Assembly (NCBI GenBank): GCA_963842165.1
Contig: CAWJFK010000025.1
Coordinates: forward strand, 125,681-189,680
Length of the DNA stretch: 64,000 nucleotides
Direction of reading: 5' to 3'
Source of the DNA: an uncultured Thermoplasmata archaeon
GTDB taxonomy: Archaea > Thermoplasmatota > Thermoplasmata > Lutacidiplasmatales > UBA184
Shown here: in pieces, positions 1 through 64,000 of the stretch
Numbering within the stretch: the stretch's first letter is position 1
How the letters are laid out: the number at the start of each line of letters is the position of its first letter
Program-made: the position numbers and the translations under genes
The notes under the pieces: model-generated
Told to the model about the DNA's origin: nothing
Seen by the model: only the letters and a program-made list of their open reading frames with translations
Databases searched by the model: none

Positions 1-41
1 AGACTGGGGACCTCTATACCTCGGACCAGAACCAGGGAACC

Positions 42-1269
42 TTGATGCTCATCTCCCCTACGGGCGGCACCGGCCCCACCCACTATCCGGTGACCTTCCA
101 CGAAACGGGCCTACCGGCGGGCACTTCCTGGAGCGTCACCTTCAACGGGACCTTAGGGAGCTCGACCACCGCCTCGATCGCCTACTCTGTCCTGAACGGC
201 GGTTATTCGTTCACCACCGGCACGGTGGCCGGGTACACCGCCAACGTGACCGGCGGCCCCGTCACCGTCAACGGAGCGCCCGTCGATGTGGAGATTGGGT
301 TCACCTCGACCGGGACTCCGACCTACGCCGTGACCTTCGACGAAACGGGTCTGCCGTCTCCCCCCTCGTGGACCGTGACCCTCGAAGGTTCACCCCAGAG
401 CGCGACGACGACCATGATCCAGTTCGTGGAGGTCGACGGCTCGTACTCCTTCTCCGTGGGGGCCGTGACCGGCTACACGGCGGCTCCGTCGTCCGGAACG
501 GTGGTCGTGAGCGGGGGGCCGCTGACCCGGGACATCGTGTTCACTCCGACCACGGCCCCGCCCCCCACCTACCCCATCACGTTCACCGAGACCGGGCTCG
601 ATTCCGGGACCAGCTGGTCCGTGACCCTCGCCGGAACGTTGCTCTCCTCGAGCACCTCGACCATCGCGACCACCGCTGCCAACGGAAGCTACCCCTACAC
701 GGTCTCTTCCGTGACGGGGTACACCGCGAGCCCGGCCTCCGGTACCGTGACCATCACCGGGGCGGGCCAGACCGTCGCCATCACGTTCACGGCCACACCG
801 ACCGGCACGTCGCCGCCTCCGTCACCGTCCGGCTTCTTGGGATTGCCGGGTTCGGACGGGTACATCCTGTTGGGCATCCTCGTCGCCGCGATCGCCGCGA
901 TCCTCTTCCTGGTCCTGGCGCGGCGGCCGAACTATCCGATCGTCTTCACGGAGACCGGTCTGCCCGGCGGGTACGCGCTGGTCCGTGCGGCTGAAGGACG
1001 TCACCGAGTTCTCGGAGACGGAGACGATCCGATTCAGTCGGCCGAGCGGCACCTACGAGTATGAAGTGGCTCCCTCGGCGGGCCATTCCCCCACCCCGGC
1101 GACCGGCTATGCGGTCGTCGAGCGGGAGCGTCGAGACATCCCGTCCGGTTCGGCCCCCCCTAAACGGACCCGCGCATCGGACCGGGTGGTCGAGCGGCCG
1201 GCCCCTGGATTCTGTTCAAGTCCGTCCATTCGGTGGAGAAGCCAAGGCCAGCAGGCCCGAGTCCTCTGA
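42..1269 (+). CDS. Surface repeat protein with about four tandem ~95-aa repeats (P-T-Y-P-V-T-F-x-E-T-G-L-P...S-W-S-V-T), Thr/Ser-rich, hydrophobic anchor segment; reading continues in another frame after ~1000
   Basis: ORF 42..1064 shows tandem repeats and the TM helix ILLGILVAAIAAILFLVLARR. A further repeat (NYPIVFTETGLPGG, then WSVRLKDVTEFSETE in frame of ORF 985..1269) follows the anchor, indicating a frameshift or collapsed repeat. Confidence 0.5.
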
Positions 1270-1985
1270 TCAAGGAAGCGCCAACGCGTTCGTGGTCCCG
1301 GTGTAGCTCTGCATGCCTTGGGCGACGAATTGGAGCCCTAGTCCCGTAGGATTCTGGGTGCCCATATCGATCACAATGGAATCGGTAGTGTTGAGAGGGG
1401 TGCCGTCCGTGACACCGCTCCCGAGGGTCCAGTCCGACGACATTCCCATCGAACCCCCGACGGCGGCATACTGGGCCACCACCGTGCCGTTCGAGTTCAG
1501 GATGGAGAATCCGTGGCCGGCGGTCGCCACGTCGATCGCCCCTCGCTCGGTCTGGACGAAGAACCACGCGGATCCAACGGTGATCGTAGACTCGATGATG
1601 CTCAGCCCGTAATAGAAGTCGGCGGGGCCCTGACAGCCCGTGGAGAGGAAAGTGCTGCCGACGGGGCATTGTCCGACCGTCGGAACGCCAGGAAGGAAAG
1701 CGGTACGAGGGGGGTGTTGCCGGCACAGTGGCAGAAACCCCGGCCGATCAGGCCCCCGTACTCCAGCCCTACCAGCCCTACTACGAGTGCCGCGGCTGAG
1801 ACGACCACCACGACCGCTACGACGATGGCAACGTCCGGACTCGGCCGTGAAGGCGCGGGTGGCCAGAGCGAGCGCGGCCCATAGGTCGGAGACCCTGGCC
1901 CGGCGACCCGAGCCCCGCACGCCGGACAGAAGGGGTAACCGGGGGTGAGGGGTCGGCCGCATTGCGCGCAGGGCGAGGATGCCAT
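1270..1985 (-). CDS. Zinc-ribbon / TM / pilin-like extracellular-domain protein (frameshifted near 1610-1640)
   Basis: N-terminus is MASSPCAQCGRPL...CPACG (C-x2-C...C-x2-C), followed by a Pro-rich linker and the TM helix VAIVVAVVVVVSAAALVVGLVGL. The C-terminal domain (ORF 1270..1962) is homologous to the pilin C-domain at 41503..42140 (IVIDMG...TG.GL...LALP terminus). Confidence 0.5.
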
Positions 1986-2193
1986 CCGCGTCTCCCCCGC
2001 CTCTACCACACGACCCAGGTCGTGTTAAACTGGGCGTGCACGTGCCATGGCCCGGGGCGGGACGTACTCCCGACCGTGGGGCCAGGTCCGGTACGCTTTC
2101 CCGATGGACTCTCCCTCCCCAATGAGGCCGTCAAGCCCGGACCACCCAAGCCGTGATATAGCGCGCTCCGGTGGCACGACGGTCCGTCTCGAA

Positions 2194-3341
2194 ATGCCCG
2201 ATTTCTCGCTGTCCGCGGAGCAGGAAAGTCTCCGGGATATGGCCCGGAAGTTCGCACGGACGGAGATGGTGCCGCACGCGGCCGAGTGCGACCGGACCCC
2301 TCGGTTCCCGGAGGAGATCTACCGCAAGGCGTACGACCTCGGCCTCATGAACCTCAACGTACCCGTCGAGTACGGGGGCAGCGGCCTCGGCCTCTTCGAC
2401 CAGTGCCTCATCGTCGAGGAGCTCGCCCACGCCTGCGGCGGCATGACGACCTCCGTGATCGCGAACTGCCTCGCCCTGGAACCGATCCTCCTCGGCGGTA
2501 CGCCCGAGCAGAAGGAACGCTTCCTCACGCCGTTCTGCTCCGAGTACCACTTTGCGTCCTTCGCCCTCACCGAGCCGTCGGGGGCAGCGACGCCGGGGGG
2601 CTCTTGACCCGGGCCCGCCGGGACGGCGACCATTACGTCCTCGACGGCGAGAAGTGCTTCATCACGAACGCTCCGCACGCTTCCCTGTTCACGGTCTTCG
2701 CGACGGTCGACCCGAGCTTGCGGACGAAGGGCATCACGGCGTTCGTCGTCCCTCGCTCCGCCGTTGGCCTCAGCACCGGCAAGGACGAGGAGAAGATGGG
2801 CCATCGGGCCTCGTCGACCAGCACGGTGCGGTTCGACGGCGTGAAAGTCCCGGTCGAAGACCGTCTCGGCGAGGAGGGCGGGGGCTTCTCGATCGCGATG
2901 CGGACGCTCGACCAGACCCGGACCCCGATCGGTGCGCTGGCCACCGGAATCGCCCAGGCCGCCCTCGACCACGCCGCCGCCTACTCCCTCAAGCGTCAAT
3001 CGTTCGGCAAGCCGATCAGTCAGCACCAGGCGATCCAGATCAAACTCGCCAACATGGCCCAAGCCGTCCACGCCGCGCGCCTCCTGACCTGGCAGGCGGC
3101 CTGGACGATCGACCGCGGAGCCAAAGGAACGCTCGAGTCGTCGATCGCGAAGTGCTTCGCTTCCGATGCCGCGCTGCACGTGGCGGACGAGGCGATCCAG
3201 ACCTTCGGCGGGTACGGCTACATGAAGGAGTATCCGGTCGAGAAGCTCCTCCGGGACGCGAAGCTCACCCAGATCTACGAGGGAGCGAACGAGATCCAAC
3301 GGACGGTCATCGCCCGCGAACTGCTCCGTGAGTACGCCTGA
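2194..3341 (+). CDS. Acyl-CoA dehydrogenase (frameshift near 2600)
   Basis: N-terminal part in ORF 2047..2607 ([20 protein letters not shown]...); the C-terminal ACAD domain in ORF 2286..3341 ends ...[22 protein letters not shown]. Confidence 0.8.
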
Positions 3342-3355
3342 GCCCGGAGGGCGGC

Positions 3356-4136
3356 GTGGAGATCGTCGTCTGCATCAAGCCGGTCCCTGAGGCGGAGACG
3401 CGGCTGCGCGTGGCGCCCGGCGGCCAAACCCTCGATGCGGAGGGCGTGAAGTTCGTCCTGGCCGGGTACGACGAGTCGGCCCTTGAGCAGGCGCTCCTAC
3501 TCAAGGAATCGGTGCCCGGTTCGAAGGTGCATGCCGTTTCGTACGGGCCGACGCCACGGACCGAGGAGGTGCTCCGCGCCGCGATCGCACTAGGCGCCGA
3601 CCTCGCCACCTGGGTCGAGGCGCCGTCGGGCACGGCGGCCGACCCGATCCTCGCCGCGCGATCGCTGGCGGCGGCCATCGCCGCCGTTCCGCACGACCTG
3701 GTCCTCTGCGGCAAGCAGGCCGGCGACGATGAGGCGGGCCTCGTTCCGTCGGCGCTGGGGGAGCTCCTCGGAGTCCCCGACTTCGGCTCGGTCGTGGACC
3801 TTCGGTGGGACCCGTCCGCCTCCCGACTGAAGTTCCTCCGCTCCACGGACCAGGGCGGGGAGCGTTGGGAGGCCCCCACCCCGTGCGTCATCGGGCTCCA
3901 GCAGGCGTGGAACGACCCGCGCACGGCGAAACTGCCGAGCATCCTCAAATCGCGCAAGGCGCCGATCGCGAAGCGTCCTCGGGAGGCGTCCGACCCGGGG
4001 CCGCAGAGCGTGCCGACGGCGTTCGAGCTACCCCCACCGCGGACGGGGGCCCGGATGATCGAGGTACAAGACTCCCGAGGAAGCGGCCCAGAAGCTGGTC
4101 CGCATCCTCCGGGAGGAGGCCAAGGTGTTCCCGTGA
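3356..4136 (+). CDS. etfB: Electron transfer flavoprotein beta subunit (frameshift near 4060)
   Basis: [19 protein letters not shown]... is a typical EtfB N-terminus. The true C-terminus ...[21 protein letters not shown] plus TGA at 4134..4136 is in the adjacent frame. Confidence 0.8.
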
Positions 4137-5118
4137 CCGGCCCCGTTCTGGTCGTCGGCGAGGTCCAGAACGCCCGCCTGAGCGGTCCGACGCTCGAGGC
4201 GGTGTCGGTGGCTCAGTCGCTCGGCGGCGGGTCCGATGGGATCGTCGGTTTCGCAGGGGGCAGTGCGGCCGGCAGCGCCGCCGCCGAGTTCGGCCGCGTG
4301 GGAGTAGGACGGGTCGCGCTGGCGCGAGACCCGGCGCTCGACTCGCGCCGGTCGCCGCTTTCGCCGCGGTGGTCGCCGCGGCAGCGAACGCGACCGGGGC
4401 CGACACGGTCCTCGTCGGCGGCACGACGTTCGGCCGGGACCTCGTGGGACGGCTCGCCATCCGTTGGGAGGCCGCGGTCGCCACGGGGGTGACGGAGGTT
4501 CGTCGCGAGGGGGGTGCGATCCTCGTGCGGCGACCGATCTTCGGCGGACGCGCGACCGAAACCCGGCGCTTGGAAGCTCCTCGGGTGGCGCTGGCGATCC
4601 GACCTCACGCCTTCGCCTCGCCCCCCCCTGCGGTCGTCTCACCGTCGATCGAGGAAGTCCCGATGGTGCCTCTCCCACCCGAGCTGCTCGCCCCCACGCG
4701 GACCGCCATCGAGACGGCGGCCCAGGGGGCCGGCCCGTCCCTGGGAGACGCCTCCATCGTCGTCTCCGGCGGACGGGGGGTCCGCACCGCCGAGAACTTC
4801 CCGATCGTCGAGGAGCTCGCGGCGTCCCTCGGGGCCGCGGTCGGCGCCTCGCGTGCTGTGACCGACGCGGGGTGGCGCCCGGCCTCGTTCCAGGTCGGCC
4901 AGACCGGACGCTCGGTCTCACCTCAACTCTACATCGCGGTCGGGATCTCGGGCGCGATCCAGCATCTCGTCGGGATGCTGAGCTCCCGAGTGATCGTCGC
5001 GATCAATTCCGACCCGAGCGCGCCAATCTTCCGGGTCGCCGACTTCGGGATCGTGGGCGACCTGTTCCAGGTCGTCCCGGCGCTGACCACCGAGATCCGC
5101 CGTGTCCGCGCCCCGTAG
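4133..5118 (+). CDS. etfA: Electron transfer flavoprotein alpha subunit (frameshift near 4330-4400)
   Basis: GTG at 4133 overlaps the etfB stop; [28 protein letters not shown]... The C-terminal FAD-binding part in ORF 3805..5118 reads ...[15 protein letters not shown]... Confidence 0.8.
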
Positions 5119-5650
5119 CTCGGCGGGACGGGCGACGGGCCCACTTCGGGCGGCGAATCCAGAAGCGCATCTCGGCCGTCGGCTCGAAGCCGAGCCGCTC
5201 GTAGACGGGCCGGCCCTGGTCGGCGGCGTGCAGGGTCACACGGTTCGCGCCCGAGTCGCGCGCCTCCCGCACCAGCGCCCGGACGATCGCCGAGGCGATC
5301 CCCAGCCGCTGGTGCTCGGGGCGCGTGTACATCGACATGACGTACGGAACGGTGTCGCGGGGGATCCCCGGGCGAGGCTCTTGCGGCATGTACCAGAGGG
5401 CGCCCGAACCCGCCACCTCGTCCCCGGCCATCACGACGTAGGCGACCACATCGCCGGAGCGAAGCCGCGGTCGAAGCCAGCGCCGGTACGGGGCGGCGTG
5501 GTCGCGCAGTTGTCGGGGAGTGTGGTGCCCGATCGAACGCCACATCTCCTCCCGGTGGACGGTAAGGACGGGGATGTCGGAGAGCGTCGCCCGCCGGAGT
5601 CGAAAACGACGGGCGCTGGGGGGGCGCCGGGTTCGCGGGTGGTCGGGCAT
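5003..5650 (-). CDS. GNAT family N-acetyltransferase
   Basis: Part of ORF 5003..5839(-); start [10 protein letters not shown]...; acetyl-CoA-binding motif region ...[43 protein letters not shown]. The Arg-rich C-terminal tail may be frameshift read-through. Confidence 0.55.
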
Positions 5651-5655
5651 ACGGG

Positions 5656-6953
5656 TCAAAGGTCGCGGGCCAGGCTCGCCCCGTCCTTGAGCAAGGTCGT
5701 GATGGGGATTCCCGCCGCCTTGCGGACGGATAGGAGGATCCGCTTCATCGACCGCTTGCGCGCCCCATCGTCCGTCATCAGCGCGTGGAAAAGCTCCATC
5801 GCAAACGCAGGATAGACGGTGTAGATCCGGGGATTCCACTTCACCTCGTCGATCCGCTCGAAGTCCCGGAAGTCCGGGAGGACTCCGGTGGTTTCAAGCC
5901 GCCGGTCGTACTCGGCCAGTCGGGTGGCGGACACGTCGCCGGCCTTCTTCGCGGCCAGCGCCGTCTCGGCCGCCTCCAACCCGGAGCGGATGGCGTAGTT
6001 CATGCCCTGGATCACGAGGCCGTTCGAAAAGACGAATCCCGCGGCGTCCCCCACGACCATCCAGCCATCGCCGTGGAAGGCGACGGCCGGCTGGCCCAAC
6101 CGGAAGCGATCAGCTTCGCCCCATATTCGACCAGCTCCGCCCCTTTGAGGCGCGCGGCGATCGTCGGGTGCAGGCGGAACTGTTCGATCAGCTCTTGAGA
6201 GTACACGCCGCGGCCGAACAGCGACTGAATGTTGAGAATGAGACCGACCGAGATCGTGTCGGTGTTCGTGTAGAGGAAGCCCCCGCCCATGACCCCCGGT
6301 GTGAACTGCCCGGTGACCCATTCCTCCGCGTGGCCTTCGCCGGGTCCGAGATGAAATCGGTCCTCGATCTGCCCGGAGTCGAGGCGATAGACCTCCTTGA
6401 TCCCGAGCTCCGTCGCTTCGCCGCTCGAGCCGGCCGGCCGAATGGGGGTTCCCAACGCGAGCCGGGAGTTGGTGCCGTCGGCGAGGATCGTCACGGGCGC
6501 AGTCATCGTCTCCCCGCCTTGTACGACGCCGTGGACGCGCATCCCTTCCCAGTTCAACCGGTCCACCGGGACGCTGGTCACGACGGTCGCCCCCGCCTCC
6601 TCCGCCTTCTTGGCCAACCACGCATCGGTGCGGGCGCGAAGCACGGAGTGAGCGACGTACGGCTCCTTCCGCCAGGCCCCGTCGTCGAACTCAAACGAGA
6701 GGGCGCTCTCGGCGGTGAGGAAGCCGAAGCGCTTGCGGATGATGTGGCGCTCGACCGGCATCTCGTGCCACCATCCCGGCAGGATCCGGTCGAGGTCGTG
6801 ACCCCACAGAATGCCCCCGGAGAGATTCTTTGCGCCGACCTCAGCGCCCCGCTCTAACAGCAGCACGTTCGCCCCGCCTTGGGCGAGACGGATGGCGGCC
6901 GAGGATCCGGCCATCCCGGCGCCGACGACGATCACGTCGAAGTCGTCCGACAT
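5656..6953 (-). CDS. fixC: FixC-like FAD-dependent oxidoreductase (ETF:quinone oxidoreductase family); frameshift near 6110
   Basis: MSDDFDVIVVGAGMAGSSAAIRLAQGGANVLLLERG... is a dinucleotide-binding N-terminus (ORF 6012..6953); the C-terminal part is in ORF 5656..6621. Located next to etfBA. Confidence 0.7.
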
Positions 6954-7084
6954 GTCCGACCGTCACGAGGCGTAAGGGCAGTTTAGCTCTCCGGTGGGCC
7001 TCTCGGGCGATCTCCGGGGCCTGAACAATCAGGCCGTTCCCGGGGCCGCCGCTCCGCCCCGCTCCGCGGCCCCGGGGGAAGTCG

Positions 7085-7717
7085 CTAGCGAGGGGGAGCC
7101 GGCGCCGGGGGCGGCGCGGGCGGATACACCGGGTTCGTCAGGTTCTGCGTGGCGTTCTCGATGTCCTTCTGGAACCGGAACGGTTTGGGGATCCCTTCCC
7201 AGTCCTCGTTCCCGACGCGGGAGCCGCCCTCGGAGCTGACGCGGACCGTGCCGTACCCGAGCATCCGTTGCACGACGCTCTGGTGGACGTCAACCCCGCG
7301 GACCTGGGTCACCGGGATCTCGTCGAAGTTGCGGCCGAGGATCCCCTTCTGGACGATCACCCGGCGGGAGGTGACGGCGTAGACGGTGGAGATCCAGCGC
7401 AGGAAGCGGACGAGGATCCACAGAAGGCCGACGAGGAACAGGACCGCCCAGAGCCAGGTGACGTACATCTGGATGGTCGAATTGTGCGTGAATTGGAGAC
7501 TGAACCAGTCGGAGAGCGCCCCCCACTTCGGGACGGAACTGTAGACGTCACCGGCGGCGGCCAGGGTCAAGAGTCCCCAGAACAGGGTCCACAGGATCGG
7601 GCCGGGGAAGTAGTACAGTTTGGTCGCCCGGGTCTCCTCCAGGAGGTACTCTTGGTCGGCCAGGTAGGTCGCCTTCAGGTGCTTCGGCATCGCGCGCGTC
7701 GGGGTCGTCGTGGCCAT
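7085..7717 (-). CDS. Membrane protein with bacterial PH (DUF304/YdbS-like) domain
   Basis: Two TM helices followed by ...AVTSRRVIVQKGILGRNFDEIPVTQVRGVDVHQSVVQRMLGYGTVRVS...; start MATTTPTRAMPKHL. Confidence 0.6.
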   Translation of the reverse strand: MATTTPTRAMPKHLKATYLADQEYLLEETRATKLYYFPGPILWTLFWGLLTLAAAGDVYSSVPKWGALSDWFSLQFTHNSTIQMYVTWLWAVLFLVGLLWILVRFLRWISTVYAVTSRRVIVQKGILGRNFDEIPVTQVRGVDVHQSVVQRMLGYGTVRVSSEGGSRVGNEDWEGIPKPFRFQKDIENATQNLTNPVYPPAPPPAPAPPR

Positions 7718-7805
7718 CGGTCGGCCCACGCCGCTCTCCCCTGATAACCTCTCGGTCGGAGTGCGCCGGTCGCGCCTTATATCGGGAGGCCCGCTCGGTC
7801 GCCCG

Positions 7806-8657
7806 ATGGGTGTCACGGACTGCCACGTACACATCAACCCGATCTGGGAGATGCGACCCGACGCGGCCGAGCTCCTCGGGTACGCCGGCGCCGGTCCGAC
7901 GCACTACCTCACTGACCCTCCGGCTTTCCTCGAGTACCTGACCGCTTCGGGGGTGGAGCGGGCCGTCCTCATCAACTACGTCGCACCGGACGTCATCGGA
8001 TACACGGAGAAAGCGAACGACTTCGTCAGCGAGTACGTCCGCGCGGACCCCCAGCGTTTGGTAGCGGTCGGGGGCCTGCGACCGGACCACCCCGACCCGG
8101 GCGGAGAGGTCGCCCGGCTCGGCCGAGCAACTCCACCTCCGGGCGATCAAGCTCCATCCGCCGCACCAAGGGTTCCGCCCGAATGCGTACACCGACGGGG
8201 ACCTGCCCGGACTCCGCGAGCTCTACGCGGCCTGCGCGCGCTACGAGCTCCCCGTCATCTTCCACACCGGCACGAGCGTCTTCCCCGGGCCCGCAACCGG
8301 TTCGCCGACCCGATGATGATCGAGGACGTGGCCCTCGACTTCCCGGACCTCACGATCGTCCTCGCGCACGGGGGCCGCCCGATCTGGATGGAGACCGCCG
8401 TCTTCCTCGCCCGCCGGTTCCCGAACGTCTGGCTCGAGGTGAGTGGGGTGCCCCCGAGCCGGCTGCTCGACTACTTCCCGACCCTTCCGCGCCTGTCCGA
8501 GAAGGTCCTGTTCGGCACCGATTGGCCCGGCCCCGGCGTCAAGGACATTCGCACGAACCTCGACGCCTTCCGCTCGCTCCCGATCCCGGCCGACGCCCAA
8601 CGACGGATCCTCGAAGAGAATCCACTCAAGGTTTTCCCTCGCCGGGGGCCGACCTGA
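7806..8657 (+). CDS. Amidohydrolase-2 family metal-dependent hydrolase (frameshifted)
   Basis: MGVTDCHVHINPIW... carries the HxH motif; the C-terminal part in ORF 8183..8686 frame reads ...PVIFHTGTSVFPG...TIVLAHGGRPIWMET.... Confidence 0.7.
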   Translation: MGVTDCHVHINPIWEMRPDAAELLGYAGAGPTHYLTDPPAFLEYLTASGVERAVLINYVAPDVIGYTEKANDFVSEYVRADPQRLVAVGGLRPDHPDPGGEVARLGRATPPPGDQAPSAAPRVPPECVHRRGPARTPRALRGLRALRAPRHLPHRHERLPRARNRFADPMMIEDVALDFPDLTIVLAHGGRPIWMETAVFLARRFPNVWLEVSGVPPSRLLDYFPTLPRLSEKVLFGTDWPGPGVKDIRTNLDAFRSLPIPADAQRRILEENPLKVFPRRGPT

Positions 8658-8682
8658 AATACTGGGGTCGGCTCGGCGGCTC

Positions 8683-9114
8683 GTGACGACCGACTCCGGC
8701 CCGGCCGACGCCGAAGGGACCCCTCCCGCCCCGACGGTCGAGGAGACCCCGCCGGTGGTCGAGATCACGGAGGGCGGCGAGGAGGTCGGTCGACTTCCGC
8801 TCCCCCGCCGCAACCGGGGCGAGGTCTTCGGGATTGCGAATCAACTCCTCGGGGCCGCACGCATTCGGGTGATGTGCGAGGACAACATCGCCCGCATGGG
8901 GCGGATCACCGGGAAGATGAAGAAGAAAATGTGGATCCGGGAGGGCGATCTGCTCATCCTCCGTCCGTGGGGGTTCCAGGAAGGGAAGGCCGACATCCTG
9001 TTCCGGTACAGCCGTACGCAGGCGCAGTACCTCGCACGACGCAACCTCCTCCCCCCGTCGGTGAACCTGTTCGGCTCCACCGAACCCAAGCCCGAGCCCA
9101 CGCCGACGACGTAG
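8683..9114 (+). CDS. eif1a: Translation initiation factor 1A (aIF-1A/eIF-1A)
   Basis: ...LPLPRRNRGEVFGIANQLLGAARIRVMCEDNIARMGRITGKMKKKMWIREGDLLIL... is the S1-like eIF1A signature. GTG start inferred at 8683. Confidence 0.75.
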   Translation: MTTDSGPADAEGTPPAPTVEETPPVVEITEGGEEVGRLPLPRRNRGEVFGIANQLLGAARIRVMCEDNIARMGRITGKMKKKMWIREGDLLILRPWGFQEGKADILFRYSRTQAQYLARRNLLPPSVNLFGSTEPKPEPTPTT

Positions 9115-9121
9115 GAGCTCC

Positions 9122-10618
9122 GTGGGGGTTGCCCTCGGCCGCCCGGTCACCTCGGAAGAGATGGCCGTCGCGGAGGCCAACGCCCTCGCCCTCGGGCTCT
9201 CGACCGACGTGCTCATGGAGAATGCCGGGCGCGTCGTCGCCGAGGAGGTCGTGCACGACGTGCCGACTCCGCAGTCCCGGGTCGCGGTCGTCGCCGGCAC
9301 CGGCAACAACGGCGGCGATGGATTCTGTGCGACCCACTACCTGCTCGAGTGGGATTATCGTCCCGAGATCTGGCTCGTCCAGCCGGCGTCCCAGATCCGG
9401 ACCAGCGCGGCCCGTCGCTGCTTCGAACGGGTCGCTCGACGCTGCCCGATCCACACCGGGGTCCCGGGCCCGGCCGACCTCACCCCGTTCCCGCTCGTGG
9501 TCGATGCGATGCTCGGAACCGGGCAATCCGGTGCGCTGCGCTCCCCGTTCCGGGAAGCGGTACGGGCGGTCCGAGAGAGCGGCGTCCCGGTCCTCGCGAT
9601 CGACGTACCGACCGGCTCTACCGACCCGGACGGGTTGCGGCCGCACCGCACCATCACCCTCGCGGCTTCGAAAGCGGAGTTCGCGCCGGCCGAGCCGGGC
9701 CAGGTCGCGGTCCGGGACATCGGGATCCCCGATGCGGCCTGGAAGGAAACCGGCCCCGGTGATTTCCTCTTCCTCCGCCACGCCCACGGTCGCGAGGGAC
9801 GCGGCCGGACCGGCCGTCTGGTCGTCATCGGTGGGGGGCCGTACGCCGGAGCCCCGGCGCTCGCCGGACTCGCCGCCCTACGTTCGGGCGCCGAGCGGGC
9901 GACCATCTTCGCTCCGGGCGGGGCCGCCGACCGTATCCAGGGGTTCAGCCCGAACCTGATCGTGCGTTCGTTCGGCAAGGATCGGTTCACGCCGGCGGAC
10001 GTCGGGCCGATCCTTCGGTACCTCGACCAGACCCCGCCGCGGGCGGTCGTGATGGGGATGGGCGTCGGCACCGAGTCGGAGACGCTCGAAGCCCTCCGGG
10101 CCCTCACCCGCTCGATCCTGGGCCGATACCCGGTCGTGATCGACGCCGACGCACTCTCGGTGCTTCCCGACATCGTCCGGGGTCGCACGCTGGCGCACCC
10201 CGTGATCGCGACCCCGAACGGTGGGGAGTTCATCCGCGTCTTCCATGGCCCTAAGGACGGAGCGCCCGAGGAACGGCGGGCGGCCGCCCGGGCCGCGAGC
10301 CAGGACCTCGGCATCACGATCGTGGCCAAGGGAGACCCGGACCTGATCACCGAGGGAGCGGAGCTCTACGAGAACCGCCACCACGCCCTCGCGATGACCG
10401 TGGGGGGCTCCGGCGATGTCCTCGGTGGGGTCCTGGGGAGCTTGCTCGCCCAGGGCCTCGGGGCTACGGGCGCGGCGTTGCTGGGGACCTACTGGGTAGG
10501 GGAGGCCGGCCTTCGGGTCGCAGCGACCCGTGGCGACGGCCTGGTCGCCACGGACTTGATCGAGGAACTGCCGGCCGTGCTGGTCGCCGGCCTCGGCCGG
10601 GTCCGTCACCCCGAGTGA
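9122..10618 (+). CDS. nnr: Bifunctional NAD(P)H-hydrate epimerase/dehydratase (YjeF-N + carbohydrate kinase domains)
   Basis: N-terminal YjeF_N (VAVVAGTGNNGGDGF) and C-terminal ADP-dependent dehydratase (VVIGGGPYAGAPALAG...GSGDVLGGVLGSLLAQG). Intact 498-aa ORF. Confidence 0.85.
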   Translation: MGVALGRPVTSEEMAVAEANALALGLSTDVLMENAGRVVAEEVVHDVPTPQSRVAVVAGTGNNGGDGFCATHYLLEWDYRPEIWLVQPASQIRTSAARRCFERVARRCPIHTGVPGPADLTPFPLVVDAMLGTGQSGALRSPFREAVRAVRESGVPVLAIDVPTGSTDPDGLRPHRTITLAASKAEFAPAEPGQVAVRDIGIPDAAWKETGPGDFLFLRHAHGREGRGRTGRLVVIGGGPYAGAPALAGLAALRSGAERATIFAPGGAADRIQGFSPNLIVRSFGKDRFTPADVGPILRYLDQTPPRAVVMGMGVGTESETLEALRALTRSILGRYPVVIDADALSVLPDIVRGRTLAHPVIATPNGGEFIRVFHGPKDGAPEERRAAARAASQDLGITIVAKGDPDLITEGAELYENRHHALAMTVGGSGDVLGGVLGSLLAQGLGATGAALLGTYWVGEAGLRVAATRGDGLVATDLIEELPAVLVAGLGRVRHPE

Positions 10619-10624
10619 GCGAGC

Positions 10625-11275
10625 CTAGGAGTACCGCATCCGGCCGCGGATCTCTTTCGCCCGCTGTCGGACGTCCTTCGCGCCGTTCGGGTTCCCTTCG
10701 GCGTACCCCTCGTGGAACGCGCGGATGAGCCCCTCGGCCTTGGCGTGAAGGGCTCTCAGGTCCCCCTCCGCGAGGTGCAGGTCGATCCCGAGCTCTTCGA
10801 CCCCGGGGCTGCGGCTCCCCATCGAGAGGTCGATGAAGGCCGGGGCTCCGCCGGGCCCGTCGGGGAAGAGCACGTTCGAGCTGGTGAGGTCGCCGTGCGA
10901 GATCCCCCCTGCGTGCAGCCGCCCCAGGGAGTTCCCGAAGGACCGGACCGCCGCGGTGACGAGCTCCGGGGCGATCTCGGTGTTCTCGAGGATCTCCTTG
11001 AGCGTCGGCCCGGGCAGCTCCTCCAGGATGAGGCGGTGGCGGGGAAGGTCGATGTCGTAGAGGATCGGGGTACGGACGCCGAGTCGGCGTGCGTCGACGA
11101 GGAGACGGGCTTCCGTCCGGGTACGTTCTCGACGCAATCGGTCGTCGAGAGCCTTGGGGCGGTAGGCCTTCACGTCCCGCTCCTTCGCGAGCGCGGGAAA
11201 TCCCCACCAGTCGACCTTGCGGAGGGCCGCCTCGGCGCCCCGGGCGATGGGGGGCGTCTCCGGGGGATCGGCCAC
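10625..11275 (-). CDS. bud32: KEOPS complex kinase Bud32
   Basis: 216 aa: ...IARGAEAALRKVDWWGFPALAKERDVKAYRPKALDDRLRRERTRTEARLL...HGDLTSSNVLF... Confidence 0.8.
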   Translation of the reverse strand: MADPPETPPIARGAEAALRKVDWWGFPALAKERDVKAYRPKALDDRLRRERTRTEARLLVDARRLGVRTPILYDIDLPRHRLILEELPGPTLKEILENTEIAPELVTAAVRSFGNSLGRLHAGGISHGDLTSSNVLFPDGPGGAPAFIDLSMGSRSPGVEELGIDLHLAEGDLRALHAKAEGLIRAFHEGYAEGNPNGAKDVRQRAKEIRGRMRYS

Positions 11276-11288
11276 GGGGATCCGCTCC

Positions 11289-12164
11289 TCAGTGGGGGGA
11301 CTGGCTCGCCGCGTGGCGGACGATCGCCTCGCGCGCGAGGCGCGCCGCGAGCGCGCTCGTGTTGCCCGTGTCGTAGTGGGGGCTAACCTCCATGATGTCC
11401 ATCCCCACCAGGCGCGGGGCGGCCTGCCCGATGACGTACTTCACGTCGCGGGGGGTCAGACCGAACGGTTCGGGCGTACCGGTCCCGCCGGCGTAGGCGG
11501 GGTCGATGGCGTCGATGTCGAGCGAGATGTACAGCCGGTCGGTTCGCAGCATGTTGAGCGCCCGCTGGACCGCTGACTCGATCCCCTCGCGAGCGATCTC
11601 GTGGGCGGTGACGAACGACATTCCGAGCTCCTTGTTGTCGTCCATCTCTTCGGCCGAGACCGAGCGGACCCCCATCACCACGATGTTCCGGGCGCCCACC
11701 TTCTCCAGGATGCGGCGAGAGGAGCATCCGTGGCTGCGCCGGTCCCCGAGGTAGCTCGACCGAAAGTCCATGTGCGCGTCGAGGTAGAGCACACCGAGGC
11801 TCGGGGCTCCGTCCGGGTACGCCTCGACGACCGGCGGTGAACACGCATGATCCCCGCCGAGCACGATCGGGACCTTGCCGGCCCCGTACAGCGGCCGGAT
11901 CTCTTCGCGCAGCGAATTCGCCATGTCCTCCGCGGTCCCGAACTCCTCCGTGTTCCCGAGGTCATGGATCGGAAGGTCGGACAGATCGAGCCCGGTCTCG
12001 AGGTCGTACGACTCGAAGTTCCACGAGTGCTGTCGGATCGAATCGGGTCCGAAGCGGGCTCCGGGGCGGAAGGACGTGGTCCGGTCGAACGGGACGCCCA
12101 CCACAACGTACCGGGAGGCCTCGAGCGAGGCTGATGCATCGGCGAAGGTGGTCGGGCGAATCAC
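11289..12164 (-). CDS. speB: Agmatinase (arginase/ureohydrolase family)
   Basis: Intact 291 aa with Mn-binding motifs GGDHACS, DAHMDF and SLDIDAIDPAYAGGTGTPE. Confidence 0.85.
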   Translation of the reverse strand: MIRPTTFADASASLEASRYVVVGVPFDRTTSFRPGARFGPDSIRQHSWNFESYDLETGLDLSDLPIHDLGNTEEFGTAEDMANSLREEIRPLYGAGKVPIVLGGDHACSPPVVEAYPDGAPSLGVLYLDAHMDFRSSYLGDRRSHGCSSRRILEKVGARNIVVMGVRSVSAEEMDDNKELGMSFVTAHEIAREGIESAVQRALNMLRTDRLYISLDIDAIDPAYAGGTGTPEPFGLTPRDVKYVIGQAAPRLVGMDIMEVSPHYDTGNTSALAARLAREAIVRHAASQSPH

Positions 12165-12198
12165 GGCCGAGGAACGTCGGCCTCGTATATCACGGTGG

Positions 12199-13404
12199 TC
12201 AGGACAGCGGGGGAGCTCCCGCGCCCGCGAGCGGGACTTCAGGGGCCCGTCCCATGAGGCGCGCCCGGATCCCGACCTCCCCGTAGAGGAACTCCATGAC
12301 GGCGAGCGAGAGGATCGTCGTACCGATCGCCATCCAGAACAACCCCGCGTACCCCCAGAACTCGAGGAAGACCGCGCCGATGAGCGGGCCGGCGCTCCAC
12401 ATCGTGGAATTGATGAGCGCGAAGAACCCCAGGTACTCCGCCCGGTGGCCCTCGGGCGCGAGCTCCGCGACGTAGACCTGCATGCCCGGCCCGACGAGCG
12501 AGAGGCCGGCGTTGCGGACGGCCTGGGCCGGTAGGGTCTCGACCCAGCGGGTGGAGAGCATGAACATTCCGTAGGAGAAGAGCGTCAGGACCGTTCCGTA
12601 CCACACCCCCCGGATCGCCCCCCGCCGGTCGATCATTCGGCCGAGGGGCAGGGAGACCAGTGCACCGGTGACGAGTCCGGCGATCGCGACCAGGCCCACC
12701 TCGAGGTCGTTCGCGCCGAGGCTGTACGCAAGGTATCCGTAGAAGGTCGCGACCGCGCCGCTCCCGACGGCACGGATCGAGACCGAGAACGAGAAGAGGG
12801 CCACGGGCGCCATGTCGCGCAGCGGCCGCCGCCGTGGCGTGGGAGCGACCCGGCTCTCCGGGACCAGGAACAAGATGACCGACAGGGTCCCGACCATCAC
12901 GACCACGACGAACGGGAAGAGGACCTGGAGGCCGTACCAGTAGGTCAGGACACCGGCCAGGATGAACCCCACGACGGCGCCCCCGTTCGAGGTCGCGTTG
13001 AGGAGCCCGTACCCTTCTCCCCGTTCGTGGGCCCCGGTGACGTCGGCCACGTACGCGGTATACGCGGGTCCCCCGATTGCGAGCGCGAGCTCAGCCCCGA
13101 CGAACAGGCTCCCCGCGAGCTCCCAACCCGGGGCGAACACGATCGCGAGGAACAGCGGGAACGCCACGGCCTCGCCCAGCAGGAGGAACGGGCGGCGACG
13201 TCCGACGCGGTCCGAGAGGCGGCCGACGAGCGGGCCGATGAGGCTCGCGGGGATGTAGGCGAAGCTCAGGATGGCAAGGGCCACCGGGAGGGAGGCGCCC
13301 TTGATCTCGACCAAGTAGAGCGGAAGGAAGACGATGAACAGCCCTCCCCGGTTGCTGGCCAGCAGGGAGTATAGGGAAAGCGACAGGAGCTCCCGGCGAA
13401 CCAC
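12199..13404 (-). CDS. MFS transporter
   Basis: 401 aa, 12 predicted TM helices, MFS motif ...GRLSDRVGRRRPFLLL. Confidence 0.75.
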   Translation of the reverse strand: MVRRELLSLSLYSLLASNRGGLFIVFLPLYLVEIKGASLPVALAILSFAYIPASLIGPLVGRLSDRVGRRRPFLLLGEAVAFPLFLAIVFAPGWELAGSLFVGAELALAIGGPAYTAYVADVTGAHERGEGYGLLNATSNGGAVVGFILAGVLTYWYGLQVLFPFVVVVMVGTLSVILFLVPESRVAPTPRRRPLRDMAPVALFSFSVSIRAVGSGAVATFYGYLAYSLGANDLEVGLVAIAGLVTGALVSLPLGRMIDRRGAIRGVWYGTVLTLFSYGMFMLSTRWVETLPAQAVRNAGLSLVGPGMQVYVAELAPEGHRAEYLGFFALINSTMWSAGPLIGAVFLEFWGYAGLFWMAIGTTILSLAVMEFLYGEVGIRARLMGRAPEVPLAGAGAPPLS

Positions 13405-13521
13405 ACCGGTCGAACGAGACCGCGTTCTTAGGGTTCTCCCCGCCGGGGGAAGCGGTCCCGAGCCGGCCCGGGGTGCATGAGTTAAGAGAGGGGGACGACC
13501 TCATCGGCTCGGAGAGGGTCG

Positions 13522-14308
13522 ATGCCGGAAAGTGGGCTGGTCGGACGGAAGGGCGAGGAGGACGGCGTCGAGGTCCTGGTCTTGAAAAACCCCCCCGTGA
13601 ACGCGCTCAGCACCGCGCTCCTCGCGGACCTCGACCGTCACGTCTCCGCGATCGAGGCCGACCCCAAGATCCGGGCGGTCATCCTGACGGGCGACGGCCA
13701 GTACTTCAGCGCGGGGGCCGATCTCAAGGAGCTCGCCACCTTCGACCTCGCGAACGCGCCCGACGTCGTTCGCCGAGGCCATGCGCTGTTCGCCCGGATC
13801 GCCGGCCTTCGGCCGCCCGTTCGTCGCAGCGATCAACGGCCTCGCGCTCGGGGGCGGCCTCGAGCTCGCCCTCTCGGCCGACCTGCGCGTCGCGGGGGAA
13901 TCGGCCAAGTTGGGCGCGCCCGAGGTCAGTTATGGCCTCATGCCGGCCTACGGTGGGACGCAGCGACTCCCCCGGGTGGTGGGTCTTCCCAAAGCCAAGG
14001 AACTGATCTTCACCGGCGCGATGATCTCCGCGGCCGAGGCGCTGCGGATCGGTCTCGTCAACAAGACCGTCCCTTCGGGCCAGGAGCTGCGGGCGGCCCG
14101 CGACCTCGCTCACACGATCGCGCAGAAGGCCCCAAAGGCGGTGCAGGCCGCGAAGCAGGCGATCAACGAGGGGATGGCCAAACCCCTCGCCGAGGGGATC
14201 GTGGTCGAGACGAACCTCTTCGCTTCGCAGGTCCTCACCTCGTCCGACCTGGGGGAAGGGCTCCTCGCCTTCGTCGAGCGCCGCCCGCCCAAGTTCCTCG
14301 GAGCCTAG
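13522..14308 (+). CDS. Enoyl-CoA hydratase/isomerase (crotonase), frameshift near 13790
   Basis: MPESGLVGRKGEEDGVEVLVLKNPPVNALS...; the second half in ORF 13781..14308 reads FVAAINGLALGGGLELALSADLRVAGESAKLGAPEVSYGLMPAYGGTQRLPR. Confidence 0.8.
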
Positions 14309-14310
14309 CG

Positions 14311-15505
14311 ATGGCGATCGAATTCTCCTTCACGCCGGACCAGGAGGCGTTCCGAGAAGCAGCCCGCGACTTCCTCCAGAAGGAGGTCGCCCCGGTCGTG
14401 GCCGAGATGGACGAGAAGGAGGAGTTCCCGGCCGCCTCGGTCCGCCGGATGCAGGAGGAGGGGTACTTCGGCATCCCGATCCCCGAGACCTACGGTGGGC
14501 TCGGGCTCGGCAAGGTCGGCTACTGCCTGTTCCTCGAAGAGCTCGGCAAGATCGACGCCGTCGCACGGCGTGATCGTCGGCGCCCACACGTCGCTCGGGA
14601 TGACCCCGCTCCTCTCCTACGGGACCGAGGAGCAGAAGCGACGGTGGCTCACTCCCGCGGCCAAGGGAGACCGGCTCCTTGCGTTCAGCCTGACCGAACC
14701 GGGATCCGGAAGTGATTCCGGGGCCGTGCGGACGGTCGCGGACAAGAAGGGCGACGGGTGGGTCCTCACGGGCAACAAGATCTACGTCTCGAACGGACGC
14801 GAAGCGGGGACCGTCGTTCTCCTGGCCGGCAACGACGTCAAGCTCGGCCCCAACGGTGGGGTCACCGCCTTCCTGGTCGATACCGACAGCGCCGGGTTCA
14901 AGGTCGGCCGGTGCGAGAAGAAGATGGGCCTGCACGGCACGTCGACCGCGGAGCTCATCCTCGACCACGTCGAGCTCGGTCCCGAGTGCGTCCTCGGGGA
15001 AGTGGGCAAGGGGTTCCACGTGGCGATGACCGCGCTCGACGTGGGCCGGGTCTCCCTCGGCGCGGCGTCCCTCGGCGGCATCGAGACGGCCCTCGCCGGC
15101 TCCCTCCAGTTCGCTCAGAACCGGACGCAATTCGGCCTGCCGATCAGCGAGTTCCAGGCGATCCAGTTCAAGCTCGCCGATATGGCGATGCGCGCCCAGG
15201 CGCTCCGGCTGCTCGTCTACCACGCCGCGGCCCACCAGGACCGAATGGGTTCGGACCCGAAGGCGTGGAGCCGGCTCGAGCGGGCCGAGAAGACGCGGGA
15301 GTCCTCGATCGTGAAGTGCCTCGCCTCCGAATGGGCGAGCGAGGTCATCGATGAGGCGCTCCAGATCCACGGTGGTCTCGGGTACATTCGAGGCACTCCG
15401 ATCGAGCGCGCTTACCGGGACGCGCGGATCAGCGAGATCTTCGAAGGGACGAACGAGATCCAGCGGCTCGTGATCTCGCGGGACCTCATCGCCCGGGGCT
15501 GGTAG
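14311..15505 (+). CDS. Acyl-CoA dehydrogenase (frameshift near 14560)
   Basis: MAIEFSFTPDQEAFREAARDFLQKEVAP...; C-terminal part in ORF 14495..15505 ends ...[22 protein letters not shown]. Confidence 0.8.
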
Positions 15506-17221
15506 GGGCGACGGGCGGGGCGGCGTGGGCCGCCGCGAGCGCCTCCTCCTTCAGGACCCGCCGGAGCACCTTCTGCACGCCGGTCCGGGGGAGGCTCGTC
15601 CCGGAACTCGACCGAGCGGGGCGCTTTGAAGTGGGCGATCCGCTCGCGAACGAACGCGATCAGTTCTGCCTCGGTCGGATGCGTCCCGGCTTTCGGCACG
15701 ACGAACGCCTTCACGACCTCGCCCCGCTCGGGGTCCGGGAGCCCGATCGCTGCCGCCTCGGCGACCGCGGGGTGCTGGTAGAGCACCTCCTCGACCTCGC
15801 GGGGGTAGAGCTTCATTCCGGCGACGTTGATCGTGTCCTTCTTCCGGTCGACGATGTAGGCGAACCCGTCGGCGTCGATCCGGGCGATGTCGCCGGTCCG
15901 GAACCACCCGTCGCGCAGCACCATCCGGGTCTCGGCCTCGTTGTGGTAGTAGCCGAGCATCACCTGCGGGCCGTGGACATCGAGCTCGCCGACCTCGCCG
16001 ACCGCGAGGACTCGGGTCCCGGTTTCCGCGTCCACGATCCGCTGGTCGGTATTGGGGACCGGGATCCCGATCGACCCCGCGCGCCGCTCGCCTTCCGTGG
16101 GGTTCACGTGCGTCACCGGCGAGGTCTCGCTGAGGCCGTATCCCTCGATGAGGGTCCCGCCGGTGAGCTCCTCGAACCGGCGGGCGACCTCGACCGGGAG
16201 CGGGGCCGATCCGCTGACGCAGAACTTGATCGAGCGGATGTTGTGCTTCTCGATCCCGGGGGTCTGGTTGAACGCCGCGTAGAGCGCGGGCACGCCCGGG
16301 AACTGGGTCGGGGCGTACCGGTCGATGAGCTTCAGGAGCTCGGGCACGTCGGGGCGCGTCTGGATAACGATCGTCGCGCCGTCCGCGAGGCCCGGCGAAG
16401 AGGGCGACGGTCAGGGCGTAGATGTGGAAGAATGGGATCGAGGCGAGGAGGACCTCCTCGCCCGGCTTCCGCCGCGTGTTCCACGCGTTGATCTGAAGCA
16501 GGTTGGCGAGTAGGTTCCGGTGCGTGAGCATCGCGGCCTTGGGGACCCCGGTCGTACCGCCCGTATACTGGAGCACGGCGACCGTCGTCGACCGGATCGC
16601 CCCGGAACTCCGTGAACGTTCCGCGATAGTGCACGGTCCACGTCCAGGGCCGCACGGTCGGGTCGTGGCGGGGATAGGCGGTCGGCAGCCCCCGGCGGCG
16701 GAGGACGAGGTTAACGAACGGTCGCGTCCAGAACGGATAGAGCTCGCGCAGTCGGGCGACGTAGAGCACCGGCACCGCGACCTCCGACCGCACCTTCTCC
16801 AGGTTCGGGTAGAGGATCTCGAGCGTCACGAGCGCCTTCGGCGGTCGAGTCCTTCAACATCCGGGTGAGGTCCTGGCCGATGTAGAGCGGACTGACCTGC
16901 ACCACGACGGCACCGAGACGGAGGATCCCGAGGAGCGCGACCGGGTAGGCGGGACAGTTGGGGAGGTAGATCGCGACGCGGTCGCCCGGCCCGACGCCCG
17001 TCGCGGGCGAGGGCCGCCGCGAAATGTCCGCTCTCCTCCCAGAGGCGACGGTACGACCATTTCGCACCGTAGTAGACGAGGGCCGTGCGGTCGCCCCACT
17101 CGCGGACGCCCTCCCCGATCACCTCGGGGAGTAGCTTCGATGGGATGTCGAGGGTGGGGGGGACGGAGGGCGGGTATCGCTTCAGCCAGACGCGGTCGCC
17201 GAGGGCGCCGCCGTCCGCCAT
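15487..17221 (-). CDS. Long-chain fatty-acid-CoA ligase (AMP-binding), multiple frameshifts
   Basis: Pieces lie in ORFs 16826..17602 ([21 protein letters not shown]...), 16711..17067, 16332..16829, 15551..16576 ([22 protein letters not shown]) and 15412..16347 (...GEVVKAFVV...VEFRDE). Confidence 0.7.
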
Positions 17222-17651
17222 CTCAGGCAGACCTTCCCGCTTCCGGGGCCTCGGACTCCTCGGGCGAACTGCACCCCGGGCTTGTAGCTGGACACGAAGC
17301 GGACGCGTTCGCCGATCGAGAGCCCGTCCACGGTCTGACCGAGGGCATCCAGCCGGTGATCCGACCGCCGCCGTCGAGCTCGACCACGACGTAGGCGTAC
17401 GGGCGCGTCGTTCAGGAACTCGTCCCCGGGCACGGTAAGCAGGGTGAACGCGACGACCTTGCCCGCGGGGGCGAGCGCATGCTCCTCCAATCCGATGCGG
17501 CCGCATCGGGGGCAGGCGAGCCCCCACGTCGCCGTGATCAGCCGGCGATCTGGGCATCGAAATCCGCGGAGCGGACCCCCTTGCTCGTAGGAGCGGACCC
17601 ACTCCTCGATCGAGTGGGCCGCGGTGGGCAGAACTCGGACGACATGGTCGA
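17182..17651 (-). CDS. DUF35 OB-fold/zinc-ribbon protein (thiolase-associated)
   Basis: ...[55 protein letters not shown]... Located downstream of the thiolase as in archaeal thiolase-DUF35 pairs. Confidence 0.55.
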
Positions 17652-18840
17652 TCCTCCTACCTCCGGGAGAAGATGTGGACCGAGCAGGACCCGCCCGTGG
17701 CTCCGACGTTGTGGGTGAGCGCGGTCTCCGGGTTCGGGGCACCTCGCGACCGTTCGCGCGAGCCCGTTGAACTGCTCGAAGACCTCGACCACCTGGGCGA
17801 CCCCCGTGGCGCTGACCGGGTGACCCTTCGCCTTGAGGCCGCCGGACGGGTTGATCGGGAGCCGCCCGTCCCGCGCGGTGACCCCGTCGGCCGCCGGGCG
17901 AGCCCCCGTGCCTTGCGGGAAGAAGCCGAGGTCCTCGAGCGCGAGCGCTTCGGCGATCGTGAAGCAGTCGTGGACCTCCGACGAAGTCGATGTCCTTCGG
18001 CTCGAGCTGGGCCTGACGGAACGCCTTGGCTCGGCCGCGATCCGGGTCGACGGGAGCCCGAGCAGGTCGGGGCGATCCTGCATCTCGGTGATCGAGCCCG
18101 CCCGGGCCGAGGCGCGGATCGACCAGCGGTTCGGTGACCGCGGCGTCTTCACGAACTCCTTCGCCGCGACGACGACCGGCGGCGGCCCCGTCGGAGAACG
18201 GGCAGCAGTCGTAGAGCCGCAGCGGGGAGGCGATGACGGCGAGAGAGAGGTAGGTCTCCATCGTGATCTCCTTCTGGAAGTGGGCGTGCGGGTTGCGCGC
18301 TCCGTTCGCGTGGTTCTTGATCGCGATCGCGCCGAACATCTCCGGGGTCGTACGGTACCCATCGCGGTACGCGCTCGCGAGGGTCGCGTAGAGGCCCGGA
18401 AAGGTGGCGCCGTTCTTCGTCTCGAACGCGTAGTCCGCCGCGATGGCGAAGTAGCTCGTCGCGGCGAGCGTGTCGAGGTGCGAGAGCTTCTCGGCTCCGA
18501 CGACGAGCGCCGCGTCGACGAACCCGCCTGCGACTTGGACGAACGCCTCGTGCAGGCGCCGCGCTCGAGGACGAGCAGGCCGACTCGATGGTCACGGACG
18601 GCACTTCGGGGATCCCGAGCCCGCCGTTGATGAGCGGGCCCACATGCGCCTGATGTTCGGCGATGCCGAAGCAGTTGGAGACGAAGGTGTACCCGATGTC
18701 CTTGGGCGACAAGCCCGAGGCCTGGATCGCGGCGAGCGAGACCCGGGTGGCCGCTTCGCGGCCGGTTTCTTCATCTTGCCGAAGCGGTTCGATGCCGCCC
18801 CGACGACCCAGGTCTCCCTCACGGTTTCCTCCCGTCGCAA
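17640..18840 (-). CDS. Thiolase (acetyl-CoA C-acyltransferase, SCP-x/archaeal type), frameshifted
   Basis: Fragments: ORF 18149..18712 (...[44 protein letters not shown]), ORF 17182..18339 ([31 protein letters not shown]...), ORF 17538..18362 (...[20 protein letters not shown]...[20 protein letters not shown]). Confidence 0.7.
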
Positions 18841-18864
18841 AGCAGGCGGAAAGGACCCTTAACC

Positions 18865-19161
18865 TTACGCCGGCGTCCCGGTCAGCGACTCGGATCGCGG
18901 GCTCCCTCGATCGCGGGGAGGAGTCGAGCGAAGGCTCGGTCGGCCACGGCCGGTTCGTCGGTCTTGAACAGGATCCGGCCGTTCTGGCTGATCGTCACTT
19001 CGGGGTCGGTCCCGGCGATCAGCATCACGCGAGCGTCCATTACCCGGCCACCCCTCTTTCTCGAGGGCGGCCCGCACCTGGCGGAGGTCGAGCCGGACGG
19101 GCGGGTCGGGAACGGCCTCGAAGCCGCCGCCGCTGGAACACAACTGGAGCCTTCGATACAT
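18865..19161 (-). CDS. Small hypothetical protein (frameshifted)
   Basis: MYRRLQLCSSGGGFEAV... continues in the adjacent frame as ...VMDARVMLIAGTDPEVTISQNGRILFKTDEPAVADRAFARLLPAIEG; no family recognised. Confidence 0.3.
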   Translation of the reverse strand: MYRRLQLCSSGGGFEAVPDPPVRLDLRQVRAALEKEGWPGNGRSRDADRRDRPRSDDQPERPDPVQDRRTGRGRPSLRSTPPRDRGSPRSESLTGTPA

Positions 19162-19296
19162 TTACGCCGACCGTGAGGCAGGGCGGCCTATCTGACCTCT
19201 TCTCCGCGCCGTCTGGGTCGGTTCTACGGGCGCATCCCACCCGGGGCTGCGGCGTGTATGGGAAGAAGGGGTTGGGTTCGATTCCTGAGGACGAAC

Positions 19297-19971
19297 CTAG
19301 TGGGGAAGCGCGGCCCCGCACTTGGCGCAGAACTGGGCTCCCGCGGCGTTGGGGGTGCCGCACGAAGCACAGGTCTTGCCCATGGCGGGGGGCGCGGTGG
19401 GCTGTCCCCACGTCTGCGGCGGGGGAGCTCCCCACTGCGCCTGCTGGGGGGGCGCGCCCATCTGGCCGGGCTGGCCCCACTGTCCCTGGGCTCCCTGGGC
19501 GCGAGCCGCGTTGATCAGGGGGTCGAACTTGAGGTAGGCGATCAGGAGGAGGATTCCGAGGATGATGCCGCCCAGGATGAACCCGAGGATCATCCAGATG
19601 AGCGTAGAGGCCTTCGCCTGCTCATACTGGCGTGCGTTGACCATCGCCTCGAGGCTCTTCATCTTGAGGTAGATGATGACGTCAATGACCCCGAAGATAA
19701 CGAGGATGAGCGGGAGCACCAAGAGGACTCCGAGCCCGCCTGCATAGGCCCCCGTGCAGACCGATCCCACGACGTTGTTACACGCGTTGTACGCCGCGAC
19801 TACTAGGCCCACGTACGCGAGGCCCCCCAGGAACAGGAGAATCCCAAAGATGATCGCAAGGATTCTCACGATGTGGTACATCGATTTGATCGACTGCGCC
19901 TCTGGCGGCTCATAGGTGTAAGGTGCGTTCAATTTGCCCACCGTGCCGTAGCCAACGGCGGCAGTCAGCAT
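19297..19971 (-). CDS. Membrane protein with Gln/Gly/Pro-rich linker and C-terminal zinc ribbon
   Basis: 224 aa with 4 TM helices, a QGAQGQWGQPGQMGAPPQQAQWG linker, and C-terminal ...CASCGTPNAAGAQFCAKCGAALPH. Confidence 0.55.
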   Translation of the reverse strand: MLTAAVGYGTVGKLNAPYTYEPPEAQSIKSMYHIVRILAIIFGILLFLGGLAYVGLVVAAYNACNNVVGSVCTGAYAGGLGVLLVLPLILVIFGVIDVIIYLKMKSLEAMVNARQYEQAKASTLIWMILGFILGGIILGILLLIAYLKFDPLINAARAQGAQGQWGQPGQMGAPPQQAQWGAPPPQTWGQPTAPPAMGKTCASCGTPNAAGAQFCAKCGAALPH

Positions 19972-20125
19972 TCGCCTACATGAACCTGCCTACCTACGCG
20001 GCCCGCGCCTCCCGCCTGCCCCATCCCACAAGAAGGGGCCTGAATCCACCACCCGCCCTACGTTCCGGAGTTCTGCACTCACCTACGAGGGGGAGGTGCG
20101 TGGGGCCAATCCCCGCCCTACTCGG

Positions 20126-20752
20126 CTAGAGGATGACGGCCTTCCGGACGCAGTCGTCGATCATCTGCTCGACGTCGATCCGCTCCTCCTCTCGGAGGAT
20201 CTGGACGAGGTTCGAGCGCGTCGCGGGCTTGTCCGGCACCGCCTGGCAGCACACTCCCGGGCGCGTCGAGATCTCGTAGGTCCCGATCGACTTCGCGACC
20301 ACCTCGATCTCGGACTTGTCAAAACCGATCAGCGGGCGCACGATCGGAAGGGAGACCGAAGCGGTCGCGCTCCGCATGTTGGAGAGCGTCTGGGAGGCGA
20401 CCTGGCCGAGAGCCTCCCCGGTGACGAGGAACGTGGCCCCCTCGCGCTGGGCGATCCGCTCGGCCGACCGCCACATGAACCGCCGGCAGAGCACGCACCC
20501 CACGTGCCGATCGGTCTCCCGCATCAGGGTGACCTGAGTCGACCCGTGCGGGACGACGTAGAGGGGGATGGGCTGGTGGTACCGCTCCCGGAGCACCGTG
20601 AGGTGATCGACGACCTTCGACAGCGGGGAATCGTCCGTGAAAGGGCGATTGTCCATGTGGACGGCGAGCAGCTCGTGGCCCTGCCGCAGCAGGTAGTGCA
20701 TCGCCACCGGGGAGTCGATCCCCCCGCTCATGAGCATCACGCCGCGCGACAT
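20126..20752 (-). CDS. thiI: ThiI-like PP-loop ATP pyrophosphatase (tRNA 4-thiouridine/thiamine sulfurtransferase family, short form)
   Basis: Intact 208 aa with PP-loop SGGIDSPVA. Confidence 0.65.
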   Translation of the reverse strand: MSRGVMLMSGGIDSPVAMHYLLRQGHELLAVHMDNRPFTDDSPLSKVVDHLTVLRERYHQPIPLYVVPHGSTQVTLMRETDRHVGCVLCRRFMWRSAERIAQREGATFLVTGEALGQVASQTLSNMRSATASVSLPIVRPLIGFDKSEIEVVAKSIGTYEISTRPGVCCQAVPDKPATRSNLVQILREEERIDVEQMIDDCVRKAVIL

Positions 20753-20877
20753 GGTCGGCAGAAGAGCCGCCCTCCCCTATTTAGGGACGCCCCCCCGGCG
20801 GCATCGCCCCCCTCGTCCCTCTCCGAAACTCGGGATTCGACCACGAAACTAATAGGCGCGGGCGATTCGGCGGGCCG

Positions 20878-21709
20878 ATGGCCCCCGAAGCGGCAGAACC
20901 AGTCGAACTTTCGTTCCGGGAGGAGGGGTCGGGCCCGCCGATCGTCTTCCTGCACGGTCTCGGCGGCGACCGCCTCCTCTGGAACGCGGTGGTACCAGAG
21001 CTGGCCGGAGAGTTCCACGTGATCGTGCCCAATCTGCGGGGTCACGGAGATACTGGGCTGCCCGACGGCTCGACCCTTTCGTTCGACGAGCTGGAACGCG
21101 ATGTCCTCGCGTTCCTCGACCGTCGGGCGCTCTCCTCGGTCCATTGGGTGGGGTTCAGCGCCGGAGGCTTCCTCGCGTTGCGGTTGGCGCTCGACCATCC
21201 CGAGCGCTCTCGCAGCCTGACGATCGTGAGCGGGGCCGCGTACCTGTGACGCGCACCAGCGCGCGATGATGGAGCGGTGGTGGGGCGCGTATGAAAAGGA
21301 CGGCCCGGATGCGTTCGCCCTCCGCCTGCTCAAGGACTTGTACTACCCGGATTGGATCGAGGCGCATCTCGAGGTCGCCGACATGGTGAGGGAGGGGGTC
21401 GTGGATCGCGACTTCACGGCGGCCCGAGCGTGGGGGAAGGCGATCACCACCTTCGACGAGAAGAACCGGATCGCCTCGCTGAAGCTGCCGACCCTCTTGG
21501 TGCAGGCGATGGACGATGCGGTGGTCGACGCCTCTCACGGCCGCATCCTCCGACAGACCATCCCCGGCGCCCAGATCCGCATCCTGGTCCAGACCGGTCA
21601 CATGGTGCCGGTCGAGCGCCCGAAGGAGCTCGCCGAATCGATCCGAACGCTCGTTCGGAAGGCGGAGTCCCCCGCCGCCCCCTCCGGTGACCCGCCCGGG
21701 ACTCCCTAG
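20878..21709 (+). CDS. Alpha/beta-fold hydrolase (interrupted near 21250)
   Basis: ORF 20878..21249 reads PIVFLHGLGGDRLLWNAV...HWVGFSAGGFLAL (nucleophile elbow); the cap/C-terminal half lies in ORF 21266..21709. Confidence 0.65.
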
Positions 21710-21752
21710 ACCATCGTACGAGGTTATCTGCGGTCCCGCGATTCGGATACCG

Positions 21753-21929
21753 ATGGCCGGTTCCGACCCCACCCTGATGGCCCGCATCGCGGCCCTGGAG
21801 GGGCTCGTCCGCGACCTGACGGTTCGCGTCGCCGCCCTCGAAGCCGTGATCAAGAATTCGCCCCGGGTCGAGCATCCCCTCGACCGGGATACGGTCCGCG
21901 AGAAGGTCTCGTACGACTGGCAGAAGTGA
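21753..21929 (+). CDS. Small coiled-coil hypothetical protein
   Basis: MAGSDPTLMARIAALEGLVRDLTVRVAALEAVIKNSPRVEHPLDRDTVREKVSYDWQK (within ORF 21516..21929). Confidence 0.3.
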   Translation: MAGSDPTLMARIAALEGLVRDLTVRVAALEAVIKNSPRVEHPLDRDTVREKVSYDWQK

Positions 21930-22553
21930 CGCCCCCGCCCGCCCGACCCGCGCCCTTGCCCAATGACCTCCTGAAGCGGTACCCCATCGATCGGCCCCCC
22001 ACGAGCACGGCCGGAGCGGCCGTCACGATCGTGCTACGGAAGGGGAACATCGACCTCGAGGTCCTTCTCATCGAACGAGCCGCCCGAACGGGCGACCCGG
22101 CGTCGGGCCAGGTGGCGCTCCCCGGGGGTCACGTATCAGAGGAGCGACGGAAACCTCGCGCAGACCGCGCTGAGGGAGTTGGAGGAGGAGGTGGGACTCT
22201 CCCGCCGCGACCTCGTCGGCGACCCCCACTACGTGACCATCGTGCATGCGAGACGGTTCGGCTTGGATGTAGGGGTGTTCGCCGCGGAGCTGTTCTCAGA
22301 GGCCCAGCCCCCCACGGCTCGGAGTCCGCTCGAGGTGGCCCACGTCTTCTGGCTTCCCCGCTCGGCGCTCGAGAGCACACGCAAAGTGGAGCGGGACACC
22401 TCGATCGGTACGATCCCCGTCAACGCGACGGTTCACGACGGGCACGTCCTGTGGGGGTTCACGCGACGGGTACTTCGACAGTTCTTCGACCTCCCCCTCG
22501 AGGACGAGCCCTTCGGCCCCGCCTACGTCCCTCGACGCACGGCTCCGCCCTAG
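21926..22553 (+). CDS. NUDIX hydrolase (frameshift near 22150)
   Basis: ...VALPGGHVSEE... and then the Nudix box REVEEELG-like ...TALRELEEEVGL in the shifted frame. The C-terminal part is in ORF 22179..22553. Confidence 0.6.
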
Positions 22554-22748
22554 TCCGGAAACCATCGTTCCCTTGCTCCCCACGGTCTTCCACCAGGCCG
22601 CTTCCGCGGAAGCAACGACTGGGGTGCTCACGGGGCGGGGACGAGTTCGACTCCGAGGACCCGCCCGGGGCGGTATCCGGAGCCCCGACATGCACCTTCC
22701 CGGATCGGTGGTTTTCGGCGGTGCAGGACCGAATTCCTTGAACAACGG

Positions 22749-22760
22749 TTTATATATACC
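22749..22760 (+). promoter_or_regulatory. TATA box (TTTATATATACC) upstream of TBP gene
   Basis: AT-rich TTTATATATA about 30 bp upstream of the TTG start at 22789; the same motif precedes the second TBP gene. Confidence 0.5.
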
Positions 22761-22788
22761 TTAAATAGTCCAGCGGCGAGGGATTTCG

Positions 22789-23337
22789 TTGGTCAAGATC
22801 CGCATCGAGAACGTCGTCGCGTCGACCTCCCTCGGGGGAGTTCTCGACCTCCAATCGATCGCGCTCGGTCTCGACGGGGCGGACTATGAAACCGAACAGT
22901 TCCCCGGCCTCATCTACCGGTTGAAGCAGCCCAAGACCGCGATCCTGCTGTTCCGTTCGGGGAAGGTCGTCTGCACGGGCGCGAAGAGCATGCACGAGGT
23001 CGAGGATTCGATCCACTCGGTGGCCGGCCAGATCAAGAAAGGAGGGCAGAAGATCAACCTGCACCCTAAGATCGAGGTGCAGAACATCGTCGGCGAGCTC
23101 CGACCTCGAGAGCGAGATCAATCTCAACGCTATCGCCGTGACCCTCGGCCTCGACCGGGTCGAGTACGAGCCCGAGCAGTTCCCGGGGCTCGTGTCCGGA
23201 TCGACGTGCCGAAGGTGGTCGTCCTGCTCTTCGGCAGCGGCAAGCTCGTCTGCACCGGCGCCCGAAAGCCCGCTGATGTCGAGGTCGCGGTCAAGAAGAT
23301 CACGAGGGAGCTCCAGGGCGCCGGCCTCCTGCGCTAG
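22789..23337 (+). CDS. tbp: TATA-box binding protein (two indels in second repeat)
   Basis: [67 protein letters not shown]...; the second repeat [27 protein letters not shown] is recovered after correcting two single-base indels. Confidence 0.85.
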
Positions 23338-23353
23338 GCCCGGACCTCGAAGG

Positions 23354-24234
23354 ACGGCCCCGGTGCCGCTCCCGAGCGATTTGCCCGTCGTCGACCACCA
23401 CTGTCACCTCAGCCCGACCGGAGAAGGGATCGGGGCCGCCCAACGCTTCGCCGCCGCCGGGGGGACCCACCTGATCCTCGCGACTCAGAACTACACCGGA
23501 ACGGTCCCGCGGCGGATCGAGGATTACCGCGACCAGTTCGACATCACCTTTCGGCTCGCCCAATCGATTCGGACCGAAACCGGGGTCGACGTCCGGTGCG
23601 TCGTGGGCCCCTACCCGATCGACCTCGTCCACGCAGCCCCGATCCTCGGGGTCGAAGCGGCCCTCGCCCTGCAGCGGGAAGCCGCCGACCTGGCCGGACG
23701 GTTCGTACCGGGAGGGGCGCGCGGTCGCCTTGGGCGAGGTTGGCACGCCCCACTTCCCCGTCGACGAGCCGATCCGGCTCGCCGGCGCGCTCGCGTTGGA
23801 CCACGCGTTCGCGGTCGCCCGACGCCGACTGTCCGGCGGTCGTGCACTCGGCCGACCTGGATGCGTCAGGGTACCGGGAGCTCGCCGCCCGCGCCGCGCG
23901 AGCCGGGCTCCCCGCCCACCGGGTCGTGAAGCACTATGCCCGCTCGCTGGTGCCGCGGGACGACCGTCACGGGGTCGCCCCGTCGTTCCTCGCACGGAGG
24001 GATCTCGTCCACGCGGTCCTCGCGGAGGAGGGGCCCTGGTTCCTCGAAACCGATTTCCTCGACGACCCCTCCCGGCCCGGTGCCGTGCTCGACCTCGCTA
24101 CCGTGCCGCGCCGTGCGGCCGCCCTCGCCGCGCGGGACCCCGAATCGGCCGAACGCCTTCGGATCCCCTTCGTGGAGTCGTTCGAGACCGTGTATGGTTG
24201 GCGTCCGGAGCTCCCTCGCCGGAGGTCGCCATGA
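23354..24234 (+). CDS. TatD-family metal-dependent hydrolase/DNase (frameshifted)
   Basis: [18 protein letters not shown]... (GTG start); ...[10 protein letters not shown]...[14 protein letters not shown].... Confidence 0.55.
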
Positions 24235-24876
24235 GCGCACGTCGCCCGAGCCGGGGCCGCTGTTGGCTCTCGAGGGGATCGATGGGCCGGGAAGTCGACG
24301 CTCGCCAAAGCGCTCGCGACCCACCTGCGACGTCGCGGTCTGCGGGTCCTCCTCCGGCGGGAGCCCTCGGACCCGGCCCTCGGTCGCCTGGCGCAGGAGG
24401 CGAGCGTCCGCGATCCGTGGAGTGGGGCGGTCTACTTCACTGTCGACCGGTTCCTCGCGCGTCCGGCCCTCGAGCGCGACCTGCACCGCTCGGACCTGGT
24501 CATCTGCGACCGCTCCCTCTACTCGACCCTCGCCTACCAGGGAAGCGCCCTGGGGGCCGAGGCGGTCCGGCGTCTCGAGGAGCTCGGACCCCGTGCGACG
24601 ATCCTACCGGATCGAGTGGTCCTGCTCGATCTTTCACCGGTCGACGCCCTCCGTCGACTGGGCGGGCGTTCGCGCGTCCGCGGCCCGCTCGAACGACGCC
24701 GCACGCTCGGACGCGTGGCGACCCGGTACCGCCGGTTGGCCCGGCGCGAGGGGTGGCAGGTCCTGGACGCGCGACGACCGACCGTTGAGCTGGTCGCCGC
24801 GATCGCCGCCACCCTTCCCCTCCCGCGGTCGCGTGCCAGGCCGCGGCCTCGGTCGGCGCGCGGACAGCGAACCTGA
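24231..24876 (+). CDS. tmk: Thymidylate kinase (frameshifted near 24260-24300)
   Basis: ...LLALEGIDGPGKSTLAKALATHLRRRGLRVLLRREPS... P-loop; ...VICDRSLYSTLAYQG...; 3' region in ORF 24616..24876. Confidence 0.75.
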
Positions 24877-24905
24877 TATCGGGGACCCCTGTCCCGAACT
24901 CCGTG

Positions 24906-26063
24906 CCGACCTCGCCCCGCATCCTGCTCAAGGAGGAGACCCTCGACCCGGCCTACCTGCCGCCGCGGCTGGTACGCCGAGAGAAAGAGCTCCAAGTCCT
25001 GACGAAGCGATTTCGCGAGGCGTTGGCGAAGGGGACCAGCGTACCCACCTCCTGCTGACCGGCGGGGTCGGGAGCGGGAAGACCGCACTCGCCCGCCGGC
25101 TCGCGAGCGACCTCGAACGGACCGGCCGTGGCAACGAGCTCCCCGTCCGGTCCGCCTACATCAACTGCTGGCGACGGGCGAGCGACCGGACGGTCATGCT
25201 CGACCTGCTCCGGTCCGTGGACGTCTCCCTGCCGGACCGGGGGTACAGCCTCTCGGAGATGATCGACGTCTTCGAGCAGGGCCTGCGCCGCCGGCCCCAG
25301 CATCTGGTCGTCCTCCTCGACGAGGCGGCAGCGCTGGTCAAGCAGGAAACCAAGCTGGTCTACCTCCTCTCCCGCTCCCACGAGGTCGCGCTCGGATCGA
25401 TCTCGTTGCTGCTCGTCGCGGCGGAGGACCTCCTCCCGTACCTGGACGCCCCGAGCCGTTCGAGCTTCGGCGTCACCCACCGGCTCGCCCTCCCACCCTA
25501 CACCCGGGAGGACCTCACGGAGATCCTCGCGGCGCGGGCCGAACTCGCGCTCCGTCCCGGCAGCTTCGACCGCGAGGTGCTCGACCAGATCGCCCGCATC
25601 GCCGTCCCCAACGGGGACGCGCGCTTCGCGCTCGAGATCCTCTCCGGTGCGGCCCACACCGCCGAAGACGCAGGGTCCGACACGATCCTCTCCGAGCACG
25701 TGCGTCGGACGAAGGGATCGCTCCTGCCGACTCTCTCGGAATCCCAGCTCGAGGACCTGTCGACCAACGAGCTCGGCGTGCTCCTCGCGCTGTCCCGCTC
25801 GCTGCGGGGCCGCGGGGCGGCGGTCGCGAGCCAGAAGCTCCGGGCCGCGCACACCGCGCTCCTCGAGGAGCTCGGGGGCTCGCCGATGAGCCGCACGACG
25901 TTCTGGCGGACGCTCAAGGAGCTCGAGCGAGACGGACTCGTCACGCTCGAGACGGCCGGTACCGGAGAGTCGAGCCGACGTCGCCATGGACGACCTGCCG
26001 GCCAGCTACCTCGCGACGTTGGTCGAGGAGCGCCTCGGCCGGAGTCGTCCGCGCAAAGCCTAA
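24906..26063 (+). CDS. cdc6: Orc1/Cdc6 AAA+ replication initiator (frameshifts near 25050 and 25980)
   Basis: ...ILLKEETLDPAYLPPRLVRREKELQVLTKRFREAL...HLLLTGGVGSGKTALARRLASDLE...HLVVLLDEAAAL...; winged-helix end ...FWRTLKELERDGLVTLET. Confidence 0.8.
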
Positions 26064-26104
26064 AGGTGCTGACGGGTCGGACGGGCGTGGCGACTGCCGA
26101 AGCT

Positions 26105-27005
26105 ATGGCCGGACCCGCGTCCCGGGTCCGGGCGGCTCCCAGAATGGATCCGCATTCGGCCTCCGAAGGGTCCGCTCTACCCGGAGGTCCGGGGCCTCCT
26201 GGAGGGCCTCCGTCTCGGCACCGTCTGTCGAGAGGCGCACTGCCCCAACCTGTCGGAATGCTGGTCGGCTGGCACGGCCACCCTGATGCTCCTGGGCACC
26301 GATTGCACCCGCCGCTGCGGGTTCTGTGCCGTGACCACTCATTGGCCGGCCGGGGCGGTGGACCGGACGGAGCCCGGGCGGGTCGCGACGGCCGTCGGGA
26401 ATTGGGGGCTTCGCTACGTGGTCCTCACGCAAGTCTGCCGCGACGACCTCCCGGACGGGGGTGCGTCGCTGCTGCGCGAGACGGTGGATCGGATCCGTCA
26501 GGAGGCCCCGTCGACGAAGGTCGAGCTCCTCACCGGCGACCTCGGTGGCTCCGAGGCCGCTCTCCGGGAGGTCCTGGCCCGCCCGCCCGACGTGTTCGCG
26601 CACAACCTGGAGACCGTCCGCTCGCTCTCGAGGCAGGTCCGCGACCCGCGGGCCGGCTACGACCGCTCGCTCGAGGTCCTTCGGCAGGCCCGCTCGATCG
26701 GCGGGAACCGACTCGTGACCAAGACGTCGATCATGCTCGGCCTCGGTGAGACGGACGCAGAGGTCGAGACCGCGCTGGCCGACCTTCGGACCGCGGACGT
26801 CGACCTCGTGACGTTCGGGCAGTACCCTTCACCGGGACCCCGCCACGTCCCGGTCTCCCGATACGTCCCTCCGCGGGAGTTCGAAGTCTGGAAGCAACGG
26901 GCTCTCGACCGGGGGTTCACCGCCGTTGAATCCGGCCCCCTCGTTCGCAGCTCCTACCACGCGGAGGAGCTGTTCGACCGCGCCGCGGCCGCGCGGAGGG
27001 GCTAG
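26105..27005 (+). CDS. lipA: Lipoyl synthase (frameshift near 26110-26140)
   Basis: ...PEWIRIRPPKGPLYPEVRGLLEGLRLGTVCREAHCPNLSECWSAGTATLMLLGTDCTRRCGFCAV... (both Cys clusters); C-terminus as in ORF 26286..27005. Confidence 0.8.
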
Positions 27006-27007
27006 CG

Positions 27008-27373
27008 ATGGCGAAGAAGGCCCGTAAGAAGATGGAAGAGGACGCGATCCCTGCGTTCGAGTTCCCCACCTTCGACGAGGCGGGGTTCGTTTGGAAGGAG
27101 TACCAGCTCGCGACCGCGACCGCGCTCGCGGGCCTGGTCGCGATCGTGCTCGGCCTCGTGAGCTGGCTCATGACGGCGGCCGGCCTCAACGGGTTCATTC
27201 CGTTCGGGATCGGGATCGCGGGGATGGCCGGGAGCGTGTTCCTGATCCAGCGCATCCGCCCGAACTCGACCCACTACACCAAGGGCGACTGGGCCGGACT
27301 GCTCGCGCTCGAATTCTTCGGTTGGATCGCAATCTGGTTCCTGCTCCTGGACATCGCCCCGGTAGGGCTCTAG
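27008..27373 (+). CDS. Small membrane protein, hypothetical
   Basis: 121 aa with a Lys-rich N-terminus and three TM helices. Confidence 0.4.
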   Translation: MAKKARKKMEEDAIPAFEFPTFDEAGFVWKEYQLATATALAGLVAIVLGLVSWLMTAAGLNGFIPFGIGIAGMAGSVFLIQRIRPNSTHYTKGDWAGLLALEFFGWIAIWFLLLDIAPVGL

Positions 27374-27374
27374 T

Positions 27375-28789
27375 TCAAGGGAGATCGAGCCAGGGCAGCC
27401 GCCGTCCGACCAGCTCGCGGAGCGCCTCCGAGAGGGCCGGACTCTCGGACTCCGCGGACAGGGGGTGCACCATGACCCGGGCCGGGTCGGTCGGGGTGAG
27501 GTCCCGGCCGAGCGAGAGCCGAGGCAGGACCGAGCGGATCACGGGTTCGACCTCCCGGTCGGCCCGACGGGTGTCCACGCCCAGGCTCCCGTCGGGGCGC
27601 ACGTATGGGCCCTGCAGCACGGGGGCGTCCTTCGCCGTCCACTTGTCCAGGAACTGTCCCACGCGGTCGAGCCCGGCCGGGGGACCGTCCTGGGCCCGGA
27701 CCGCCGGACGGTGGGCGTGGCCGACTTCGATCGCGACCACGACGCGGGCCGGCTCGACGGCGGACGCCGAACCGATGACCTCGAACCCCGAGCGAGCCAC
27801 CTCCTCGGCGATCGCGCGCTCGGCCTTCCGGACCTGCGGGTAGAGCGTGTCGTCGACGAGGTCCGGCCGCGGGAGGGAAACGATCGCGATGTGGGTTCCC
27901 CGCTCGTGCATCCGTCGGATCGCTTCCTCCCGGGAGAAGGCCTGCGCGGCCCGCACGTGGAACCACGGCTCCGCCGGCCGGTCGAGGTACGCTTCCGGCG
28001 GCGAGAATGAGGAGGGCCAGGTTCCGACGGGAGAGGGCACTCGCGACGTTCCGGTGGGGGTCGACGGGGTCCGCGAGGATGAGGGCGACCTCGGCGGGGA
28101 GGCGGGGTGGGTCCTTGGACGGCGCCTCGATACGAACCGGGACCCTCCACGACCGCGCCGCCCCGAGGAGTCCCTGGAGCGAGCCATATCGAAGGACGAG
28201 GAGCTCGACGAGGTAGCCCGAGAACCCTTCGGTGCGGGACTCCGACCCATACACCCCGAGCGAGCGGAAGAACTGCTTCGCGAGCCGGAACCTGGGCGAC
28301 GAGCTCGGGAGTCTCCCGTCCGGCGAGGTACTCCTGGTGGAACGGGGTTCGATCCACCGGGGAGAGCGGCCGGGAAGGGTCGGTGATGGCGAATCCCGGG
28401 ACCGCGTCGACGTTGAACCCCTCGAATTGGCCGCGCAAGTACGGATGCTCGGCGTACCGAGTCTCCGGGTTCGAGAGCACGGCGCGGCCGAGTGCGAGTC
28501 CCTCCTCGCGGAGTCGGTCCCGCGTCAGGTCCGGAGGGAACAGCAGGAAGAGGTCGATGTCGAGGCGGTCGGAGAGGTAGGTCCCTCGGGCGGCGCTCCC
28601 GGCGACGAGCGCGCGCACGAGGGGGCTGGAGCGCGCCGAGGCCGCCGTCCGGACCCGTTCGACCAGCTCGCTCCGTACCCGGGCGACGCGTTCCTGCATC
28701 TCGGCCGTGGGTGAGATCCGCTCGGACACCCGGGCTTCGAGCCGGTCGGCCTCGGGATTCGCGGGCGACGGGCGGTGACTGCCCTGCAC
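27375..28789 (-). CDS. cca: Archaeal class-I CCA-adding tRNA nucleotidyltransferase (frameshifted)
   Basis: ORF 27539..28789: ...LVAGSAARGTYLSDRLDIDLFLLFPPDL...; the C-terminal half is in the 27375..28250 and 27370..28254 frames. Confidence 0.75.
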
Positions 28790-28896
28790 GCCCGCCTGAC
28801 CCCCTCGCGGGGGATGAACCTTCGGCTCGAGGTCGGGCGGAGTTTACGGCATGGTTAATGGACGCGCCGCCCTAGCAGTATCGGGAGGCTTCTCAC

Positions 28897-29954
28897 ATGT
28901 CCCACCCCGCCCTCCTCTACCAACCGTTGCCCGGCGGCAAGGTGCGGTGCACCGCGTGTGCCCGGTACCTGCATCATCCCCGCCGGGTCCCACGGCTTCT
29001 GCTTCGTCCGCAAGAACGTGGAGGGACGTCTCGAGCTCTTGTCGTACGGGAAGGCGGCCGCCGTACAGGTCGACCCGGTGGAGAAGAAGCCGCTCTCCCA
29101 CTTCCACCCGGGGACACGCGTGTACTCGATCGGGACGGTCGGCTGCAATTGGCGCTGCCTCTACTGCCAGAACGCGGAGATCTCCCAGGAGCAGGAGATC
29201 GTGGGACGGCCCCTCTCGCCGGCCGACGCGGTGGCGGGGGCGCTCCGATACGGCTGCTCCGGAGTGACGTTCACGTACAACGAGCCGACGATCTTCATCG
29301 AGTACACGCTCGACATCATGAAGCAAGCGCGCGCGGCCGGCCTCTTCGCGAACTTCGTCACGAACGGCTACATGACGCCCGAGGCGACGGAGCTGCTCGG
29401 TCCCCACCTCGACGCGATCAGCGTCGACTTCAAAGGCAGCGGCGAAGCGGGGTTCCTTCGAAAGTACGTCGCCGCCAAGGGACCGGAGCCGATCTGGGCC
29501 ACGATGGCCGACCTACACCGTCGGGGCGTGCACGTCGAGGTGACGGACCTGATCGTCCCCGAGGTAGGGGAATCGGTCGAGGCGACCCGTGACCTCGCCC
29601 GACGCGTGCGGGACGACCTCGGGCCCTCGACCCCGTTCCACCTCCTCCGGTTCCATCCCGATTACAAGATGATGCAGTTCCCCGAGACGCCGATCCCGAC
29701 CCTCGAGAAGCTCCATGCCGTCGTCAAGGCCGAGGGACTCGAGTGACGTCTACCTCGGGAACGTCTGGGGCCATCCGCTCGAGCACACGTACTGTCCGGC
29801 GTGCGGCGCGATCGCCGTCCGCCGATACGGGTTCACGATCCAGGCGTGGAACCTCGACGCGCAGAACCGCTGCCGCGCCTGCCGGCACCGGATCCCGATC
29901 GTCGGCCGACTGCCGCGAGAGTACGTCCCGACGTTTGCGACCCCCGTGGCGTGA
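28897..29954 (+). CDS. AmmeMemoRadiSam-system radical SAM enzyme (frameshifted)
   Basis: MSHPALLYQPLPGGKVRCTACARY..., ...SIGTVGCNWRCLYCQNAEIS (CxxxCxxC); C-terminal zinc-ribbon-like ...[36 protein letters not shown]. Confidence 0.7.
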
Positions 29955-30750
29955 CCCCCCGCGGGCGGTGCTCCGGAGTCGCGGGGGCGGCCAGCCGGAC
30001 CGCGTCGACCACCAGGTGGAGCGGGATTTCGAGCATGTACGCCCCCTGAGGGCTCTTCCGGACCGCCTCGGGCCGCGGCACAGGCTCCTCGACCCCGGCT
30101 ACGACCATACCGGCCCCCCGGAGGTACCGGAAGTACGTGGACAACGGCCGGTGGTACGACTGGGTGTACGCGGTTTCCGTCTCGGACACCCGCCACGGGA
30201 TACGGACCGTGTGTTCCTGCCGATAGCCCGCCACCTTCCGGAAGACCGTATCCCGGAGGAACTCCCGCTCGACGACCCACATGGAACGGAGGTCGATGTC
30301 GAAGCAGGGGTGGGAGATCGAGAAGACGAAGCGGCCGTTCGGTCGAAGGACCCGCCCGACCTCCCCGATCGTACCCTCCCCATCCTCGATGTCCATGAGC
30401 GACATGTGCGCGACCACTCGGTCGAAGTGGCCGGTGCTGAACTCCGCCAGGTGGGCCGCATCCTGACGAACGAAGCGGGCCCCGGTCCGTCGGCTCCGTT
30501 CCCGCCGGCGGGCGATTCGTATGTTGGCCTCGGAACCGTCGATCCCGACGGACTCCGTCGCTCCCTCGCTGGCCCACCGTCGAGTGAGGTAACCGTTCCC
30601 ACAACCCAAGTCGAGAATTCGGAGGCCCCGCACGCTTCCGAGGACGGCCCGGAGACTCGGGTCGAGGATCGCCCGGTGCCAGAGGTCGCCGCGCTCCCCC
30701 GTGCGGTAGTCGCGCCACGTCGCGAGCGCGTCCCACCCTTCCCGGACCAT
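29833..30750 (-). CDS. Class I SAM-dependent methyltransferase
   Basis: ...[21 protein letters not shown]...[17 protein letters not shown].... The 3' end is uncertain because the read-through overlaps the radical SAM gene. Confidence 0.65.
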
Positions 30751-30992
30751 GGTGCCGCGGTCGGCCTTCCGTTCCGGATATTAATCCCCCACGGTCTGGG
30801 AGCCATCGTCCGTCGCGAGAGGAAGGCGTCGGTCGGTCGGGAGGGCAGTTCTTCTTTTACCCCGACGCGTCTGGGGTGGCCCGGAGGACCCGGTTCGAGC
30901 GCGCGGGGGGGCACGGAGTCGCGCGGGGCCGATACGTACCTCCGCACTCGCGGCCGCCTCCGCACCGTTCCGAGAGCCTCCGACCGGCAACG

Positions 30993-33007
30993 ATGAGCGA
31001 CCTGGATGCGACGTGCGTCAACACGCTCCGGTTCCTCGCAGTCGACGCGGTCGAGAAGGCGAAATCCGGCCACCCGGGACTTCCCCTCGGAGCCGCGCCG
31101 ATGGCGTACGTCCTTTGGGATCGTTTCCTACGACACAATCCCGCCCAACCGGATTGGCCCGACCGGGACCGGTTCATCCTCTCGGCCGGCCACGGGTCGG
31201 CGCTCCTCTATGCGCTCCTCCACGTCACCGGTTACGACCTTTCGCTCGAGGAGCTCCAGCGCTTCCGCCAGTGGGGCAGCCGAACCCCGGGCCATCCAGA
31301 GCACGGTCTCACGCCGGGCGTCGAAGCCACCACGGGCCCGCTCGGCCAGGGATTCGGCATGGGCGTGGGGATGGCGATCGCGGAACGCCACCTCGCCGCC
31401 GAGTTCAATCAAGAAGGGTTCCCGATCGTCGACCATTACACCTACGGGATCGTCTCGGACGGGGACCTCATGGAAGGCATCGCGTCCGAGGCCGCCTCGC
31501 TCGCCGGGACGCTCGGCCTCGGCAAGCTGATCTACCTCTACGACGACAACCACGTCTCGCTCGAGGGCCCGACCGAATGGGCGTTCACCGAGAGCGTGCC
31601 CCACCGGTTCGAAGCCTACGGTTGGCAGGTCCTGTCGGTGGCCGACGGCAACGACCTCGCGGCGATTGACGGGGCGCTGCGCGCGGCCCGGACGGAGACC
31701 GACGCCCCACGCTCACCTGCGTCCGAACCCATCTCGGGTACGGCAGTCCGGTCCAGGACACCCGGGAGGCGCACGGAGAGCCCCTCGGACCGGCGAACCT
31801 GAAGGCGACGAAAGAGAAGCTGGGCTGGCCGCTCGAGCCGTCGTTCCTCGTCCCGGAGGACGTTCGTGCCCACTTCCGCGCCGCGCGAGATCGCGGAACT
31901 CGATGGCAGGCCGAGTGGGAGGCGATGTTCGCGAGTTTCCGCAGTTCACATCTCGCGGACGCGAAGCGGTGGGAGGATCAACGGGCCGGACATTTCCCCG
32001 CCGGATGGGATGCCCGCATCCCCACGTTCGCTCCCGCCACCGGGCCGATGGCCACGCGGGACGCATCGCAGAAATTCCTGGAAGCGGTCGGCCCGTTGCT
32101 GCCGGCGCTGCTCGGAGGCGCGGCGGATCTGTCCCCCTCGACCAAGACGCTGCTCCCCGGGTCATCGGATTACTCCGCGAAGGACGGGGCGGGACGCAAC
32201 TTCCACTTCGGTGTGCGCGAGCACGCGATGGTCGCGATCATGAACGGGATGGCTCTCCACGGGGGGCTGATCCCGTACGGCGGGACCTTCCTCACGTTCT
32301 CGGACTACGCCCGGGGCGGCCTCCGCTTGGCGGCCCTCCAGGGGACCCACGCGGTCTTCGTCTTCACCCACGACAGCATCGGAATGGGCGAGGACGGGCC
32401 CACGCACCAACCGGTCGAGCACTTGCTGGCGCTCCGAGCTCTTCCTCACCTGACCGTGATCCGGCCCGCCGACGCGAACGAGACCACCGCCGCGTGGCGC
32501 GTCGCCCTGGAACGCAAGGGGCCGACCGTCCTCGTGTTCAGCCGTCAGAAGTTGCCGGTCCTCGACCCCGGCGCGTACCCGATCTCGGTCGGTGTCCCGC
32601 GGGGAGGCTACGTGCTGTCCGAGTCCAACGGTGCAACTCCTAAGGTGGTCCTCATCGCGACGGGCTCGGAAGTGGCGCTCGTGCTCGACGCACAGCAGCA
32701 GCTCCAGAAGACCGGTGTCCCCACTCGCGTCGTATCTCTGCCCTCGTGGGAGTTGTTCGAAGAGCAACCGACATCGTATCGTGATTCGGTCCTACCGCCG
32801 ACGGTTCCGAAGGTCTCCGTGGAAGCCGGCGTGACGATGGGCTGGTCGCGCTACGTGGGTTCGGACGGCGCTTCGATCGGGGTGGATCGGTTCGGCGCCT
32901 CCGCCCCGGGCCCCGTCGTCCAGCGGGAGTACGGCTTCACGACCGAGCACGTCGTGGACGTCGTCCGCCGCGTTCTGGCCGCGAGGTCGGGAGGGGCGGC
33001 TCGATGA
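30993..33007 (+). CDS. tkt: Transketolase, full-length single-polypeptide (frameshift near 31750-31900)
   Basis: [42 protein letters not shown]...; the C-terminal two domains are in ORF 31925..33007. Confidence 0.85.
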
Positions 33008-35770
33008 CCCGCCTCTCCGACCTGCTCGCCGCGGGCCAGTCGCCCTGGCTCGATTTCATCCGGCGGAGTCTCCTCACGAGCGGCGACCTGCGCAAGATGG
33101 TCGAGGTCGACGGGATCACCGGGGTCACCATCAACCCCACGATCTTCGACAAAGCGATCGCGGGTAGCCAGGACTACGACGAAGCGATCAAGGCGTTGCT
33201 CGCGCGGGAGCCGCGGGTTGCCGGCCGCGGAGCTGTACGAGCGGCTCGCCGTCGAGGACGTCACCCGCGCCGCCGACGTCCTTCGCCCGGTCTTCGACCG
33301 GACCGGCGGGAAGGACGGGTTCGTCAGCCTAGAGGTCTCACCGCGTCTGGCGCACGACACGGCCGGCACCGTCGCCGAGGCCCACCGCCTGTGGGACGCG
33401 GTCGATCGTCCGAACCTCCTGATCAAGGTCCCGGCCACCACCGAAGGAATCCCGGCGATCGAGGAGTTGCTTGCGTCCGGGATCAACGTCAACATCACCC
33501 TGATGTTCTCCATGGCTCACTACGAGGCGGTCGCTCAGGCGTATCTGCGCGCCCTCGGCCGCGCTCCCGACCACAACCGACTCGCGTCGGTCGCCTCGGT
33601 CTTCGTCGAGCCGGATCGACACCGCGGTCGATCAGCTCCTCGACGCGGTGGCCACGCCCGAGGCGAAGGCGCTGAGGGGTCAGGTCGCCATCGCCAACTG
33701 CCGCGTGCTCTACGCCCGGTTCCAGGAGATCTTCGAGGGCCTCCCGTTTGCCGCGTGGGAAGGGAAGGGGGCGCGCCCCCAACGCGTGCTCTGGGCGAGC
33801 ACGAGCACGAAGGACCCTAGCGTACCGGGACACGATGTACGTCGAGGAGCTCGTCGGGCCGGACACGGTGGACACCATCCCGCCGGCGACCCTCACCGCG
33901 TTCGAGGACCACGGTGTGGTCCGGCCCGGTGCGGTCGTACGCGGGGTTCCCGAGGCGCGGGCCCTCCTCGATCGGCTGGCGCGGCTCGGGATCGACCTCG
34001 CGAAGGTCACGGACGACCTCCAGGTCGAGGGCGTCGCCCTGTTCAGTGCCTCCTACGAACACCTCTTGAAATCGCTCGACGCGAAGAAGAACGCGCTCCT
34101 CGCGGGTGCGATCGACCCGCTGTCCTGGAGTCTCGGTTCGGCCGCGTCGCGCGTGGCGACCCGGATCGCTTCCTGGCAGGAGTCGCACGTGGGCGATCGG
34201 GTCTGGAAGAGCGACCCCAGCCTCTGGCCCGCCGCCCCGCCGGCGGACGTGGCTCAGCGGATGGGCTGGCTCCGTCTCCCGGAGACGATGCATCATGAGG
34301 TCAGCGAACTCGTTGCGTTCGCGGACGAAGTTCGCGCCGAAGGGATCCGGCACGTGGTCGTCCTCGGGATGGGGGGTTCGAGCCTCGCCCCCGACGTCTT
34401 CGCCCGAATGTTCGAGCACCAAAGCGGATTCCCGGAACTGCTGGTTCTCGACAGTACCCACCCCGACGCCGTGGCCGCGATGGGCCGGCGGGTCGACCCG
34501 CGGCACACCCTGTTCGTCGTCTCCAGCAAGTCGGGGACCACGACCGAGCCACTCTCCTTCTTCCACTACTTCTGGAACGTGCTGCGCGACCTGGGCGCTC
34601 CCCCGGGGCGGCACTTCCTCGCGATCACGGACCCCGGGACCCCGCTCGAGGGGTTGGCGAAGGAACGACACTTTCGGGAAACGTTCACGGCCGTCCCGAC
34701 CGTCGGGGGTCGGTACTCCGCTCTCACTCACTTTGGGCTCGTCCCGGCGGCCCTCGCCGGAGTCGATGTCCGAACGATCCTCGACCGGGCCCGAGCGATG
34801 GCAGCGAATGTCGGCCCGACGGTCCCCGTCGCGCAGAACCCTTCCCTCGGACTCGCCGCCGTCCTCGGCGAGATGGCGACCTCCGGCCGGGACAAGCTCA
34901 CGTTCTACGCCACCGGCGCGTTCGCACCGTTCCCCGACTGGCTGGAACAGCTGGTGGCGGAAAGCACGGGGAAGATCGGCCGCGGGATCGTGCCCGTCGT
35001 CGAGGAACCTCGCCTCCCTCCCGAGAACTACGGCTCCGACCGGCTGTTCGTGGCGATCGAGGGAGGCGGGCCGCCCGACGTTCCTCTGACGGCCCACCTC
35101 GCGCGGCTGGAGAGCGCGGGTCAGCCGATCGTGCGCCTCCGCGTTCCGGAGCTGACGGACCTGGGGCAAGAGTTCTTCCGGTGGGAGCTCGCGGTCGCCG
35201 CCTCCGGGAACGATCCTCGGGATCGACCCCTTCGACCAGCCGGACGTCGAGCTCGCGAAGGACCTCGCTCGCCAGGCGATGGCCGGACCGGCGGGCAGCG
35301 GCGGTACGCCTTCCGTCCCCACGGTCCTCGCGGCCGACCCCACGGACCTCGGGAGGGCCGTGCACGAGTGGAGGAAGTCGATCCGTCCGGGGGACTACGC
35401 TGGCCTCCAGGCCTACCTCGCTCCGACTCCGGAGACGAGGGCCGCGCTCACCACGCTCCGCGGGAGGATCGGCGAGCGACACCACATCGCTACGACGCTC
35501 GGGTTCGGACCTCGGTTCCTCCACTCGACCGGGCAGCTCCACAAGGGGGGCCCGCCGTCGGGGCTCTTCCTCCAGATCGTCGACGCCCCGAAGCACGACC
35601 TCGAAGTACCCGGGACGGACTACACCTTCGGGCAGCTCATCCACGCGCAGGCGCTGGGCGATTATCAAGCGCTTCGGCAGAAGGGGCGACGGGTGCTGCG
35701 CGTGGACCTCGGAACCCGACGTTCCGGGAGGGTTGGCACGACTCGCCGAGGCCTTCGATGGCTAGGATCT
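33004..35770 (+). CDS. Bifunctional transaldolase / glucose-6-phosphate isomerase fusion (several frameshifts)
   Basis: Tal part: [24 protein letters not shown]...[35 protein letters not shown] part (in ORF 33748..37098): ...[16 protein letters not shown]...[15 protein letters not shown]...; the end ...[10 protein letters not shown] plus TAG at 35768..35770 is in another frame. Confidence 0.75.
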
Positions 35771-36390
35771 CGCTGCTGTTGTGGGATGTGGGCGGCGTCC
35801 TGTTGTCCAACGGGTGGGACCACACCGGCCGCGCGGCCGCCGCGGAGCATTTCCACCTGGACGCGAAGGACCTCGAGCGCCGGCACGAAGCGGTCGCCGA
35901 AGGGTTCGAGACCGGACGTCTGGACCTCGACCACTACCTCGCCGGCACCGTCTTTCAAGTCCCTCGCCCGTTCTCCCCGGACGATTTTCGCGCGTTCATG
36001 TGGGCTCGATCGACCCCGCACCCTCTCGCCCTCGTGTGCGCGCAGGCCCTCCGGAAGGAGGGACGGTACGTGATGGCGGCGCTCAACAACGAATCCACGG
36101 AGCTGAACGGTTACCGGATCTCTACGTTCCACCTGCGGGAGGTGTTCCATGTCTTCCTGAGCTCCTGCTACACCGGCCGCCGGAAACCGGACCCCGAGGC
36201 GTACCGGTATGCGCTGCAGATCACGCGACACGATCCCGACGAGGCCCTGTTCCTGGACGACCGGGAGGAGAACATCGCCGCCGCCGCACGCCTCGGTCTT
36301 CGCACCGTGCGCGTGCGCGATCCCGCGCGCGTCCGGGAGGAGCTCGCTTCGGCGGGGATCGTCCGGGGTAAGGAGGGGAGCGATGGAAGT
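35763..36390 (+). CDS. HAD-superfamily hydrolase (subfamily IA-like)
   Basis: [22 protein letters not shown]...FLDDREENIAAAARLGLRTVRV; the 3' end is approximate. Confidence 0.55.
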
Positions 36391-37291
36391 GGGAATCGTC
36401 GGCCTCGGAAAGATGGGCGGCAACATGACGGTCCGGCTGGTCCGGGGCGGTCACCGGGTCGTGGGGTACGCGCGGACCCCGGCCGTCGTCGAAGCGGTCG
36501 TTCAGCACGGCGCGGTCGGGGCGAACTCGCTCGCCGACCTGGTCCGCCAACTGAAGCCGCCTCGGGTCGTGTGGATGATGATCCCGTCCGGGGATCCGGT
36601 CGACCAAACCCTCGCCCAACTCCGTCCGCTCCTCTCCGCGGGGGACCTCGTCGTGGACGGAGGCAATTCCTACTATCGGGACACCCTGCGTCGGGCCGCG
36701 CTCGTCACGAGTTGGGGATTCCGATTCGTGGACGTCGGCACGAGCGGCGGGATCTGGGGTCTCGCGGAGGGGTACTCGATGATGGTCGGCGGGGCCGAAG
36801 TCGATGTCGAACGGCTCCGACCGATCCTCGAGACCCTGGCCCCCGGCCCGACGAAGGGCTGGGGCCGCATGGGGCCGGTCGGCTCGGGCCACTTCGTGAA
36901 GATGGTCCACAACGGGATCGAGTATGGCCTCATGCAGGCGTACGCCGAGGGGTTCGCGGTCCTCCAGGCGAAAAGCGACTTTGCTCTCGACCTCCACCAG
37001 GTCGCCGAGGTGTGGCGGGACGGCAGCGTCATTCGCTCGTGGCTGCTCGAACTCACCGAGGCGGCCCTCGCCGAGAACCCGACGCTGAAGGGGATTGAAC
37101 CCTGGGTCGCCGACTCGGGAGAGGGACGGTGGACCGTAACGGAGGCGATGGAGCTCAACATCCCGGCGCCGATCATCACCCTCGCCCTCCAGCAGCGGTT
37201 GCGCTCCCGCGAGACCGACCCGTTCACCGAACGCCTCCTCGCCCTGATGCGCAACAAGTTCGGCGGCCACGAAGTCAAGACGGAGCCGTAG
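36383..37291 (+). CDS. gnd: 6-phosphogluconate dehydrogenase, decarboxylating (short YqeC/Gnd-like form)
   Basis: MEVGIVGLGKMGGNMTVRLVRGGHRVVGY...GGNSYYRDT...GSGHFVKMVHNGIEYGLMQAYAEGF.... Confidence 0.85.
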   Translation: MEVGIVGLGKMGGNMTVRLVRGGHRVVGYARTPAVVEAVVQHGAVGANSLADLVRQLKPPRVVWMMIPSGDPVDQTLAQLRPLLSAGDLVVDGGNSYYRDTLRRAALVTSWGFRFVDVGTSGGIWGLAEGYSMMVGGAEVDVERLRPILETLAPGPTKGWGRMGPVGSGHFVKMVHNGIEYGLMQAYAEGFAVLQAKSDFALDLHQVAEVWRDGSVIRSWLLELTEAALAENPTLKGIEPWVADSGEGRWTVTEAMELNIPAPIITLALQQRLRSRETDPFTERLLALMRNKFGGHEVKTEP

Positions 37292-37293
37292 GG

Positions 37294-38752
37294 ATGGCCG
37301 AGCCCCTCGCTCGCCCGCACGTCTTCGTCGCCTTCGGGGCGACGGGGGACCTCATGCAGCGCAAGCTGTTGCCCGGCGCTCTTCCACCTCCAGCAGGAGG
37401 GACGGTTCCCGGCGGGCAGCATCGTCCTCGGGGCGGCGCGGCACCCGCACGACGACGCCGGCTTTCGCGCGACGTGCTCCCAATCGTTGCTCACCGACGC
37501 GGCCGGTCCCGAGTCGGAGGTCCGGACGTTCTGCGGATCGAAACTGTTCTACCAGTGTCTGGGAGGTGACGGCCCCACCGGCTATCCCGGCCTCCGCGCG
37601 CGCATCGAGCAATTGGAACGGGACCACGGCCTTCCGGGGAACCGTATCTTCTATCTCGCGCTCCCGCTGGAAGCCTTCGGTCCCGCCCTCGAGGGTCTGG
37701 GCCAAGCGGGGCTCGCCAAAGGTCCGGGGTGGACCCGGGTCGTGGTCGAGAAGCCGTTCGGCCGAGACCTCGCGTCGGCGGTAGCGCTGAACGCGCTCGC
37801 GCACCGCTACTTCGAGGAGAAGCAGATCTTCCGCATCGACCACTACCTGGGCAAGGAGACCGTCCAGAACCTGCTCGTCTTCCGGTTCGCCAACGCGTTC
37901 GTGGAGTCCGACTGGAACCGCGACCGCGTGGAGCAGGTCGAGATCACGGTGGCCGAGAGCCTCGGCGTCGAGGGGCGCGCCGGCTACTACGAGACCGCGG
38001 GCGCCCTCCGCGATATGGTCCAGAACCACGTCACCCAGATCCTCACGCTGACCGCGATGGAGCCCCCGGCCCGGCGCACCGAGGACGAGATCCGCGACGA
38101 GAAGGTGAAGGTGCTCCGAAGCACCTTGCCGATCCGCCCCCAGGACGTGGTTCGGGCGCAGTACCAGCGAGGGACGGTCGGCGGGGCCGCCGTCCTCGGG
38201 TATCGGGAAGAGCCGGGCGTTTCGCCGACCTCGACGACCGAGACCTACCTCGCCCTCCGGCTCCGGATCGCCAACTGGCGGTGGCACAACGTCCCCTTTC
38301 TGGTCCGAACGGGAAAGCGCCTCCCGGCGAAGTCGAGCCGTGTCGTGGTGACGTTCAAGGCCCCGCCGGTCTCGTTCTTCCAGTCCGAGAAGGAATACGA
38401 GATGAACCCCGACCGGCTCACGATCCTGCTCCAGCCGGAGGAGGGGTTCGAGATCGCCTTCGAGATCAAGGTTCCCGGACGCGAGATGCGCGTCCAGACC
38501 CACCGGATGAAGTTCCACTACGCCGACGTCTTCGGAGAGCTGCCGGACGGCTACGAGACGCTCGTGCAGGACGTCATGATCGGCGATGCGAGCCTGTTCG
38601 TCCGCGCCGATGAGGTCGAAGAATCCTGGCGGCTGTACGGTCCGATCCTCGTCGACCCGCCGCCGTTGGTCTTCTACCCCGCGGGCTCCGAAGGCCCCGA
38701 AGAGGCGAAGCGCCTCGCCGAAGCCTGGGGGCACCGGTGGAGCACGGAGTAG
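37294..38752 (+). CDS. zwf: Glucose-6-phosphate 1-dehydrogenase
   Basis: ...FVAFGATGDLMQRKLLPAL... (frameshift near 37370); ...EKPFGRDLASA...RIDHYLGKE...DMVQNHVTQILTLTAMEPP. Confidence 0.85.
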
Positions 38753-39518
38753 GTCGCATCGTTCACATCTACCCGGACCTACCGGCGGCCGCCCGGCGGC
38801 CGCGGCCCATCTCTTCACGCGAGCCGAGGAATCCGTCCGGGCGCGCGGTCGGTTCGCGTGGGTCCTGGCCGGCGGCCATACCCCCGAGGGTCTGTACCAC
38901 CTGCTTTCCCGGACCTACCGTCGCCGGTTCCCGTGGGGGGCCACGGAGGTCTACTTCGGTGACGAACGATGCGTGTCCCCCCGCGCCCCCGAGAGCAACT
39001 TTGCGATGGCCCGGTCGTCGCTCCTGGCCCAGGTCGCGATCCCGGCCCGCCGGATCCACCGGCTGCGGGGAGAGCTTCGCCCGCCCTCTCGGGCCGCCTC
39101 CGACTATGCCCGTCGACTCGGTTCTCCGGCCGCCCACCGGGGCATGGACCGGGCCCTGTTCGACCTGGTACTTCTGGGAATCGGGGCCGACGGGCACACG
39201 GCCTCTCTCTTTCCGAAGGATCGAGCTCTGCGCGAACGCTACCGCTCCGTGGTGAGCGTCCGCCGTCCGGGCCAGCCCCCGTTCGTCCCACGCCTCACGC
39301 TCACCCTTCCCGCGATCGCGTCCTCGCGCGAGGTCGTGTTCCTCGTCCCCGGCCCGGAGAAGGCCGCCGCAGCCGCGGCCATCTTTTGGTCCTTCCCGGA
39401 GGGCGATCCGAAGTGGCCGGCCAGCCTGGTCCGGTCCGCGGGCTCGACGGTCTGGTTCTTCGACCGCGCCGCGGCGTCCGAACTCCCGCCGGGACTTCGG
39501 CGGCGCGGAGCGGCCTAG
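38737..39518 (+). CDS. pgl: 6-phosphogluconolactonase (frameshift near 38790)
   Basis: ...WVLAGGHTPEGLYHLL...FGDERCV...LVLLGIGADGHTASLFP.... Confidence 0.75.
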
Positions 39519-40295
39519 CGACGCCCGGTCGGGTCGGGCTCGCCGGCGAGCTGGGGCGGGATGGCGCGTCGCGGCGGCAAAGACCTCGGGGCCGTTGGCG
39601 GGGAACCCGGGCCAACTCGACCCGCCCCATAGTCGGACGCCTCCCACGATGGCCTCGCGGTTGTCGCCGCGCCGGACTCCGGGCAGCATCCGGTCGAGCT
39701 TGCGCACGTTCCCCCCGCCGAGCACGACCTCGTCCGGCTCGAGCGCTGCCTCGAGGAGCTCGACTACCCGGTAGACCTCCTTCTGCCACTTCCGGCGACC
39801 GAGTCGATCGAGGCTGGCCTCCCCCACGTACTCTTCGAACGTCCGGCCCTTCTTGTACGGCAGGTGGGCGAGCTCCATGGGTTGGAGCTTCCCCTCGACG
39901 ATCATGGCCGAGCCGAGTCCGGTTCCGAGGCCCAGGAAGAGCATGTGGCCGCCGCGGTAACTTCCCAAGCCTTGCAGGGCGGCGTCGTTCACGATACGGA
40001 CCGGGCATCCGAACGCCGCCTCGAAATCGAAACCGACCCACCCGGCGCCGAGGTTGTGCGGTTCGCGAGCGATTCGACCTCGGACGACTAGCCCGGGGTA
40101 GCCCATCGCGATGACATCATACCGTTCTCCGGCCAAGAGCTTCGAGAGCCCGCGCACCATCCGTGACGGCGTGAGCCGGGGCCCGGACGGGATCCGCCGT
40201 TCCTTCGCGCTGTCGGAGAACGCGGCCTTGACATGACTCCCACCGATATCGAGCACGAGGATTCGGGAGGGTGCCCGTGGTTCCGGCGTCGACAT
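39519..40295 (-). CDS. ROK-family glucokinase (polyphosphate/ATP glucokinase-like)
   Basis: ORF 38769..40334(-): MSTPEPRAPSRILVLDIGGSHVKAA...IAMGYPGLV...; the 3' end is approximate. Confidence 0.65.
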
Positions 40296-40323
40296 GTTCG
40301 AGGCCCAGGAACGCGCGGGGCGG

Positions 40324-41065
40324 TTAAGGCTCACCGCGAGCCGGCCGGGAACGGGGCGAGTCCCGCGAGCGGCGAGGGCTCGACCCGGTCGGGAAGGCGA
40401 ATCGGAGGGACAGGAGATCCCCTCCGCGTCGGACCCCGTCGAGCTCGCCCCAGAGGGGGTGTTCGGGCGCGAAGGTCCGACCCGCCCACCAGCCGGGTCG
40501 ATTCATGTGGCCCCGCCCCGCGACCTGAGGTGCGAGCGTGAGGAACAGGGCCTCCAACCGGTGGTCCTCGAAGAACGTTCCCATGAGATGAGGTCCCCCT
40601 TCGATCAGTACCACGTCGGGGCGAATCCGCGCGCGGACGGCGTCGAGGCACCTGGGCGGCACCAATCTCTCCCGAGTGCCGCAGGGCGACCACGTCCACG
40701 CTCGGAACGTGACGGGCCCGGACCAAACGTCGGGCCCCTTGCTCATTGGTCACGATCAGTGCGGGGACTTGGCCCCGTGCGAAGAGCGGCAGGCGCAGGT
40801 CCAGTCGGCCCGTGGCCGTGACGATCACGTTCAACGGCATCGGGGGCTTCTTCAGCGAACGGCGCAAGGCGGCGTACTCGCGGGCCGCGGCAGGGTACAC
40901 GTGGTCGGCGGTCCAGGTGTGCCGAGGAACGGCTCGCAACGTGCCCGCCCCTACAATGACGACGTCGGCGAGGGCGCGCAGCAATCCCATTACGAATCGG
41001 TCGTACGGGTTGAACCCAGTGATCTCACTCCCGCTGGAGACTCCGTGGGCGTGGAGCGACACCAC
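40324..41065 (-). CDS. RibD C-terminal domain / dihydrofolate-reductase-like reductase (frameshifted)
   Basis: ...VMGLLRALADVVIVGAGTLRA... plus ...LIEGGPHLMGTFFEDHRLEALFLTLAPQVAG.... Confidence 0.6.
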
Positions 41066-41427
41066 GCCGTCAAGCGTCCTGTCGCGAAATTGCCCATGAC
41101 GAACGGCCTCGAAGAATGCGGGGGGATCCGGAGTGTCCCGTACACTCGAGCGAGGGCACGGGGCAATGGGACAGGCCGGCCCCGGGCACGGTCGAACAGC
41201 GACTCGAGCGGTGGGAGCGAATCTCGCGTCCCTCTAGGATCGGTCGCCGTCGCCGGTTGGGGCTTCGGGGAACGAAGGGTTGGGTCAGGTCCCATGTGGC
41301 GCACTTCTCGGGACGGTTCCGCCCCTCCCGCCCGACCTCGGGGCCCCTTCTAAGGTCGGTGGCGTCGGGCGCCCATCGCATCGGTCGTCGTCAGAACCGA
41401 CCTCTCCCTCGGGGTTCCGATTGAGTC

Positions 41428-41439
41428 GGAGCAATCATT
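41428..41439 (+). promoter_or_regulatory. AT-rich TATA-like element (CATTAAAATAAG) upstream of pilin gene
   Basis: The only AT-rich patch in the 440-bp divergent intergenic region. Confidence 0.3.
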
Positions 41440-41502
41440 AAAATAAGATGGACCCCGAAAAGAAACGGTCAGACCCCGAATACCCGACGGAGGAAGCACT
41501 TC

Positions 41503-42140
41503 ATGAACGTTCTCAACGCGAGCCCCCGGAACTGGAGAAAGAGACCGAGTCGGGCCGTGTCGCCCATCATCGCCACTATTCTCCTCGTGGCGGTCGCGGT
41601 CGTGCTGGCCGCCATTCTGTACGTGCTGGTCTCGGGGCTCGTCCACGGCCCCGGTCGACGCCCATTGGGAGCGCCTTCGCCGCGGGGCACCCGGCGACAG
41701 GTACTTGCGCGGCGGGGAGCGCCCAGTCGCTGGGGGCCGCGCCGATCTCGGGTGGTTGCAAGGCGGGCGATTTCATCTACACCCTTACGGTCGAGTCGTC
41801 CACGGTCTCGCTCGGGAGCGTGCTCTTCGTGGTCAAGACCGCCTCGGGCGCGGTCTACTCGGGTGGGAGCGCCAGTTCCTCCTTCGCACTGATCGATATC
41901 ACGAATCACGTCGCCGCCCTCAGCGTCACCGGTGCGACGATCGCGATGACCACGACCTGGCAAGCCTACGGTCTCACGACCACCGCTCCAACCTACACTT
42001 CGTCGAGCGCGTTGACCAACCTCCACACCATCGTGATCGACATGGGCTCCGCCTCCCCCACGACCGGCCAGGGGCTCAAGCTCGTCGCGGTGGGCACGGG
42101 CTCCTTCTCGGGCGCCACTGGTCCCCTCGCCCTGCCCTAG
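41503..42140 (+). CDS. Archaeal type IV pilin-like protein with class III signal peptide (frameshift near 41650-41700)
   Basis: MNVLNASPRNWRKRPSRAVSPIIATILLVAVAVVLAAILYVLVSGL (Pilin_N-type motif). The C-terminal domain in ORF 41448..42140 ends ...IVIDMGSASPTTGQGLKLVAVGTGSFSGATGPLALP. Confidence 0.7.
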
Positions 42141-42648
42141 TGGGTTCGTCCCTCCGCCCCCAACCCCCACTCCTTCCGCTCCGCCAGCACGACGCGTCTC
42201 CGCGCTACGCACGATCCCGCCAGCGGATACCGGCTTCCCGTCTGGCGCAACAGAATTCCGCCCCCCCGACCGGTCCCGAGGAATTCGCGAGGTCGCGCGG
42301 TAGGTCAATCGGCCGGTATGTGGTTCGAGACTGACCCATTTTCAGGGCCGGTACGCCGTCCGCTGGCCTGCCAACAGCGGACGGGCGCGTCGCGCGGGCA
42401 GGGTCTGATGCCGGGGCCACGCCTGGAACAGATTTTCGGATTCTATGCGTGTGTAACGGCTAATCCGCAACGACGACCGTTTCTCCGGCTTGGAAGAGAA
42501 CGGCGATGCCTATGCCAGGCTCCGAACGAATCTTCGGATTCTAGATCAGCCCCCCAACGAGGCAATCGAGGGGTGGCGTGAGCCTCCGGGCGAGGATTTC
42601 CCCGTTACTCAAACCCCGAGTTAGAAACGGGTTGGAGCCGTCGACTCG

Positions 42649-43194
42649 ATGACGTCTAGGCAAGGCAACGAGCGCTTAAGTCGAACACCCGATTTCCGCC
42701 TCCTATGCCCGAACGGGGCCACCGGTTGGTACGGTACCACCCGGGTTCGCTTGTCACTAGTGATCCGCGCCCCTTCGCGATACGTGTACGAGTGGTGCAC
42801 GGACTACCGGACCAGTGACTCGCGGTTCTCGAAGAGGCGTCCTCGTCCGACGTTTCGAGTGATCCGAGTTTCGCCGCGTCGCGTGGTCCGCATCCGCGTA
42901 GCCCGGGGCCGCGGTCGCGACCCCGCGATCGCCGTCGACCTGGTGCGTCTCAATCCGCCGTACTCCTGGCACCTCGATCAGATCGACGAAACCGATCGGC
43001 AGTCGCTGGATTATCGTGTTACCGCGATAGGCCCAGCGCGGACCCGCCTTCATCTGCTCTCCACCGAGCGCTGGGTCACGTCCGACCATCCGACTAAGGA
43101 AGAACTTCGGGCACAGATAGCGGCCACTTGGGCTCGGTTTGGGGCGGCCTGCGAGGCCGACTATCGTGCGGGACGGCCCGCGAGGGGACACTAA
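42649..43194 (+). CDS. Hypothetical protein, possibly SRPBCC/Bet v1-like fold
   Basis: 181-aa ORF with no frameshift; weak resemblance only. Confidence 0.3.
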   Translation: MTSRQGNERLSRTPDFRLLCPNGATGWYGTTRVRLSLVIRAPSRYVYEWCTDYRTSDSRFSKRRPRPTFRVIRVSPRRVVRIRVARGRGRDPAIAVDLVRLNPPYSWHLDQIDETDRQSLDYRVTAIGPARTRLHLLSTERWVTSDHPTKEELRAQIAATWARFGAACEADYRAGRPARGH

Positions 43195-43300
43195 AGGACC
43201 CCTTTCGGGGTCTCCTTAGAGAACTCCCTGGGCAGACAGCGGTCGGACCTGGAGGAGAGCTGGCTCAAGGTTAGGCAATGAGCCCCGTTCCACGAGCGGC

Positions 43301-44858
43301 TCAAGGTCGCGAGGTCGGGGGTTCCAGACTCGAGGGCCAGAGGGAGTAGAGGGCCCGGGGAGGGGGCTTCCTGCCCCGTCTTCTCACCAATGCGAACGTC
43401 ACCACCGAACCTAGGACCACGACGAGGACCACTCCAAGAATCGCCCATTCAATCGTGGTGGTTATCAGAGGAGTTTGGGAGAATGAGATACTCACATTCA
43501 CCGGAGAGCTGGAGAGGTTCAGTTCCCCTGATGAGGGTGTCGCGCGGTAACCCTGCACCGCGCCTATCTGGTACGAGTAGATCCCGGTCAGGGCCGGGAA
43601 AGTAACCACGGGGTCCGTCGTCATTTGGATGTCGCCGTCTAGCGTCACCTCCCAGGCGGTGCGCTGGGGAAGTCCGCTCTCCGAGAAGGTGACATTGCTG
43701 GGGGGATGATTTGCGAGGATCGCGAGCGTTCCATTCTGCGTGTTTGCCGCGTAGACCAGCCCGTCCTCGGGGTCGACCGCAATCCCACTGAAGGAGCCTC
43801 CCAAGGCCAAGGTCTGCGTAACCCTGTTCGTGGCGTCGGAGATCACGGTAACCCCGGAGGATCCGGTCGACGAACACTTGGTCCGTGATATTGTCGTACG
43901 CAACGCCCAAGGGCGACGAACTCACCGAGACATTTGCCACGACTTGATTGGTCGAGTCCGAGATGACAGTGACTGCTGGGTCGGGATAATCCCCGACGAA
44001 GATCTCCCCCTTCCCGGAGTCGTACGCAAGATAGACACCCGACACGGGCGACACGGTGGCGACGACCGAGTCCTGAGTGTCGGAGATTACGCTCACCCCG
44101 TTCGAGCCGGGGAGAAACACCTCTCCTTTCCCCGAGTCGTAGGCAAGTTCGCTGCCCTCCGACGTCCCGTTGATGGTGGCCACGACCGAGTTGGTCAAAT
44201 CCGAAATTACGCTCACCCCACTCGGCGTACCCGCGACGAAAAGCTCTCCACGGGCAGAGTCGAACGCGATTCCCCCCGGTCCTCCCTCTCCCCCCACGAA
44301 CAGTGAGGCGGAGACCGAGCCATTGGCACCCGACACGACATAGACCGCACCGGTTCCCCAGTCGGAGACGAGCGCCTCCCCCCGCGCGGCATCGTAGGCC
44401 ACTTCCTCGGGGTAGACTCCCACTTTCGTTGCAGAGGACACTCGGTGCGTCAGGGGGGACACGAAGCTCAGATTCCCCCCTGTGTCGCGAGCACGTCCGG
44501 GACTCGTGACGAGGACTCCCCCCGTACCGGAATCGTACGCTAGGTCCCGTGGGAGGGTTGAGGCAGTTTCGACGGAAGCTAGAAAGTTCCCGGAGATCAG
44601 CGTGTTGTTGGCGAGAACCAGGGTGGTGGCGACGTACCAAGTTCCGGGTGCGGCGGAAGCACCGTGAGGCACGGCCGTCGGAGCGACAAAGTGAGCGGCA
44701 ACTGCTTGGGAGACTGCCCCCGGGAAGATTGTTGATGCCACGAGGAGAATAACGAGCGAAACCTCCCACGGGCGGAACAGTTGAGACGGAGAGGCCGTCG
44801 TCACCAACTCGAACGAAGGTGGAGCACGCAATGAACCTTTCCGGAAAAGTTGGCCCAC
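43301..44858 (-). CDS. Secreted YVTN beta-propeller repeat surface protein with C-terminal TM anchor (frameshift near 43900)
   Basis: N-terminal signal/TM; repeated ...AYDSGKGEIFVGDYPDPAVTVISDSTNQVVANVSV... units; C-terminal ...TTIEWAILGVVLVVVLGSVVTFALVRRRGRK. Confidence 0.65.
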
Positions 44859-45050
44859 ACTTCATTCGAAGGCCGACGTTCTCCGCGGCCCCCCGGGAAG
44901 TAGGTCCCGCCACCTTCGGGTCCAACCTTGCATTGACCGAAGGAGCAAGGGTCCCCTGGTAAGAAGGTCGTTGTTCTGCGTTACATGGGAGCTTGACAAG
45001 GAACCCCTTTGCAAAGGCGGAGCCGAAGAGGGGCCTCGAAAAGAAGTTCA

Positions 45051-45133
45051 TGCCGGGGCCAGGATTTGAACCTGGGTACTCCTGCGAGAGCAGATCTTGA
45101 GTCTGCCGCCTTTGGCCGCTCGGCTACCCCGGC
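45051..45133 (-). tRNA. tRNA-Leu (anticodon CAA), class II with long variable arm
   Basis: Cloverleaf GCCGGGG-TA-GCC...GGC-G-GCAGA-CTCAAGA-TCTGC-[var arm]-CCAGG-TTCAAAT-CCTGG-CCCCGGC-A with a perfect 7-bp acceptor stem. Confidence 0.85.
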
Positions 45134-45159
45134 ACACCCCTCTGAGGAGCACCTCCGCC

Positions 45160-45570
45160 TTATGCTTCTTCCGAGCCGTCCTCGTCCACCGGCTCCTCTT
45201 CTTCGTCGCTCACTGGACCCACGAGCACCTCTTCCTCGCGCGGGGTGGACGGGTCGCCCCGTTCCGGGAGGGCGGAGCCGGGCCGTGCGGAGGTAACGAG
45301 CGTCCGTCGGGACACGCCGCAGGCGAGACAGGTCCTAACCCTCCGGTTTCCTCGGAGGCGGGTCCGCACCGTGCGCCCCTCCACCCAAAAGGCGGAGCAC
45401 CTCCGGCAATAGAGCTCGCGGTACTCCGGCGGGAGCCGGACATTGTACCGCGTTCCCACGCGTCGCGCGAGCTGTACGTACCGATCGGCGAGTCTTCCGT
45501 CGGGACGTTCCGCCTCCCGCTCCGCGAGCGCGAACAGGTCCGCGATCCGTTCGCGGGCGATCCGCACCAT
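45160..45570 (-). CDS. rnp4: RNase P protein subunit Rpp21/Rpr2 (Rnp4)
   Basis: MVRIARERIADLFALAEREAE...LADRYVQLARRVGTRYNVRLPPEYRELYCRRCSAFWVEGRTVRTRLRGNRRVRTCLACG (zinc ribbon) with an acidic C-terminal tail. Confidence 0.75.
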   Translation of the reverse strand: MVRIARERIADLFALAEREAERPDGRLADRYVQLARRVGTRYNVRLPPEYRELYCRRCSAFWVEGRTVRTRLRGNRRVRTCLACGVSRRTLVTSARPGSALPERGDPSTPREEEVLVGPVSDEEEEPVDEDGSEEA

Positions 45571-45605
45571 CGCCGAGGTCCGGCGGCCGCGCCGGCCCCC
45601 GCGTC

Positions 45606-45977
45606 TCAGGGCCCCTGTGGTTGCTGGCATACGGGACAGTAGACCGCCGGGCGAGAGATCAGCGTCCCACACCGGATGCAGTACTTTCCATTCGGCGGAG
45701 GAGGGATGGGGGTCAGGTACACCGGGGACGGTACGGGTGGCGGAGCGGAGGGGGGCATGGGAATAACGTTCCCGGGGGCCGCGACGGTCGGGCCCGGACT
45801 GTAGAGGGGTGGCGGTGATGGAGGAGACGAACCTGGGGGACCCACGGACGCGGAGGGTGGCGGGCGCGGCATGACCGGACCCGTCGCTACATCGCCCTGG
45901 GGCAGAGTGAACCCGCACTTCGGACAGAAGAGAGCCCCGTCCGGTGCGAGCTGGCCGCAGTGGAGACAGAACGGCAC
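45606..45977 (-). CDS. Double zinc-ribbon, proline-rich small protein
   Basis: MPFCLHCGQLAPDGALFCPKCGF... followed by a PPPSASVGPPGSSPPSPPP linker and then CIRCGTLISRPAVYCPVCQQPQGP. Confidence 0.5.
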   Translation of the reverse strand: MPFCLHCGQLAPDGALFCPKCGFTLPQGDVATGPVMPRPPPSASVGPPGSSPPSPPPLYSPGPTVAAPGNVIPMPPSAPPPVPSPVYLTPIPPPPNGKYCIRCGTLISRPAVYCPVCQQPQGP

Positions 45978-46021
45978 GTCGTGAGGAAGGTATATGCGAT
46001 ATTTGACCGTCAGGGCTCGCG

Positions 46022-46825
46022 GTGAGACATCGGTCGGTAGCGCTCGTCACGCGGGACGCGGCTCTCTACGCGGAGCTCGCGGGTCTTCTGCGGGAGCGAC
46101 GCTGGCCGGCGGTAAGCCTTCTTCCCGGTCAGCGGATTCCGGAAAGTGTCGCGGTCGTCCTCACGTCTGCCTCGGAGGCGGACCTCATTCGCCATGACCG
46201 CGTTCTGACCGTTACCCCGGACGGCGACCACCGGGCGCTCGGGGCTGCGGTCGAGCACGCGCTCGAATCCGGCAACCTAAAGGGCGAGGTCATCGTCGGG
46301 ATCGACCCCGGTCCCCGACCGGGCTATGCGGTCTGGGTGGGTACGTCCTGCATCGGCCAAGGGATCCTCGAGTCCCCCGAGTCGGTCGGGCTGTTCGCGA
46401 GCCAGATCCACCACCGGTTCCCTTCCCGTCACGTCCTTTTCCGGGTGGGGGCGGGCGACCCGCCCGACCGGAATCGCATCGTGAACAAGCTCCTCGCACA
46501 CCACCGATCCATCGAAGTCGTCAACGAGCACCGTACGACCCCCCGCGGGCACCGCCGCCCACGGGATGCGGCGGCGGCCCGCTCGATCGCCCAGATCCGA
46601 GGCGATGCGATCCGGGAACGGATCCCCTTCACGTTCACTGCCGGCGAGATCTCGAACCTCCAGCGGCTCAGCCGCGAGCACAGTGGGGGTCGCTTCACCA
46701 TCTCGCGCTCCTCGGCGGTCCGGGTGCTCCGCGGCGAGGTCTCGCTCACCGAGGCAGTCGACGCCGCGGCGCGGCGGAGCCCCGATCCGCCCTCGGCCCA
46801 CGGCGGCGCGCCGGAACCCCTTTAA
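46022..46825 (+). CDS. Hypothetical RNase H-like (RuvC/YqgF-like, possibly DUF460) protein
   Basis: ...GEVIVGIDPGPRPGYAVWVG... resembles resolvase-like GIDPG motif. Intact 267 aa. Confidence 0.35.
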   Translation: MRHRSVALVTRDAALYAELAGLLRERRWPAVSLLPGQRIPESVAVVLTSASEADLIRHDRVLTVTPDGDHRALGAAVEHALESGNLKGEVIVGIDPGPRPGYAVWVGTSCIGQGILESPESVGLFASQIHHRFPSRHVLFRVGAGDPPDRNRIVNKLLAHHRSIEVVNEHRTTPRGHRRPRDAAAARSIAQIRGDAIRERIPFTFTAGEISNLQRLSREHSGGRFTISRSSAVRVLRGEVSLTEAVDAAARRSPDPPSAHGGAPEPL

Positions 46826-46848
46826 TCCCGACGCCGCTCCTCGCGCCC

Positions 46849-48576
46849 GTGACGGTGGCCCCCGAGGTCCGCACCCGAGCTCTCCGGCTGGCGCTCGAGA
46901 ATGCGGTCACCCATGCCGGGGCAGCGCGGGTCGACCCCATCGTGGGCCGCCTCCTGGCGACCGACCCGGCTCTTCGCCCGCACGCGGTCGAAGTGCGTGA
47001 CCTCGTTTCGGAGGTGGTCGCCGAGGTGCTCTCGATCCCCGGCCCGGAACTGGTCGACCGACTCGCCCGCTTGGGCGGGCCCGAGACGGCCCGGGCCCGC
47101 GAGCCGTCGAGTACCGGAGGCGACTTCCCCGAGCTGGTCGGAGCGGTCCCCGGTCAGGTCGTCCTCCGGCTCGCGCCGTTCCCCAGCGGGGCCCTCCACA
47201 TCGGGCACGCCCGCATGATCTTCATCAACCAGTACTACCGGGAAAAGTACGGCGGCAAGATCCTCTTGGTCTTCGACGACACGGTCGGTTCCGAGGAAAA
47301 GCGAGTCGAGACCGAGTTCTTCGGCCTGATCGAGGACGACCTCCGGGCCGCCGGCGTGCGGCCCGACGTGGTCTACTACAAGTCCGACCGAATCCCGAAC
47401 TTCTACCCGTGGGCGCGACGGGTCATCGACAAGGGAGGCGCGTACGTCTGCACCTGCCCCGCCGAGCTGCTCCGCGAGAATCGGGCGGGCGGCCGCGCCT
47501 GCCTCCACCGGAGTCAGACCATTGAGGAGACGGTCGAGGAGTGGGAGAAGATGCTGGCCAACGCCTACGGCCCGGGCGAGGCGGTGCTGCGTCTGCGGAC
47601 CGACCTCAACGACCCTGACCCGGCGTTCCGCGACCGCGTCCTCCTGCGGATCAGCGACATCGACCACCCTCGGGTCGGCACGAAGTATCGCCTCTGGCCG
47701 ATGCTCGAGTTTTCGTGGGCGGTCGATGATATCGAGCTCGGCATCACCCACGTGATGCGCGGGAAGGACCTCGTGATCGAAGACCGGATGCAGCGGTACA
47801 TCTGGGACCTCCTCGGCATCTCGGGTCCGCCGTTCCTTCACTGGGGGATCCTTCGGGTCCGCGAGGCCAAGGTCGCCAAGAGCAAGGCCTACCGCGAGGT
47901 CAAGTCGGGTCTGTACGACGGTTGGGCCGACCCCCGAACGTGGTCCCTCCGCTCGCTCGATCGTCGGGGGATCTCGATGGACGCGATCCGGGCCTTCACG
48001 CTCTCGTTCGGAATGTCCCTCTCGGATGTGGAGGTCCCGGCCGAGACGCTCTACTCCGAGAATCGAAAGCGGATCGATGCCACGACCCCGCGCCGTGCGT
48101 TCGTAGCCGATCCGGTGCGGGTCGACGTGGACGAGTTCCCCGACGGGCTCTCCTCGGTCACGCTCTCCAACCACCCGGCCGCCGAGCTCGGTTCGCGGAC
48201 GGTGCCGACGGGGCCTTCGTTCTTCCTGGCCCGCAAGGACCTGGAAGCCCGCGCCGGGACCGAAGTTCGCCTCAAGGACCTCCTCAACATCGAACTTCCG
48301 ACGACGCCGCTTTCTCCCGCCGGGAACTTGCGGGCCCGGTTCACGAGCCGGGAGAACAAGCGGATCCCCCGGCTCCAATGGGTGGGCGCGATGGGAGCCC
48401 TCGCGGTCGATGTCCTCGGGATCGAGGGGGAGCACACGTCGGGTCTCGGTGAGGCGACGCTCGCCGAGGCCCGCCCGAGCGAGATCTTCCAGTTCGAGCG
48501 GGTGGGCTTCGTCCGGGTCGAGCGCGATTGGGCGCCCGGCGCAGGCCCCCTGCGGGTCGTCTTCGGCCACCCGTGA
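46849..48576 (+). CDS. gltX: Glutamyl-tRNA synthetase, archaeal/eukaryal type
   Basis: Intact 575 aa: ...LRLAPFPSGALHIGHARMIFIN... (HIGH) and ...LWPMLEFSWAVDD...VAKSKAY (KMSKS-like). Confidence 0.85.
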   Translation: MTVAPEVRTRALRLALENAVTHAGAARVDPIVGRLLATDPALRPHAVEVRDLVSEVVAEVLSIPGPELVDRLARLGGPETARAREPSSTGGDFPELVGAVPGQVVLRLAPFPSGALHIGHARMIFINQYYREKYGGKILLVFDDTVGSEEKRVETEFFGLIEDDLRAAGVRPDVVYYKSDRIPNFYPWARRVIDKGGAYVCTCPAELLRENRAGGRACLHRSQTIEETVEEWEKMLANAYGPGEAVLRLRTDLNDPDPAFRDRVLLRISDIDHPRVGTKYRLWPMLEFSWAVDDIELGITHVMRGKDLVIEDRMQRYIWDLLGISGPPFLHWGILRVREAKVAKSKAYREVKSGLYDGWADPRTWSLRSLDRRGISMDAIRAFTLSFGMSLSDVEVPAETLYSENRKRIDATTPRRAFVADPVRVDVDEFPDGLSSVTLSNHPAAELGSRTVPTGPSFFLARKDLEARAGTEVRLKDLLNIELPTTPLSPAGNLRARFTSRENKRIPRLQWVGAMGALAVDVLGIEGEHTSGLGEATLAEARPSEIFQFERVGFVRVERDWAPGAGPLRVVFGHP

Positions 48577-48626
48577 GTCCGAAGCGAACCTTTAGGTGCG
48601 CCGGGTCGAATCCGGGGACGGTCGCA

Positions 48627-49014
48627 TGAAGTTGCTTCACACTTCGATCACCGTGCGCTCGATGGACGAGAGCCTCCGCTTCTACACCGAGGTCCTCGGC
48701 CTCGAGTGAACCGGCGTCGGACGATCCCGGAGAACAAGGCCGAGATCGCCTTCGTGAAGGACCGGGTCTCGGGGGGCCGGATCGAGCTCACGCACTGGGA
48801 CGGGAAGGACACGTTCGAAGCGGGGGAGCAGCTCGACCACCTCGCGTTCGAGGTCGAGGACCTCGACCGATTCCTGATGCGCGTCCGCACGAAGGGGATC
48901 CGGATCGCGAAGGAACCCTACCAGATCTCCGGTGGGTCGACCCGTCTGGCCTTCATCCTCGACCCGAACGACGTCTGGATCGAGCTGATCGAACGGGCGA
49001 AGGCGCCCGGCTGA
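48627..49014 (+). CDS. VOC/glyoxalase family protein (frameshift near 48705)
   Basis: MKLLHTSITVRSMDESLRFYTEVLGLE then ...AFVKDRVSGGRIELTHWDGKDTFEAGEQLDHLAFEVEDLDRFL.... Confidence 0.6.
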
Positions 49015-49024
49015 TCCCCGAACC

Positions 49025-50278
49025 GTGCTCCCCCCAGCAGCTCCGTCGGCGCCGGACCAGCGACGGCGGCCGCTGCTCGCGGTCCTGGTCGCGACGTTCT
49101 TCGTTCGACTCGGCTTCGGTCTGACGCTCGCGGTCTTTGCGAGCTACATCCTCGGACGGTCGACCGGGCTCACCGGAAGCAACGTGGGCGCCGCCGGTCT
49201 CATCAGCGCGATGGCACCGGTGGGGGAGTTCTCGACTGTCCTCCTGTCCGGGGCGCTCGCGGACCGGTACGGTCGCTGGCCGGTACTCTTCTCGGGGATG
49301 GCGGCGGCAGCGGTCCTTTTCGCCGTGGCCGCGACGACCCGCGACCGGTACACGCTCGGGGCGATCAACCTCGTCTTCGGGGTCGCGAGCGGGGCGATCC
49401 TGGCCGCCAGCCTCGCCGTGGTCGGCGACCGGGCGGACGAGGCGCCACGGGGGTACGAGATGGGACGTTTCGACGCGATGAACCTGTTCGGTTGGGTCGG
49501 CGGGTTCGCGCTCGGGTTCGGTCTGCTCGGAGCCCTGCCCAACGATCGTCTGGACCTGGTCTTCGCGGGCGGGGCCGTGGCCCTGGCTGGGGGCCTCGGA
49601 GTGACGGCGTGGCTCTTGCGCGGCGCGCCGACCTACCACGGTACCCCGAGCGTACTCCTTCCGGAGCGTGATCCAGAACGTCTTCCGTCGGAGCGTCCTC
49701 CTCGTCACGCTCCCTTGGCTCGTCATCTACATGCTGATCGGGACCGCCCTCGTCTTTCTCGGCACGGCCGCGGAAGGGATCGGGATCTCCACCGACGTCG
49801 CTCGCGCTCGTCATTGGAGGGGGAGGAGCGATCCTGGTGGTCACCCAGCCGTACTACGGCGGGCTCGCGGACCGGCTCGGCCGCAACCGACTGCTCACCG
49901 TGGGGGCGACCGGGTTCGTGGGCGCGATGGGGGCCGCGTCCCTCCTGCTCGCCTACGGGGTCACGTACCCGATCCTGGGCGCGCTGGGACTGAGCGTGAT
50001 CCTCGCGCTCGCCTACGGACCGGCGGCGCTGGCGGCTCTGGCGGACCTGACGCTCGAGATCGAGCCGGGCGACGACGATGGCGATCTACTCGCTGACGAT
50101 CTCGCTCGGGATGCTGGTCGGTCTGATCGCATCGACCGGCTTGTACTCCCGCTACGGCAACGAGGGGATCTACGTCTTCTTCGGGCTGGTCTCGGCCGGA
50201 CTCATCCTCCTCACGGTCGCCCGCGTTCGGGAAACGGCGAAGGCCCCGCCGGCGTCGACTACGACTCCGGCTCAATGA
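49025..50278 (+). CDS. MFS transporter (multiple frameshifts)
   Basis: TM-rich pieces in ORFs 49025..49993, 49668..50096, 49837.. and 50078..50278, including ...LSGALADRYGRWPVLF.... Confidence 0.6.
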
Positions 50279-51144
50279 CCACGTGGTGGACGGTGGGCCG
50301 GGCCTGCCCGGATCGCCGCCGTGACCTGGTCGATCGTCTGCTCGATCTGGTCGGTCGTGAGACCGTCCTGGAAGTTGATCCGGAGCGCGAGGAGGGCGTC
50401 CTCGGGGCCGAGGAGCATCGAATGCACGTCCCGGACCTTCGACACGCGCGGGTCCCGTTCGACGATCGAGAGGATGGCGCGCGTGTCGGCCGGCTGGAGC
50501 GCGCGCCCGACTGGGTACTCGCGGCTCTCCGCGCTGAGCACGACACCGGCGGCCACGAGGATCATTCCTTCGATGATCGCGGTGAGACCGTCCACCGCTC
50601 CGTTCCCGGTCCGGTAGACGACGAGGAGACCAATGAACGCCGCGATGGCGCCGACGATCGCGACCAGGTCCTGGTAGAAGATCGACTTCAACCCTTGGTT
50701 GGCGAACGCTAGCAGGGACGCGAGCGTTTCGCGGGAATGCCGGAGCTCACGGAGGGTCACGTAGATCCCCGCGATGCTCGCGAGGACCGTTCCTCCGAGG
50801 ACGATCAGTCCGTAACCGATGTGAGAGATCTTCTCCGGGCTCACGAGCTGCTCAAACCCGACGGTCAGCGCGAGCAGCCCCGCGACCGTGAACGTGACGA
50901 CGATCGAGACGAACGCCCAGAAGAACCGCTCCCGGCCGTGCCCGAACGGTCGGTCGTAATCGGCGGCCCGGCGGGAGAGATAGAGCCCCCAGAGGAGGAA
51001 CGCGCTGCCGACGAGGTCCGTGACCGTGTAGATCGCCTGGGAAAGGACCGCGCGGCTGCCCGAGAGGAGCGCGACGACGAGGTTGACCGCAAAGAGGGAC
51101 GCGTTCAACAGGAGGGTGGCGACGATTACGACCTGAGGACGCAT
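50272..51144 (-). CDS. Cation diffusion facilitator family transporter
   Basis: Intact 290 aa with 6 TM helices plus a C-terminal cytoplasmic domain. Confidence 0.75.
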   Translation of the reverse strand: MRPQVVIVATLLLNASLFAVNLVVALLSGSRAVLSQAIYTVTDLVGSAFLLWGLYLSRRAADYDRPFGHGRERFFWAFVSIVVTFTVAGLLALTVGFEQLVSPEKISHIGYGLIVLGGTVLASIAGIYVTLRELRHSRETLASLLAFANQGLKSIFYQDLVAIVGAIAAFIGLLVVYRTGNGAVDGLTAIIEGMILVAAGVVLSAESREYPVGRALQPADTRAILSIVERDPRVSKVRDVHSMLLGPEDALLALRINFQDGLTTDQIEQTIDQVTAAIRAGPAHRPPRGH

Positions 51145-51287
51145 CCGGTGCCCGGGTGCTCCTCCGGGGATGTACCCACCTGGCGCCGGCGGTTAATCCT
51201 TCCGGAAGTCCCCGGACGGTGGTGCGCGCGGGGGAGCGGCCGAACCATTAAATCGCACCGACCGGTGCCCGCCTCCGAGGACAGAGA

Positions 51288-52270
51288 ATGAGCGAGCCGA
51301 CGGTACGGACCCCCCTGGGCACCCCCATCGTCGGGGCATCTCCCACGTCCGGCCCACCCCCGCGTTCCACCCCCGGGCAGCGCTCTCCAAGCTCGGCCTC
51401 TCCCCGGGCAAACGGACCCGCCTCAAGCGCCTACTCTACGACTACGGGCCCGGCGGCGGCACGCTGCTGGTGCTCCCCATCGACCAGGGACTCGAGCACG
51501 GCCCGGTCGACTTCTTCGCCAACCCGGCCGCCCTCGACCCCTCCTATCAGTTCCAGCTCGCGAAGGAGGGTCGTTTCAGCGCGATCGCGCTCCACATCGG
51601 CCTCGCGGAGAAGTACTTCCACGAGTACGCGGGCGAGGTCCCGCTCATCCTCAAGCTGAACGGCAAGACCAGCATCCCCTCCGACGCCCAGTCGTTCAGC
51701 TCGCTGACGGGGACCGTCGAGGACGCCGTCCGCCTCGGTGCCGACGCGGTCGGCTACACGGTCTACGTCGGCTCGCCGGCCCAGGACCGGGACTTCCTCC
51801 AGTTCACCCAGGTCCGCGCTGAGGCCGATCGGTTCGGCGTGCCGGTGATCGTCTGGGCGTACCCGCGAGGTGAGGCGGTCGCGAAGAAGGGCGGGAAGGA
51901 GAGCCTCTACGCGATCGACTACGCCGCGCGCGTCGCGCTCGAACTCGGCGCCGACATCGTGAAGATCAACTACCCGGTCCCGTCGGAGAAGGACAAAGAC
52001 AGTCCCCCGCCCTACAACACGCTCCAGCTCTCCCCCTTCGAGATGTTCCGCAAGGTCGTCGAGAGCGCGGGCCGCAGCCTCGTCCTCGTCTCGGGCGGCG
52101 AGAAGGTCGGGGACAGCGAACTCCTGGACAAGGTCCGCTCCTCGATCGACGCCGGGGCGACCGGGATCATCTTCGGCCGGAACCTCTGGCAGCGACCGAA
52201 GGCCGAGGCCCTCCACCTGACCCGGGATTTGCATGCGATCTTCCGAGAGTACGCCGAGCCCCTCGCCTAG
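51288..52270 (+). CDS. fba: Class I fructose-bisphosphate aldolase (archaeal DhnA/FbaB type), N-terminal frameshift
   Basis: ...KRTRLKRLLYDYGPGGGTLLVLPIDQGLEHGP...ILKLNGKTS...IVKINYP... Confidence 0.75.
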
Positions 52271-52805
52271 ACCCGCGATCCGCTCCTCCTCCTCCTCGCC
52301 GGGGAGGATCACCCGAAGGCGTGCACCGGCCGTCGCCTCCTCCACCGGGGACTCGCCCGTCCGGTGCGACGCATCGCGAGCGTGCGTCCACCGCCGATCG
52401 GTACTCGACCCGCATGCGGCCGACCCGTTGTCCGCGGCCGACCGCGCGCTCGCCCGGCGAGGCGGGGTCCTGGCGGTCGACTGTTCGTGGAACCGCCTGG
52501 CGAGCCGCGGGCGGCTGCCCGGGCTCGCGGTCGATGACGGGGGCATTCACCGGCGCTTGCCGATCCTGGTCGCGGGCAACCCCCAGCACTTTGGCGCGGA
52601 TCGCCGAGCTGAACACGGTCGAGGCGCTCGAGCGCGGCGCTGTACGTCCTCGGGCAGCGGACGGAGGCGGCCCGTCTTCTCGAAGGCTTCCGCGGGGGCC
52701 ATGGGTTTCTCACGATCAACCGCGAGCGGCTCGACTTGTACGCGAGCCGTCGCACCCCGAGGCCGTGCGCGATCGCCGAGCGCAAGCTGTACGGTGGCGA
52801 GTAGC
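52233..52805 (+). CDS. tsr3: Tsr3-like 16S rRNA aminocarboxypropyltransferase (DUF367), frameshifted, start unclear
   Basis: ...LLLLLAGEDHPKACTGRRLLHRGLARPV...RRSVLDPHAADPLSAADRALARRGGVLAVDCSWNRLA...RRLPILVAGNPQHFG...LNTVEALAAALYVLGQ...FLTINRERLDLYA.... Confidence 0.6.
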
Positions 52806-53711
52806 GCGCCGGGTCGACCGACGGGTTCGTACGTCTGCCCTTCGGTCGCGAGGTGCTCGATGAGCAGGTCGCGGTCGATTCGACCGGCGCCAGCGAACAG
52901 CGGACCAGGATGACGCCCCCGAATCGCTCGTGCACCCGGGTCGTGTGCAGCGTGAGGCAGCGACCGTCGTAGAGCGGCCGCCCGGTGAGGTCCGGGTCGT
53001 GCCCCCGAAGGAAGACGCGGATACCGGTGGCGCGGAAGAGGCGCTCCAGGTCGCGCCCGCCCCAGGTCGGGACGCCCGACCGCCGGAACCGCGACGGATC
53101 GCACACCGACCACACGATCTCGCTCGAGCCGTTCCTCGTCGATCTTCTCGAACGCGCGGCCCCAGCTCCTCGGACGAACCGACGAGCGGGAATCCCGCGT
53201 GCGCGAGGTAGACCCCGTCGGGTAGGACCGCGGCGAGGGGGCCGCGCTCGAGTAGCGCCTCGATCCGGGTGCACCGGGTCGATTCCGGTCCCCACAGCGC
53301 ATCCACCTCCTCGGGGAGGTCGTGCGGGACGACCGGAATCCGACGCGTCGTCTCGTGGTTTCCCTGGATCAGATAGACCCGGTCCGGGAGATCGGGCTGC
53401 GAGCGACAGGAGATGCAGGGCCGAAGCGACCGAACCCTGCCCGCAGTCGGGGGAGACCGGTCAACATAGTCTCCCAGCCCCACCAGGAGGCGAGGCACTC
53501 CGCCCGCGGAGAACCGGCGCTCTACCTCGAGAGCCGACCGCCAGTCGCCGTGCGTGTCTCCGAACACGATCGCCTCCCGTAGGGAGGTCGTGGCGATCCG
53601 AACGAAGGGCGGATGCACCGGAACGGTCCGCTCGAGCCGGTCCAGCAAGGCGTCCGCGCCCGACTCGTCCAGGTGGAGGATCTGTTCCGGGCTCAGCACG
53701 TCTTCCGGCAT
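52716..53711 (-). CDS. Calcineurin-like metallophosphoesterase (frameshifted, 3' end approximate)
   Basis: ...VFGDTHGDWRSALEV...LLVGLGDYVDRS...LIQGNHETT... Confidence 0.65.
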   Translation of the reverse strand: MPEDVLSPEQILHLDESGADALLDRLERTVPVHPPFVRIATTSLREAIVFGDTHGDWRSALEVERRFSAGGVPRLLVGLGDYVDRSPPTAGRVRSLRPCISCRSQPDLPDRVYLIQGNHETTRRIPVVPHDLPEEVDALWGPESTRCTRIEALLERGPLAAVLPDGVYLAHAGFPLVGSSEELGPRVREDRRGTARARSCGRCAIRRGSGGRASRPGAGATWSASSAPPVSASSFGGTTRTSPGGRSTTVAASRCTRPGCTSDSGASSWSAVRWRRSNRPRPAHRAPRDRRADVRTRRSTRRATRHRTACARRSRTASGCDGSRTSRAARG

Positions 53712-54088
53712 GACGAAGGGCGCTCCGGATCACTCCTCGCGCCCGGGGGATGCGGGGGGCCGGAGTTCCCGGCCGCCGGTCGGTGCGGACCGGCCGGCCC
53801 TTTGAACCGGCGTATGCCCTAGGCAACAGGGTCCTAAGCCCTGCCTCGGTAGCCCCACCGGCGAGCGCCGGCGGTTTGGCCGAGCTGGAGCACCCCCGCA
53901 CAGGAAGGAAGGATCGGACCGCGGAGTAGCCCCGGCAGGAGTTCCGGACCGCGGGCTCGCGGACTCCCGCGGCTTTCGAACCTGCGTCGCGAGATCCAGA
54001 GTCTCGCATGATTGGCCACTACACTACGGGGCTACAGCGCGAGCCAGCGGGGGGCCGTTGATAAAACATTCCCCCGGGTCGCGCTTGT

Positions 54089-54402
54089 TCAGCCCTCGAG
54101 CGGAGGGGCGCGCGTGCCGGCCCGTGACGAGGACTGGCGCAATCGCCGCTCCACTTCGTCGTCGGTCAGGTCGTCGACTTCCAGCACCTTCGCTCGGTCA
54201 ACCCGGCCCGTTCCCAACGGACCGCCGTGTGCGGGACGTCCAACCAATCGGCCACGAGTTCGAGGACCGCTCGATTCGCCTGTCCGCCGGTCGGAGCGGC
54301 CCGACAGGCGACCACCCAGCGCGTCCTCCATGGATCCCACCCCGAGTCCGTTCTCTTTCGATCCGGGCTTGACCCAGAGAGAGACTCGCGCCAACGGGGC
54401 AC
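54089..54402 (-). CDS. DUF167 (YggU/UPF0235) family protein, frameshifted
   Basis: ...AAPTGGQANRAVLELVADWLDVPHTAVRWERAGLTERAKVLEVDDLTDDEV... matches the GKAN..L...LA..L.V..S.V.I..G..SR.K motif. Confidence 0.55.
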
Positions 54403-54517
54403 CCGACGGGATGCGTAGCCTTAGAGCGCCCGGTCGTCGGGGTGAGTGCCCGGAACCCACTCTCCGGACTGAACGGGGATGAGCGCCATACCGCCAGGCC
54501 GACCGTGACGCGGGGGC

Positions 54518-55217
54518 TCACTCGCGACGGGGGCGCCGGCGCGGGCGCTCGTCCTCGTCCCCGTCGTCTCGGCTCTCCCGCCGACGGAATCCTCCGCCCG
54601 GAGGCCGACTGTACGGGCGCGATCCACCCCGACCGCCGAACTTCCCTCGGGGAGGTCCGCGTTCGAACCGGCGCGCACCGCCACCCCGACCCCCCTCGAA
54701 CTCGCGACGGGGAGGCAGGGTGAACCGATTGCCGCAGGAACCGCATTCGCCCGAGATCGTTCCGTCCGGCGCCGTGGTGAACCGGAGGGGACCTCCGCAC
54801 TCTCGGCAGGGTCGGGCGTTCGACGGACGGGAGCCGGGACCTGAATCGTCAGAACGCTCGGGCCGAGGCGCGCCCCTTCGCGGGAACTCGCGGGGTGCCA
54901 TCCCTGCCGGGTACGTACGAAGAGACCGCTCCGCATCCGGTACAGGTGGCTTCGATCCCGGGGCCACCGGAGGAACGGAACGTCAGCGGAGCGCCGCAGG
55001 CCTGGCAGGGCGGCCCGGCCGCTGCCGGGGCGGCGGTCTTCCAGGATCGAGCCGCGTCGGGACCGCCCGCCGTCCCCGGCTGGTCGGTGCCCGGGCCGGC
55101 CCCCTCCTGCAGAACGGTGAGCTGGTGTCCGCATCCACCGCAGGTGCCGGTCAGCACGGTGGTCGTTCGAGCGTCATATTCCATGGCCGTTCCACAGTCG
55201 GGACAGGTGCGCGTCAT
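54518..55217 (-). CDS. Triple zinc-ribbon repeat protein with Arg/Gly-rich (RGG-like) C-terminal tail, frameshifted
   Basis: MTRTCPDCGTAMEYDARTTTVLTGTCGGCGHQLTV / PCQACGAPLTFRSSGGPGIEATCTGCGAVSSYVP / PCRECGGPLRFTTAPDGTISGECGSCGNRFTLP followed by GGRGGGARRFERGPPRGKFGGRGGSRPYSRPPGGGFRRRE. Confidence 0.55.
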
Positions 55218-55569
55218 GTTCGTGAGGAAATGTACGGGCGTCGACCCCTCATTACGCCGCCCCCCGCCGTCGGGGTTGTCCATCCGCCAGCGCCGGCCCC
55301 GCCGGACCAAGGCTTCGGCGCCACTGCCCCGCCCGTCGGGAGGACTGGGCCGCCCCGCGGCCAGTCCGACCCAATGTCACAAATAGGCTCGCTTCGTCCG
55401 CGTCACATCCATGTCCGGGGGGACGCATGGCGCTCGACACCTCGATTCGTTCGCTGGAGAAGGGGGATCGGCACCACCGGCGGCCGTCGGGAGCCCGGGC
55501 GAACTCGTTCCACGGCTGAGGCTCCTTCGGCCACGTCCGCCTGGTGGCAAGGCACTCATCGCTCGGCGA

Positions 55570-57254
55570 TGTTCTACCTACTCACGCCGCTCCTCGCCGG
55601 CGGCGTAGCGGCCGCGACGGTCGGCATTTCCCTCATCGGATTCGCCGGCTATCTCCCGACGGCGAGCGTCGACCTCCTCTACTCGTTCCTCCGGATGTGC
55701 GCCGCCTACGCGGGGTCGCTCGGGTTCTCGCTCGCCTACGGATACTACGCCGCGACCCGCCGGCAAGGCGAACGCGTCATGATCCCGGTGCTCGACATCC
55801 TCCAATCCGTCCCGATCCTCGGTTTCTTTCCCGTCGCCATCGTCGCCTTGGCGGACCTCACGCCGAACAGCTGGGTCGGCCCGAACATCGCTTCGGTCTT
55901 CCTCATCTTCACCTCGATGTCGTGGAACATGGTCTTCGGCGTCTACGAGTCGGTCAAGACCCTCCCGGCCGACCTTCGGGAGGCGACCGACTCGTTTGGC
56001 GTCCGGGGCATCCAACGATTTCGCCAGGTGCTCTTCCCGGCGATCGATCGAACCGTCTCGTCTACAACTCGGTCCTTTCGTGGACCGCGGGTTGGTTCTT
56101 CCTCGTCGAGGCGGAGATCTTCACGACGAACGGGGGCGGCGCGCTCCCCGGCATCGGGAGCTACCTCTCGTTCGCCGCGGGGAATCACAACGGGACCGCC
56201 TTCCTGACTGGCCTCGTCCTCCTCGTCAGTGTCATCGCGGTCCTCGACTTCGGGGTCTGGCGCCCCCTCGGCCGTTTCGCGGAGCGGTTCCGGTACCATT
56301 CGTCCCCCTCGGGGGAAGGCGAGGTCACCGGCATCGGGACGACCACGACCCGGTTCCGGCGCGCGGCCGGGTACATCGCGCGCGGGGTCCGTTCGGGGGT
56401 CACGCGGGTCAGCACTCCGCTGGTGCAGCTTGCCGCGATCCCGTTCCGTTCCTCCTCCGGCCGTCGGCAGCGCGAAGACCACCACCCGGCGCTCTACTAC
56501 GGGATCCTGGGCGCCGATCCTCGTCGCGGTCTGGCTCCTCTTGATCGAGATCGTCGTGGCCATCTTCAACGTTTTCTCCGCCCCGCTCGTCTCAGTCGGT
56601 GCGAGACCAAGATCCCTAGACCTCCCCCTCGAGATGGGCCTCTCACTCGTTCGGGTCGTGTTGGCCTTCACCTTCTGTCTCTCCATCGCCCTGCCGCTCG
56701 CCATCCTCCTCTCGAGGAGGCCGCGGGCGGCGCGCGTCGGGCTCCCCATCGTGGAAGTGGTCGCCTCGTTCCCCGCGACGGCGCTCTTCCCGGTCATCAT
56801 CTTCGAACTGCTCCCGTACATCAGCGGGGAGGGGGCGGCGGTCCTGATGCTGATGACCGGAATGATGTGGTATCTCTTCTTCAACCTCCTCTCAGGGATC
56901 CGGGGGCTGCCTCCAGATCTGGAGGAGGCCTCGCGCTCGTTCGGGGTCAAAGGCCGGGGCTTCTTCGCCAAGGTGCTCCTCCCCGGCGTCTTCCCCGCGC
57001 TCATCACGGGGTCGATCACGGCGTTCGGCGGCGGCTGGAACACGTTGATCGTCGCCGAGTACCTGAACGTGGTACTTCCAGACGTTCCGGGTGCCGGGGA
57101 TCGGCTCCGCCATCGATATCGGTTACGCCGAGCCGAACGGCCTCCCGCTCATGGTCGCCGCCCTGCTCACCCTGGTGCTCGCGGTGATCGCCATCAACGA
57201 ACTCATATGGAAGCCGCTCTACCGCCGGGCGGTCGAGAAGTACCGGTACGACTG
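55570..57254 (+). CDS. ABC transporter permease, duplicated NitT/TauT-type permease domains fused (multiple frameshifts)
   Basis: First domain: ...FTSMSWNMVFGVYESVKTLPADLREATDSFGVRGIQRFRQVLFPAI; second domain: ...MMWYLFFNLLSGIRGLPPDLEEASRSFGVKGRGFFAKVLLPGVFPAL.... Confidence 0.7.
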
Positions 57255-57295
57255 ACGCGGCCGGCACCGGGATCGAAGGGCGCGGGAGGGTACGG

Positions 57296-58120
57296 ATGGC
57301 ACTGATCCGCGTGGAGAACGTGGGCAAGAGCTTCGCGTCCCGCCACGGCACGATGTCGATCATGGAGGGCATCACGTTCGACGTGAAGGACGCGGATTTC
57401 CTCGCGATCGTCGGTCCCTCCGGCTGCGGCAAGTCGACGCTGCTCCGCCTCATCCAGGGACTGGACCACCCCACGTCAGGGCCAGATCTACTTCCGCGGA
57501 CCAGCCCGTCGACCGCGTGTGCCACGAGATGGCGATGGTGTTCCAGAACTTCGCGCTCCTGCCGTGGCTGACCGTCTCCCAGAACGTCACGTTCGGGCTG
57601 GAGGCGCTCGGCTGGGCGCCGGACCGGATCCGGGCCCAGTCGGAGCGCTACATCTCCGTCACCGGTCTCGAGGGGTTCGAAGAGGCCTATCCGCGGGAGC
57701 TCTCGGGCGGGATGCGGCAGCGAGTCGGGCTCGCCCGGGCGCTCGCCGTGGAGCCGGCGGTCCTGCTCATGGACGAGCCATTCAGCGCGCTCGACCCCCT
57801 GACCGCGGAGAGCCTTCGCGAGGAGGTCCTCCAACTCTGGAGGGACCCGGGGCTTCCGCCGGAGGCCGTCGTGCTCGTCACCCACAACATCGAAGAAGCG
57901 ATCCAGCTCGCCGACCGGATCGTCTGTCATGGCGCATGCGCCCCTCCCACGTCTTGGAGCAGGTCGAAGTTGACCTCCCCCGGCCGCGCGACCGGAAGTC
58001 GAGCGCGTTCTACGACCTCACCGACCGCGTCTACTCGCTCATCACGGAAAGCGGGGTCCCCCGCCCCGCCCGGGCCGCCGCCCCCCCGGTGGCCCCGCCG
58101 TCTTCACAACCCTTATAGGG
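57296..58120 (+). CDS. ABC transporter ATP-binding protein (NitT/TauT family), frameshifted
   Basis: ...LAIVGPSGCGKSTLLRL... Walker A; LSGGMRQRVGLARAL signature; LLMDEPFSALD Walker B. Confidence 0.8.
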
Positions 58121-58156
58121 CTCGTCCTCGGTCCGGTTCCCCTCTACGGAGAATCC

Positions 58157-58771
58157 TTGGCAACCAGCTATCCGAAGTGCAGCCCGACCGAGATGATGGG
58201 CCTGCTCGTCCTGTTGAACTCGCACAACGGGTCCGAGGACGTGGCGCGCCTGGCCGACGACCTCGACCTCGAGATCGACGAAATCCTGCCCTCGGTCGAG
58301 TACGCGGAAGTGCTCCAGCTCGTCAAGGTCTCGGACGGCCACACGACCCTCACTGACCTCGGGAAGAAGTTCCTGGCCGCCACCATCCGGGAGCGAAAGT
58401 CGATCCTGCGCGAGCAGCTCGCCCGCACGACGCTCTTCCGCACCCTCCTCCGCGCCCTCGACCGGGCCCCGGAACGCCAGTTGAGCGACGAGGAGCTGGG
58501 CTCGATCGTGTCGCTCGCCCAGGCGCCGCTCGAGGACGCGGTCCAGAACATCGTCAACTGGGGTCGGTACGCGGAGCTGTTCCGGTACGATTCGGACGAG
58601 CACCGCCTGACCGCCATCCGGTACCCCTCCGCGAAGACCGGGGGCGGTTCGCGACCCCCGCCGCCGTCCTCGCCGGGCGAGTCAAAGACCCGTCCGACCG
58701 CGGCTCGCTCGGCCCGCGCCCCTTCGGATACGGAGACCCGGACCGCGCCGCTGGCCGTTCTCGCGACGTGA
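58157..58771 (+). CDS. AAA-associated domain protein (the C-terminal domain usually fused to NitT/TauT ABC ATPases), stand-alone
   Basis: ...MGLLVLLNSHNGSEDVARLADDLDLEIDEILPSVEYAEVLQLVKVSDGHTTLTDLGKKFL.... Located immediately after the ABC ATPase. Confidence 0.5.
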   Translation: MATSYPKCSPTEMMGLLVLLNSHNGSEDVARLADDLDLEIDEILPSVEYAEVLQLVKVSDGHTTLTDLGKKFLAATIRERKSILREQLARTTLFRTLLRALDRAPERQLSDEELGSIVSLAQAPLEDAVQNIVNWGRYAELFRYDSDEHRLTAIRYPSAKTGGGSRPPPPSSPGESKTRPTAARSARAPSDTETRTAPLAVLAT

Positions 58772-58839
58772 CCTCGCGGCGACGGGGCCGCTGGCTGCCC
58801 AGAAGCCCTTAAACTGGGTCGGCCCTCCCCCGCGCCGTT

Positions 58840-58911
58840 GGGCACGTAGATCAGCGGAAGATCGCTGCTTTCGCAAAGCAGAGGTCGGGGGTTCAAATCC
58901 CCCCGTGTCCA
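58840..58911 (+). tRNA. tRNA-Ala (anticodon CGC)
   Basis: GGGCACG-TA-GATC-AGCGGAA-GATC-G-CTGCT-TTCGCAA-AGCAG-AGGTC-GGGGG-TTCAAAT-CCCCC-CGTGTCC-A; the G3:U70 Ala identity pair is present. Confidence 0.9.
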
Positions 58912-58928
58912 CTGGACCTCGGAGATCG

Positions 58929-59876
58929 ATGATGCCGCGCTCCCTTCGCGAATCCCTCCGGGACCACCCCCTGTTCTTCGCCCCGGTGCTGCCCTCCCTG
59001 CGGAGCCCCGCTCACCGGATCGCCGAGCGGGTCGACGAAACGGCTCGACTGCTCCTGAAGGCGCCTCGGGTCGATGCGGTGTACATCCCCGAGCTGGTGG
59101 AGGAGAACCACGAAGGCCGCCCCCGGTACCGTTCCTACGACCCCGGAGAGTACGTGGTCCACGTGACCAGCCGCACGGGCCACCCCGGGATCGTGACGAA
59201 GGTCGTCGCGCACGTCGAGAGCCCTTCGGCGCTGAGGGACTGGGCGGAGCGCAGTGTCCGGAGGGGAGTGCAGAACATCGTACTCGTGGGGGGATCGAGC
59301 GACCGGATACCGTATCCCGAACCTCCGGTCGAGGAGGCCGACCGGATCGTCGTCCCGATCCTCGCGGCGCAGGGAGGGGTCGTCGGCAACATCACGATTC
59401 CCCACCGAGCCGAGGAGGCCACCCGCATGCTTCGGAAGACGCGGGCCGGGGTCGTCTTCTTCACGAGCCAACTGTTGTTCGAGGCCCAGGGGATCATTGA
59501 CGCGATCACGGGGTATGGCCGACTGTGCGCGGCGGCCGGGATCACCCCCGCGACCGTCGTCCTCAGTTTCGCCCCCTTGGGCGACGAGGACGACATCGAG
59601 TTCGTGCGGTGGCTCGGAGCCCACCTGCCCGACGACGTCGAGCAGGCGCTCCTTCAAGACGAACAAGCGCTCTCGCGACGCACCGTGGAGCTCGCCCTGA
59701 GCGTGTGGACCGAGGTCGTGGGAGCCACGGCCGGGGCCGGGGTCCCCCTCGGGGTCAGCGTCGAGCAAGTGTCGACCCGGCACTTCGTCAGCGCGCGGGA
59801 CTTGCTGATCGCGTTCAGCGGGCTTCTACCAGAGCGGCGACGGTCGTCCGTCTCCGCGGGGCCGGAGGTCAGGTGA
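58929..59876 (+). CDS. metF: Methylenetetrahydrofolate reductase-like (MetF family) protein
   Basis: Intact ORF; ...VDAVYIPELVEE...VLVGGSSDRIP...FFTSQLLFEAQGIIDA... fits the MTHFR fold. Confidence 0.55.
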   Translation: MMPRSLRESLRDHPLFFAPVLPSLRSPAHRIAERVDETARLLLKAPRVDAVYIPELVEENHEGRPRYRSYDPGEYVVHVTSRTGHPGIVTKVVAHVESPSALRDWAERSVRRGVQNIVLVGGSSDRIPYPEPPVEEADRIVVPILAAQGGVVGNITIPHRAEEATRMLRKTRAGVVFFTSQLLFEAQGIIDAITGYGRLCAAAGITPATVVLSFAPLGDEDDIEFVRWLGAHLPDDVEQALLQDEQALSRRTVELALSVWTEVVGATAGAGVPLGVSVEQVSTRHFVSARDLLIAFSGLLPERRRSSVSAGPEVR

Positions 59877-60851
59877 CGGCCGAATCCCGACCGGTCTACG
59901 CCAGCCTCACCTCCCCCTTCCCTCGACCGGAGCGGTTGGTCGCGGCCACGCGCGACCTCGACCGGGGACGGACGACCCCGGAGCTCGCCGAGAAGGCGTT
60001 CGTCGAGGCGGAGACCGAGCTCCTCGCCCTCGAGGAACGCCTTTTCTCCAATGTGACCGCCGGCTATCTCCGTTGGAACGATCTCTTCCGCCCATTCGCC
60101 GAGACCTGGGGCGGTTTCACCGTCGGCCCGCTGACGCGCTGGTTGGAGACCAATACGTTCTTCCGGCAACCCATCCTCTCCGGTCCGCCGCACCGGTCGC
60201 CGGGCGCGATCGCCGCCCGCCTCCCGCCTCCGCTCGCGGCCCGGGCGGCGTCCGCGCGGGTGTTCCTGCCCGGCCCCTACACGCTCACGAAGGTTATCGA
60301 AAATCGTTCGGACGCGTCGGAGGTTGAGGTCCTGCTCACCCTTGGCCGCCTGCTCGGTGAGGAGGTCCAGGAGCTGAGCTCGCACGGGTTCGGTGTGTTC
60401 CAGTTCAGCGACCCGATGCTGGTGACAGACCCTCCCGAAAGTTCGCTCGCCGACGGGGTGGTCGCCGCGTATGGGTCGATCGTCGAAGCCCGCCCGCGCG
60501 ACGACCGTGGTCTGGACGTTCGGCGGCGGGGCCGGTCCCGCCCTCCCGCTGCTCGACCGGCTGCCGGTGTCGGTCGTTGGGATCGACCTGACCGAGACCG
60601 AGCCGGAAGCGCTCCGGCCGGGACCGGAACGTCTCGGGCTCGGCCTCGGGATCATCGACCCTCGCACAACGTTGCCGGAGACCCTGGCCGACTCGGTCGG
60701 GGTCGTCCGCGAGGCCCTTCGGCGCGGCCTCGTCGAGTGTTTGGCTCGGCCCGGGCGCTCCGCTCGACCTCCTTCCGGCGCGACCGGCCGAGCAAAAGCT
60801 CCTGCGGCTCTCCGACGTCCGGCACGCCCTGCTTCGGGAGGGATGGGATTG
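59873..60851 (+). CDS. Cobalamin-independent methionine synthase N-terminal-domain-like protein (frameshifted)
   Basis: GTG start overlapping the metF stop; ...LFSNVTAGYLRWNDLFRPFAE...PGPYTLTKVIENRSDASEVEVLLTLGRLLGEEVQELSSHGFGVFQFSDPML...; the end ...LLRLSDVRHALLREGWD lies in an alternate frame. Confidence 0.6.
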
Positions 60852-62008
60852 AGCGCGCCCCTGTTCCCGACCCAAGAGATCGGCAGCCTCCAGAAGCCAG
60901 TCGCTCGAGGCCCTCCATGAGTGGGAAGAGCGCGTTCACTTCCTCTCTCGACTCGCGCACATTCCCGAGGAGGTGCTCCGACACCCCGACGTGGCGACGC
61001 TTCAGAACCTCCGGGCCGCGTTCGCGATCGCGTTCCTCGAATCCGCGGGTCTCGACCGAGTGTACGACGGGGAAGCCCGCCGGGTCGAGATGTACCGGTA
61101 CCGCGGTTCGCCAGATGACCGGCTTCCAGTTCCAGGGCCATGTCCGCTCGTGGGACTCGAAGTCCTACCGCAAGGGGACGGTCGTCAGCCGCGTCGACCT
61201 GATCGCCCCGTACCATCTCGAAGAGTTCGACTTCGTGCGCGAGCACGCCCGCGCCGCGGTCAAGCTACCGATCACCGGCCCCTACACCCTGGCCGACTGG
61301 AGCTACAGACGAGTCTATCTCGCCCGGCAACCCGGTTGGAAGGGGCGCCCTCAGCGGCGGGCCGCGCAGCGCGAGTTCGTGGTCGACCTGGCTCGGCGGG
61401 TGCTGCGGCCCACCCTCCAGGGCCTGATCGCGCACGGCTGCCGGGTGATCCAGATCGACGAGCCGGCGGCCGGCACCCACCCGGACGAGGCGCCCCTCGT
61501 CGTCGAGGGATTCAACGAGGCGACCGAGGGATTGGACGCCGAATTCTCGATGCACATCTGCTACTCCCGCTACCAGGACCTCCTCCCCGCCCTCCTCGAG
61601 GCGAAGGCGTGCCGGCAGTGGGCCTGGGAGTTCGCGAACCGGGACGGAGAGGGTCACGACGCGTACGAGGTGCTGAAGCTCCTGCGGGAGTACTCGGATA
61701 CGCGGTCGATCGGTCTCGGTGTGGTGGACGTGCACCGCAACGGGATCGAGACCCCGGCCGTGGTGTCCGAACGCATCCTGCGCGCGAGCCGGTACCTCGG
61801 AGACCCGGCGCGGATCTGGGTGAATCCGGATTGCGGCCTTCGGACCCGCAGCCTCGAAGTGGCGTACGCCAAGCTTCAGGCGATGGTCGAGGGAGCGAAG
61901 CTCGCCGGACCAGGTCGAGGGACCCGCTCGCTGATACGGGCGGAAGAGAAGGCACTTCGCGCGCCCGCCGCGGAGCCCGGGAGACGCACCACCGGACCGC
62001 GCCCGTGA
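60844..62008 (+). CDS. metE: Cobalamin-independent methionine synthase catalytic (C-terminal, UroD-like) domain protein (frameshifted; 3' end uncertain)
   Basis: MGLSAPLFPTQEIGSLQKP...; ...ITGPYTLADWSY...IQIDEPAAG...EFSMHICYSRYQD... (Zn ligands), ...IWVNPDCGLRTRSLEVAYAKLQAMVEGAK. Confidence 0.7.
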
Positions 62009-62021
62009 GGGGGGTCCGCTA

Positions 62022-62681
62022 ATGGGTTCGGTCGCGCTCAGGTCCGGCGTGAGGAGGGCCCCCCGTGAGCCCGTCCGATGTGTCCTCTTCGACATCGGCG
62101 GAGTCCTCGTCCGATGGGATGACGAGGTGGCGTTCCGACGGGTCGCGCGCCGGTATCGCCTCGACCTTCGGCCCACATCGGCCGTACTGCGGGCGCTCCG
62201 GCCGGGACTTCAATCCGGGCGGCTCACGCTCTACGAATTCTGGTCCCGATTTGCACGAACGCTGCACGTCCCGGTTCCGGAGGACTGGCGGACGCTGTGG
62301 GCCACGGAACTCGAGCGGGGGGCTCGCCCCCGCCGCTCCGTGCAGATTCTCGCGTCCGACCTTCGACACGTCGGCGTGCGCACCGGCGTCTTCTCCAACA
62401 CGGACGCGTCCCACTGGCGACATTTCCGCTCCTCGGGATGGTTGGACGGGTTCTCACCGGCGATCCCGTCGTTCCAGATCCGGGCGGTCAAGCCCGCCCT
62501 CCTTGCGTTCCAGCGGGCGTCACGTCGTCTTCCCCCCGGTGCGGCACGTCCCGTGTTCGTCGACGACAGTCCGACCAACGTGGCCATGGGCCGGCGCGTG
62601 GGCTGGGACTCGCTCCGCTTCACGTCCGTCCCCCGATTGAGGAAGGAGCTCGCGGAACGCGGGCTCCTGGACCGAGCCTGA
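62022..62681 (+). CDS. HAD-superfamily hydrolase
   Basis: ...VRCVLFDIGGVLVRWDDE...GVFSNTDASHW...VFVDDSPTNVAMGRRVGW.... Confidence 0.6.
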   Translation: MGSVALRSGVRRAPREPVRCVLFDIGGVLVRWDDEVAFRRVARRYRLDLRPTSAVLRALRPGLQSGRLTLYEFWSRFARTLHVPVPEDWRTLWATELERGARPRRSVQILASDLRHVGVRTGVFSNTDASHWRHFRSSGWLDGFSPAIPSFQIRAVKPALLAFQRASRRLPPGAARPVFVDDSPTNVAMGRRVGWDSLRFTSVPRLRKELAERGLLDRA

Positions 62682-62798
62682 CTCGCGCGTCCTGGCGGGG
62701 CTGGCCCGATAACGGAGCACGAGCCCATCGCGGGCCCGCGGGACCGAACCCGGATCACAACTCGAACGGTTAATCTCCGCCGACCGGTTGGCGAACTC

Positions 62799-63470
62799 AT
62801 GGAATTTCGGCGCGAGTGCGGTCGTTGCCATGTCTCCCTGACCCCCGAGGAGTCCGCGTACATCTGTGCCCACGACTGCACCTTTTGCCCGACGTGCGTA
62901 CGCCAGCTGAAGTTCGTCTGCCCGAACTGCTCGGGCGAACTGGTTCGCCGACCGCGGCGCCCTGCGCCTCCGATCCCCCCGAGCAGGGCACCTCCGGCCC
63001 CCGACCCGGCCCTCTCCGTGCGCCGGGCTTCGGCCCAGGATCTCGATGCCTTGGTTCCTCTCTTCGACGGGTACCGACGGTTCTACCAGCAGGCCCCGGA
63101 CCTTTCGGGGGCGCGAACCTTCTTGACGGACCGACTCTCCCGCGAGGAGGCCGTGGTCCTGATTGCTGAGGACCGGGGTCGCGCCGTCGGGTTCACGCTC
63201 CTTTACCCTTCGTTCACGTCCGTCTCCCTGGGTCCGATCTTCGTGTTGAACGACCTCTTCGTGGCGCCCGAGGCACGTCGCAAGGGCGTCGGGGCTCGGC
63301 TCCTTGCGGCCGCCCGCACGTTCGGGGTGGAGCGCGGAGCCCACTTCCTCGAGCTCTCGACCGCGGTGGACAATCCGGCCCAGCATCTTTACGAATCCCA
63401 CGGCTGGAATCCGGAACCGGGAGTTTCTCCACTACGAGCTGCCGATCCCTTCCGGCTCTCGACCGGCGTA
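62799..63470 (+). CDS. DUF1272 zinc-finger domain fused to GNAT N-acetyltransferase (frameshift near 63410)
   Basis: MEFRRECGRCHVSLTPEESAYICAHDCTFCPTCVRQLKFVCPNCSGELVRRPRRP, then ...VGFTLLYPSFTSVSLGPIFVLNDLFVAPEARRKGVGARLLAAARTFGVERGAHFLELSTAVDNPAQHLYESHGW; the true end ...NREFLHYELPIPSGSRPA is in the +1 frame. Confidence 0.65.
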
Positions 63471-63610
63471 GCTCGACTTGGCCGAGGGGAGACTCGAGGC
63501 GGTGGGGGGCGGCCCGGTCCGAACCGGCGCCCCGCCTTCGCCGGGGGCCGAGAGACCGAAGAAAGGCGTAGAACCCCGCCCCGAAAGCGAATTTCGGGGG
63601 AGCCGCTTTC

Positions 63611-63620
63611 TTTATATACC
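63611..63620 (+). promoter_or_regulatory. TATA box (TTTATATACC) upstream of second TBP gene
   Basis: Same motif as at 22749; lies about 25-30 bp upstream of ATG 63642. A further AT-rich stretch GTTTTAAATACTATTTATAC follows. Confidence 0.5.
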
Positions 63621-63641
63621 GTTTTAAATACTATTTATACG

Positions 63642-64000
63642 ATGCTGGCGCGAATCCGAATCGAGAACGTAGTGGCGTCGACCTCGCTGGCCGAGACTCT
63701 CGACCTGCAATCGATCGCCCTTACCCTCGACGGGGCCGAGTACGAACCCGAACAGTTCCCGGGCCTGATCTACCGACTGAAGCAGCCCAAGACCGCGATC
63801 CTGTTGTTCCGCTCGGGAAAGGTCGTCTGCACGGGCGGCAAGAGCATGCACGAAGTCGAGGAGTCGATCCACCTCGTGGCCACCCAGATCAAGAAGTCGG
63901 GCGAGAAGATCAACATGCACCCGAAGATCGAGGTGCAGAACATCGTCGCGACGTCCGACCTCGGTTGCGAGATCAACCTCAATTCGATCGCAATCACTCT
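63642..64000 (+). CDS. tbp: TATA-box binding protein paralog (3' truncated by window end)
   Basis: [119 protein letters not shown]. Confidence 0.85.
   Translation, partial: MLARIRIENVVASTSLAETLDLQSIALTLDGAEYEPEQFPGLIYRLKQPKTAILLFRSGKVVCTGGKSMHEVEESIHLVATQIKKSGEKINMHPKIEVQNIVATSDLGCEINLNSIAIT

Follow-up and report, generated by a model that had tools for sequence, protein, structure and literature searches.

The 64,000-nucleotide stretch of DNA that we analyzed (the window) comes from an archaeon of the Thermoplasmata lineage, and it raises the question of whether the many reading-frame interruptions in its genes belong to the organism or to the sequence that represents it. A sequence-only reading had estimated that about 40 of roughly 65 recognizable genes need a shift, including the archaeal genes TBP and cdc6, and it had suspected indel-prone sequencing. 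We compared the window with genes that are intact in close relatives (Lutacidiplasmatales-like Thermoplasmata, 69% GC) and that were taken from independent short-read assemblies; these relatives are 76–92% identical to the window and represent other strains than its own. The frameshifts in the window are most probably a data-quality artefact and no biological feature.

Extent of the frameshifts

Frameshift-aware protein-to-DNA alignment against the intact orthologues of the relatives showed that 35 of 54 assessable genes (65%) require at least one shift, with 74 events across 16,898 codons (1.46 per kb), which bears out the earlier impression that frameshifts are pervasive. When the same aligner was run between the short-read relative assemblies as a control, it called 9 events in 36,363 codons (0.08 per kb), a rate 18-fold lower than that of the window (p = 1.4e-27). 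Tsr3 was added as a 36th shifted gene from its Pfam matches alone. At the nucleotide level, 56 of 59 indels were not multiples of three; against individual relatives the proportions were 36/37 (L058) and 11/12 (L065). Local indel density varied from 0.5 to 4.6 per kb, with the maximum within 16–20 kb.

Table 1. Genes of the window that require frame correction, in order of position. Exact event positions are certain only where a reference is about 90% identical or more (14885-27902 and 34480-42140). FS, frameshift-aware alignment; NT, nucleotide alignment to L058; 4-way, nucleotide alignment of the window with L049, L055, and L051.
Gene	Coordinates (strand)	Events	Basis
DUF5074-like large protein, C-terminal part	3..1160 (+)	+1 ~964, -1 ~1140	alignment to L055, L051 ORFs
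acyl-CoA dehydrogenase 1	2194..3338 (+)	base missing at 2582	window-specific gap vs L049, L055, L051
etfB	3356..4133 (+)	extra base 4063, near C-terminus	repaired end ...LREEAKVFP; ETF Pfam domain matched
etfA	4133..5112 (+)	base missing at 4345	repaired protein matches ETF and ETF_alpha
fixC / ETF-QO-like flavoprotein	5659..6953 (-)	base missing at 6084	three references concur; Pfam
Amidohydrolase_2	7806..8654 (+)	+1 8116, -1 8282 (compensating pair)	repaired: Pfam positions 2-288 of 289
enoyl-CoA hydratase	13522..14302 (+)	+1 13816	4-way, FS, Pfam
acyl-CoA dehydrogenase 2	14311..15502 (+)	+1 14558	4-way, FS, Pfam
fadD, AMP-binding acyl-CoA ligase	15489..17221 (-)	+1 15600, 16389, 16591, 16843, 16996	NT
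OB-fold (ChsH2_C-like) protein	17226..17634 (-)	+1 17258, -1 17335, +1 17400	NT, FS
thiolase	17660..18822 (-)	+2 17728, 17762, 18033, 18134; +1 17981, 18119, 18178, 18558; -1 18769	identical vs four references
hypothetical 92-aa protein	18885..19161 (-)	+1 19043	NT, FS
alpha/beta hydrolase	20878..21688 (+)	+1 21243	NT, FS
NUDIX hydrolase	21926..22550 (+)	+1 22144	NT, FS
TBP	22789..23334 (+)	+1 23092, -1 23195 (both second repeat)	repaired 96% identity, 182/182 aa
TatD DNase	23363..24228 (+)	+1 23708, -2 23820	NT, FS
thymidylate kinase	24231..24873 (+)	-1 24258, -1 24285	NT, FS
Cdc6/Orc1	24903..26060 (+)	+2 25041, +1 25978	repaired 98% identity, 385/385 aa
lipoyl synthase lipA	26066..27002 (+)	+1 26117	NT, FS
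CCA-adding enzyme (cca)	27378..28885 (-)	+1 ~27989, +1 ~28287	FS vs L059
radical SAM protein	28942..29951 (+)	+1 ~28970, +1 29745	up to three references concur
transketolase (tkt)	30993..33004 (+)	-1 ~31700	Pfam, FS
transaldolase-PGI fusion, 918 aa	33004..35762 (+)	+1 ~33215, 33609, 33823, 35206, 35715	
glucose-6-phosphate dehydrogenase (G6PD)	37294..38749 (+)	+1 37372 (severs first 26 codons)	FS
6-phosphogluconolactonase	38737..39512 (+)	-1 38793	FS
RibD_C-domain reductase	40327..41097 (-)	+1 40649, +2 41079	FS
Pilin_N-type protein	41503..42137 (+)	-1 ~41646	FS
glyoxalase-family protein	48596..49011 (+)	-1 ~48706	three references concur; Pfam
MFS transporter	49025..50275 (+)	+1 ~49647, 49795, 50063	L001, L046 concur; Pfam
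Tsr3-like ribosome-biogenesis protein	52233..52801 (+)	one shift ~52600	PF04034 2-63 vs 74-117 in different frames; no close reference
DZR-type zinc-ribbon protein	54521..55217 (-)	+1 ~54910	FS
ABC transporter permease, 607 aa	55427..57252 (+)	+1 ~55476, +2 56048, +1 56517, -1 57071, -1 57079	L060, L063 concur
ABC transporter ATPase	57296..58115 (+)	+1 ~57480, 57499, 57926, 57939	L060, L063 concur
MetE N-terminal-like protein	59873..60843 (+)	two net -2 events ~60495, ~60724	L060, L063 concur
MetE catalytic-domain protein	60849..61931 (+)	+1 ~60901, +1 ~61103, -2 ~61905	FS
DUF1272-GNAT acetyltransferase	62799..63453 (+)	+1 ~63412-63418	L060, L063 concur

All of the genes that the sequence-only reading had named as examples proved to be shifted: TBP, etfB, etfA, fixC, cca, tkt, the two acyl-CoA dehydrogenases, fadD, thiolase, cdc6, lipA, and the GNAT gene. 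The two indels that it placed in the second repeat of TBP are present, and they form a compensating pair, so the ORF remains open. Removal of the extra base near the end of etfB restores the C terminus (EEAKVFP) that had been read in the adjacent frame, and fadD, which was said to need at least four shifts, has five insertions; all five recur when L049, L055, and L051 serve as references, and the repaired protein aligns over 576/576 residues at 97% identity. The nine thiolase events fall within a 1.2-kb gene that nevertheless retains 91% amino-acid identity. Repaired acyl-CoA dehydrogenase 1 aligns over 382/382 residues (94% identity) and spans the full length of its three ACAD Pfam domains. 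A blastx match of the CCA-adding enzyme to one 512-aa ORF of L003 runs through three successive frames. Homologues of Cdc6/Orc1 have a uniform length of about 385 aa, and those of the MetE catalytic-domain protein are 361–380 aa long. Nucleotide alignment also revealed a single-base deletion (17634) at the 5′ edge of the OB-fold gene, which was left out of the shift count.

The indels exist and are private to this contig: the short-read assemblies of relatives, at least five of which are independent, lack them and have the genes intact. In the 4-way nucleotide alignment, 26–30 one-base gaps separated the window from each relative, compared with 4–8 between one relative and another, and all three relatives concurred at 30 window-specific indels. 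The orthologues in the relatives are uninterrupted at all shift sites. L058, which is 91.5% identical to the window at the nucleotide level, has 16 called genes, all intact, and L064 and L065, each from a different sample, show 99.99% identity across their shared length. A 421-aa G6PD fragment in a public database (P0242) is 100% identical to the window and lies on a 216,460-bp NCBI/ENA contig, which shows that the deposited contig already carries the indel at 37372.

Gene integrity and the indel spectrum

In 51 of the 54 genes the repaired protein spans at least 97% of the reference, and repaired proteins align to Pfam models over their whole length. We found no credible in-frame stops in the 16,898 codons of these genes, and no gene truncations or deletions among them. 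Shifted and unshifted genes have similar dN/dS (0.128 and 0.134) and mean amino-acid identity (0.890 and 0.887), and within shifted genes dN/dS falls from 0.167 upstream of the first shift to 0.119 downstream of it. The indels leave no evolutionary footprint, and selection is not relaxed.

The events are mostly 1 nt and sometimes 2 nt in size, and insertions exceed deletions by about 2–3:1 (38:18 at the nucleotide level, p = 0.01). Although the window contains 883 G/C runs of at least four bases, only 2 of 48 single-base events (1/32 insertions and 1/16 deletions) lie in runs of that length, a share that matches chance (random placement predicts 6–7%). Inserted bases track genome composition, and 12 of 32 differ from both neighbours; mixed sequence (GC, GT, CT) prevails among the eight two-base indels. 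Lengthening of a 2-base run to 3 bases accounts for 9/32 insertions, about twice the share that random placement predicts (13%), and CCGG and CCCG contexts are about 3-fold enriched near events (uncorrected p = 0.005 and 0.0008, respectively). Shift positions are uniform along genes (KS p = 0.91), and the number of genes affected (35) is close to the 37.6 expected under a uniform rate (Poisson); those affected include the genes for Cdc6, TBP, the CCA-adding enzyme, thymidylate kinase, and lipoyl synthase. There is no motif or slippery heptamer at the shift sites, and composition within 10 nt of insertions is at background. This spectrum does not look like the product of a natural mutational process.

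Origin of the indels

We put at roughly 94% the probability that the apparent frameshifts are sequencing or assembly errors in the deposited consensus, and that the genes are intact in nature; the attribution to error is drawn from the sequence comparisons. On this reading, the window belongs to a metagenome-assembled contig in the public record, derived from a high-GC Thermoplasmata archaeon of soil or peat (Lutacidiplasmatales-like), and the consensus of that contig has about 1.5 spurious small indels in each kb. Their source was probably an indel-prone single-molecule read technology combined with thin coverage or poor polishing, and mixed strains could have aggravated the load. The variation in local density is what would be expected if read depth or consensus quality varied, and the indel spectrum fits a thinly covered or unpolished single-molecule consensus.

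The sequence-only reading had offered long-read sequencing or homopolymer errors in GC-rich DNA as the cause. Indel-prone sequencing or assembly is backed by each of the indirect tests, and the insertion bias and near context-random placement of the events point to its long-read alternative, whereas homopolymer errors are not borne out. Homopolymer-length miscalls (of the 454, Ion Torrent, or Nanopore type) would account for the excess of 2- to 3-base-run insertions and perhaps for the CCGG/CCCG enrichment, but the scarcity of events in longer runs, the inserted bases that match neither neighbour, and the mixed two-base indels argue against them, as does the prevalence of insertions, because homopolymer miscalls in a consensus are mainly deletions (PMC12007338). 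We regard this explanation as improbable. Massive recent pseudogenization (through genome decay or a mutator) would make the frameshifts real, and the indels are indeed present in the deposited sequence. As the earlier reading had argued, such an origin is implausible, and we consider it very unlikely: dN/dS stays the same, with its lowest value downstream of the shifts, 74 frameshifts stand against zero credible nonsense codons, the genes hit include core ones and are as many as random placement predicts, and thiolase has kept its sequence despite its nine events. Natural slippage indels also cluster in homopolymers, which these events do not, and the very close natural populations L058, L064, and L065 are intact.

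A related proposal, that the indels are genuine and fixed in a living archaeal population, which would express dozens of core genes (those for Cdc6, TBP, the CCA-adding enzyme, and transketolase among them) by means of pervasive, site-independent frame correction or RNA-level editing, is less probable again; archaea are not known to have a mechanism of this kind. Biological decoding of the shifts, by programmed ribosomal frameshifting, quadruplet decoding, or insertional RNA editing, has nothing in its favour except that the shifts exist; it would have to deal with +1 and +2 as well as -1 and -2 shifts at up to nine sites per gene, with neither a slippery heptamer nor a composition bias nearby, and at unconserved sites where the relatives' frames run uninterrupted through the same codons. 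We give it next to no credence. Least probable of all is that the errors lie in the reference contigs and not in the window. Two of the references (L001 and L063) are long-read-style assemblies with a few shifts of their own, such as a compensated pair in the L001 cation-efflux gene, but the short-read contigs, eight or more in number and drawn from five or more different metagenome samples and studies, are mutually concordant and yield full-length ORFs with complete Pfam domains, and the window matches Pfam models only when the shifts are applied.

The importance of a consensus with errors of this kind is practical rather than biological. Coordinates and protein predictions from the window are only approximate, as the sequence-only reading had warned. 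Other findings in the window (odd gene lengths, domains that seem to be missing, small ORFs that look "novel", ORFs that overlap, and apparent fusions such as the open frames of 937 aa and 1116 aa) are suspect unless they are re-derived on frame-corrected sequence, and protein databases already hold fragments from this contig, such as the G6PD fragment described above. The events in Table 1 enable reference-based repair of 36 genes; most of these errors would escape a homopolymer-only polisher.

Comparison with known systems

Bacteria and archaea that accumulate pseudogenes as their genomes shrink, such as recently host-restricted lineages, also have many frameshifted genes. Real decay, however, brings nonsense mutations, deletions, and raised dN/dS and spares essential genes, and the window shows none of these features. 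The closer likeness is to long-read assembly errors. Gene-fragmenting indels are well documented in such assemblies (PMC9262707, citing Watson and Warr, 2019; PMC12007338), and the cited papers describe consensus errors of Nanopore and HiFi data as mostly homopolymer-associated and deletion-rich. In those assemblies, as in the window, a large share of genes is split or truncated by small indels whose length is not a multiple of three (compare the IDEEL test, Kastor [PMC12007338], and proovframe). Of the 54 window genes, 19 (35%) are full length, which would be a very low IDEEL-type score, and the affected share (65%) exceeds the 23% of genes affected in an old-chemistry Nanopore assembly (PMC12007338). 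As a counterpoint, the window is insertion-biased and essentially homopolymer-independent, and in this it departs from the Nanopore and HiFi consensus errors of the cited studies. Common to both are the small fraction of bases involved (about 0.15% in the window), the otherwise well-conserved genes, and the possibility of correction by means of relatives or polishing.

Raw single-molecule reads of the CLR type have stochastic errors, with more insertions than deletions and weak context dependence. The window shares the stochastic placement, the insertion excess, and the weak context dependence of this profile. The error rate of CLR raw reads far exceeds that of the window (about 0.15–0.45%), and the indels in the window would thus correspond to the residue that is left after low-depth consensus.

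Frequency of frameshifts in the window and in its relatives

Genes were assessed with a purpose-written, frameshift-aware local protein-to-DNA aligner that was fed the genes of related archaea, and the result was then curated. Greedy stop-to-stop reference ORFs were dropped as too noisy, because DNA of 69% GC contains long off-frame ORFs that merge neighboring genes, and were replaced by the called genes of the relatives and a curated list. The references were three JGI peat contigs (L049, L051, and L055; 80–84% nucleotide identity, syntenic with the window at 2.1–20 kb), L058 (91.5% identity, 16 intact called genes; 14.9–27.9 kb), L059 and L066 (19–41 kb), L001, L002, L003, L031, and L046 (27–51 kb), L064 and L065 (90% identity; 34.5–42.1 kb), and L060 to L063 (54–64 kb). 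Two regions without a close reference (42.1–45 kb and 50.5–54.5 kb) were assessed by Pfam only or lay outside the assessment.

The sequence-only reading had noted widespread frameshifts in conserved genes, and this observation was borne out. At least one shift is needed to restore the orthologous protein in 35 of the 54 genes assessed (65%), with 74 events in 16,898 codons (1.46 per kb; 47 of +1, 16 of −1, 7 of +2, and 4 of −2), and overlapping references agree on the events reported. All of the examples that it named were reproduced, including the +1/−1 pair in the second repeat of TBP, and the etfB C terminus (...EEAKVFP) was recovered. Tsr3, which on Pfam evidence alone is split over two frames, is a 36th shifted gene. 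The matches in a Pfam scan of the longest open frames were truncated (AMP-binding from profile position 228, Transketolase_N from 234), and in blastx single intact ORFs of the relatives match the window across successive reading frames. The apparent shifts of a cation-efflux gene relative to L001 were not counted, as errors in L001 are likelier and the ORF in the window fits the Pfam model completely.

When short-read relatives of similar divergence were compared with each other using the same aligner, 9 events were found in 36,363 codons (0.08 per kb), mostly within poorly conserved genes; the rate in the window is 18 times higher (p = 1.4e-27). A four-way nucleotide alignment contained 26–30 single-base gaps between the window and each relative versus 4–8 between relatives, and 30 indels occurred in the window alone, at columns with no disagreement among the three relatives. 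Almost all indel events were not multiples of three (36 of 37 relative to L058, and 11 of 12 relative to L065).

Coordinates of features in the window
Feature	Position	Strand
DUF5074-like gene	3–1160	+
fadD	15489–17221	−
OB-fold gene	17226–17634	−
Thiolase gene	17660–18822	−
TBP gene, first paralogue	22789–23334	
+1/−1 pair in TBP second repeat	23092, 23195	
Radical SAM gene	28942–29951	+
Methyltransferase gene	29836–30750	−
Pentose-phosphate cluster	30993–40295	
G6PD gene	37294–38749	+
Extra base (+1) in G6PD gene	37372	
Lower-GC stretch	42138–45050	
tRNA-Leu	45050–45134	
Cation-efflux gene	50272–51144	
tRNA-Gln(CUG)	53961–54033	−
DUF1272–GNAT gene	62799–63453	
TBP gene, second paralogue	63642–64000	

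Decay, recoding, and error as sources of the frameshifts

The supposedly untranslatable parts of shifted genes share the purifying selection of the rest, because dN/dS in shifted genes (Nei-Gojobori, relative to L058 and L064) is 0.119 downstream of the first shift and 0.167 upstream of it. Overall, dN/dS is 0.128 for shifted and 0.134 for unshifted genes, and identity is 0.890 and 0.887, respectively. None of the 54 genes has a credible in-frame stop, and for 51 of them the repaired protein spans 97% or more of its reference (two of the other three are cut at the ends of the window, and the third reaches 96.7%); nine repaired proteins match Pfam domains end to end. The shifts are distributed uniformly along genes (KS p = 0.91), and the number of genes affected (35) matches the Poisson expectation (37.6). 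They fall within genes for Cdc6, TBP, the CCA-adding enzyme, thymidylate kinase, lipoyl synthase, and transketolase, among others. There is no recoding signal: no slippery heptamer was found, and base composition around the insertions equals background at each position out to 10 nt. The shifts also go in both directions, and the frames of the relatives are uninterrupted at the same sites. L064 and L065, which come from different JGI samples (3300082196 and 3300085990), have 7.2 kb in common at 99.99% identity and are one population recovered twice, with ~90% nucleotide identity to the window; both lack the shifts that the window needs in these genes.

Because selection is maintained, other lesions are absent, the shifts are blind to gene function, no recoding signal is present, and natural populations are intact, sequencing or assembly error is the only reasonable explanation, and the frameshifts are not a biological feature. 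The error has entered the public record: the protein database includes a 421-aa G6PD fragment (P0242), 100% identical to the window and located on a 216,460-bp NCBI/ENA contig, that is exactly the ORF left after the extra base in the G6PD gene. If the coding-region rate holds throughout, ~90–100 indels are expected over the 64 kb. The finding has a real practical consequence: all ORF-based inferences from the window require frame correction first.

Gene content, variable stretch, and tRNAs

The GC content of the window is 65–71%. Its genes for acyl-CoA dehydrogenases, ETF, fixC, enoyl-CoA hydratase, fadD, and thiolase form a cluster that fits the Lutacidiplasmatales, an order with ~69% GC in which fatty-acid β-oxidation is common (PMC9287336). 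Together with the nearest relatives of the G6PD, given below, this places the source in the archaea, as TBP and cdc6 among the examples of the sequence-only reading had implied, and within the Thermoplasmata.

The window also carries a contiguous pentose-phosphate cluster, kept in dozens of related MAGs, that encodes transketolase, a 918-aa transaldolase-PGI fusion, a HAD phosphatase, 6-phosphogluconate dehydrogenase, a classical G6PD, 6-phosphogluconolactonase, and a ROK kinase. An oxidative pentose-phosphate pathway is unusual for archaea. The nearest relatives of intact-looking G6PD (up to 84% amino acid identity) are solely Thermoplasmata MAGs from soil and peat, among them Candidatus Lutacidiplasma, and the top nonarchaeal matches, at 49–54% identity, are from Gemmatimonadota, Acidobacteriota, and Rhodothermales, which suggests that the oxidative pathway is of bacterial origin. 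The cluster is not mentioned in PMC9287336.

Two TBP paralogues lie within the window, with ~82% nucleotide identity over 338 nt, each compared with the orthologues of the other, and relatives keep both. The GNAT acetyltransferase with a fused DUF1272 zinc-ribbon domain is also found as a 220-aa gene in L063, whereas L060 and L062 have a 145-aa GNAT-only gene. The radical SAM and methyltransferase genes are convergent and overlap by ~115 nt at their 3′ ends, as they are annotated in L066 (731–1741, +, and 1620–2537, −).

The ~3 kb stretch adjoining tRNA-Leu has lower GC (~65%) and weak coding signal, and holds a paralogue (37% identical) of the DUF5074-like gene. The closest relatives, L064 and L065, lack a counterpart and carry NosD-like, HTH, and methyltransferase genes there instead, and the stretch may be a variable island. 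The tRNA-Gln(CUG) called by ARAGORN scores 21 bits against the Rfam tRNA model (threshold 29) and has mismatched T-stem pairs. An indel origin was ruled out: the tRNA is identical at 72 of 72 positions to the short-read contig L060, and its oddity is therefore natural.

Indel spectrum and comparison with long-read errors

We placed 59 indels at the nucleotide level, comprising insertions of one (32), two (6), and three (1) bases and deletions of one (16), two (2), and three (2) bases; insertions exceed deletions (38 versus 18, p = 0.01). Inserted bases track genome composition (G or C in 26 of 32). The view that the frameshifts are sequencing or assembly error and not biology was supported, but the homopolymer alternative offered with it was not, as runs of at least four bases contain a single insertion (of 32) and a single deletion (of 16), where random placement gives 6–7%. 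Extension of a two-base run to three shows a modest excess (28% of insertions versus 13%). CCGG and CCCG contexts are ~3-fold enriched around events, an effect that dropped to borderline significance under a base-inserting null model and is a weak tendency at most. Clustering of substitutions would mark a locally bad consensus; within 3 nt of indels, the signal was weak and inconsistent (12.6% versus 8.2% for L058, no excess for L065).

Indel density is uneven (chi-square p = 0.002), at 4.6 per kb in the 16–20 kb zone (fadD, the OB-fold gene, and thiolase) and 0.5–0.8 per kb elsewhere. Five of eight two-base indels lie in this zone, four of them in thiolase. This local excess could stem from thin read depth or from reads of paralogous β-oxidation genes, and it may be aggravated by mixed strains or by paralogue reads mapped to the wrong place.

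Two long-read-style MAG contigs, scored against short-read relatives, also contained shifts, at rates 5–10 times below that of the window: L001 (CAWEHV010000002.1) has 3 in 4,233 codons (tkt, TAL-PGI, and 6PGL), and L063 (ERZ25039509 contig_61878) has 4 in 2,711 codons, with MetE broken into 81 and 273 aa.

The spectrum of the window resembles the stochastic errors left in a single-molecule consensus of low depth, a possible source of the indels. Gene-fragmenting indels in long-read assemblies are well described (Kastor, PMC12007338; PMC9262707; Watson and Warr, 2019, as cited in PMC9262707). The window is a severe case, with full-length genes making up just 35% of those assessed; an old-chemistry example had 23% pseudogenes (PMC12007338). 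Its errors are unlike the homopolymer-deletion pattern of Nanopore and HiFi consensus sequences (PMC9262707, PMC12007338), and because they have no homopolymer link, the spectrum is atypical for this artifact.

Follow-up and report, generated by a model that had tools for sequence, protein, structure and literature searches.

Among the described systems closest to the locus reported here, ArlF and ArlG (FlaF and FlaG) keep an uncleaved N-terminal membrane helix. They sit at the cell envelope next to the machinery (PMC12448462; Banerjee 2015). A second point of comparison is the archaeal type IV pilins (PF07790/TIGR02537), including CdiPB of Cuniculiplasma divulgatum (8REY); the pilin genes of Cuniculiplasma lie ~500 kb from the assembly machinery (PMC12448462). 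A third comes from single-pass proteins with an N-terminal Zn_Ribbon_1 or DZR ribbon (e.g., arCOG07264). Makarova et al. (2016) reported that membrane proteins of the arCOG07264 type adjoin a type IV pilus-like system at the bindosome loci of Sulfolobus (PMC4858521). Finally, the pilin-like proteins of "System 2" lack a processing motif and are presumed to be membrane associated (bioRxiv 10.64898/2026.04.22.720090). As for the cell surface on which such proteins would be displayed, an S-layer is missing from cultured Thermoplasmatales, which have an unordered ~20-nm layer of protein on their exterior (PMC12448462). These layer-bearing cultured organisms are only distant relatives of the source of our DNA.

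The window, by which we mean the whole 64,000-nucleotide stretch of DNA that was analysed (G+C content, 68.7%), encodes a type IV pilin together with a paralogue that begins with a zinc ribbon. Compared with archaeal type IV pilins, the zinc-ribbon protein is homologous to the window pilin in its head, its linker, and the C-terminal half of its helix. It lacks the class III leader, the cleavage motif, and the conserved SPIIATILL start, and it adds a predicted cytoplasmic extension of ~50 aa with the ribbon, as well as a juxtamembrane Cys pair. Like the CdiP pilin genes, both window genes are located away from assembly machinery. The concept resembles that of ArlF and ArlG, in that a relative of a filament subunit would retain an N-terminal membrane helix and would not be polymerised. 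However, the zinc-ribbon gene lies outside a machinery operon, ArlF and ArlG have no zinc ribbon, and the protein had no Pfam or NCBIfam match to the archaellin and FlaF/G families. With the Zn_Ribbon_1/DZR proteins, as they are described, it shares the same ribbon-then-TM anchoring module, but here the extracellular partner is a pilin-head paralogue, for which our literature searches returned no description. The System 2 proteins, also compared by description, likewise have no processing motif; those proteins are encoded inside machinery loci, with no zinc ribbon mentioned. The parts are thus known (pilins, ribbon anchors, pilin-like proteins without the motif, ArlF/G), whereas the combination and the C-terminal family are not covered by Pfam, NCBIfam, or the literature that we searched. 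This agrees with the original prediction, in which the pairing of a pilin head with a zinc ribbon was not recognised as described.

The two genes and the neighbour of the first comprise the following features:

1..1269, plus strand: 3' part of a surface protein of ~1000-1100 aa, with ~80-aa FxETGLPxGTxW repeats and a C-terminal hydrophobic segment; frameshifted in the window
1270..1985, minus strand: whole zinc-ribbon/TM/pilin-head gene, 238 aa once a 1-nt deletion is repaired
1914..1970, minus strand: C4 zinc ribbon, C6-x2-C9-x10-C20-x2-C23-G (Pfam Zn_Ribbon_1), predicted to be cytoplasmic
1833..1907, minus strand: Pro-rich cytoplasmic linker, probably disordered (sequence; orthologue AF2 pLDDT, 59-63)
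1770..1832, minus strand: single TM helix, aa 52-72, predicted N-in/C-out (hydropathy; AF2 of an orthologue)
1725..1733, minus strand: juxtamembrane C-H-C motif (C85, C87), predicted to lie just outside the membrane and found unchanged throughout the orthologue clade
1705..1706, minus strand: position of the missing base that leaves the gene divided between two frames in the window, treated as an assembly artefact
1273..1704, minus strand: pilin-head-like beta-rich C-terminal domain of ~146 aa, ending ...ALP-COOH
41503..42140, plus strand: major type IV pilin gene, 212 aa once a 1-nt deletion near 41647 is repaired
41503-41556, plus strand: pilin leader, with predicted cleavage at SRA↓VSPIIATILL
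41670-42137, plus strand: pilin head domain

Both genes were found where the original prediction had placed them, with starts and stops located, and each is divided between two frames in the window, as that prediction had implied. The zinc-ribbon gene runs on the minus strand from an ATG at 1985 to a stop at 1270-1272. The frame of this ATG reads MASSPCAQCGRPLTPGYPFCPACGARVAGPGSPTYGPRSLWPPAPSRPSPDVAIVVAVVVVVSAAALVVGLVGLEYGGLIGRGFCHCAGNTPL... and then passes into unrelated sequence, while a second frame, ...TAFLPGVPTVGQCPVGSTFLSTGCQGPADFYYGLSIIESTITVGSAWFFVQTERG...TNALALP, continues to the stop. One base is absent at 1705/1706, where the window has CTC-GTAC and two related contigs (L003, L001) have CTCGGCAC/ATCGGCAC; adding one base turns the gene into one uninterrupted ORF of 238 aa. 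The pilin gene also lacks one base, at ~41647. Its ATG at 41503 opens MNVLNASPRNWRKRPSRAVSPIIATILLVAVAVVLAAILYVLVSGLVHGPG, and the remainder, STPIGSAFAAG...GPLALP, lies in another frame with a stop at 42138-42140. This break is at the place equivalent to that in the zinc-ribbon gene and in the same direction. We surveyed indels in the window against L003 (88% identical, window 1-2243) and L005 (90% identical, window 34480-42140), and found that every 0.8 kb or so contains a single-base insertion or deletion, within genes that are unbroken in these 88-90%-identical contigs. Against the 90%-identical contig, ~9 frame-breaking indels were counted in 7.7 kb of genes that it carries intact. The indels run in both directions and lie mostly in runs of G or C, and the acyl-CoA dehydrogenase, EtfB/EtfA, and the upstream surface protein are split likewise. 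Because the indels are window-wide, bidirectional, and mostly in G/C runs, and because the relatives are intact, we treated the frame breaks as sequencing or assembly errors. On the same grounds, programmed frameshifting and pseudogene formation were considered and rejected.

The fused zinc-ribbon architecture is real and is conserved under purifying selection. It is carried by intact orthologues (P0002-P0005 and P0133) and by 15 further cluster representatives. The uninterrupted orthologues, 235-240 aa in length, cover 100% of the repaired protein at 60-67% identity (87% for one fragment); P0133, which is 61% identical to P0002, is present on many contigs. In all orthologue genomes, the gene occupies the same slot, between the surface protein of ~1000-1100 aa and an acyl-CoA dehydrogenase-etfBA operon, and this synteny is kept down to 60% identity. 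In the P0133 lineage, the zinc-ribbon gene alone is inverted inside the slot. The more distant zinc-ribbon members sit on contigs of 1.5-4 kb, where the neighbourhood is uninformative. Against four orthologues, dN/dS was 0.29-0.41 overall. By part, it was 0.25-0.32 in the head, 0.24-0.41 in the helix/CxC segment, 0.36-0.66 in the ribbon, and ~0.5-1.4, or near neutral, in the linker.

At the N terminus, Zn_Ribbon_1 (PF13240) matched the window protein in Pfam with an E value of 1.5e-5 and 25.1 bits, against a cutoff of 25. The relatives P0002 and P0142 scored 26.5 and 28.2 bits, respectively, and 12 of 18 zinc-ribbon family members were matched. Across 18 diverse members, the four Cys of the ribbon are invariant or at least 90% conserved, compared with a mean column identity of 45%. 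The family profile also gave weak matches to the ribosomal zinc ribbons eL37, eL40, and bL32 (E of at least 0.03). By its sequence, the C4 ribbon is therefore a Zn_Ribbon_1 module, with two CxxC knuckles at the gathering score and putative metal binding. The TM helix that follows consists of 21 residues with a mean Kyte-Doolittle hydropathy of 3.1. Summed over 19 members, its flanks contain 21 K+R on the N side versus 12 on the C side, a modest positive-inside trend. The head has two conserved Cys (C107, C118) in common with the pilin. Along with the charged flanks and the Cys pair in common, the extracellular position of the homologous pilin head points to an N-in/C-out orientation of the window protein. 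An AF2 model of the orthologue P0002 (pLDDT, 87.3 overall and >93 in the head) consists of a helix at 55-83 and then seven beta-strands. On direct reading of the DNA, a TTTAA box lies ~40 nt upstream of the zinc-ribbon ATG, inside a block that is conserved in three genomes.

The repaired product of 41503..42140 is 95% identical over its full length to the intact 212-aa protein P0006 and has at least 420 relatives. It matched Pilin_N (PF07790; E = 8.6e-7) and TIGR02537 (E = 4.7e-10). A profile of its family matched the C. divulgatum pilin CdiPB (8REY; E = 4.3e-8) in an alignment that starts from the mature N terminus, VSPIIATILL, and Foldseek with the pilin model ranked 8REY first, with a probability of 0.99. 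R17, V19, S20, and the helix start SPIIATILL are at least 90% conserved in the family. Given the Pilin_N and TIGR02537 matches and the sequence and fold relation to 8REY, we regard this product as a true type IV pilin that is predicted to be cut at SRA↓VSPII.

How much of this pilin is reused in the zinc-ribbon protein? The C-terminal regions of the window's two proteins aligned at 34% identity over 157 columns (BLASTP, E = 2e-21), and a tblastn search of the window returned only these two copies of the head domain (1270..1985 and 41503..42140). In a profile-profile comparison of 18 zinc-ribbon proteins with 45 pilins, hhalign gave a probability of 100% and an E value of 2e-53 over 172 columns, pairing zinc-ribbon columns 70-244 with pilin columns 34-213. 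The original prediction of homologous C-terminal domains sharing an LALP terminus was therefore borne out (the proteins end in TNALALP and GPLALP), as was the proposed order of C4 ribbon, Pro-rich linker, and one TM helix with no pilin signal, in which the intact orthologues agree. One part of that prediction needed correction. The head is indeed shared, but the homology starts earlier than the C-terminal domain: the region aligned by hhalign takes in the C-terminal half of the membrane helix and continues through the GPG-TPIG-[ST]-AF linker and the head. Since it extends into the helix, most of the pilin has been reused rather than the head alone. The alignment reaches neither the pilin leader nor the first turns of the pilin helix, and judged from these profiles, the parts replaced relative to the pilin are the leader, the cleavage site, and the first helix turns. 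The structure predictions that had been proposed as a check are consistent with this, as the AF2 models of P0002 and P0006 (pLDDT of the latter, 90.9 overall and at least 90 in the head) have the same order of elements, namely, a long helix, a short helix, and seven strands. Foldseek with the head domain found no close solved structure, and the best matches (E of ~2e-3) were generic Ig V domains. We also considered homology of the whole TM helix to the pilin helix, complete with a relic cleavage site. This was rejected: hhalign aligns the C-terminal half only, the pilin N-terminal HMM had no match, and the R-S↓S-P-I resemblance is not conserved.

The sequence ahead of the helix gave no sign of a class III signal. 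Neither Pilin_N nor TIGR02537 matched the window zinc-ribbon protein at E ≤ 1, with the window pilin serving as a positive control, and Pilin_N matched none of 18 zinc-ribbon family members at E ≤ 0.01. A custom HMM built from the leader and helix of pilins matched all class III forms (E = 5e-7 to 1.5e-32) and no zinc-ribbon member at E ≤ 10. The residues preceding the helix vary among the zinc-ribbon proteins (SRPSPD, PRSSPI, PESDNV, QGASPV, and others). In three of seven clade members (P0002, P0003, and P0133), they form a cleavage-site-like R-S↓S/G-P-x-V, possibly a relic of a class III site, which we take as an evolutionary hint only. The window zinc-ribbon protein has the helix and beta-rich head of a pilin and lacks the class III signal. 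Because that signal is the defining test, the protein is not to be filed as a pilin, despite sharing most of a pilin's body.

To survey the head domain more widely, as the original prediction had proposed, we searched a head-only profile built from 33 sequences against 1.84 billion cluster representatives. There were 299 matching proteins at E ≤ 1e-3, 88 of them at E ≤ 1e-30. From the best 150 of the 299, we took the 149 proteins that were newly returned and classified their N termini:

zinc ribbon + TM: 15 of the best 149
class III pilin: 10 of the best 149
short tail + TM + head: 42 of the best 149
tail + TM + additional domain(s), or two to three tandem heads: 23 of the best 149
tail + TM + FxExGL repeat + head: 11 of the best 149
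start at the TM helix, possibly truncated gene calls (shown for P0001): 21 of the best 149
fragment: 27 of the best 149

Plain tail-and-TM forms, with or without extra domains, thus account for ~76 of the best 149. It had been suggested that the same surface domain is displayed either as a pilus subunit or behind a zinc ribbon. The head does occur on both, but the family is wider than this alternative allows, with plain tail-and-TM forms in the majority and true pilins in the minority. The head forms the extreme C terminus in 136 of 136 representatives with a complete domain, most of which end in x-L-P. The domain, which defines what we call the "LxLP" head family (profile A2), is ~146 aa long, finishes in G-T-T-x-P-L-x-L-P, and contains two conserved Cys as well as the motif [IV]-x-[IV]-D-x-G. 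The window zinc-ribbon protein belongs to this family, with profile matches of the 1.9e-57 class. Neither Pfam nor NCBIfam has a model for the head or for the intermediate domains, and every family member with a named source comes from "Thermoplasmata archaeon" MAGs. A rough neighbour-joining tree spreads the zinc-ribbon forms over at least three to four clusters interleaved with TM-only forms and places the zinc-ribbon form P0142 beside the class III pilins. This suggests that N-terminal modules have been exchanged repeatedly, although the tree is too crude for proof. The juxtamembrane Cys pair was present in 10 of 21 zinc-ribbon and 20 of 97 TM-only relatives and in 0 of 131 class III pilins; given this distribution, it appears to mark the membrane-retained forms.

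We think it on balance probable that the zinc-ribbon protein is a membrane-retained, non-polymerising paralogue of a pilin that displays a pilin-type head on the surface, with the zinc ribbon as a cytoplasmic lock or docking handle. It would be a single-pass membrane protein with its N terminus in and its C terminus out, the C4 ribbon and the disordered Pro-rich linker lying in the cytoplasm. Outward from these would come the TM helix, a short Cys-containing stalk, and an extracellular Ig-like beta-sandwich. The sandwich and the adjoining half of the helix are paralogous to the corresponding parts of the organism's own major pilin. Where a pilin has its class III leader and cleavage site, this protein would have the ribbon and linker. 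With leader and site replaced, the protein should be neither processed by prepilin peptidase nor extracted into a fibre; it would be retained in the membrane with its head displayed, and the ribbon could serve as a topology lock or as a docking handle on the cytoplasmic side.

The neighbourhood is consistent with an envelope function. The large surface repeat protein is encoded next to the zinc-ribbon gene, in a conserved position, and its repeat is homologous to a module upstream of the head in P0155 (40% identity, E = 6e-11), and in other family members this repeat sits between the TM helix and the head. The conserved neighbourhood and the domain fusion together link the head domain to envelope proteins and not to a pilus motor. 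Most plausibly, we infer, the membrane proteins with this head form part of a non-crystalline protein coat or an adhesive surface, a role that the window protein may share. No pilus machinery adjoins the zinc-ribbon or pilin gene in the window or in the related loci examined. There was no Walker A motif of T2SSE in any window frame, and none of the ten ORFs at 42-63 kb that were scanned with Pfam matched T2SSE. Several points count against membrane retention with surface display: the positive-inside trend behind the predicted topology is modest, the retained half of the pilin helix and the linker would also fit docking to a pilin, three of seven clade members keep the cleavage-site-like R-S↓S/G-P-x-V, the cultured organisms with the exterior layer are distant relatives only, and the head lacks a close solved structure in Foldseek.

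The main alternative, though a less likely one, is that the uncleaved paralogue docks under the fibre, with its pilin-like half-helix and its head, as a basal, terminating, anchoring, or stator-like subunit, in which case the zinc ribbon might contact the cytoplasmic assembly ATPase or platform, in a role analogous to that proposed for ArlF and ArlG. It is favoured by homology that enters the C-terminal half of the pilin alpha-1 helix and includes the GPG-TPIG-AF linker, yet no conservation was detected in the N-terminal half of that helix, the part that makes up the core of the fibre. The zinc-ribbon gene and the major pilin gene do share a contig, both in the window and in MAG AcS1-45 (P0002 and P0034; 40,546 bp). 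A contig scan with the close-clade alignment found only this MAG. A protein search with the diverse zinc-ribbon alignment, in which 8,000 candidates were scored and eight proteins were returned, is not a census. In none of the loci examined, however, does the zinc-ribbon gene adjoin pilus machinery or pilins, its conserved neighbours being the surface repeat protein and the acyl-CoA dehydrogenase operon. There are possible precedents for such a subunit: ArlF and ArlG are described as periplasmic elements that anchor the archaellum machinery (PMC12448462), pilin-like proteins without class III motifs are reported from archaeal type IV filament loci (bioRxiv 10.64898/2026.04.22.720090), and the bindosome loci of Sulfolobus have associated membrane proteins that start with a Zn ribbon (PMC4858521). 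Against these stands the composition of the family itself, most members of which are anchored proteins with multiple or tandem domains and an envelope-like character. We regard as unlikely the specific proposal that the paralogue is the basal type IV pilus subunit of S-layer-less Thermoplasmata, capping the proximal end of the fibre by means of its head and pilin-like half-helix, with its ribbon tied to a cytoplasmic partner. If true, it would provide these wall-less cells with a pilus anchor or terminator of a kind not known from any archaeal or bacterial type IV system.

With one domain outside, a single TM helix, and a small conserved domain in the cytoplasm, the protein could also be a transmembrane sensor or relay, in which the Ig-like head would bind a ligand or a neighbouring surface protein and the zinc ribbon would signal to a cytoplasmic partner, somewhat as in one-component transmembrane regulators or anti-sigma-like proteins. 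Transmembrane transcription regulators are reported to be widespread in bacteria and archaea (PMC10269533), and the ribbon Cys are strictly conserved even though the module has only ~22 aa. We nonetheless find this reading improbable. A lone 22-residue ribbon comes with no recognisable DNA-binding or enzymatic domain in Pfam or NCBIfam, the linker evolves nearly neutrally, and there is no regulator or partner gene among the conserved neighbours. Furthermore, in many close relatives a Pro-rich tail is all that stands where the ribbon would be, so the ribbon appears dispensable for the core role of the family.

It is more doubtful still that the protein is an atypical prepilin, with the ribbon and linker acting as a long leader that is cut by the class III signal peptidase to release a minor pilin. 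The predicted topology, with the N terminus inside, is that of a prepilin, which would be expected to be cut on the cytoplasmic side, and R-S↓(S/G)-P-x-V in P0002, P0003, and P0133 resembles R-A↓V-S-P-I-I of the pilins. But the motif is missing from the window protein (S-R-P-S-P-D), P0004 (P-E-S-D-N), and P0005 (Q-G-A-S-P), and 12 other diverse members have no consistent motif. Pilin_N, TIGR02537, and the custom pilin N-terminal HMM all failed to match, and the SPIIATILL core segment, at least 90% conserved in pilins, is not kept.

That the split gene is not a functional fusion at all, being instead separate ORFs, a pseudogene, or a case of programmed frameshifting, is scarcely credible: the reading frame is indeed interrupted between the TM region and the head, at the place and in the direction of the pilin break, but five relatives encode the protein in a single frame, ~9 indels in 7.7 kb run both ways and mostly in G/C homopolymer runs, and dN/dS is 0.3-0.4 on both sides of the break.

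As these results show, pili are not the only setting for the head of a major archaeal pilin. This head is the C-terminal module of an un-annotated family, with 299 representatives at 50% identity, most of which are membrane anchored. If we return to membrane retention and surface display, the reading that we prefer, then the family supplies specific candidates for the unordered protein layer that Thermoplasmata carry on the outside in place of an S-layer. The zinc ribbon provides a small conserved cytoplasmic handle whose partner could be sought, and if the zinc-ribbon protein should prove to be pilus associated, it would be a new kind of pilus component. More broadly, the family amounts to a natural experiment in which a membrane protein and a polymerising pilin are set apart by the leader, the cleavage site, and the initial turns of the helix.

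Single-base insertions and deletions occurred about once per 0.8 kb when window positions 1-2243 and 34480-42140 were compared with contigs of 88 to 90% identity, and most of those in the window fell in G/C homopolymer runs. Relative to these contigs, nearly all genes in the window are broken. Because indels split nearly every gene, any ORF-based reading of the window requires frameshift correction.

Across the family, the pilin-head-like domain was found at the extreme C-terminus of every protein with a complete domain (136/136), and its end was nearly universally x-L-P. When two or three head domains were arranged in tandem, the last copy still formed the end of the protein.

The zinc-ribbon protein and the surface protein encoded beside it contributed two further features:

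Window 1725-1733, minus strand: Cys pair beside the membrane, predicted to be extracellular, also present in relatives.
Window 1-1269, plus strand (L001 10945-14214; L011 6498-9809 in related loci): conserved neighbor of the zinc-ribbon gene, a surface protein of ~1000-1100 aa.

Among membrane-anchored relatives, a juxtamembrane pair (CxC or Cx2-6C) was present in 10 of 21 zinc-ribbon proteins and 20 of 97 proteins with a TM helix only; the 131 class III pilins all lacked it. Candidate roles for the pair include a stalk disulfide, dimerization, and metal binding.

The neighboring surface protein is built with ~80-aa FxETGLPxGTxW repeats, shows faint NHL-type matches, and carries near its C-terminus a hydrophobic segment followed by one further repeat. 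Its repeat type is also fused to the head domain itself, as in the family member P0155. Between this protein and an acyl-CoA dehydrogenase operon, the slot of the zinc-ribbon gene is kept (L011-L014, 10001-10720; L001, 10001-10723), although in the lineage of the orthologue P0133 (L011-L014 versus L001) the zinc-ribbon gene alone is inverted within it.

Elsewhere in the window, we noted a second surface protein and additional zinc ribbons:

Window 43301-44858, minus strand: frameshifted surface protein.
Window 45606-45977, minus strand: 123-aa ORF with an N-terminal zinc ribbon.
Window 54731-55205, minus strand: three tandem CxxCG...CxxCG zinc-ribbon modules in one reading frame.
Window 19315-19371, minus strand: FC..CG-type zinc ribbon forming the C-terminal end of an ORF (…CASCGTPNAAGAQFCAKCGAALPH*).

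This second surface protein is encoded convergently with the pilin gene, 1.2 kb downstream of it. Its repeated YDSGKGE.F/VISD motifs are beta-propeller-like, and it also has a single FxESGLP-type repeat and is anchored by a TM segment at its C-terminus. No synteny was seen between this region of the window and either L004 or L005, both contigs of 90% identity.

The 123-aa ORF shares its ribbon type (FC..CG...FC..CG) with the zinc-ribbon protein and lies just upstream of the ORF for an Rpp21-like RNase P subunit; its ribbon is followed by an extended Pro-rich region and, at the C-terminus, by another CxxC...CxxC, and no TM helix is present. Each tandem module spans ~25 aa, with a spacing of ~65 aa. 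The FC..CG-type zinc-ribbon module appears to be frequently reused in this genome.

Follow-up and report, generated by a model that had tools for sequence, protein, structure and literature searches.

A conserved Lutacidiplasmatales pentose-phosphate operon of probable ancient bacterial origin

Results

The window (the whole 64,000-nucleotide stretch of DNA analyzed) belongs to a member of Candidatus Lutacidiplasmatales, an order of soil archaea in the Thermoplasmatota. Its positions 30993-40295 carry a complete bacterial-type pentose-phosphate operon conserved in this order, very probably derived from one ancient bacterial acquisition, likely en bloc, and inherited vertically thereafter, with its frame-breaking indels read as consensus errors. 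An ancient gain of zwf and gnd is already in the literature: gene-tree/species-tree reconciliation assigned it, together with gains of pfk, fbaB, and a glucokinase, to the last ancestor shared by all Lutacidiplasmatales (Sheridan et al., 2022, Nat Commun 13:4110, PMC9287336, supplementary note). The passages concerned name zwf and gnd; the operon, the tal-pgi fusion, pgl, a full-length tkt, the HAD insertion, and a donor candidate are absent from them, and the accompanying pathway table has no oxidative-branch rows.

Gene content of the locus

The initial annotation had described eight co-oriented genes at this locus. Six co-oriented genes (seven enzyme domains) and one convergent gene were found instead. 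The outer limits (the tkt ATG at 30993 and the minus-strand ROK ATG at 40295) were confirmed, and the assigned gene identities were borne out by Pfam and NCBIfam matches above curated cut-offs on frameshift-repaired translations. The features are as follows:

30854..30863, plus strand: conserved TATA-like box CTTTTACCCC, ~135 nt 5' of the tkt ATG
30993..33007, plus strand: tkt, full-length bacterial-type transketolase, 671 aa after repair; one frame-breaking indel near 31703
33004..35765, plus strand: tal-pgi, bifunctional transaldolase/phosphoglucose isomerase, 920 aa after repair; five frame-breaking indels
35758..36371, plus strand: HAD-IA family predicted phosphatase, about 204 aa; stop codon lost via a 1-nt deletion at 36364
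36383..37291, plus strand: gnd, short-form decarboxylating 6-phosphogluconate dehydrogenase, 302 aa; sole intact ORF of the operon
37294..38752, plus strand: zwf, classical glucose-6-phosphate dehydrogenase, 485 aa after repair; 1-nt insertion at 37374
38737..39518, plus strand: pgl, 6-phosphogluconolactonase, 260 aa; GTG start inside the end of zwf; 1-nt deletion at 38794
39515..40295, minus strand: ROK-family sugar kinase, about 259 aa; stop codon lost via a 1-nt insertion at 39524

The tight linkage noted earlier was evident in overlaps of 4 nt (ATGA) between tkt and tal-pgi, 8 nt between tal-pgi and the HAD gene, and 16 nt between zwf and pgl, and in the overlapping stops of pgl and the ROK gene, which is convergent at the 3' end as annotated. 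All core enzymes exceeded curated equivalog or subfamily cut-offs. The tkt product (Transketolase_N, Transket_pyr, and Transketolase_C) scored 866 bits against TIGR00232 tktlase_bact (cut-off, 682), and the tal-pgi product (TAL_FSA and PGI) scored 1161 bits against NF007080 (cut-off, 712) over the full model length, with orthologs intact as a single HSP in relatives L002, L003, L014, L030, and L054. The description of a full-length single-chain transketolase and a transaldolase-PGI fusion thus holds after indel repair and fails for the DNA as it stands. Gnd (NAD_binding_2 and 6PGD) reached 447 bits against NF007161 (cut-off, 271) and 365 bits against TIGR00872 (cut-off, 297), and a Shine-Dalgarno-like GGAGGGG motif lies ahead of its gene. 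Zwf (G6PD_N and G6PD_C) scored 542 bits against TIGR00871 (cut-off, 400.6), and the motifs GATGDL, EKPFG, and RIDHYLGKE are legible in its translation; in the public database, the zwf product of this contig is present only in a truncated 421-aa form (P0003). Pgl scored 194 bits against TIGR01198 (cut-off, 124).

The HAD product matched Pfam Hydrolase/HAD_2 and, above cut-off, TIGR01509, with TIGR02247 below cut-off; its closest solved structure was 3CNH (E 3.5e-49), YihX and the sEH N-terminal phosphatase being distant. By these matches, it is a predicted generic HAD-IA hydrolase. Its ortholog in relative L057 is intact (204 aa), as is that of the ROK gene (259 aa), whose product matched Pfam ROK. 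Assignment of the ROK gene as a ppgK equivalog was rejected: the polyphosphate-glucose phosphotransferase model gave only 80 bits against a cut-off of 250. The surroundings are archaeal, in agreement with the initial annotation, and include genes for TBP, Cdc6/Orc1, aIF1A, and a class I CCA-adding enzyme.

Distribution and phylogeny

A Zwf scan of GTDB species representatives, with sequences fetched using peptide patterns derived from the query, yielded 38 loci in 37 Thermoplasmata genomes, with identities of 61-84%; Ca. Lutacidiplasma silvani and AcS MAGs from the founding paper of the order are among these genomes. Bacterial matches started at 54% identity and below. The MAGs AcS1-45, AcS1-67, AcS1-3, and AcS3-62, from the same lineage as the Lutacidiplasmatales (TMEG) of Sheridan et al. 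(2022), were among the closest loci. The arrangement tkt-talpgi-HAD-gnd-zwf-pgl plus convergent ROK, the latter at the equivalent position, recurred in about 30 archaeal loci to the extent of their contigs.

The nearest non-archaeal relatives, at 50-66% identity, belong to Rhodothermales, Gemmatimonadota, and Acidobacteriota. These bacterial operons (L031-L036) encode the same NF007080 fusion protein and a short-form Gnd; the order talpgi-gnd-zwf-pgl was found in L032, L035, and L036, and in L031 (Rhodothermales) with tkt upstream, as in the archaeal operon. The module is therefore bacterial in type and organization, as had been proposed. However, the archaeal version has a HAD gene separating tal-pgi from gnd, as well as an adjacent ROK gene, both of which the bacterial operons lack (in the locus comparison, the HAD gene was also not found in L025-27), and, unlike its bacterial counterparts, it has archaeal neighbors and is preceded by a TATA-like box.

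In neighbor-joining, midpoint-rooted trees, the proteins fell inside a monophyletic archaeal clade of 37 species-level Thermoplasmata genomes, with bootstrap values of 100 for Zwf, 97 for Gnd, 100 for TalPgi, 77 for Pgl, and 67 for Tkt; the last two trees are weakly resolved, that of Tkt including only two bacterial comparators, which makes the inclusion of tkt in a block transfer tentative. Among the operon genes, pairwise distances co-varied (r = 0.64-0.86). Because the retrieval patterns were query-derived, the bacterial sampling is skewed to near relatives, and other zwf-bearing archaeal lineages may be missed. The sister of the archaeal Zwf clade comprised Rhodothermales, Gemmatimonadota, and Acidobacteriota (bootstrap 100), a span of three bacterial phyla that prevents naming a donor phylum. 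Archaea and sister group together were nested in further bacteria (Eudoraea, Gammaproteobacteria, Nitrospirota, and Desulfobacterota).

We considered whether the operon could be ancestrally archaeal, with Lutacidiplasmatales-like archaea as the source of the tal-pgi/gnd/zwf/pgl operon carried by some Gemmatimonadota, Acidobacteriota, and Rhodothermales. The mixture of three phyla in the nearest bacterial clade, which implies transfer among soil organisms, and the use of midpoint rooting only are compatible with this polarity, but the nesting of the Zwf sequences within further bacterial lineages makes it improbable. Moreover, many bacteria but few archaea possess classical Zwf, Pgl, and the bifunctional Tal/PGI. 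The direction from bacteria to archaea, suggested by the midpoint rooting and by the scarcity of zwf among archaea in general, also agrees with the reconciliation, in which the ancestor of Lutacidiplasmatales is the gaining lineage (PMC9287336, supplementary note).

Frame-breaking indels

In the DNA as it stands, gnd is the only intact ORF, and the other operon genes and the ROK gene are broken by 10 indels within 9.3 kb. Such pervasive frameshifts are absent from the initial annotation of the region. The sites were located by tblastn or by blastn against the intact locus L057:

31700..31710, plus strand: tkt, frame shift of -1; tblastn HSPs switch frame at 31703-31709
33213..33218, plus strand: tal-pgi, about 33215 (tblastn)
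33607..33615, plus strand: tal-pgi, about 33610 (tblastn)
33815..33824, plus strand: tal-pgi, about 33820 (tblastn)
35208, plus strand: tal-pgi, 1-nt insertion in a G run (blastn)
35717, plus strand: tal-pgi, 1-nt insertion in a C run near the 3' end (blastn)
36364, plus strand: HAD gene, 1-nt deletion at the 3' end (blastn)
37374, plus strand: zwf, 1-nt insertion in a C run (blastn)
38794, plus strand: pgl, 1-nt deletion (blastn and the frames of relatives)
39524, minus strand: ROK gene, 1-nt insertion in a C run of the 3' tail (blastn)

Taken by themselves, 10 frame-breaking indels with gnd alone intact would fit a decaying pseudogene cluster, the pathway having been lost and the frameshifts being real inactivating mutations. 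We regard this as distinctly improbable. L057 is 90.4% identical over 7.25 kb (blastn) and has every gene intact; the alignment contains eleven 1-2-nt indels, which fall in the operon, in neighboring genes, and between genes. Of these, 5 lie in 4.6 kb of operon sequence and 6 in 2.6 kb outside it, so that indel density outside is equal or higher and the operon is not enriched. The radical-SAM, RibD_C, MFS, and pilin genes are also frameshifted, and so are the essential genes for the CCA-adding enzyme and TBP (two frameshifts); throughout the window, full-length Pfam domains were recoverable only by crossing frame switches. Decay is further contradicted by the shifted frames, which keep their codon bias and contain neither in-frame stop codons nor large deletions, and by the amino-acid identity of the repaired proteins to relatives (80-93%). 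Several indels coincide with short stretches of G or C, where consensus errors are expected. Similar splits occur in further MFD MAGs bearing 'contig_' names; most MAGs of other kinds, and all of the Illumina-named ones, are free of them, L012 being the one exception. Comparison with L002, L054, L030, and L057 shows the pgl N-terminus to be out of frame with the remainder of the gene. Since L057 is intact and flanking, intergenic, and essential sequences are also affected, the 10 indels are judged, by comparison with relatives, to be assembly consensus errors, not biology.

Composition and genomic context

The initial annotation implied that this organism had acquired a foreign module. Bacterial-type proteins in an order like that of bacterial operons, and an oxidative branch that most archaea lack (PMC9700705), would suit a recently acquired genomic island in this organism or a very shallow lineage. 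However, the 37 species-level genomes with the operon form one clade and share its gene order, and its top bacterial identity is only 50-66%. The GC content is 0.691, compared with 0.692 and 0.688 in the flanks, GC3 is 0.870 versus 0.885 +/- 0.014, and the codon-usage distance lies inside the range of same-size blocks elsewhere in the window; composition thus did not distinguish the operon from its host. No integrase, repeat, or tRNA was found at the operon borders, which also counts against a recent island. Because the 37-genome clade combines conserved order with contig-like composition, we favor an ancient transfer and consider a recent one very unlikely indeed.

Mis-assembly or mis-binning joining bacterial pentose-phosphate DNA to archaeal DNA, for which only the bacterial flavor of the proteins speaks, has next to no probability, given uniform composition, the recurrence of both junctions in independent assemblies from different studies, and the location of the relatives' operons within Thermoplasmata-labeled contigs of 0.4-2.3 Mb. 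On the upstream side, L001, L002, and L030 share the radical-SAM and methyltransferase genes; on the downstream side, L057 and L058 share ROK, RibD_C, and the pilin gene, L001 and L002 share ROK and RibD_C, and L054 shares ROK, with L001 and L054 running on into a tRNA-Leu/GluRS region. The initial view that bacterial and archaeal DNA are not artificially joined in this contig was therefore upheld.

Discussion

[quoted passage not shown] Vertical inheritance would have followed, with full adaptation of composition and an archaeal-type TATA box in front, and the HAD gene would have been inserted later, within the archaeal lineage. The CTTTTACCCC box is a candidate archaeal promoter of the operon: a CTTTTAC(C/G) box 5' of tkt is also present in L001, L002, L054, L030, L020, L023, L024, L056, and L003-5, and a CCTTTTCC variant occurs at different distances in further relatives. 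The region 5' of tkt yielded no convincing conserved leader structure (-4.2 kcal/mol).

Judging from the encoded families, the ROK kinase would provide glucose-6-phosphate, which Zwf, Pgl, and Gnd would convert to ribulose-5-phosphate while reducing NAD(P)+; the pathway may prefer NADP+. The PGI half could return fructose-6-phosphate to glucose-6-phosphate, letting the pathway cycle, and the predicted HAD-IA phosphatase would be translationally coupled between tal-pgi and gnd.

The actinobacterial/cyanobacterial operon tkt-tal-zwf-opcA-pgl likewise groups oxidative and non-oxidative genes with tkt-tal first, but here the window contains no opcA, tal is fused to pgi, and gnd is present and precedes zwf. 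The glucose-6-phosphate dehydrogenase of haloarchaea is reportedly a non-homologous 'archaeal Zwischenferment', in contrast to the classical Zwf (PF00479/PF02781, TIGR00871), dedicated Pgl, and full non-oxidative branch encoded here. Their oxidative pathway, also archaeal, likewise uses a 6-phosphogluconate dehydrogenase in converting glucose-6-phosphate to ribulose-5-phosphate (Pickl & Schonheit, 2015, cited in PMC9700705). The archaeal ribulose-monophosphate (HPS/PHI) route, which supplies ribulose-5-phosphate and ribose-5-phosphate (PMC9700705), meets the same metabolic need with unrelated enzymes and forms no NAD(P)H. Many other Thermoplasmatota are listed with two tkt genes per genome, consistent with the split archaeal form (PMC9287336 Data 8), whereas here a single gene encodes a 671-aa bacterial-type transketolase.

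Elsewhere in the window, the sole tRNA-linked variable region spans 41.3-45.05 kb, outside the operon, and a class I DeoC/LacD-type aldolase is encoded at 51338-52255.

The region 30993-40295 is a real, conserved, ancient, bacterial-derived pentose-phosphate pathway (PPP) operon of Lutacidiplasmatales, read here from an error-rich assembly.

Gene content of the operon

Six plus-strand genes follow one another from 30993 to 39518 with minimal gaps or overlaps between neighbours, and a ROK-family kinase gene running from 40295 to 39515 converges on them. Gene families were assigned by Pfam and NCBIfam profile searches on repaired translations, that is, on proteins read after correcting the frame-breaking indels of the assembly.

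Genes of the operon (coordinates, strand, product, supporting model)
30993-33007, +, tkt, full-length bacterial-type transketolase, 671 aa after repair (TIGR00232)
33004-35765, +, tal-pgi, bifunctional transaldolase/phosphoglucose isomerase (NF007080)
35758-36371, +, HAD, generic HAD-IA hydrolase (Pfam/NCBIfam)
36383-37291, +, gnd, decarboxylating 6-phosphogluconate dehydrogenase, short form (NF007161, TIGR00872)
37294-38752, +, zwf, classical glucose-6-phosphate dehydrogenase (TIGR00871)
38737-39518, +, pgl, 6-phosphogluconolactonase (TIGR01198)
39515-40295, -, ROK-family kinase (Pfam ROK)

The profile matches and exact coordinates confirmed the gene list and outer limits of the initial annotation. 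Its count of eight co-oriented genes was amended to six plus one convergent gene, the shared orientation holding for the six.

After repair of one indel, Tkt read as one 671-aa chain with the N-terminal, pyrimidine-binding, and C-terminal Pfam domains in order, and matched TIGR00232 with 866 bits (cut-off 682) over model positions 3-653 of 654. Tal-PGI matched NF007080 with 1161 bits (cut-off 712; positions 3-944 of 949) as a single chain whose N-terminal part is a transaldolase and whose C-terminal part is a PGI; in the window's assembly this required the repair of five indels, and the gene was contiguous in the relatives' loci L002, L003, L014, L030, and L054. Zwf scored 542 bits against TIGR00871 (cut-off 400.6), with PF00479 (G6PD_N) and PF02781 (G6PD_C) at full length and the GATGDL, EKPFG, and active-site RIDHYLGKE motifs legible in the repaired translation. 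The short, 302-aa Gnd scored 447 bits against NF007161 (cut-off 271) and 365 bits against TIGR00872 (cut-off 297), and Pgl 194 bits against TIGR01198 (cut-off 124), with an intact 260-aa orthologue in L057, a JGI metagenome locus. The classical oxidative branch was thus represented by Zwf, a dedicated Pgl, and a decarboxylating Gnd. The haloarchaeal glucose-6-phosphate dehydrogenase is not homologous to Zwf, and the enzyme of the window is a classical Zwf, not the SDR-type 'Azf' of haloarchaea.

The ROK kinase scored 80 bits against the polyphosphate glucokinase equivalog ppgK (NF045942), far below the cut-off of 250, and can therefore be named only to the ROK family. The nearest solved homologue of the HAD protein was 3CNH (E 3.5e-49), the two sharing a DxG variant of motif I; YihX (glucose-1-phosphate phosphatase) and the N-terminal phosphatase of soluble epoxide hydrolase (sEH-N) are distant kin.

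Judging from these families, the ROK kinase would convert glucose to glucose-6-phosphate, which Zwf, Pgl, and Gnd would oxidize and decarboxylate to ribulose-5-phosphate with reduction of two NAD(P)+. The PGI domain would recycle fructose-6-phosphate to glucose-6-phosphate, and Rpe and Rpi would necessarily be encoded outside the operon. The cofactor labels of the two best-scoring Gnd models disagree (NADP-dependent versus NAD+-dependent). A conserved arginine in 'LGAAR' of Zwf and another in 'ART' after the Rossmann strand of Gnd suggest a preference for NADP+, by analogy with the structures of Leuconostoc mesenteroides G6PD and sheep 6PGDH.

Frameshifts in the window

In the unrepaired DNA, gnd is the only operon gene with an intact ORF. 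The coding frame, seen as GC3 phase, changes within genes, and homology runs on across every switch. The initial annotation had made no mention of frameshifts; the operon genes contain ten frame-breaking indels, and alignment of relatives' ORFs to the window located others outside the operon.

Frameshift sites in the operon and in neighboring genes
~31703, +, tkt, frame-breaking indel
~33215, 33610, 33820, 35208, 35717, +, tal-pgi, five frame-breaking indels
36364, +, HAD 3' end, indel, stop codon lost
37374, +, zwf, frame-breaking indel
38794, +, pgl, frame-breaking indel
39524, -, ROK tail, frame-breaking indel
~29745, radical-SAM gene (relatives' ORFs)
~40650, 41079, RibD_C gene (relatives' ORFs)
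~48708, glyoxalase-like gene (relatives' ORFs)
~49650, 49795, 50040, MFS transporter gene (relatives' ORFs)

On the JGI contig L057/L058, reached through its intact, 93%-identical Zwf (P0001), the genes for HAD (204 aa), Gnd (302 aa), Zwf (485 aa), Pgl (260 aa), and ROK (259 aa) are unbroken, and so are the RibD_C and pilin genes. A blastn comparison of L057 with the window (90.4% identity, 34896-42140) revealed eleven frame-breaking indels of 1-2 nt in the window, five within 4.6 kb of operon sequence and six within 2.6 kb beyond it; some were intergenic and several fell in short G or C runs. When the coding frame was traced by a codon-usage Viterbi path, frame switches appeared throughout the window, and translations following the path yielded full-length Pfam domains across switches (e.g., AMP-binding 5-384/384); the domains of the CCA enzyme were recovered in order, spread over three frames. 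The essential TBP gene (22792-23334) was readable only with two frame changes, and the CCA enzyme gene (27387-28753) was likewise frameshifted. Indels of 1 nt affected nearly every gene, at roughly one per 0.7-1.3 kb, with further examples at 15595-18754 and 49007-50275 and about ten switches in the thiolase/DUF35/acyl-CoA synthetase stretch.

Two biological explanations were considered. True pseudogenization of the operon would leave disruption specific to it, and indel density was equal in flanking genes and intergenic DNA; this explanation was rejected, as was programmed frameshifting, because the indels are window-wide and strike essential genes also. No cell could bear all of them, the TBP lesions included, and on this sequence evidence the frameshifts are consensus errors of the assembly. 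Splits of a similar kind occur in MFD-project MAGs with 'contig_' names (L001, L015, and L029), and genes are contiguous in MAGs with Illumina-type contig names (k127_, NODE_). From these names, we infer a long-read artefact. Automated annotation of the contig gives truncated proteins, and the 421-aa Zwf fragment that it yields is the very entry found in the public protein database (P0003; 100% identity, 87% coverage). Such products could falsely imply pseudogenes or absent pathways, and polishing of the contig is required before gene content or pseudogenes are inferred from it.

Conservation of the operon in relatives

Searching the GTDB species representatives once, with the repaired Zwf as query, recovered 56 loci. 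Thermoplasmata accounted for 38 of these, in 37 genomes (61-84% identity), including Candidatus Lutacidiplasma silvani (L014), whose genus NCBI taxonomy places in the order Candidatus Lutacidiplasmatales, and acidic-soil (AcS) MAGs; the top bacterial matches, from Rhodothermales, Gemmatimonadota, and Acidobacteriota, were only 50-54% identical. A haloarchaeal origin, prompted by the 69% GC, was rejected, the nearest genomes being Thermoplasmata.

According to tblastn with the seven proteins, the order and orientation tkt-talpgi-HAD-gnd-zwf-pgl with convergent ROK were kept, within contig reach, in ~30 archaeal loci. The gene order of the window is also that of L014, of the AcS MAGs, and of about 25 further loci, and the operon was found in every close relative recovered. 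Some archaeal lineages deviate: a subclade (L020, L023, L024, and L056) and the deeper L025 and L026 carry after tkt only the PGI part, without the transaldolase domain; L027 has no tal-pgi at all; and in L025-L027, which branch deepest, HAD is missing and ROK follows pgl co-directionally. These differences indicate that the archaea remodelled the operon after their clade arose. In the near bacterial loci, the order is likewise talpgi-gnd-zwf-pgl, in the Rhodothermales locus with tkt too, and no HAD or ROK is present at the site.

Origin of the operon and integrity of the contig

Trees were built by distance-based neighbor joining with 100 bootstraps and midpoint rooting, from sequences retrieved with query-derived peptide patterns. 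All archaeal Zwf sequences formed one clade (support 100), sister (support 100) to Rhodothermales, Gemmatimonadota, and Acidobacteriota, and this pair was nested among Bacteroidota, Gammaproteobacteria, Nitrospirota, Desulfobacterota, and a CPR bacterium. Within the archaeal clade, the window's Zwf grouped with L001, L054, and L002, and the other genes gave the same result. Support for archaeal monophyly was 97 for Gnd, 100 for Tal-PGI, 77 for Pgl, and 67 for Tkt, the last with two bacterial comparators only. Pairwise distances of the operon genes co-varied across archaeal genomes (r = 0.64-0.86).

The operon had a GC content of 0.691 versus 0.692 and 0.688 in the flanks and a GC3 of 0.870 versus 0.885 +/- 0.014 in the rest of the window (within about 1 SD), and its synonymous codon-usage distance fell inside the range of control blocks from the rest of the window. 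A recently acquired genomic island might be betrayed by atypical GC, GC3, or codon usage relative to the host, by patchy presence among close relatives, or by an integrase or tRNA at the operon borders; none of these was found, presence being judged among the relatives recovered.

A junction of bacterial and archaeal DNA by misassembly was excluded for practical purposes. GC is ~69% across the whole window, which encodes aIF1A, TBP, Orc1/Cdc6, a class I CCA-adding enzyme, and an archaeal-type pilin signal peptide. Both operon junctions are reproduced in independent assemblies, and the relatives' operon is embedded in Thermoplasmata contigs as long as 2.3 Mb. On the upstream side, genes for the radical-SAM protein and the methyltransferase also occur in L001, L002, and L030, which have one extra membrane-protein gene ahead of tkt that is absent from 30750-30993 of the window (in L002 at 2731-3480, 249 aa, between methyltransferase and tkt; an equivalent gap in L001 and L030). 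On the downstream side, L057/L058 share ROK, RibD_C, and the pilin gene with the window, L001/L002 share ROK and RibD_C, and L054 shares ROK; L001 and L054 then run on into a tRNA-Leu and GluRS region. The archaeal genes and recurrent junctions bear out the earlier statement that this is not a chimeric bacterial contig.

The operon is therefore not a recent island, a chimera, or a pseudogene cluster. Together, the trees, the co-varying distances, and the host-like composition indicate a module of bacterial origin, probably acquired once long ago and then vertically inherited. The bacterial ancestry proposed in the initial annotation was upheld by the bacterial-type families and the nesting of archaeal Zwf among bacteria. 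Recent acquisition was refuted: Zwf, Gnd, and Tkt fall inside an archaeal clade common to relatives, gene order is conserved, and GC3 and codon usage do not stand apart from the variation seen elsewhere in the window.

Candidate promoter and possible translational coupling

A CTTTTACCCC box at 30854-30863, ~135 nt 5' of tkt, is conspicuous in DNA of 69% GC and conserved in many relatives, appearing as CTTTTACCCC(G/A)(A/G)CGCGT upstream of tkt in L001, L002, L054, L030, L020, L023, L024, and L056. In L002, it lies between the extra upstream gene and tkt, immediately ahead of the latter. The box fits an archaeal TATA box and is a candidate promoter element. A second AT-rich box, ATATTAAT (30779-30786), precedes the start of the divergent methyltransferase gene by ~30 nt. 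A leader RNA or riboswitch before tkt was rejected: the ~105 nt that separate the tkt ATG from the TATA-like box gave an RNAalifold energy of -4.2 kcal/mol with little covariation, and an Rfam scan of the window returned tRNAs only. Overlapping stops and starts at tkt/tal, tal-pgi/HAD, and zwf/pgl, together with a GGAGGGG motif before gnd, suggest translational coupling in one transcript.

Relation to published gene gains

Neither PPP branch is present in most archaea, which rely on the RuMP route; haloarchaea possess an oxidative branch (PMC9700705). The main text of the founding paper of Lutacidiplasmatales (Sheridan et al., 2022; PMC9287336) does not mention the PPP. Its supplementary note reports that the last common ancestor (LCA) of the order gained zwf and gnd with pfk, fbaB, and others; the phenomenon flagged in the initial annotation was thus already known for the same lineage. 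The ancestral table assigns glucokinase and fbaB to this LCA, and the accessible portion of the pathway table has no zwf, pgl, or gnd rows. A class I DeoC/LacD-family aldolase at 51338-52255 is probably the fbaB listed as gained at the ancestor with zwf and gnd. We did not find described the operon architecture, the combination of a tal-pgi fusion and full-length tkt in one block, the order-matching bacterial loci, or the later HAD insertion. Since only zwf and gnd have been published as gains, the operon-level picture of a single event and the archaeal-specific addition of HAD would be new detail.

Taken together, we considered that a complete five-gene bacterial PPP operon (tkt, tal-pgi fusion, gnd, zwf, and pgl) may have crossed between domains in a single transfer, passing to the Lutacidiplasmatales ancestor from a soil bacterium akin to Gemmatimonadota or Acidobacteriota. 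The operon would have been rewired to an archaeal TATA promoter and, within the archaeal lineage, would have gained two genes, one for a YihX/sEH-N-like HAD phosphatase that is translationally coupled and one for a ROK glucokinase; it would have functionally replaced the ancestral RuMP route amid the order's shift to aerobic sugar heterotrophy. We hold this complete scenario with evenly balanced confidence. The operon shows a soil archaeal order obtaining bacterial-style pentose and reducing-power production and fits the published picture in which gene gains made Lutacidiplasmatales aerobic sugar-using heterotrophs. The modest detail added is that bacterial counterparts in the same order exist for the entire cluster, the fusion gene among them, and that the phosphatase was added later.

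Other features of the window

The stretch 41300-45050 (GC 0.63 versus 0.69), directly 3' of tRNA-Leu(CAA) (45050-45134, minus strand), carries a frameshifted gene for an archaeal pilin-like protein whose signal peptide is of class III, along with an SRPBCC-like ORF and a gene for a C-terminally anchored surface protein of the YVTN/NHL beta-propeller type. It is absent from L001 and L054, and L057 has other genes after the pilin gene (NosD/beta-helix, HTH regulator, and methyltransferase). A search around it for att-like tRNA-Leu repeats gave one 12-nt match (42408), which could be chance, and no integrase was present. The stretch is a variable surface-protein region or island remnant.

Repetitive Thr/Ser-rich surface proteins without Pfam matches are encoded at 1-1140 and 43301-44858, with repeats of the form 'Y(P/A)(V/I)TF.ETGLP.G(T/S).W.VTL' ahead of a transmembrane anchor at the C-terminus. 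ORF(s) at 54518-55310 (minus strand) with repeated CxxC...CxxC zinc-ribbon units and an RGG- and acidic-rich tail were scored non-coding by the codon-usage model. A fatty-acid beta-oxidation cluster occupies 2176-18754, with two acyl-CoA dehydrogenases, ETF beta and alpha, ETF-ubiquinone oxidoreductase, enoyl-CoA hydratase, thiolase with a DUF35-like protein, and long-chain acyl-CoA synthetase; amid these lie genes for aIF1A, an NAD(P)HX repair fusion, an arginase-family protein, and a Bud32-like kinase.
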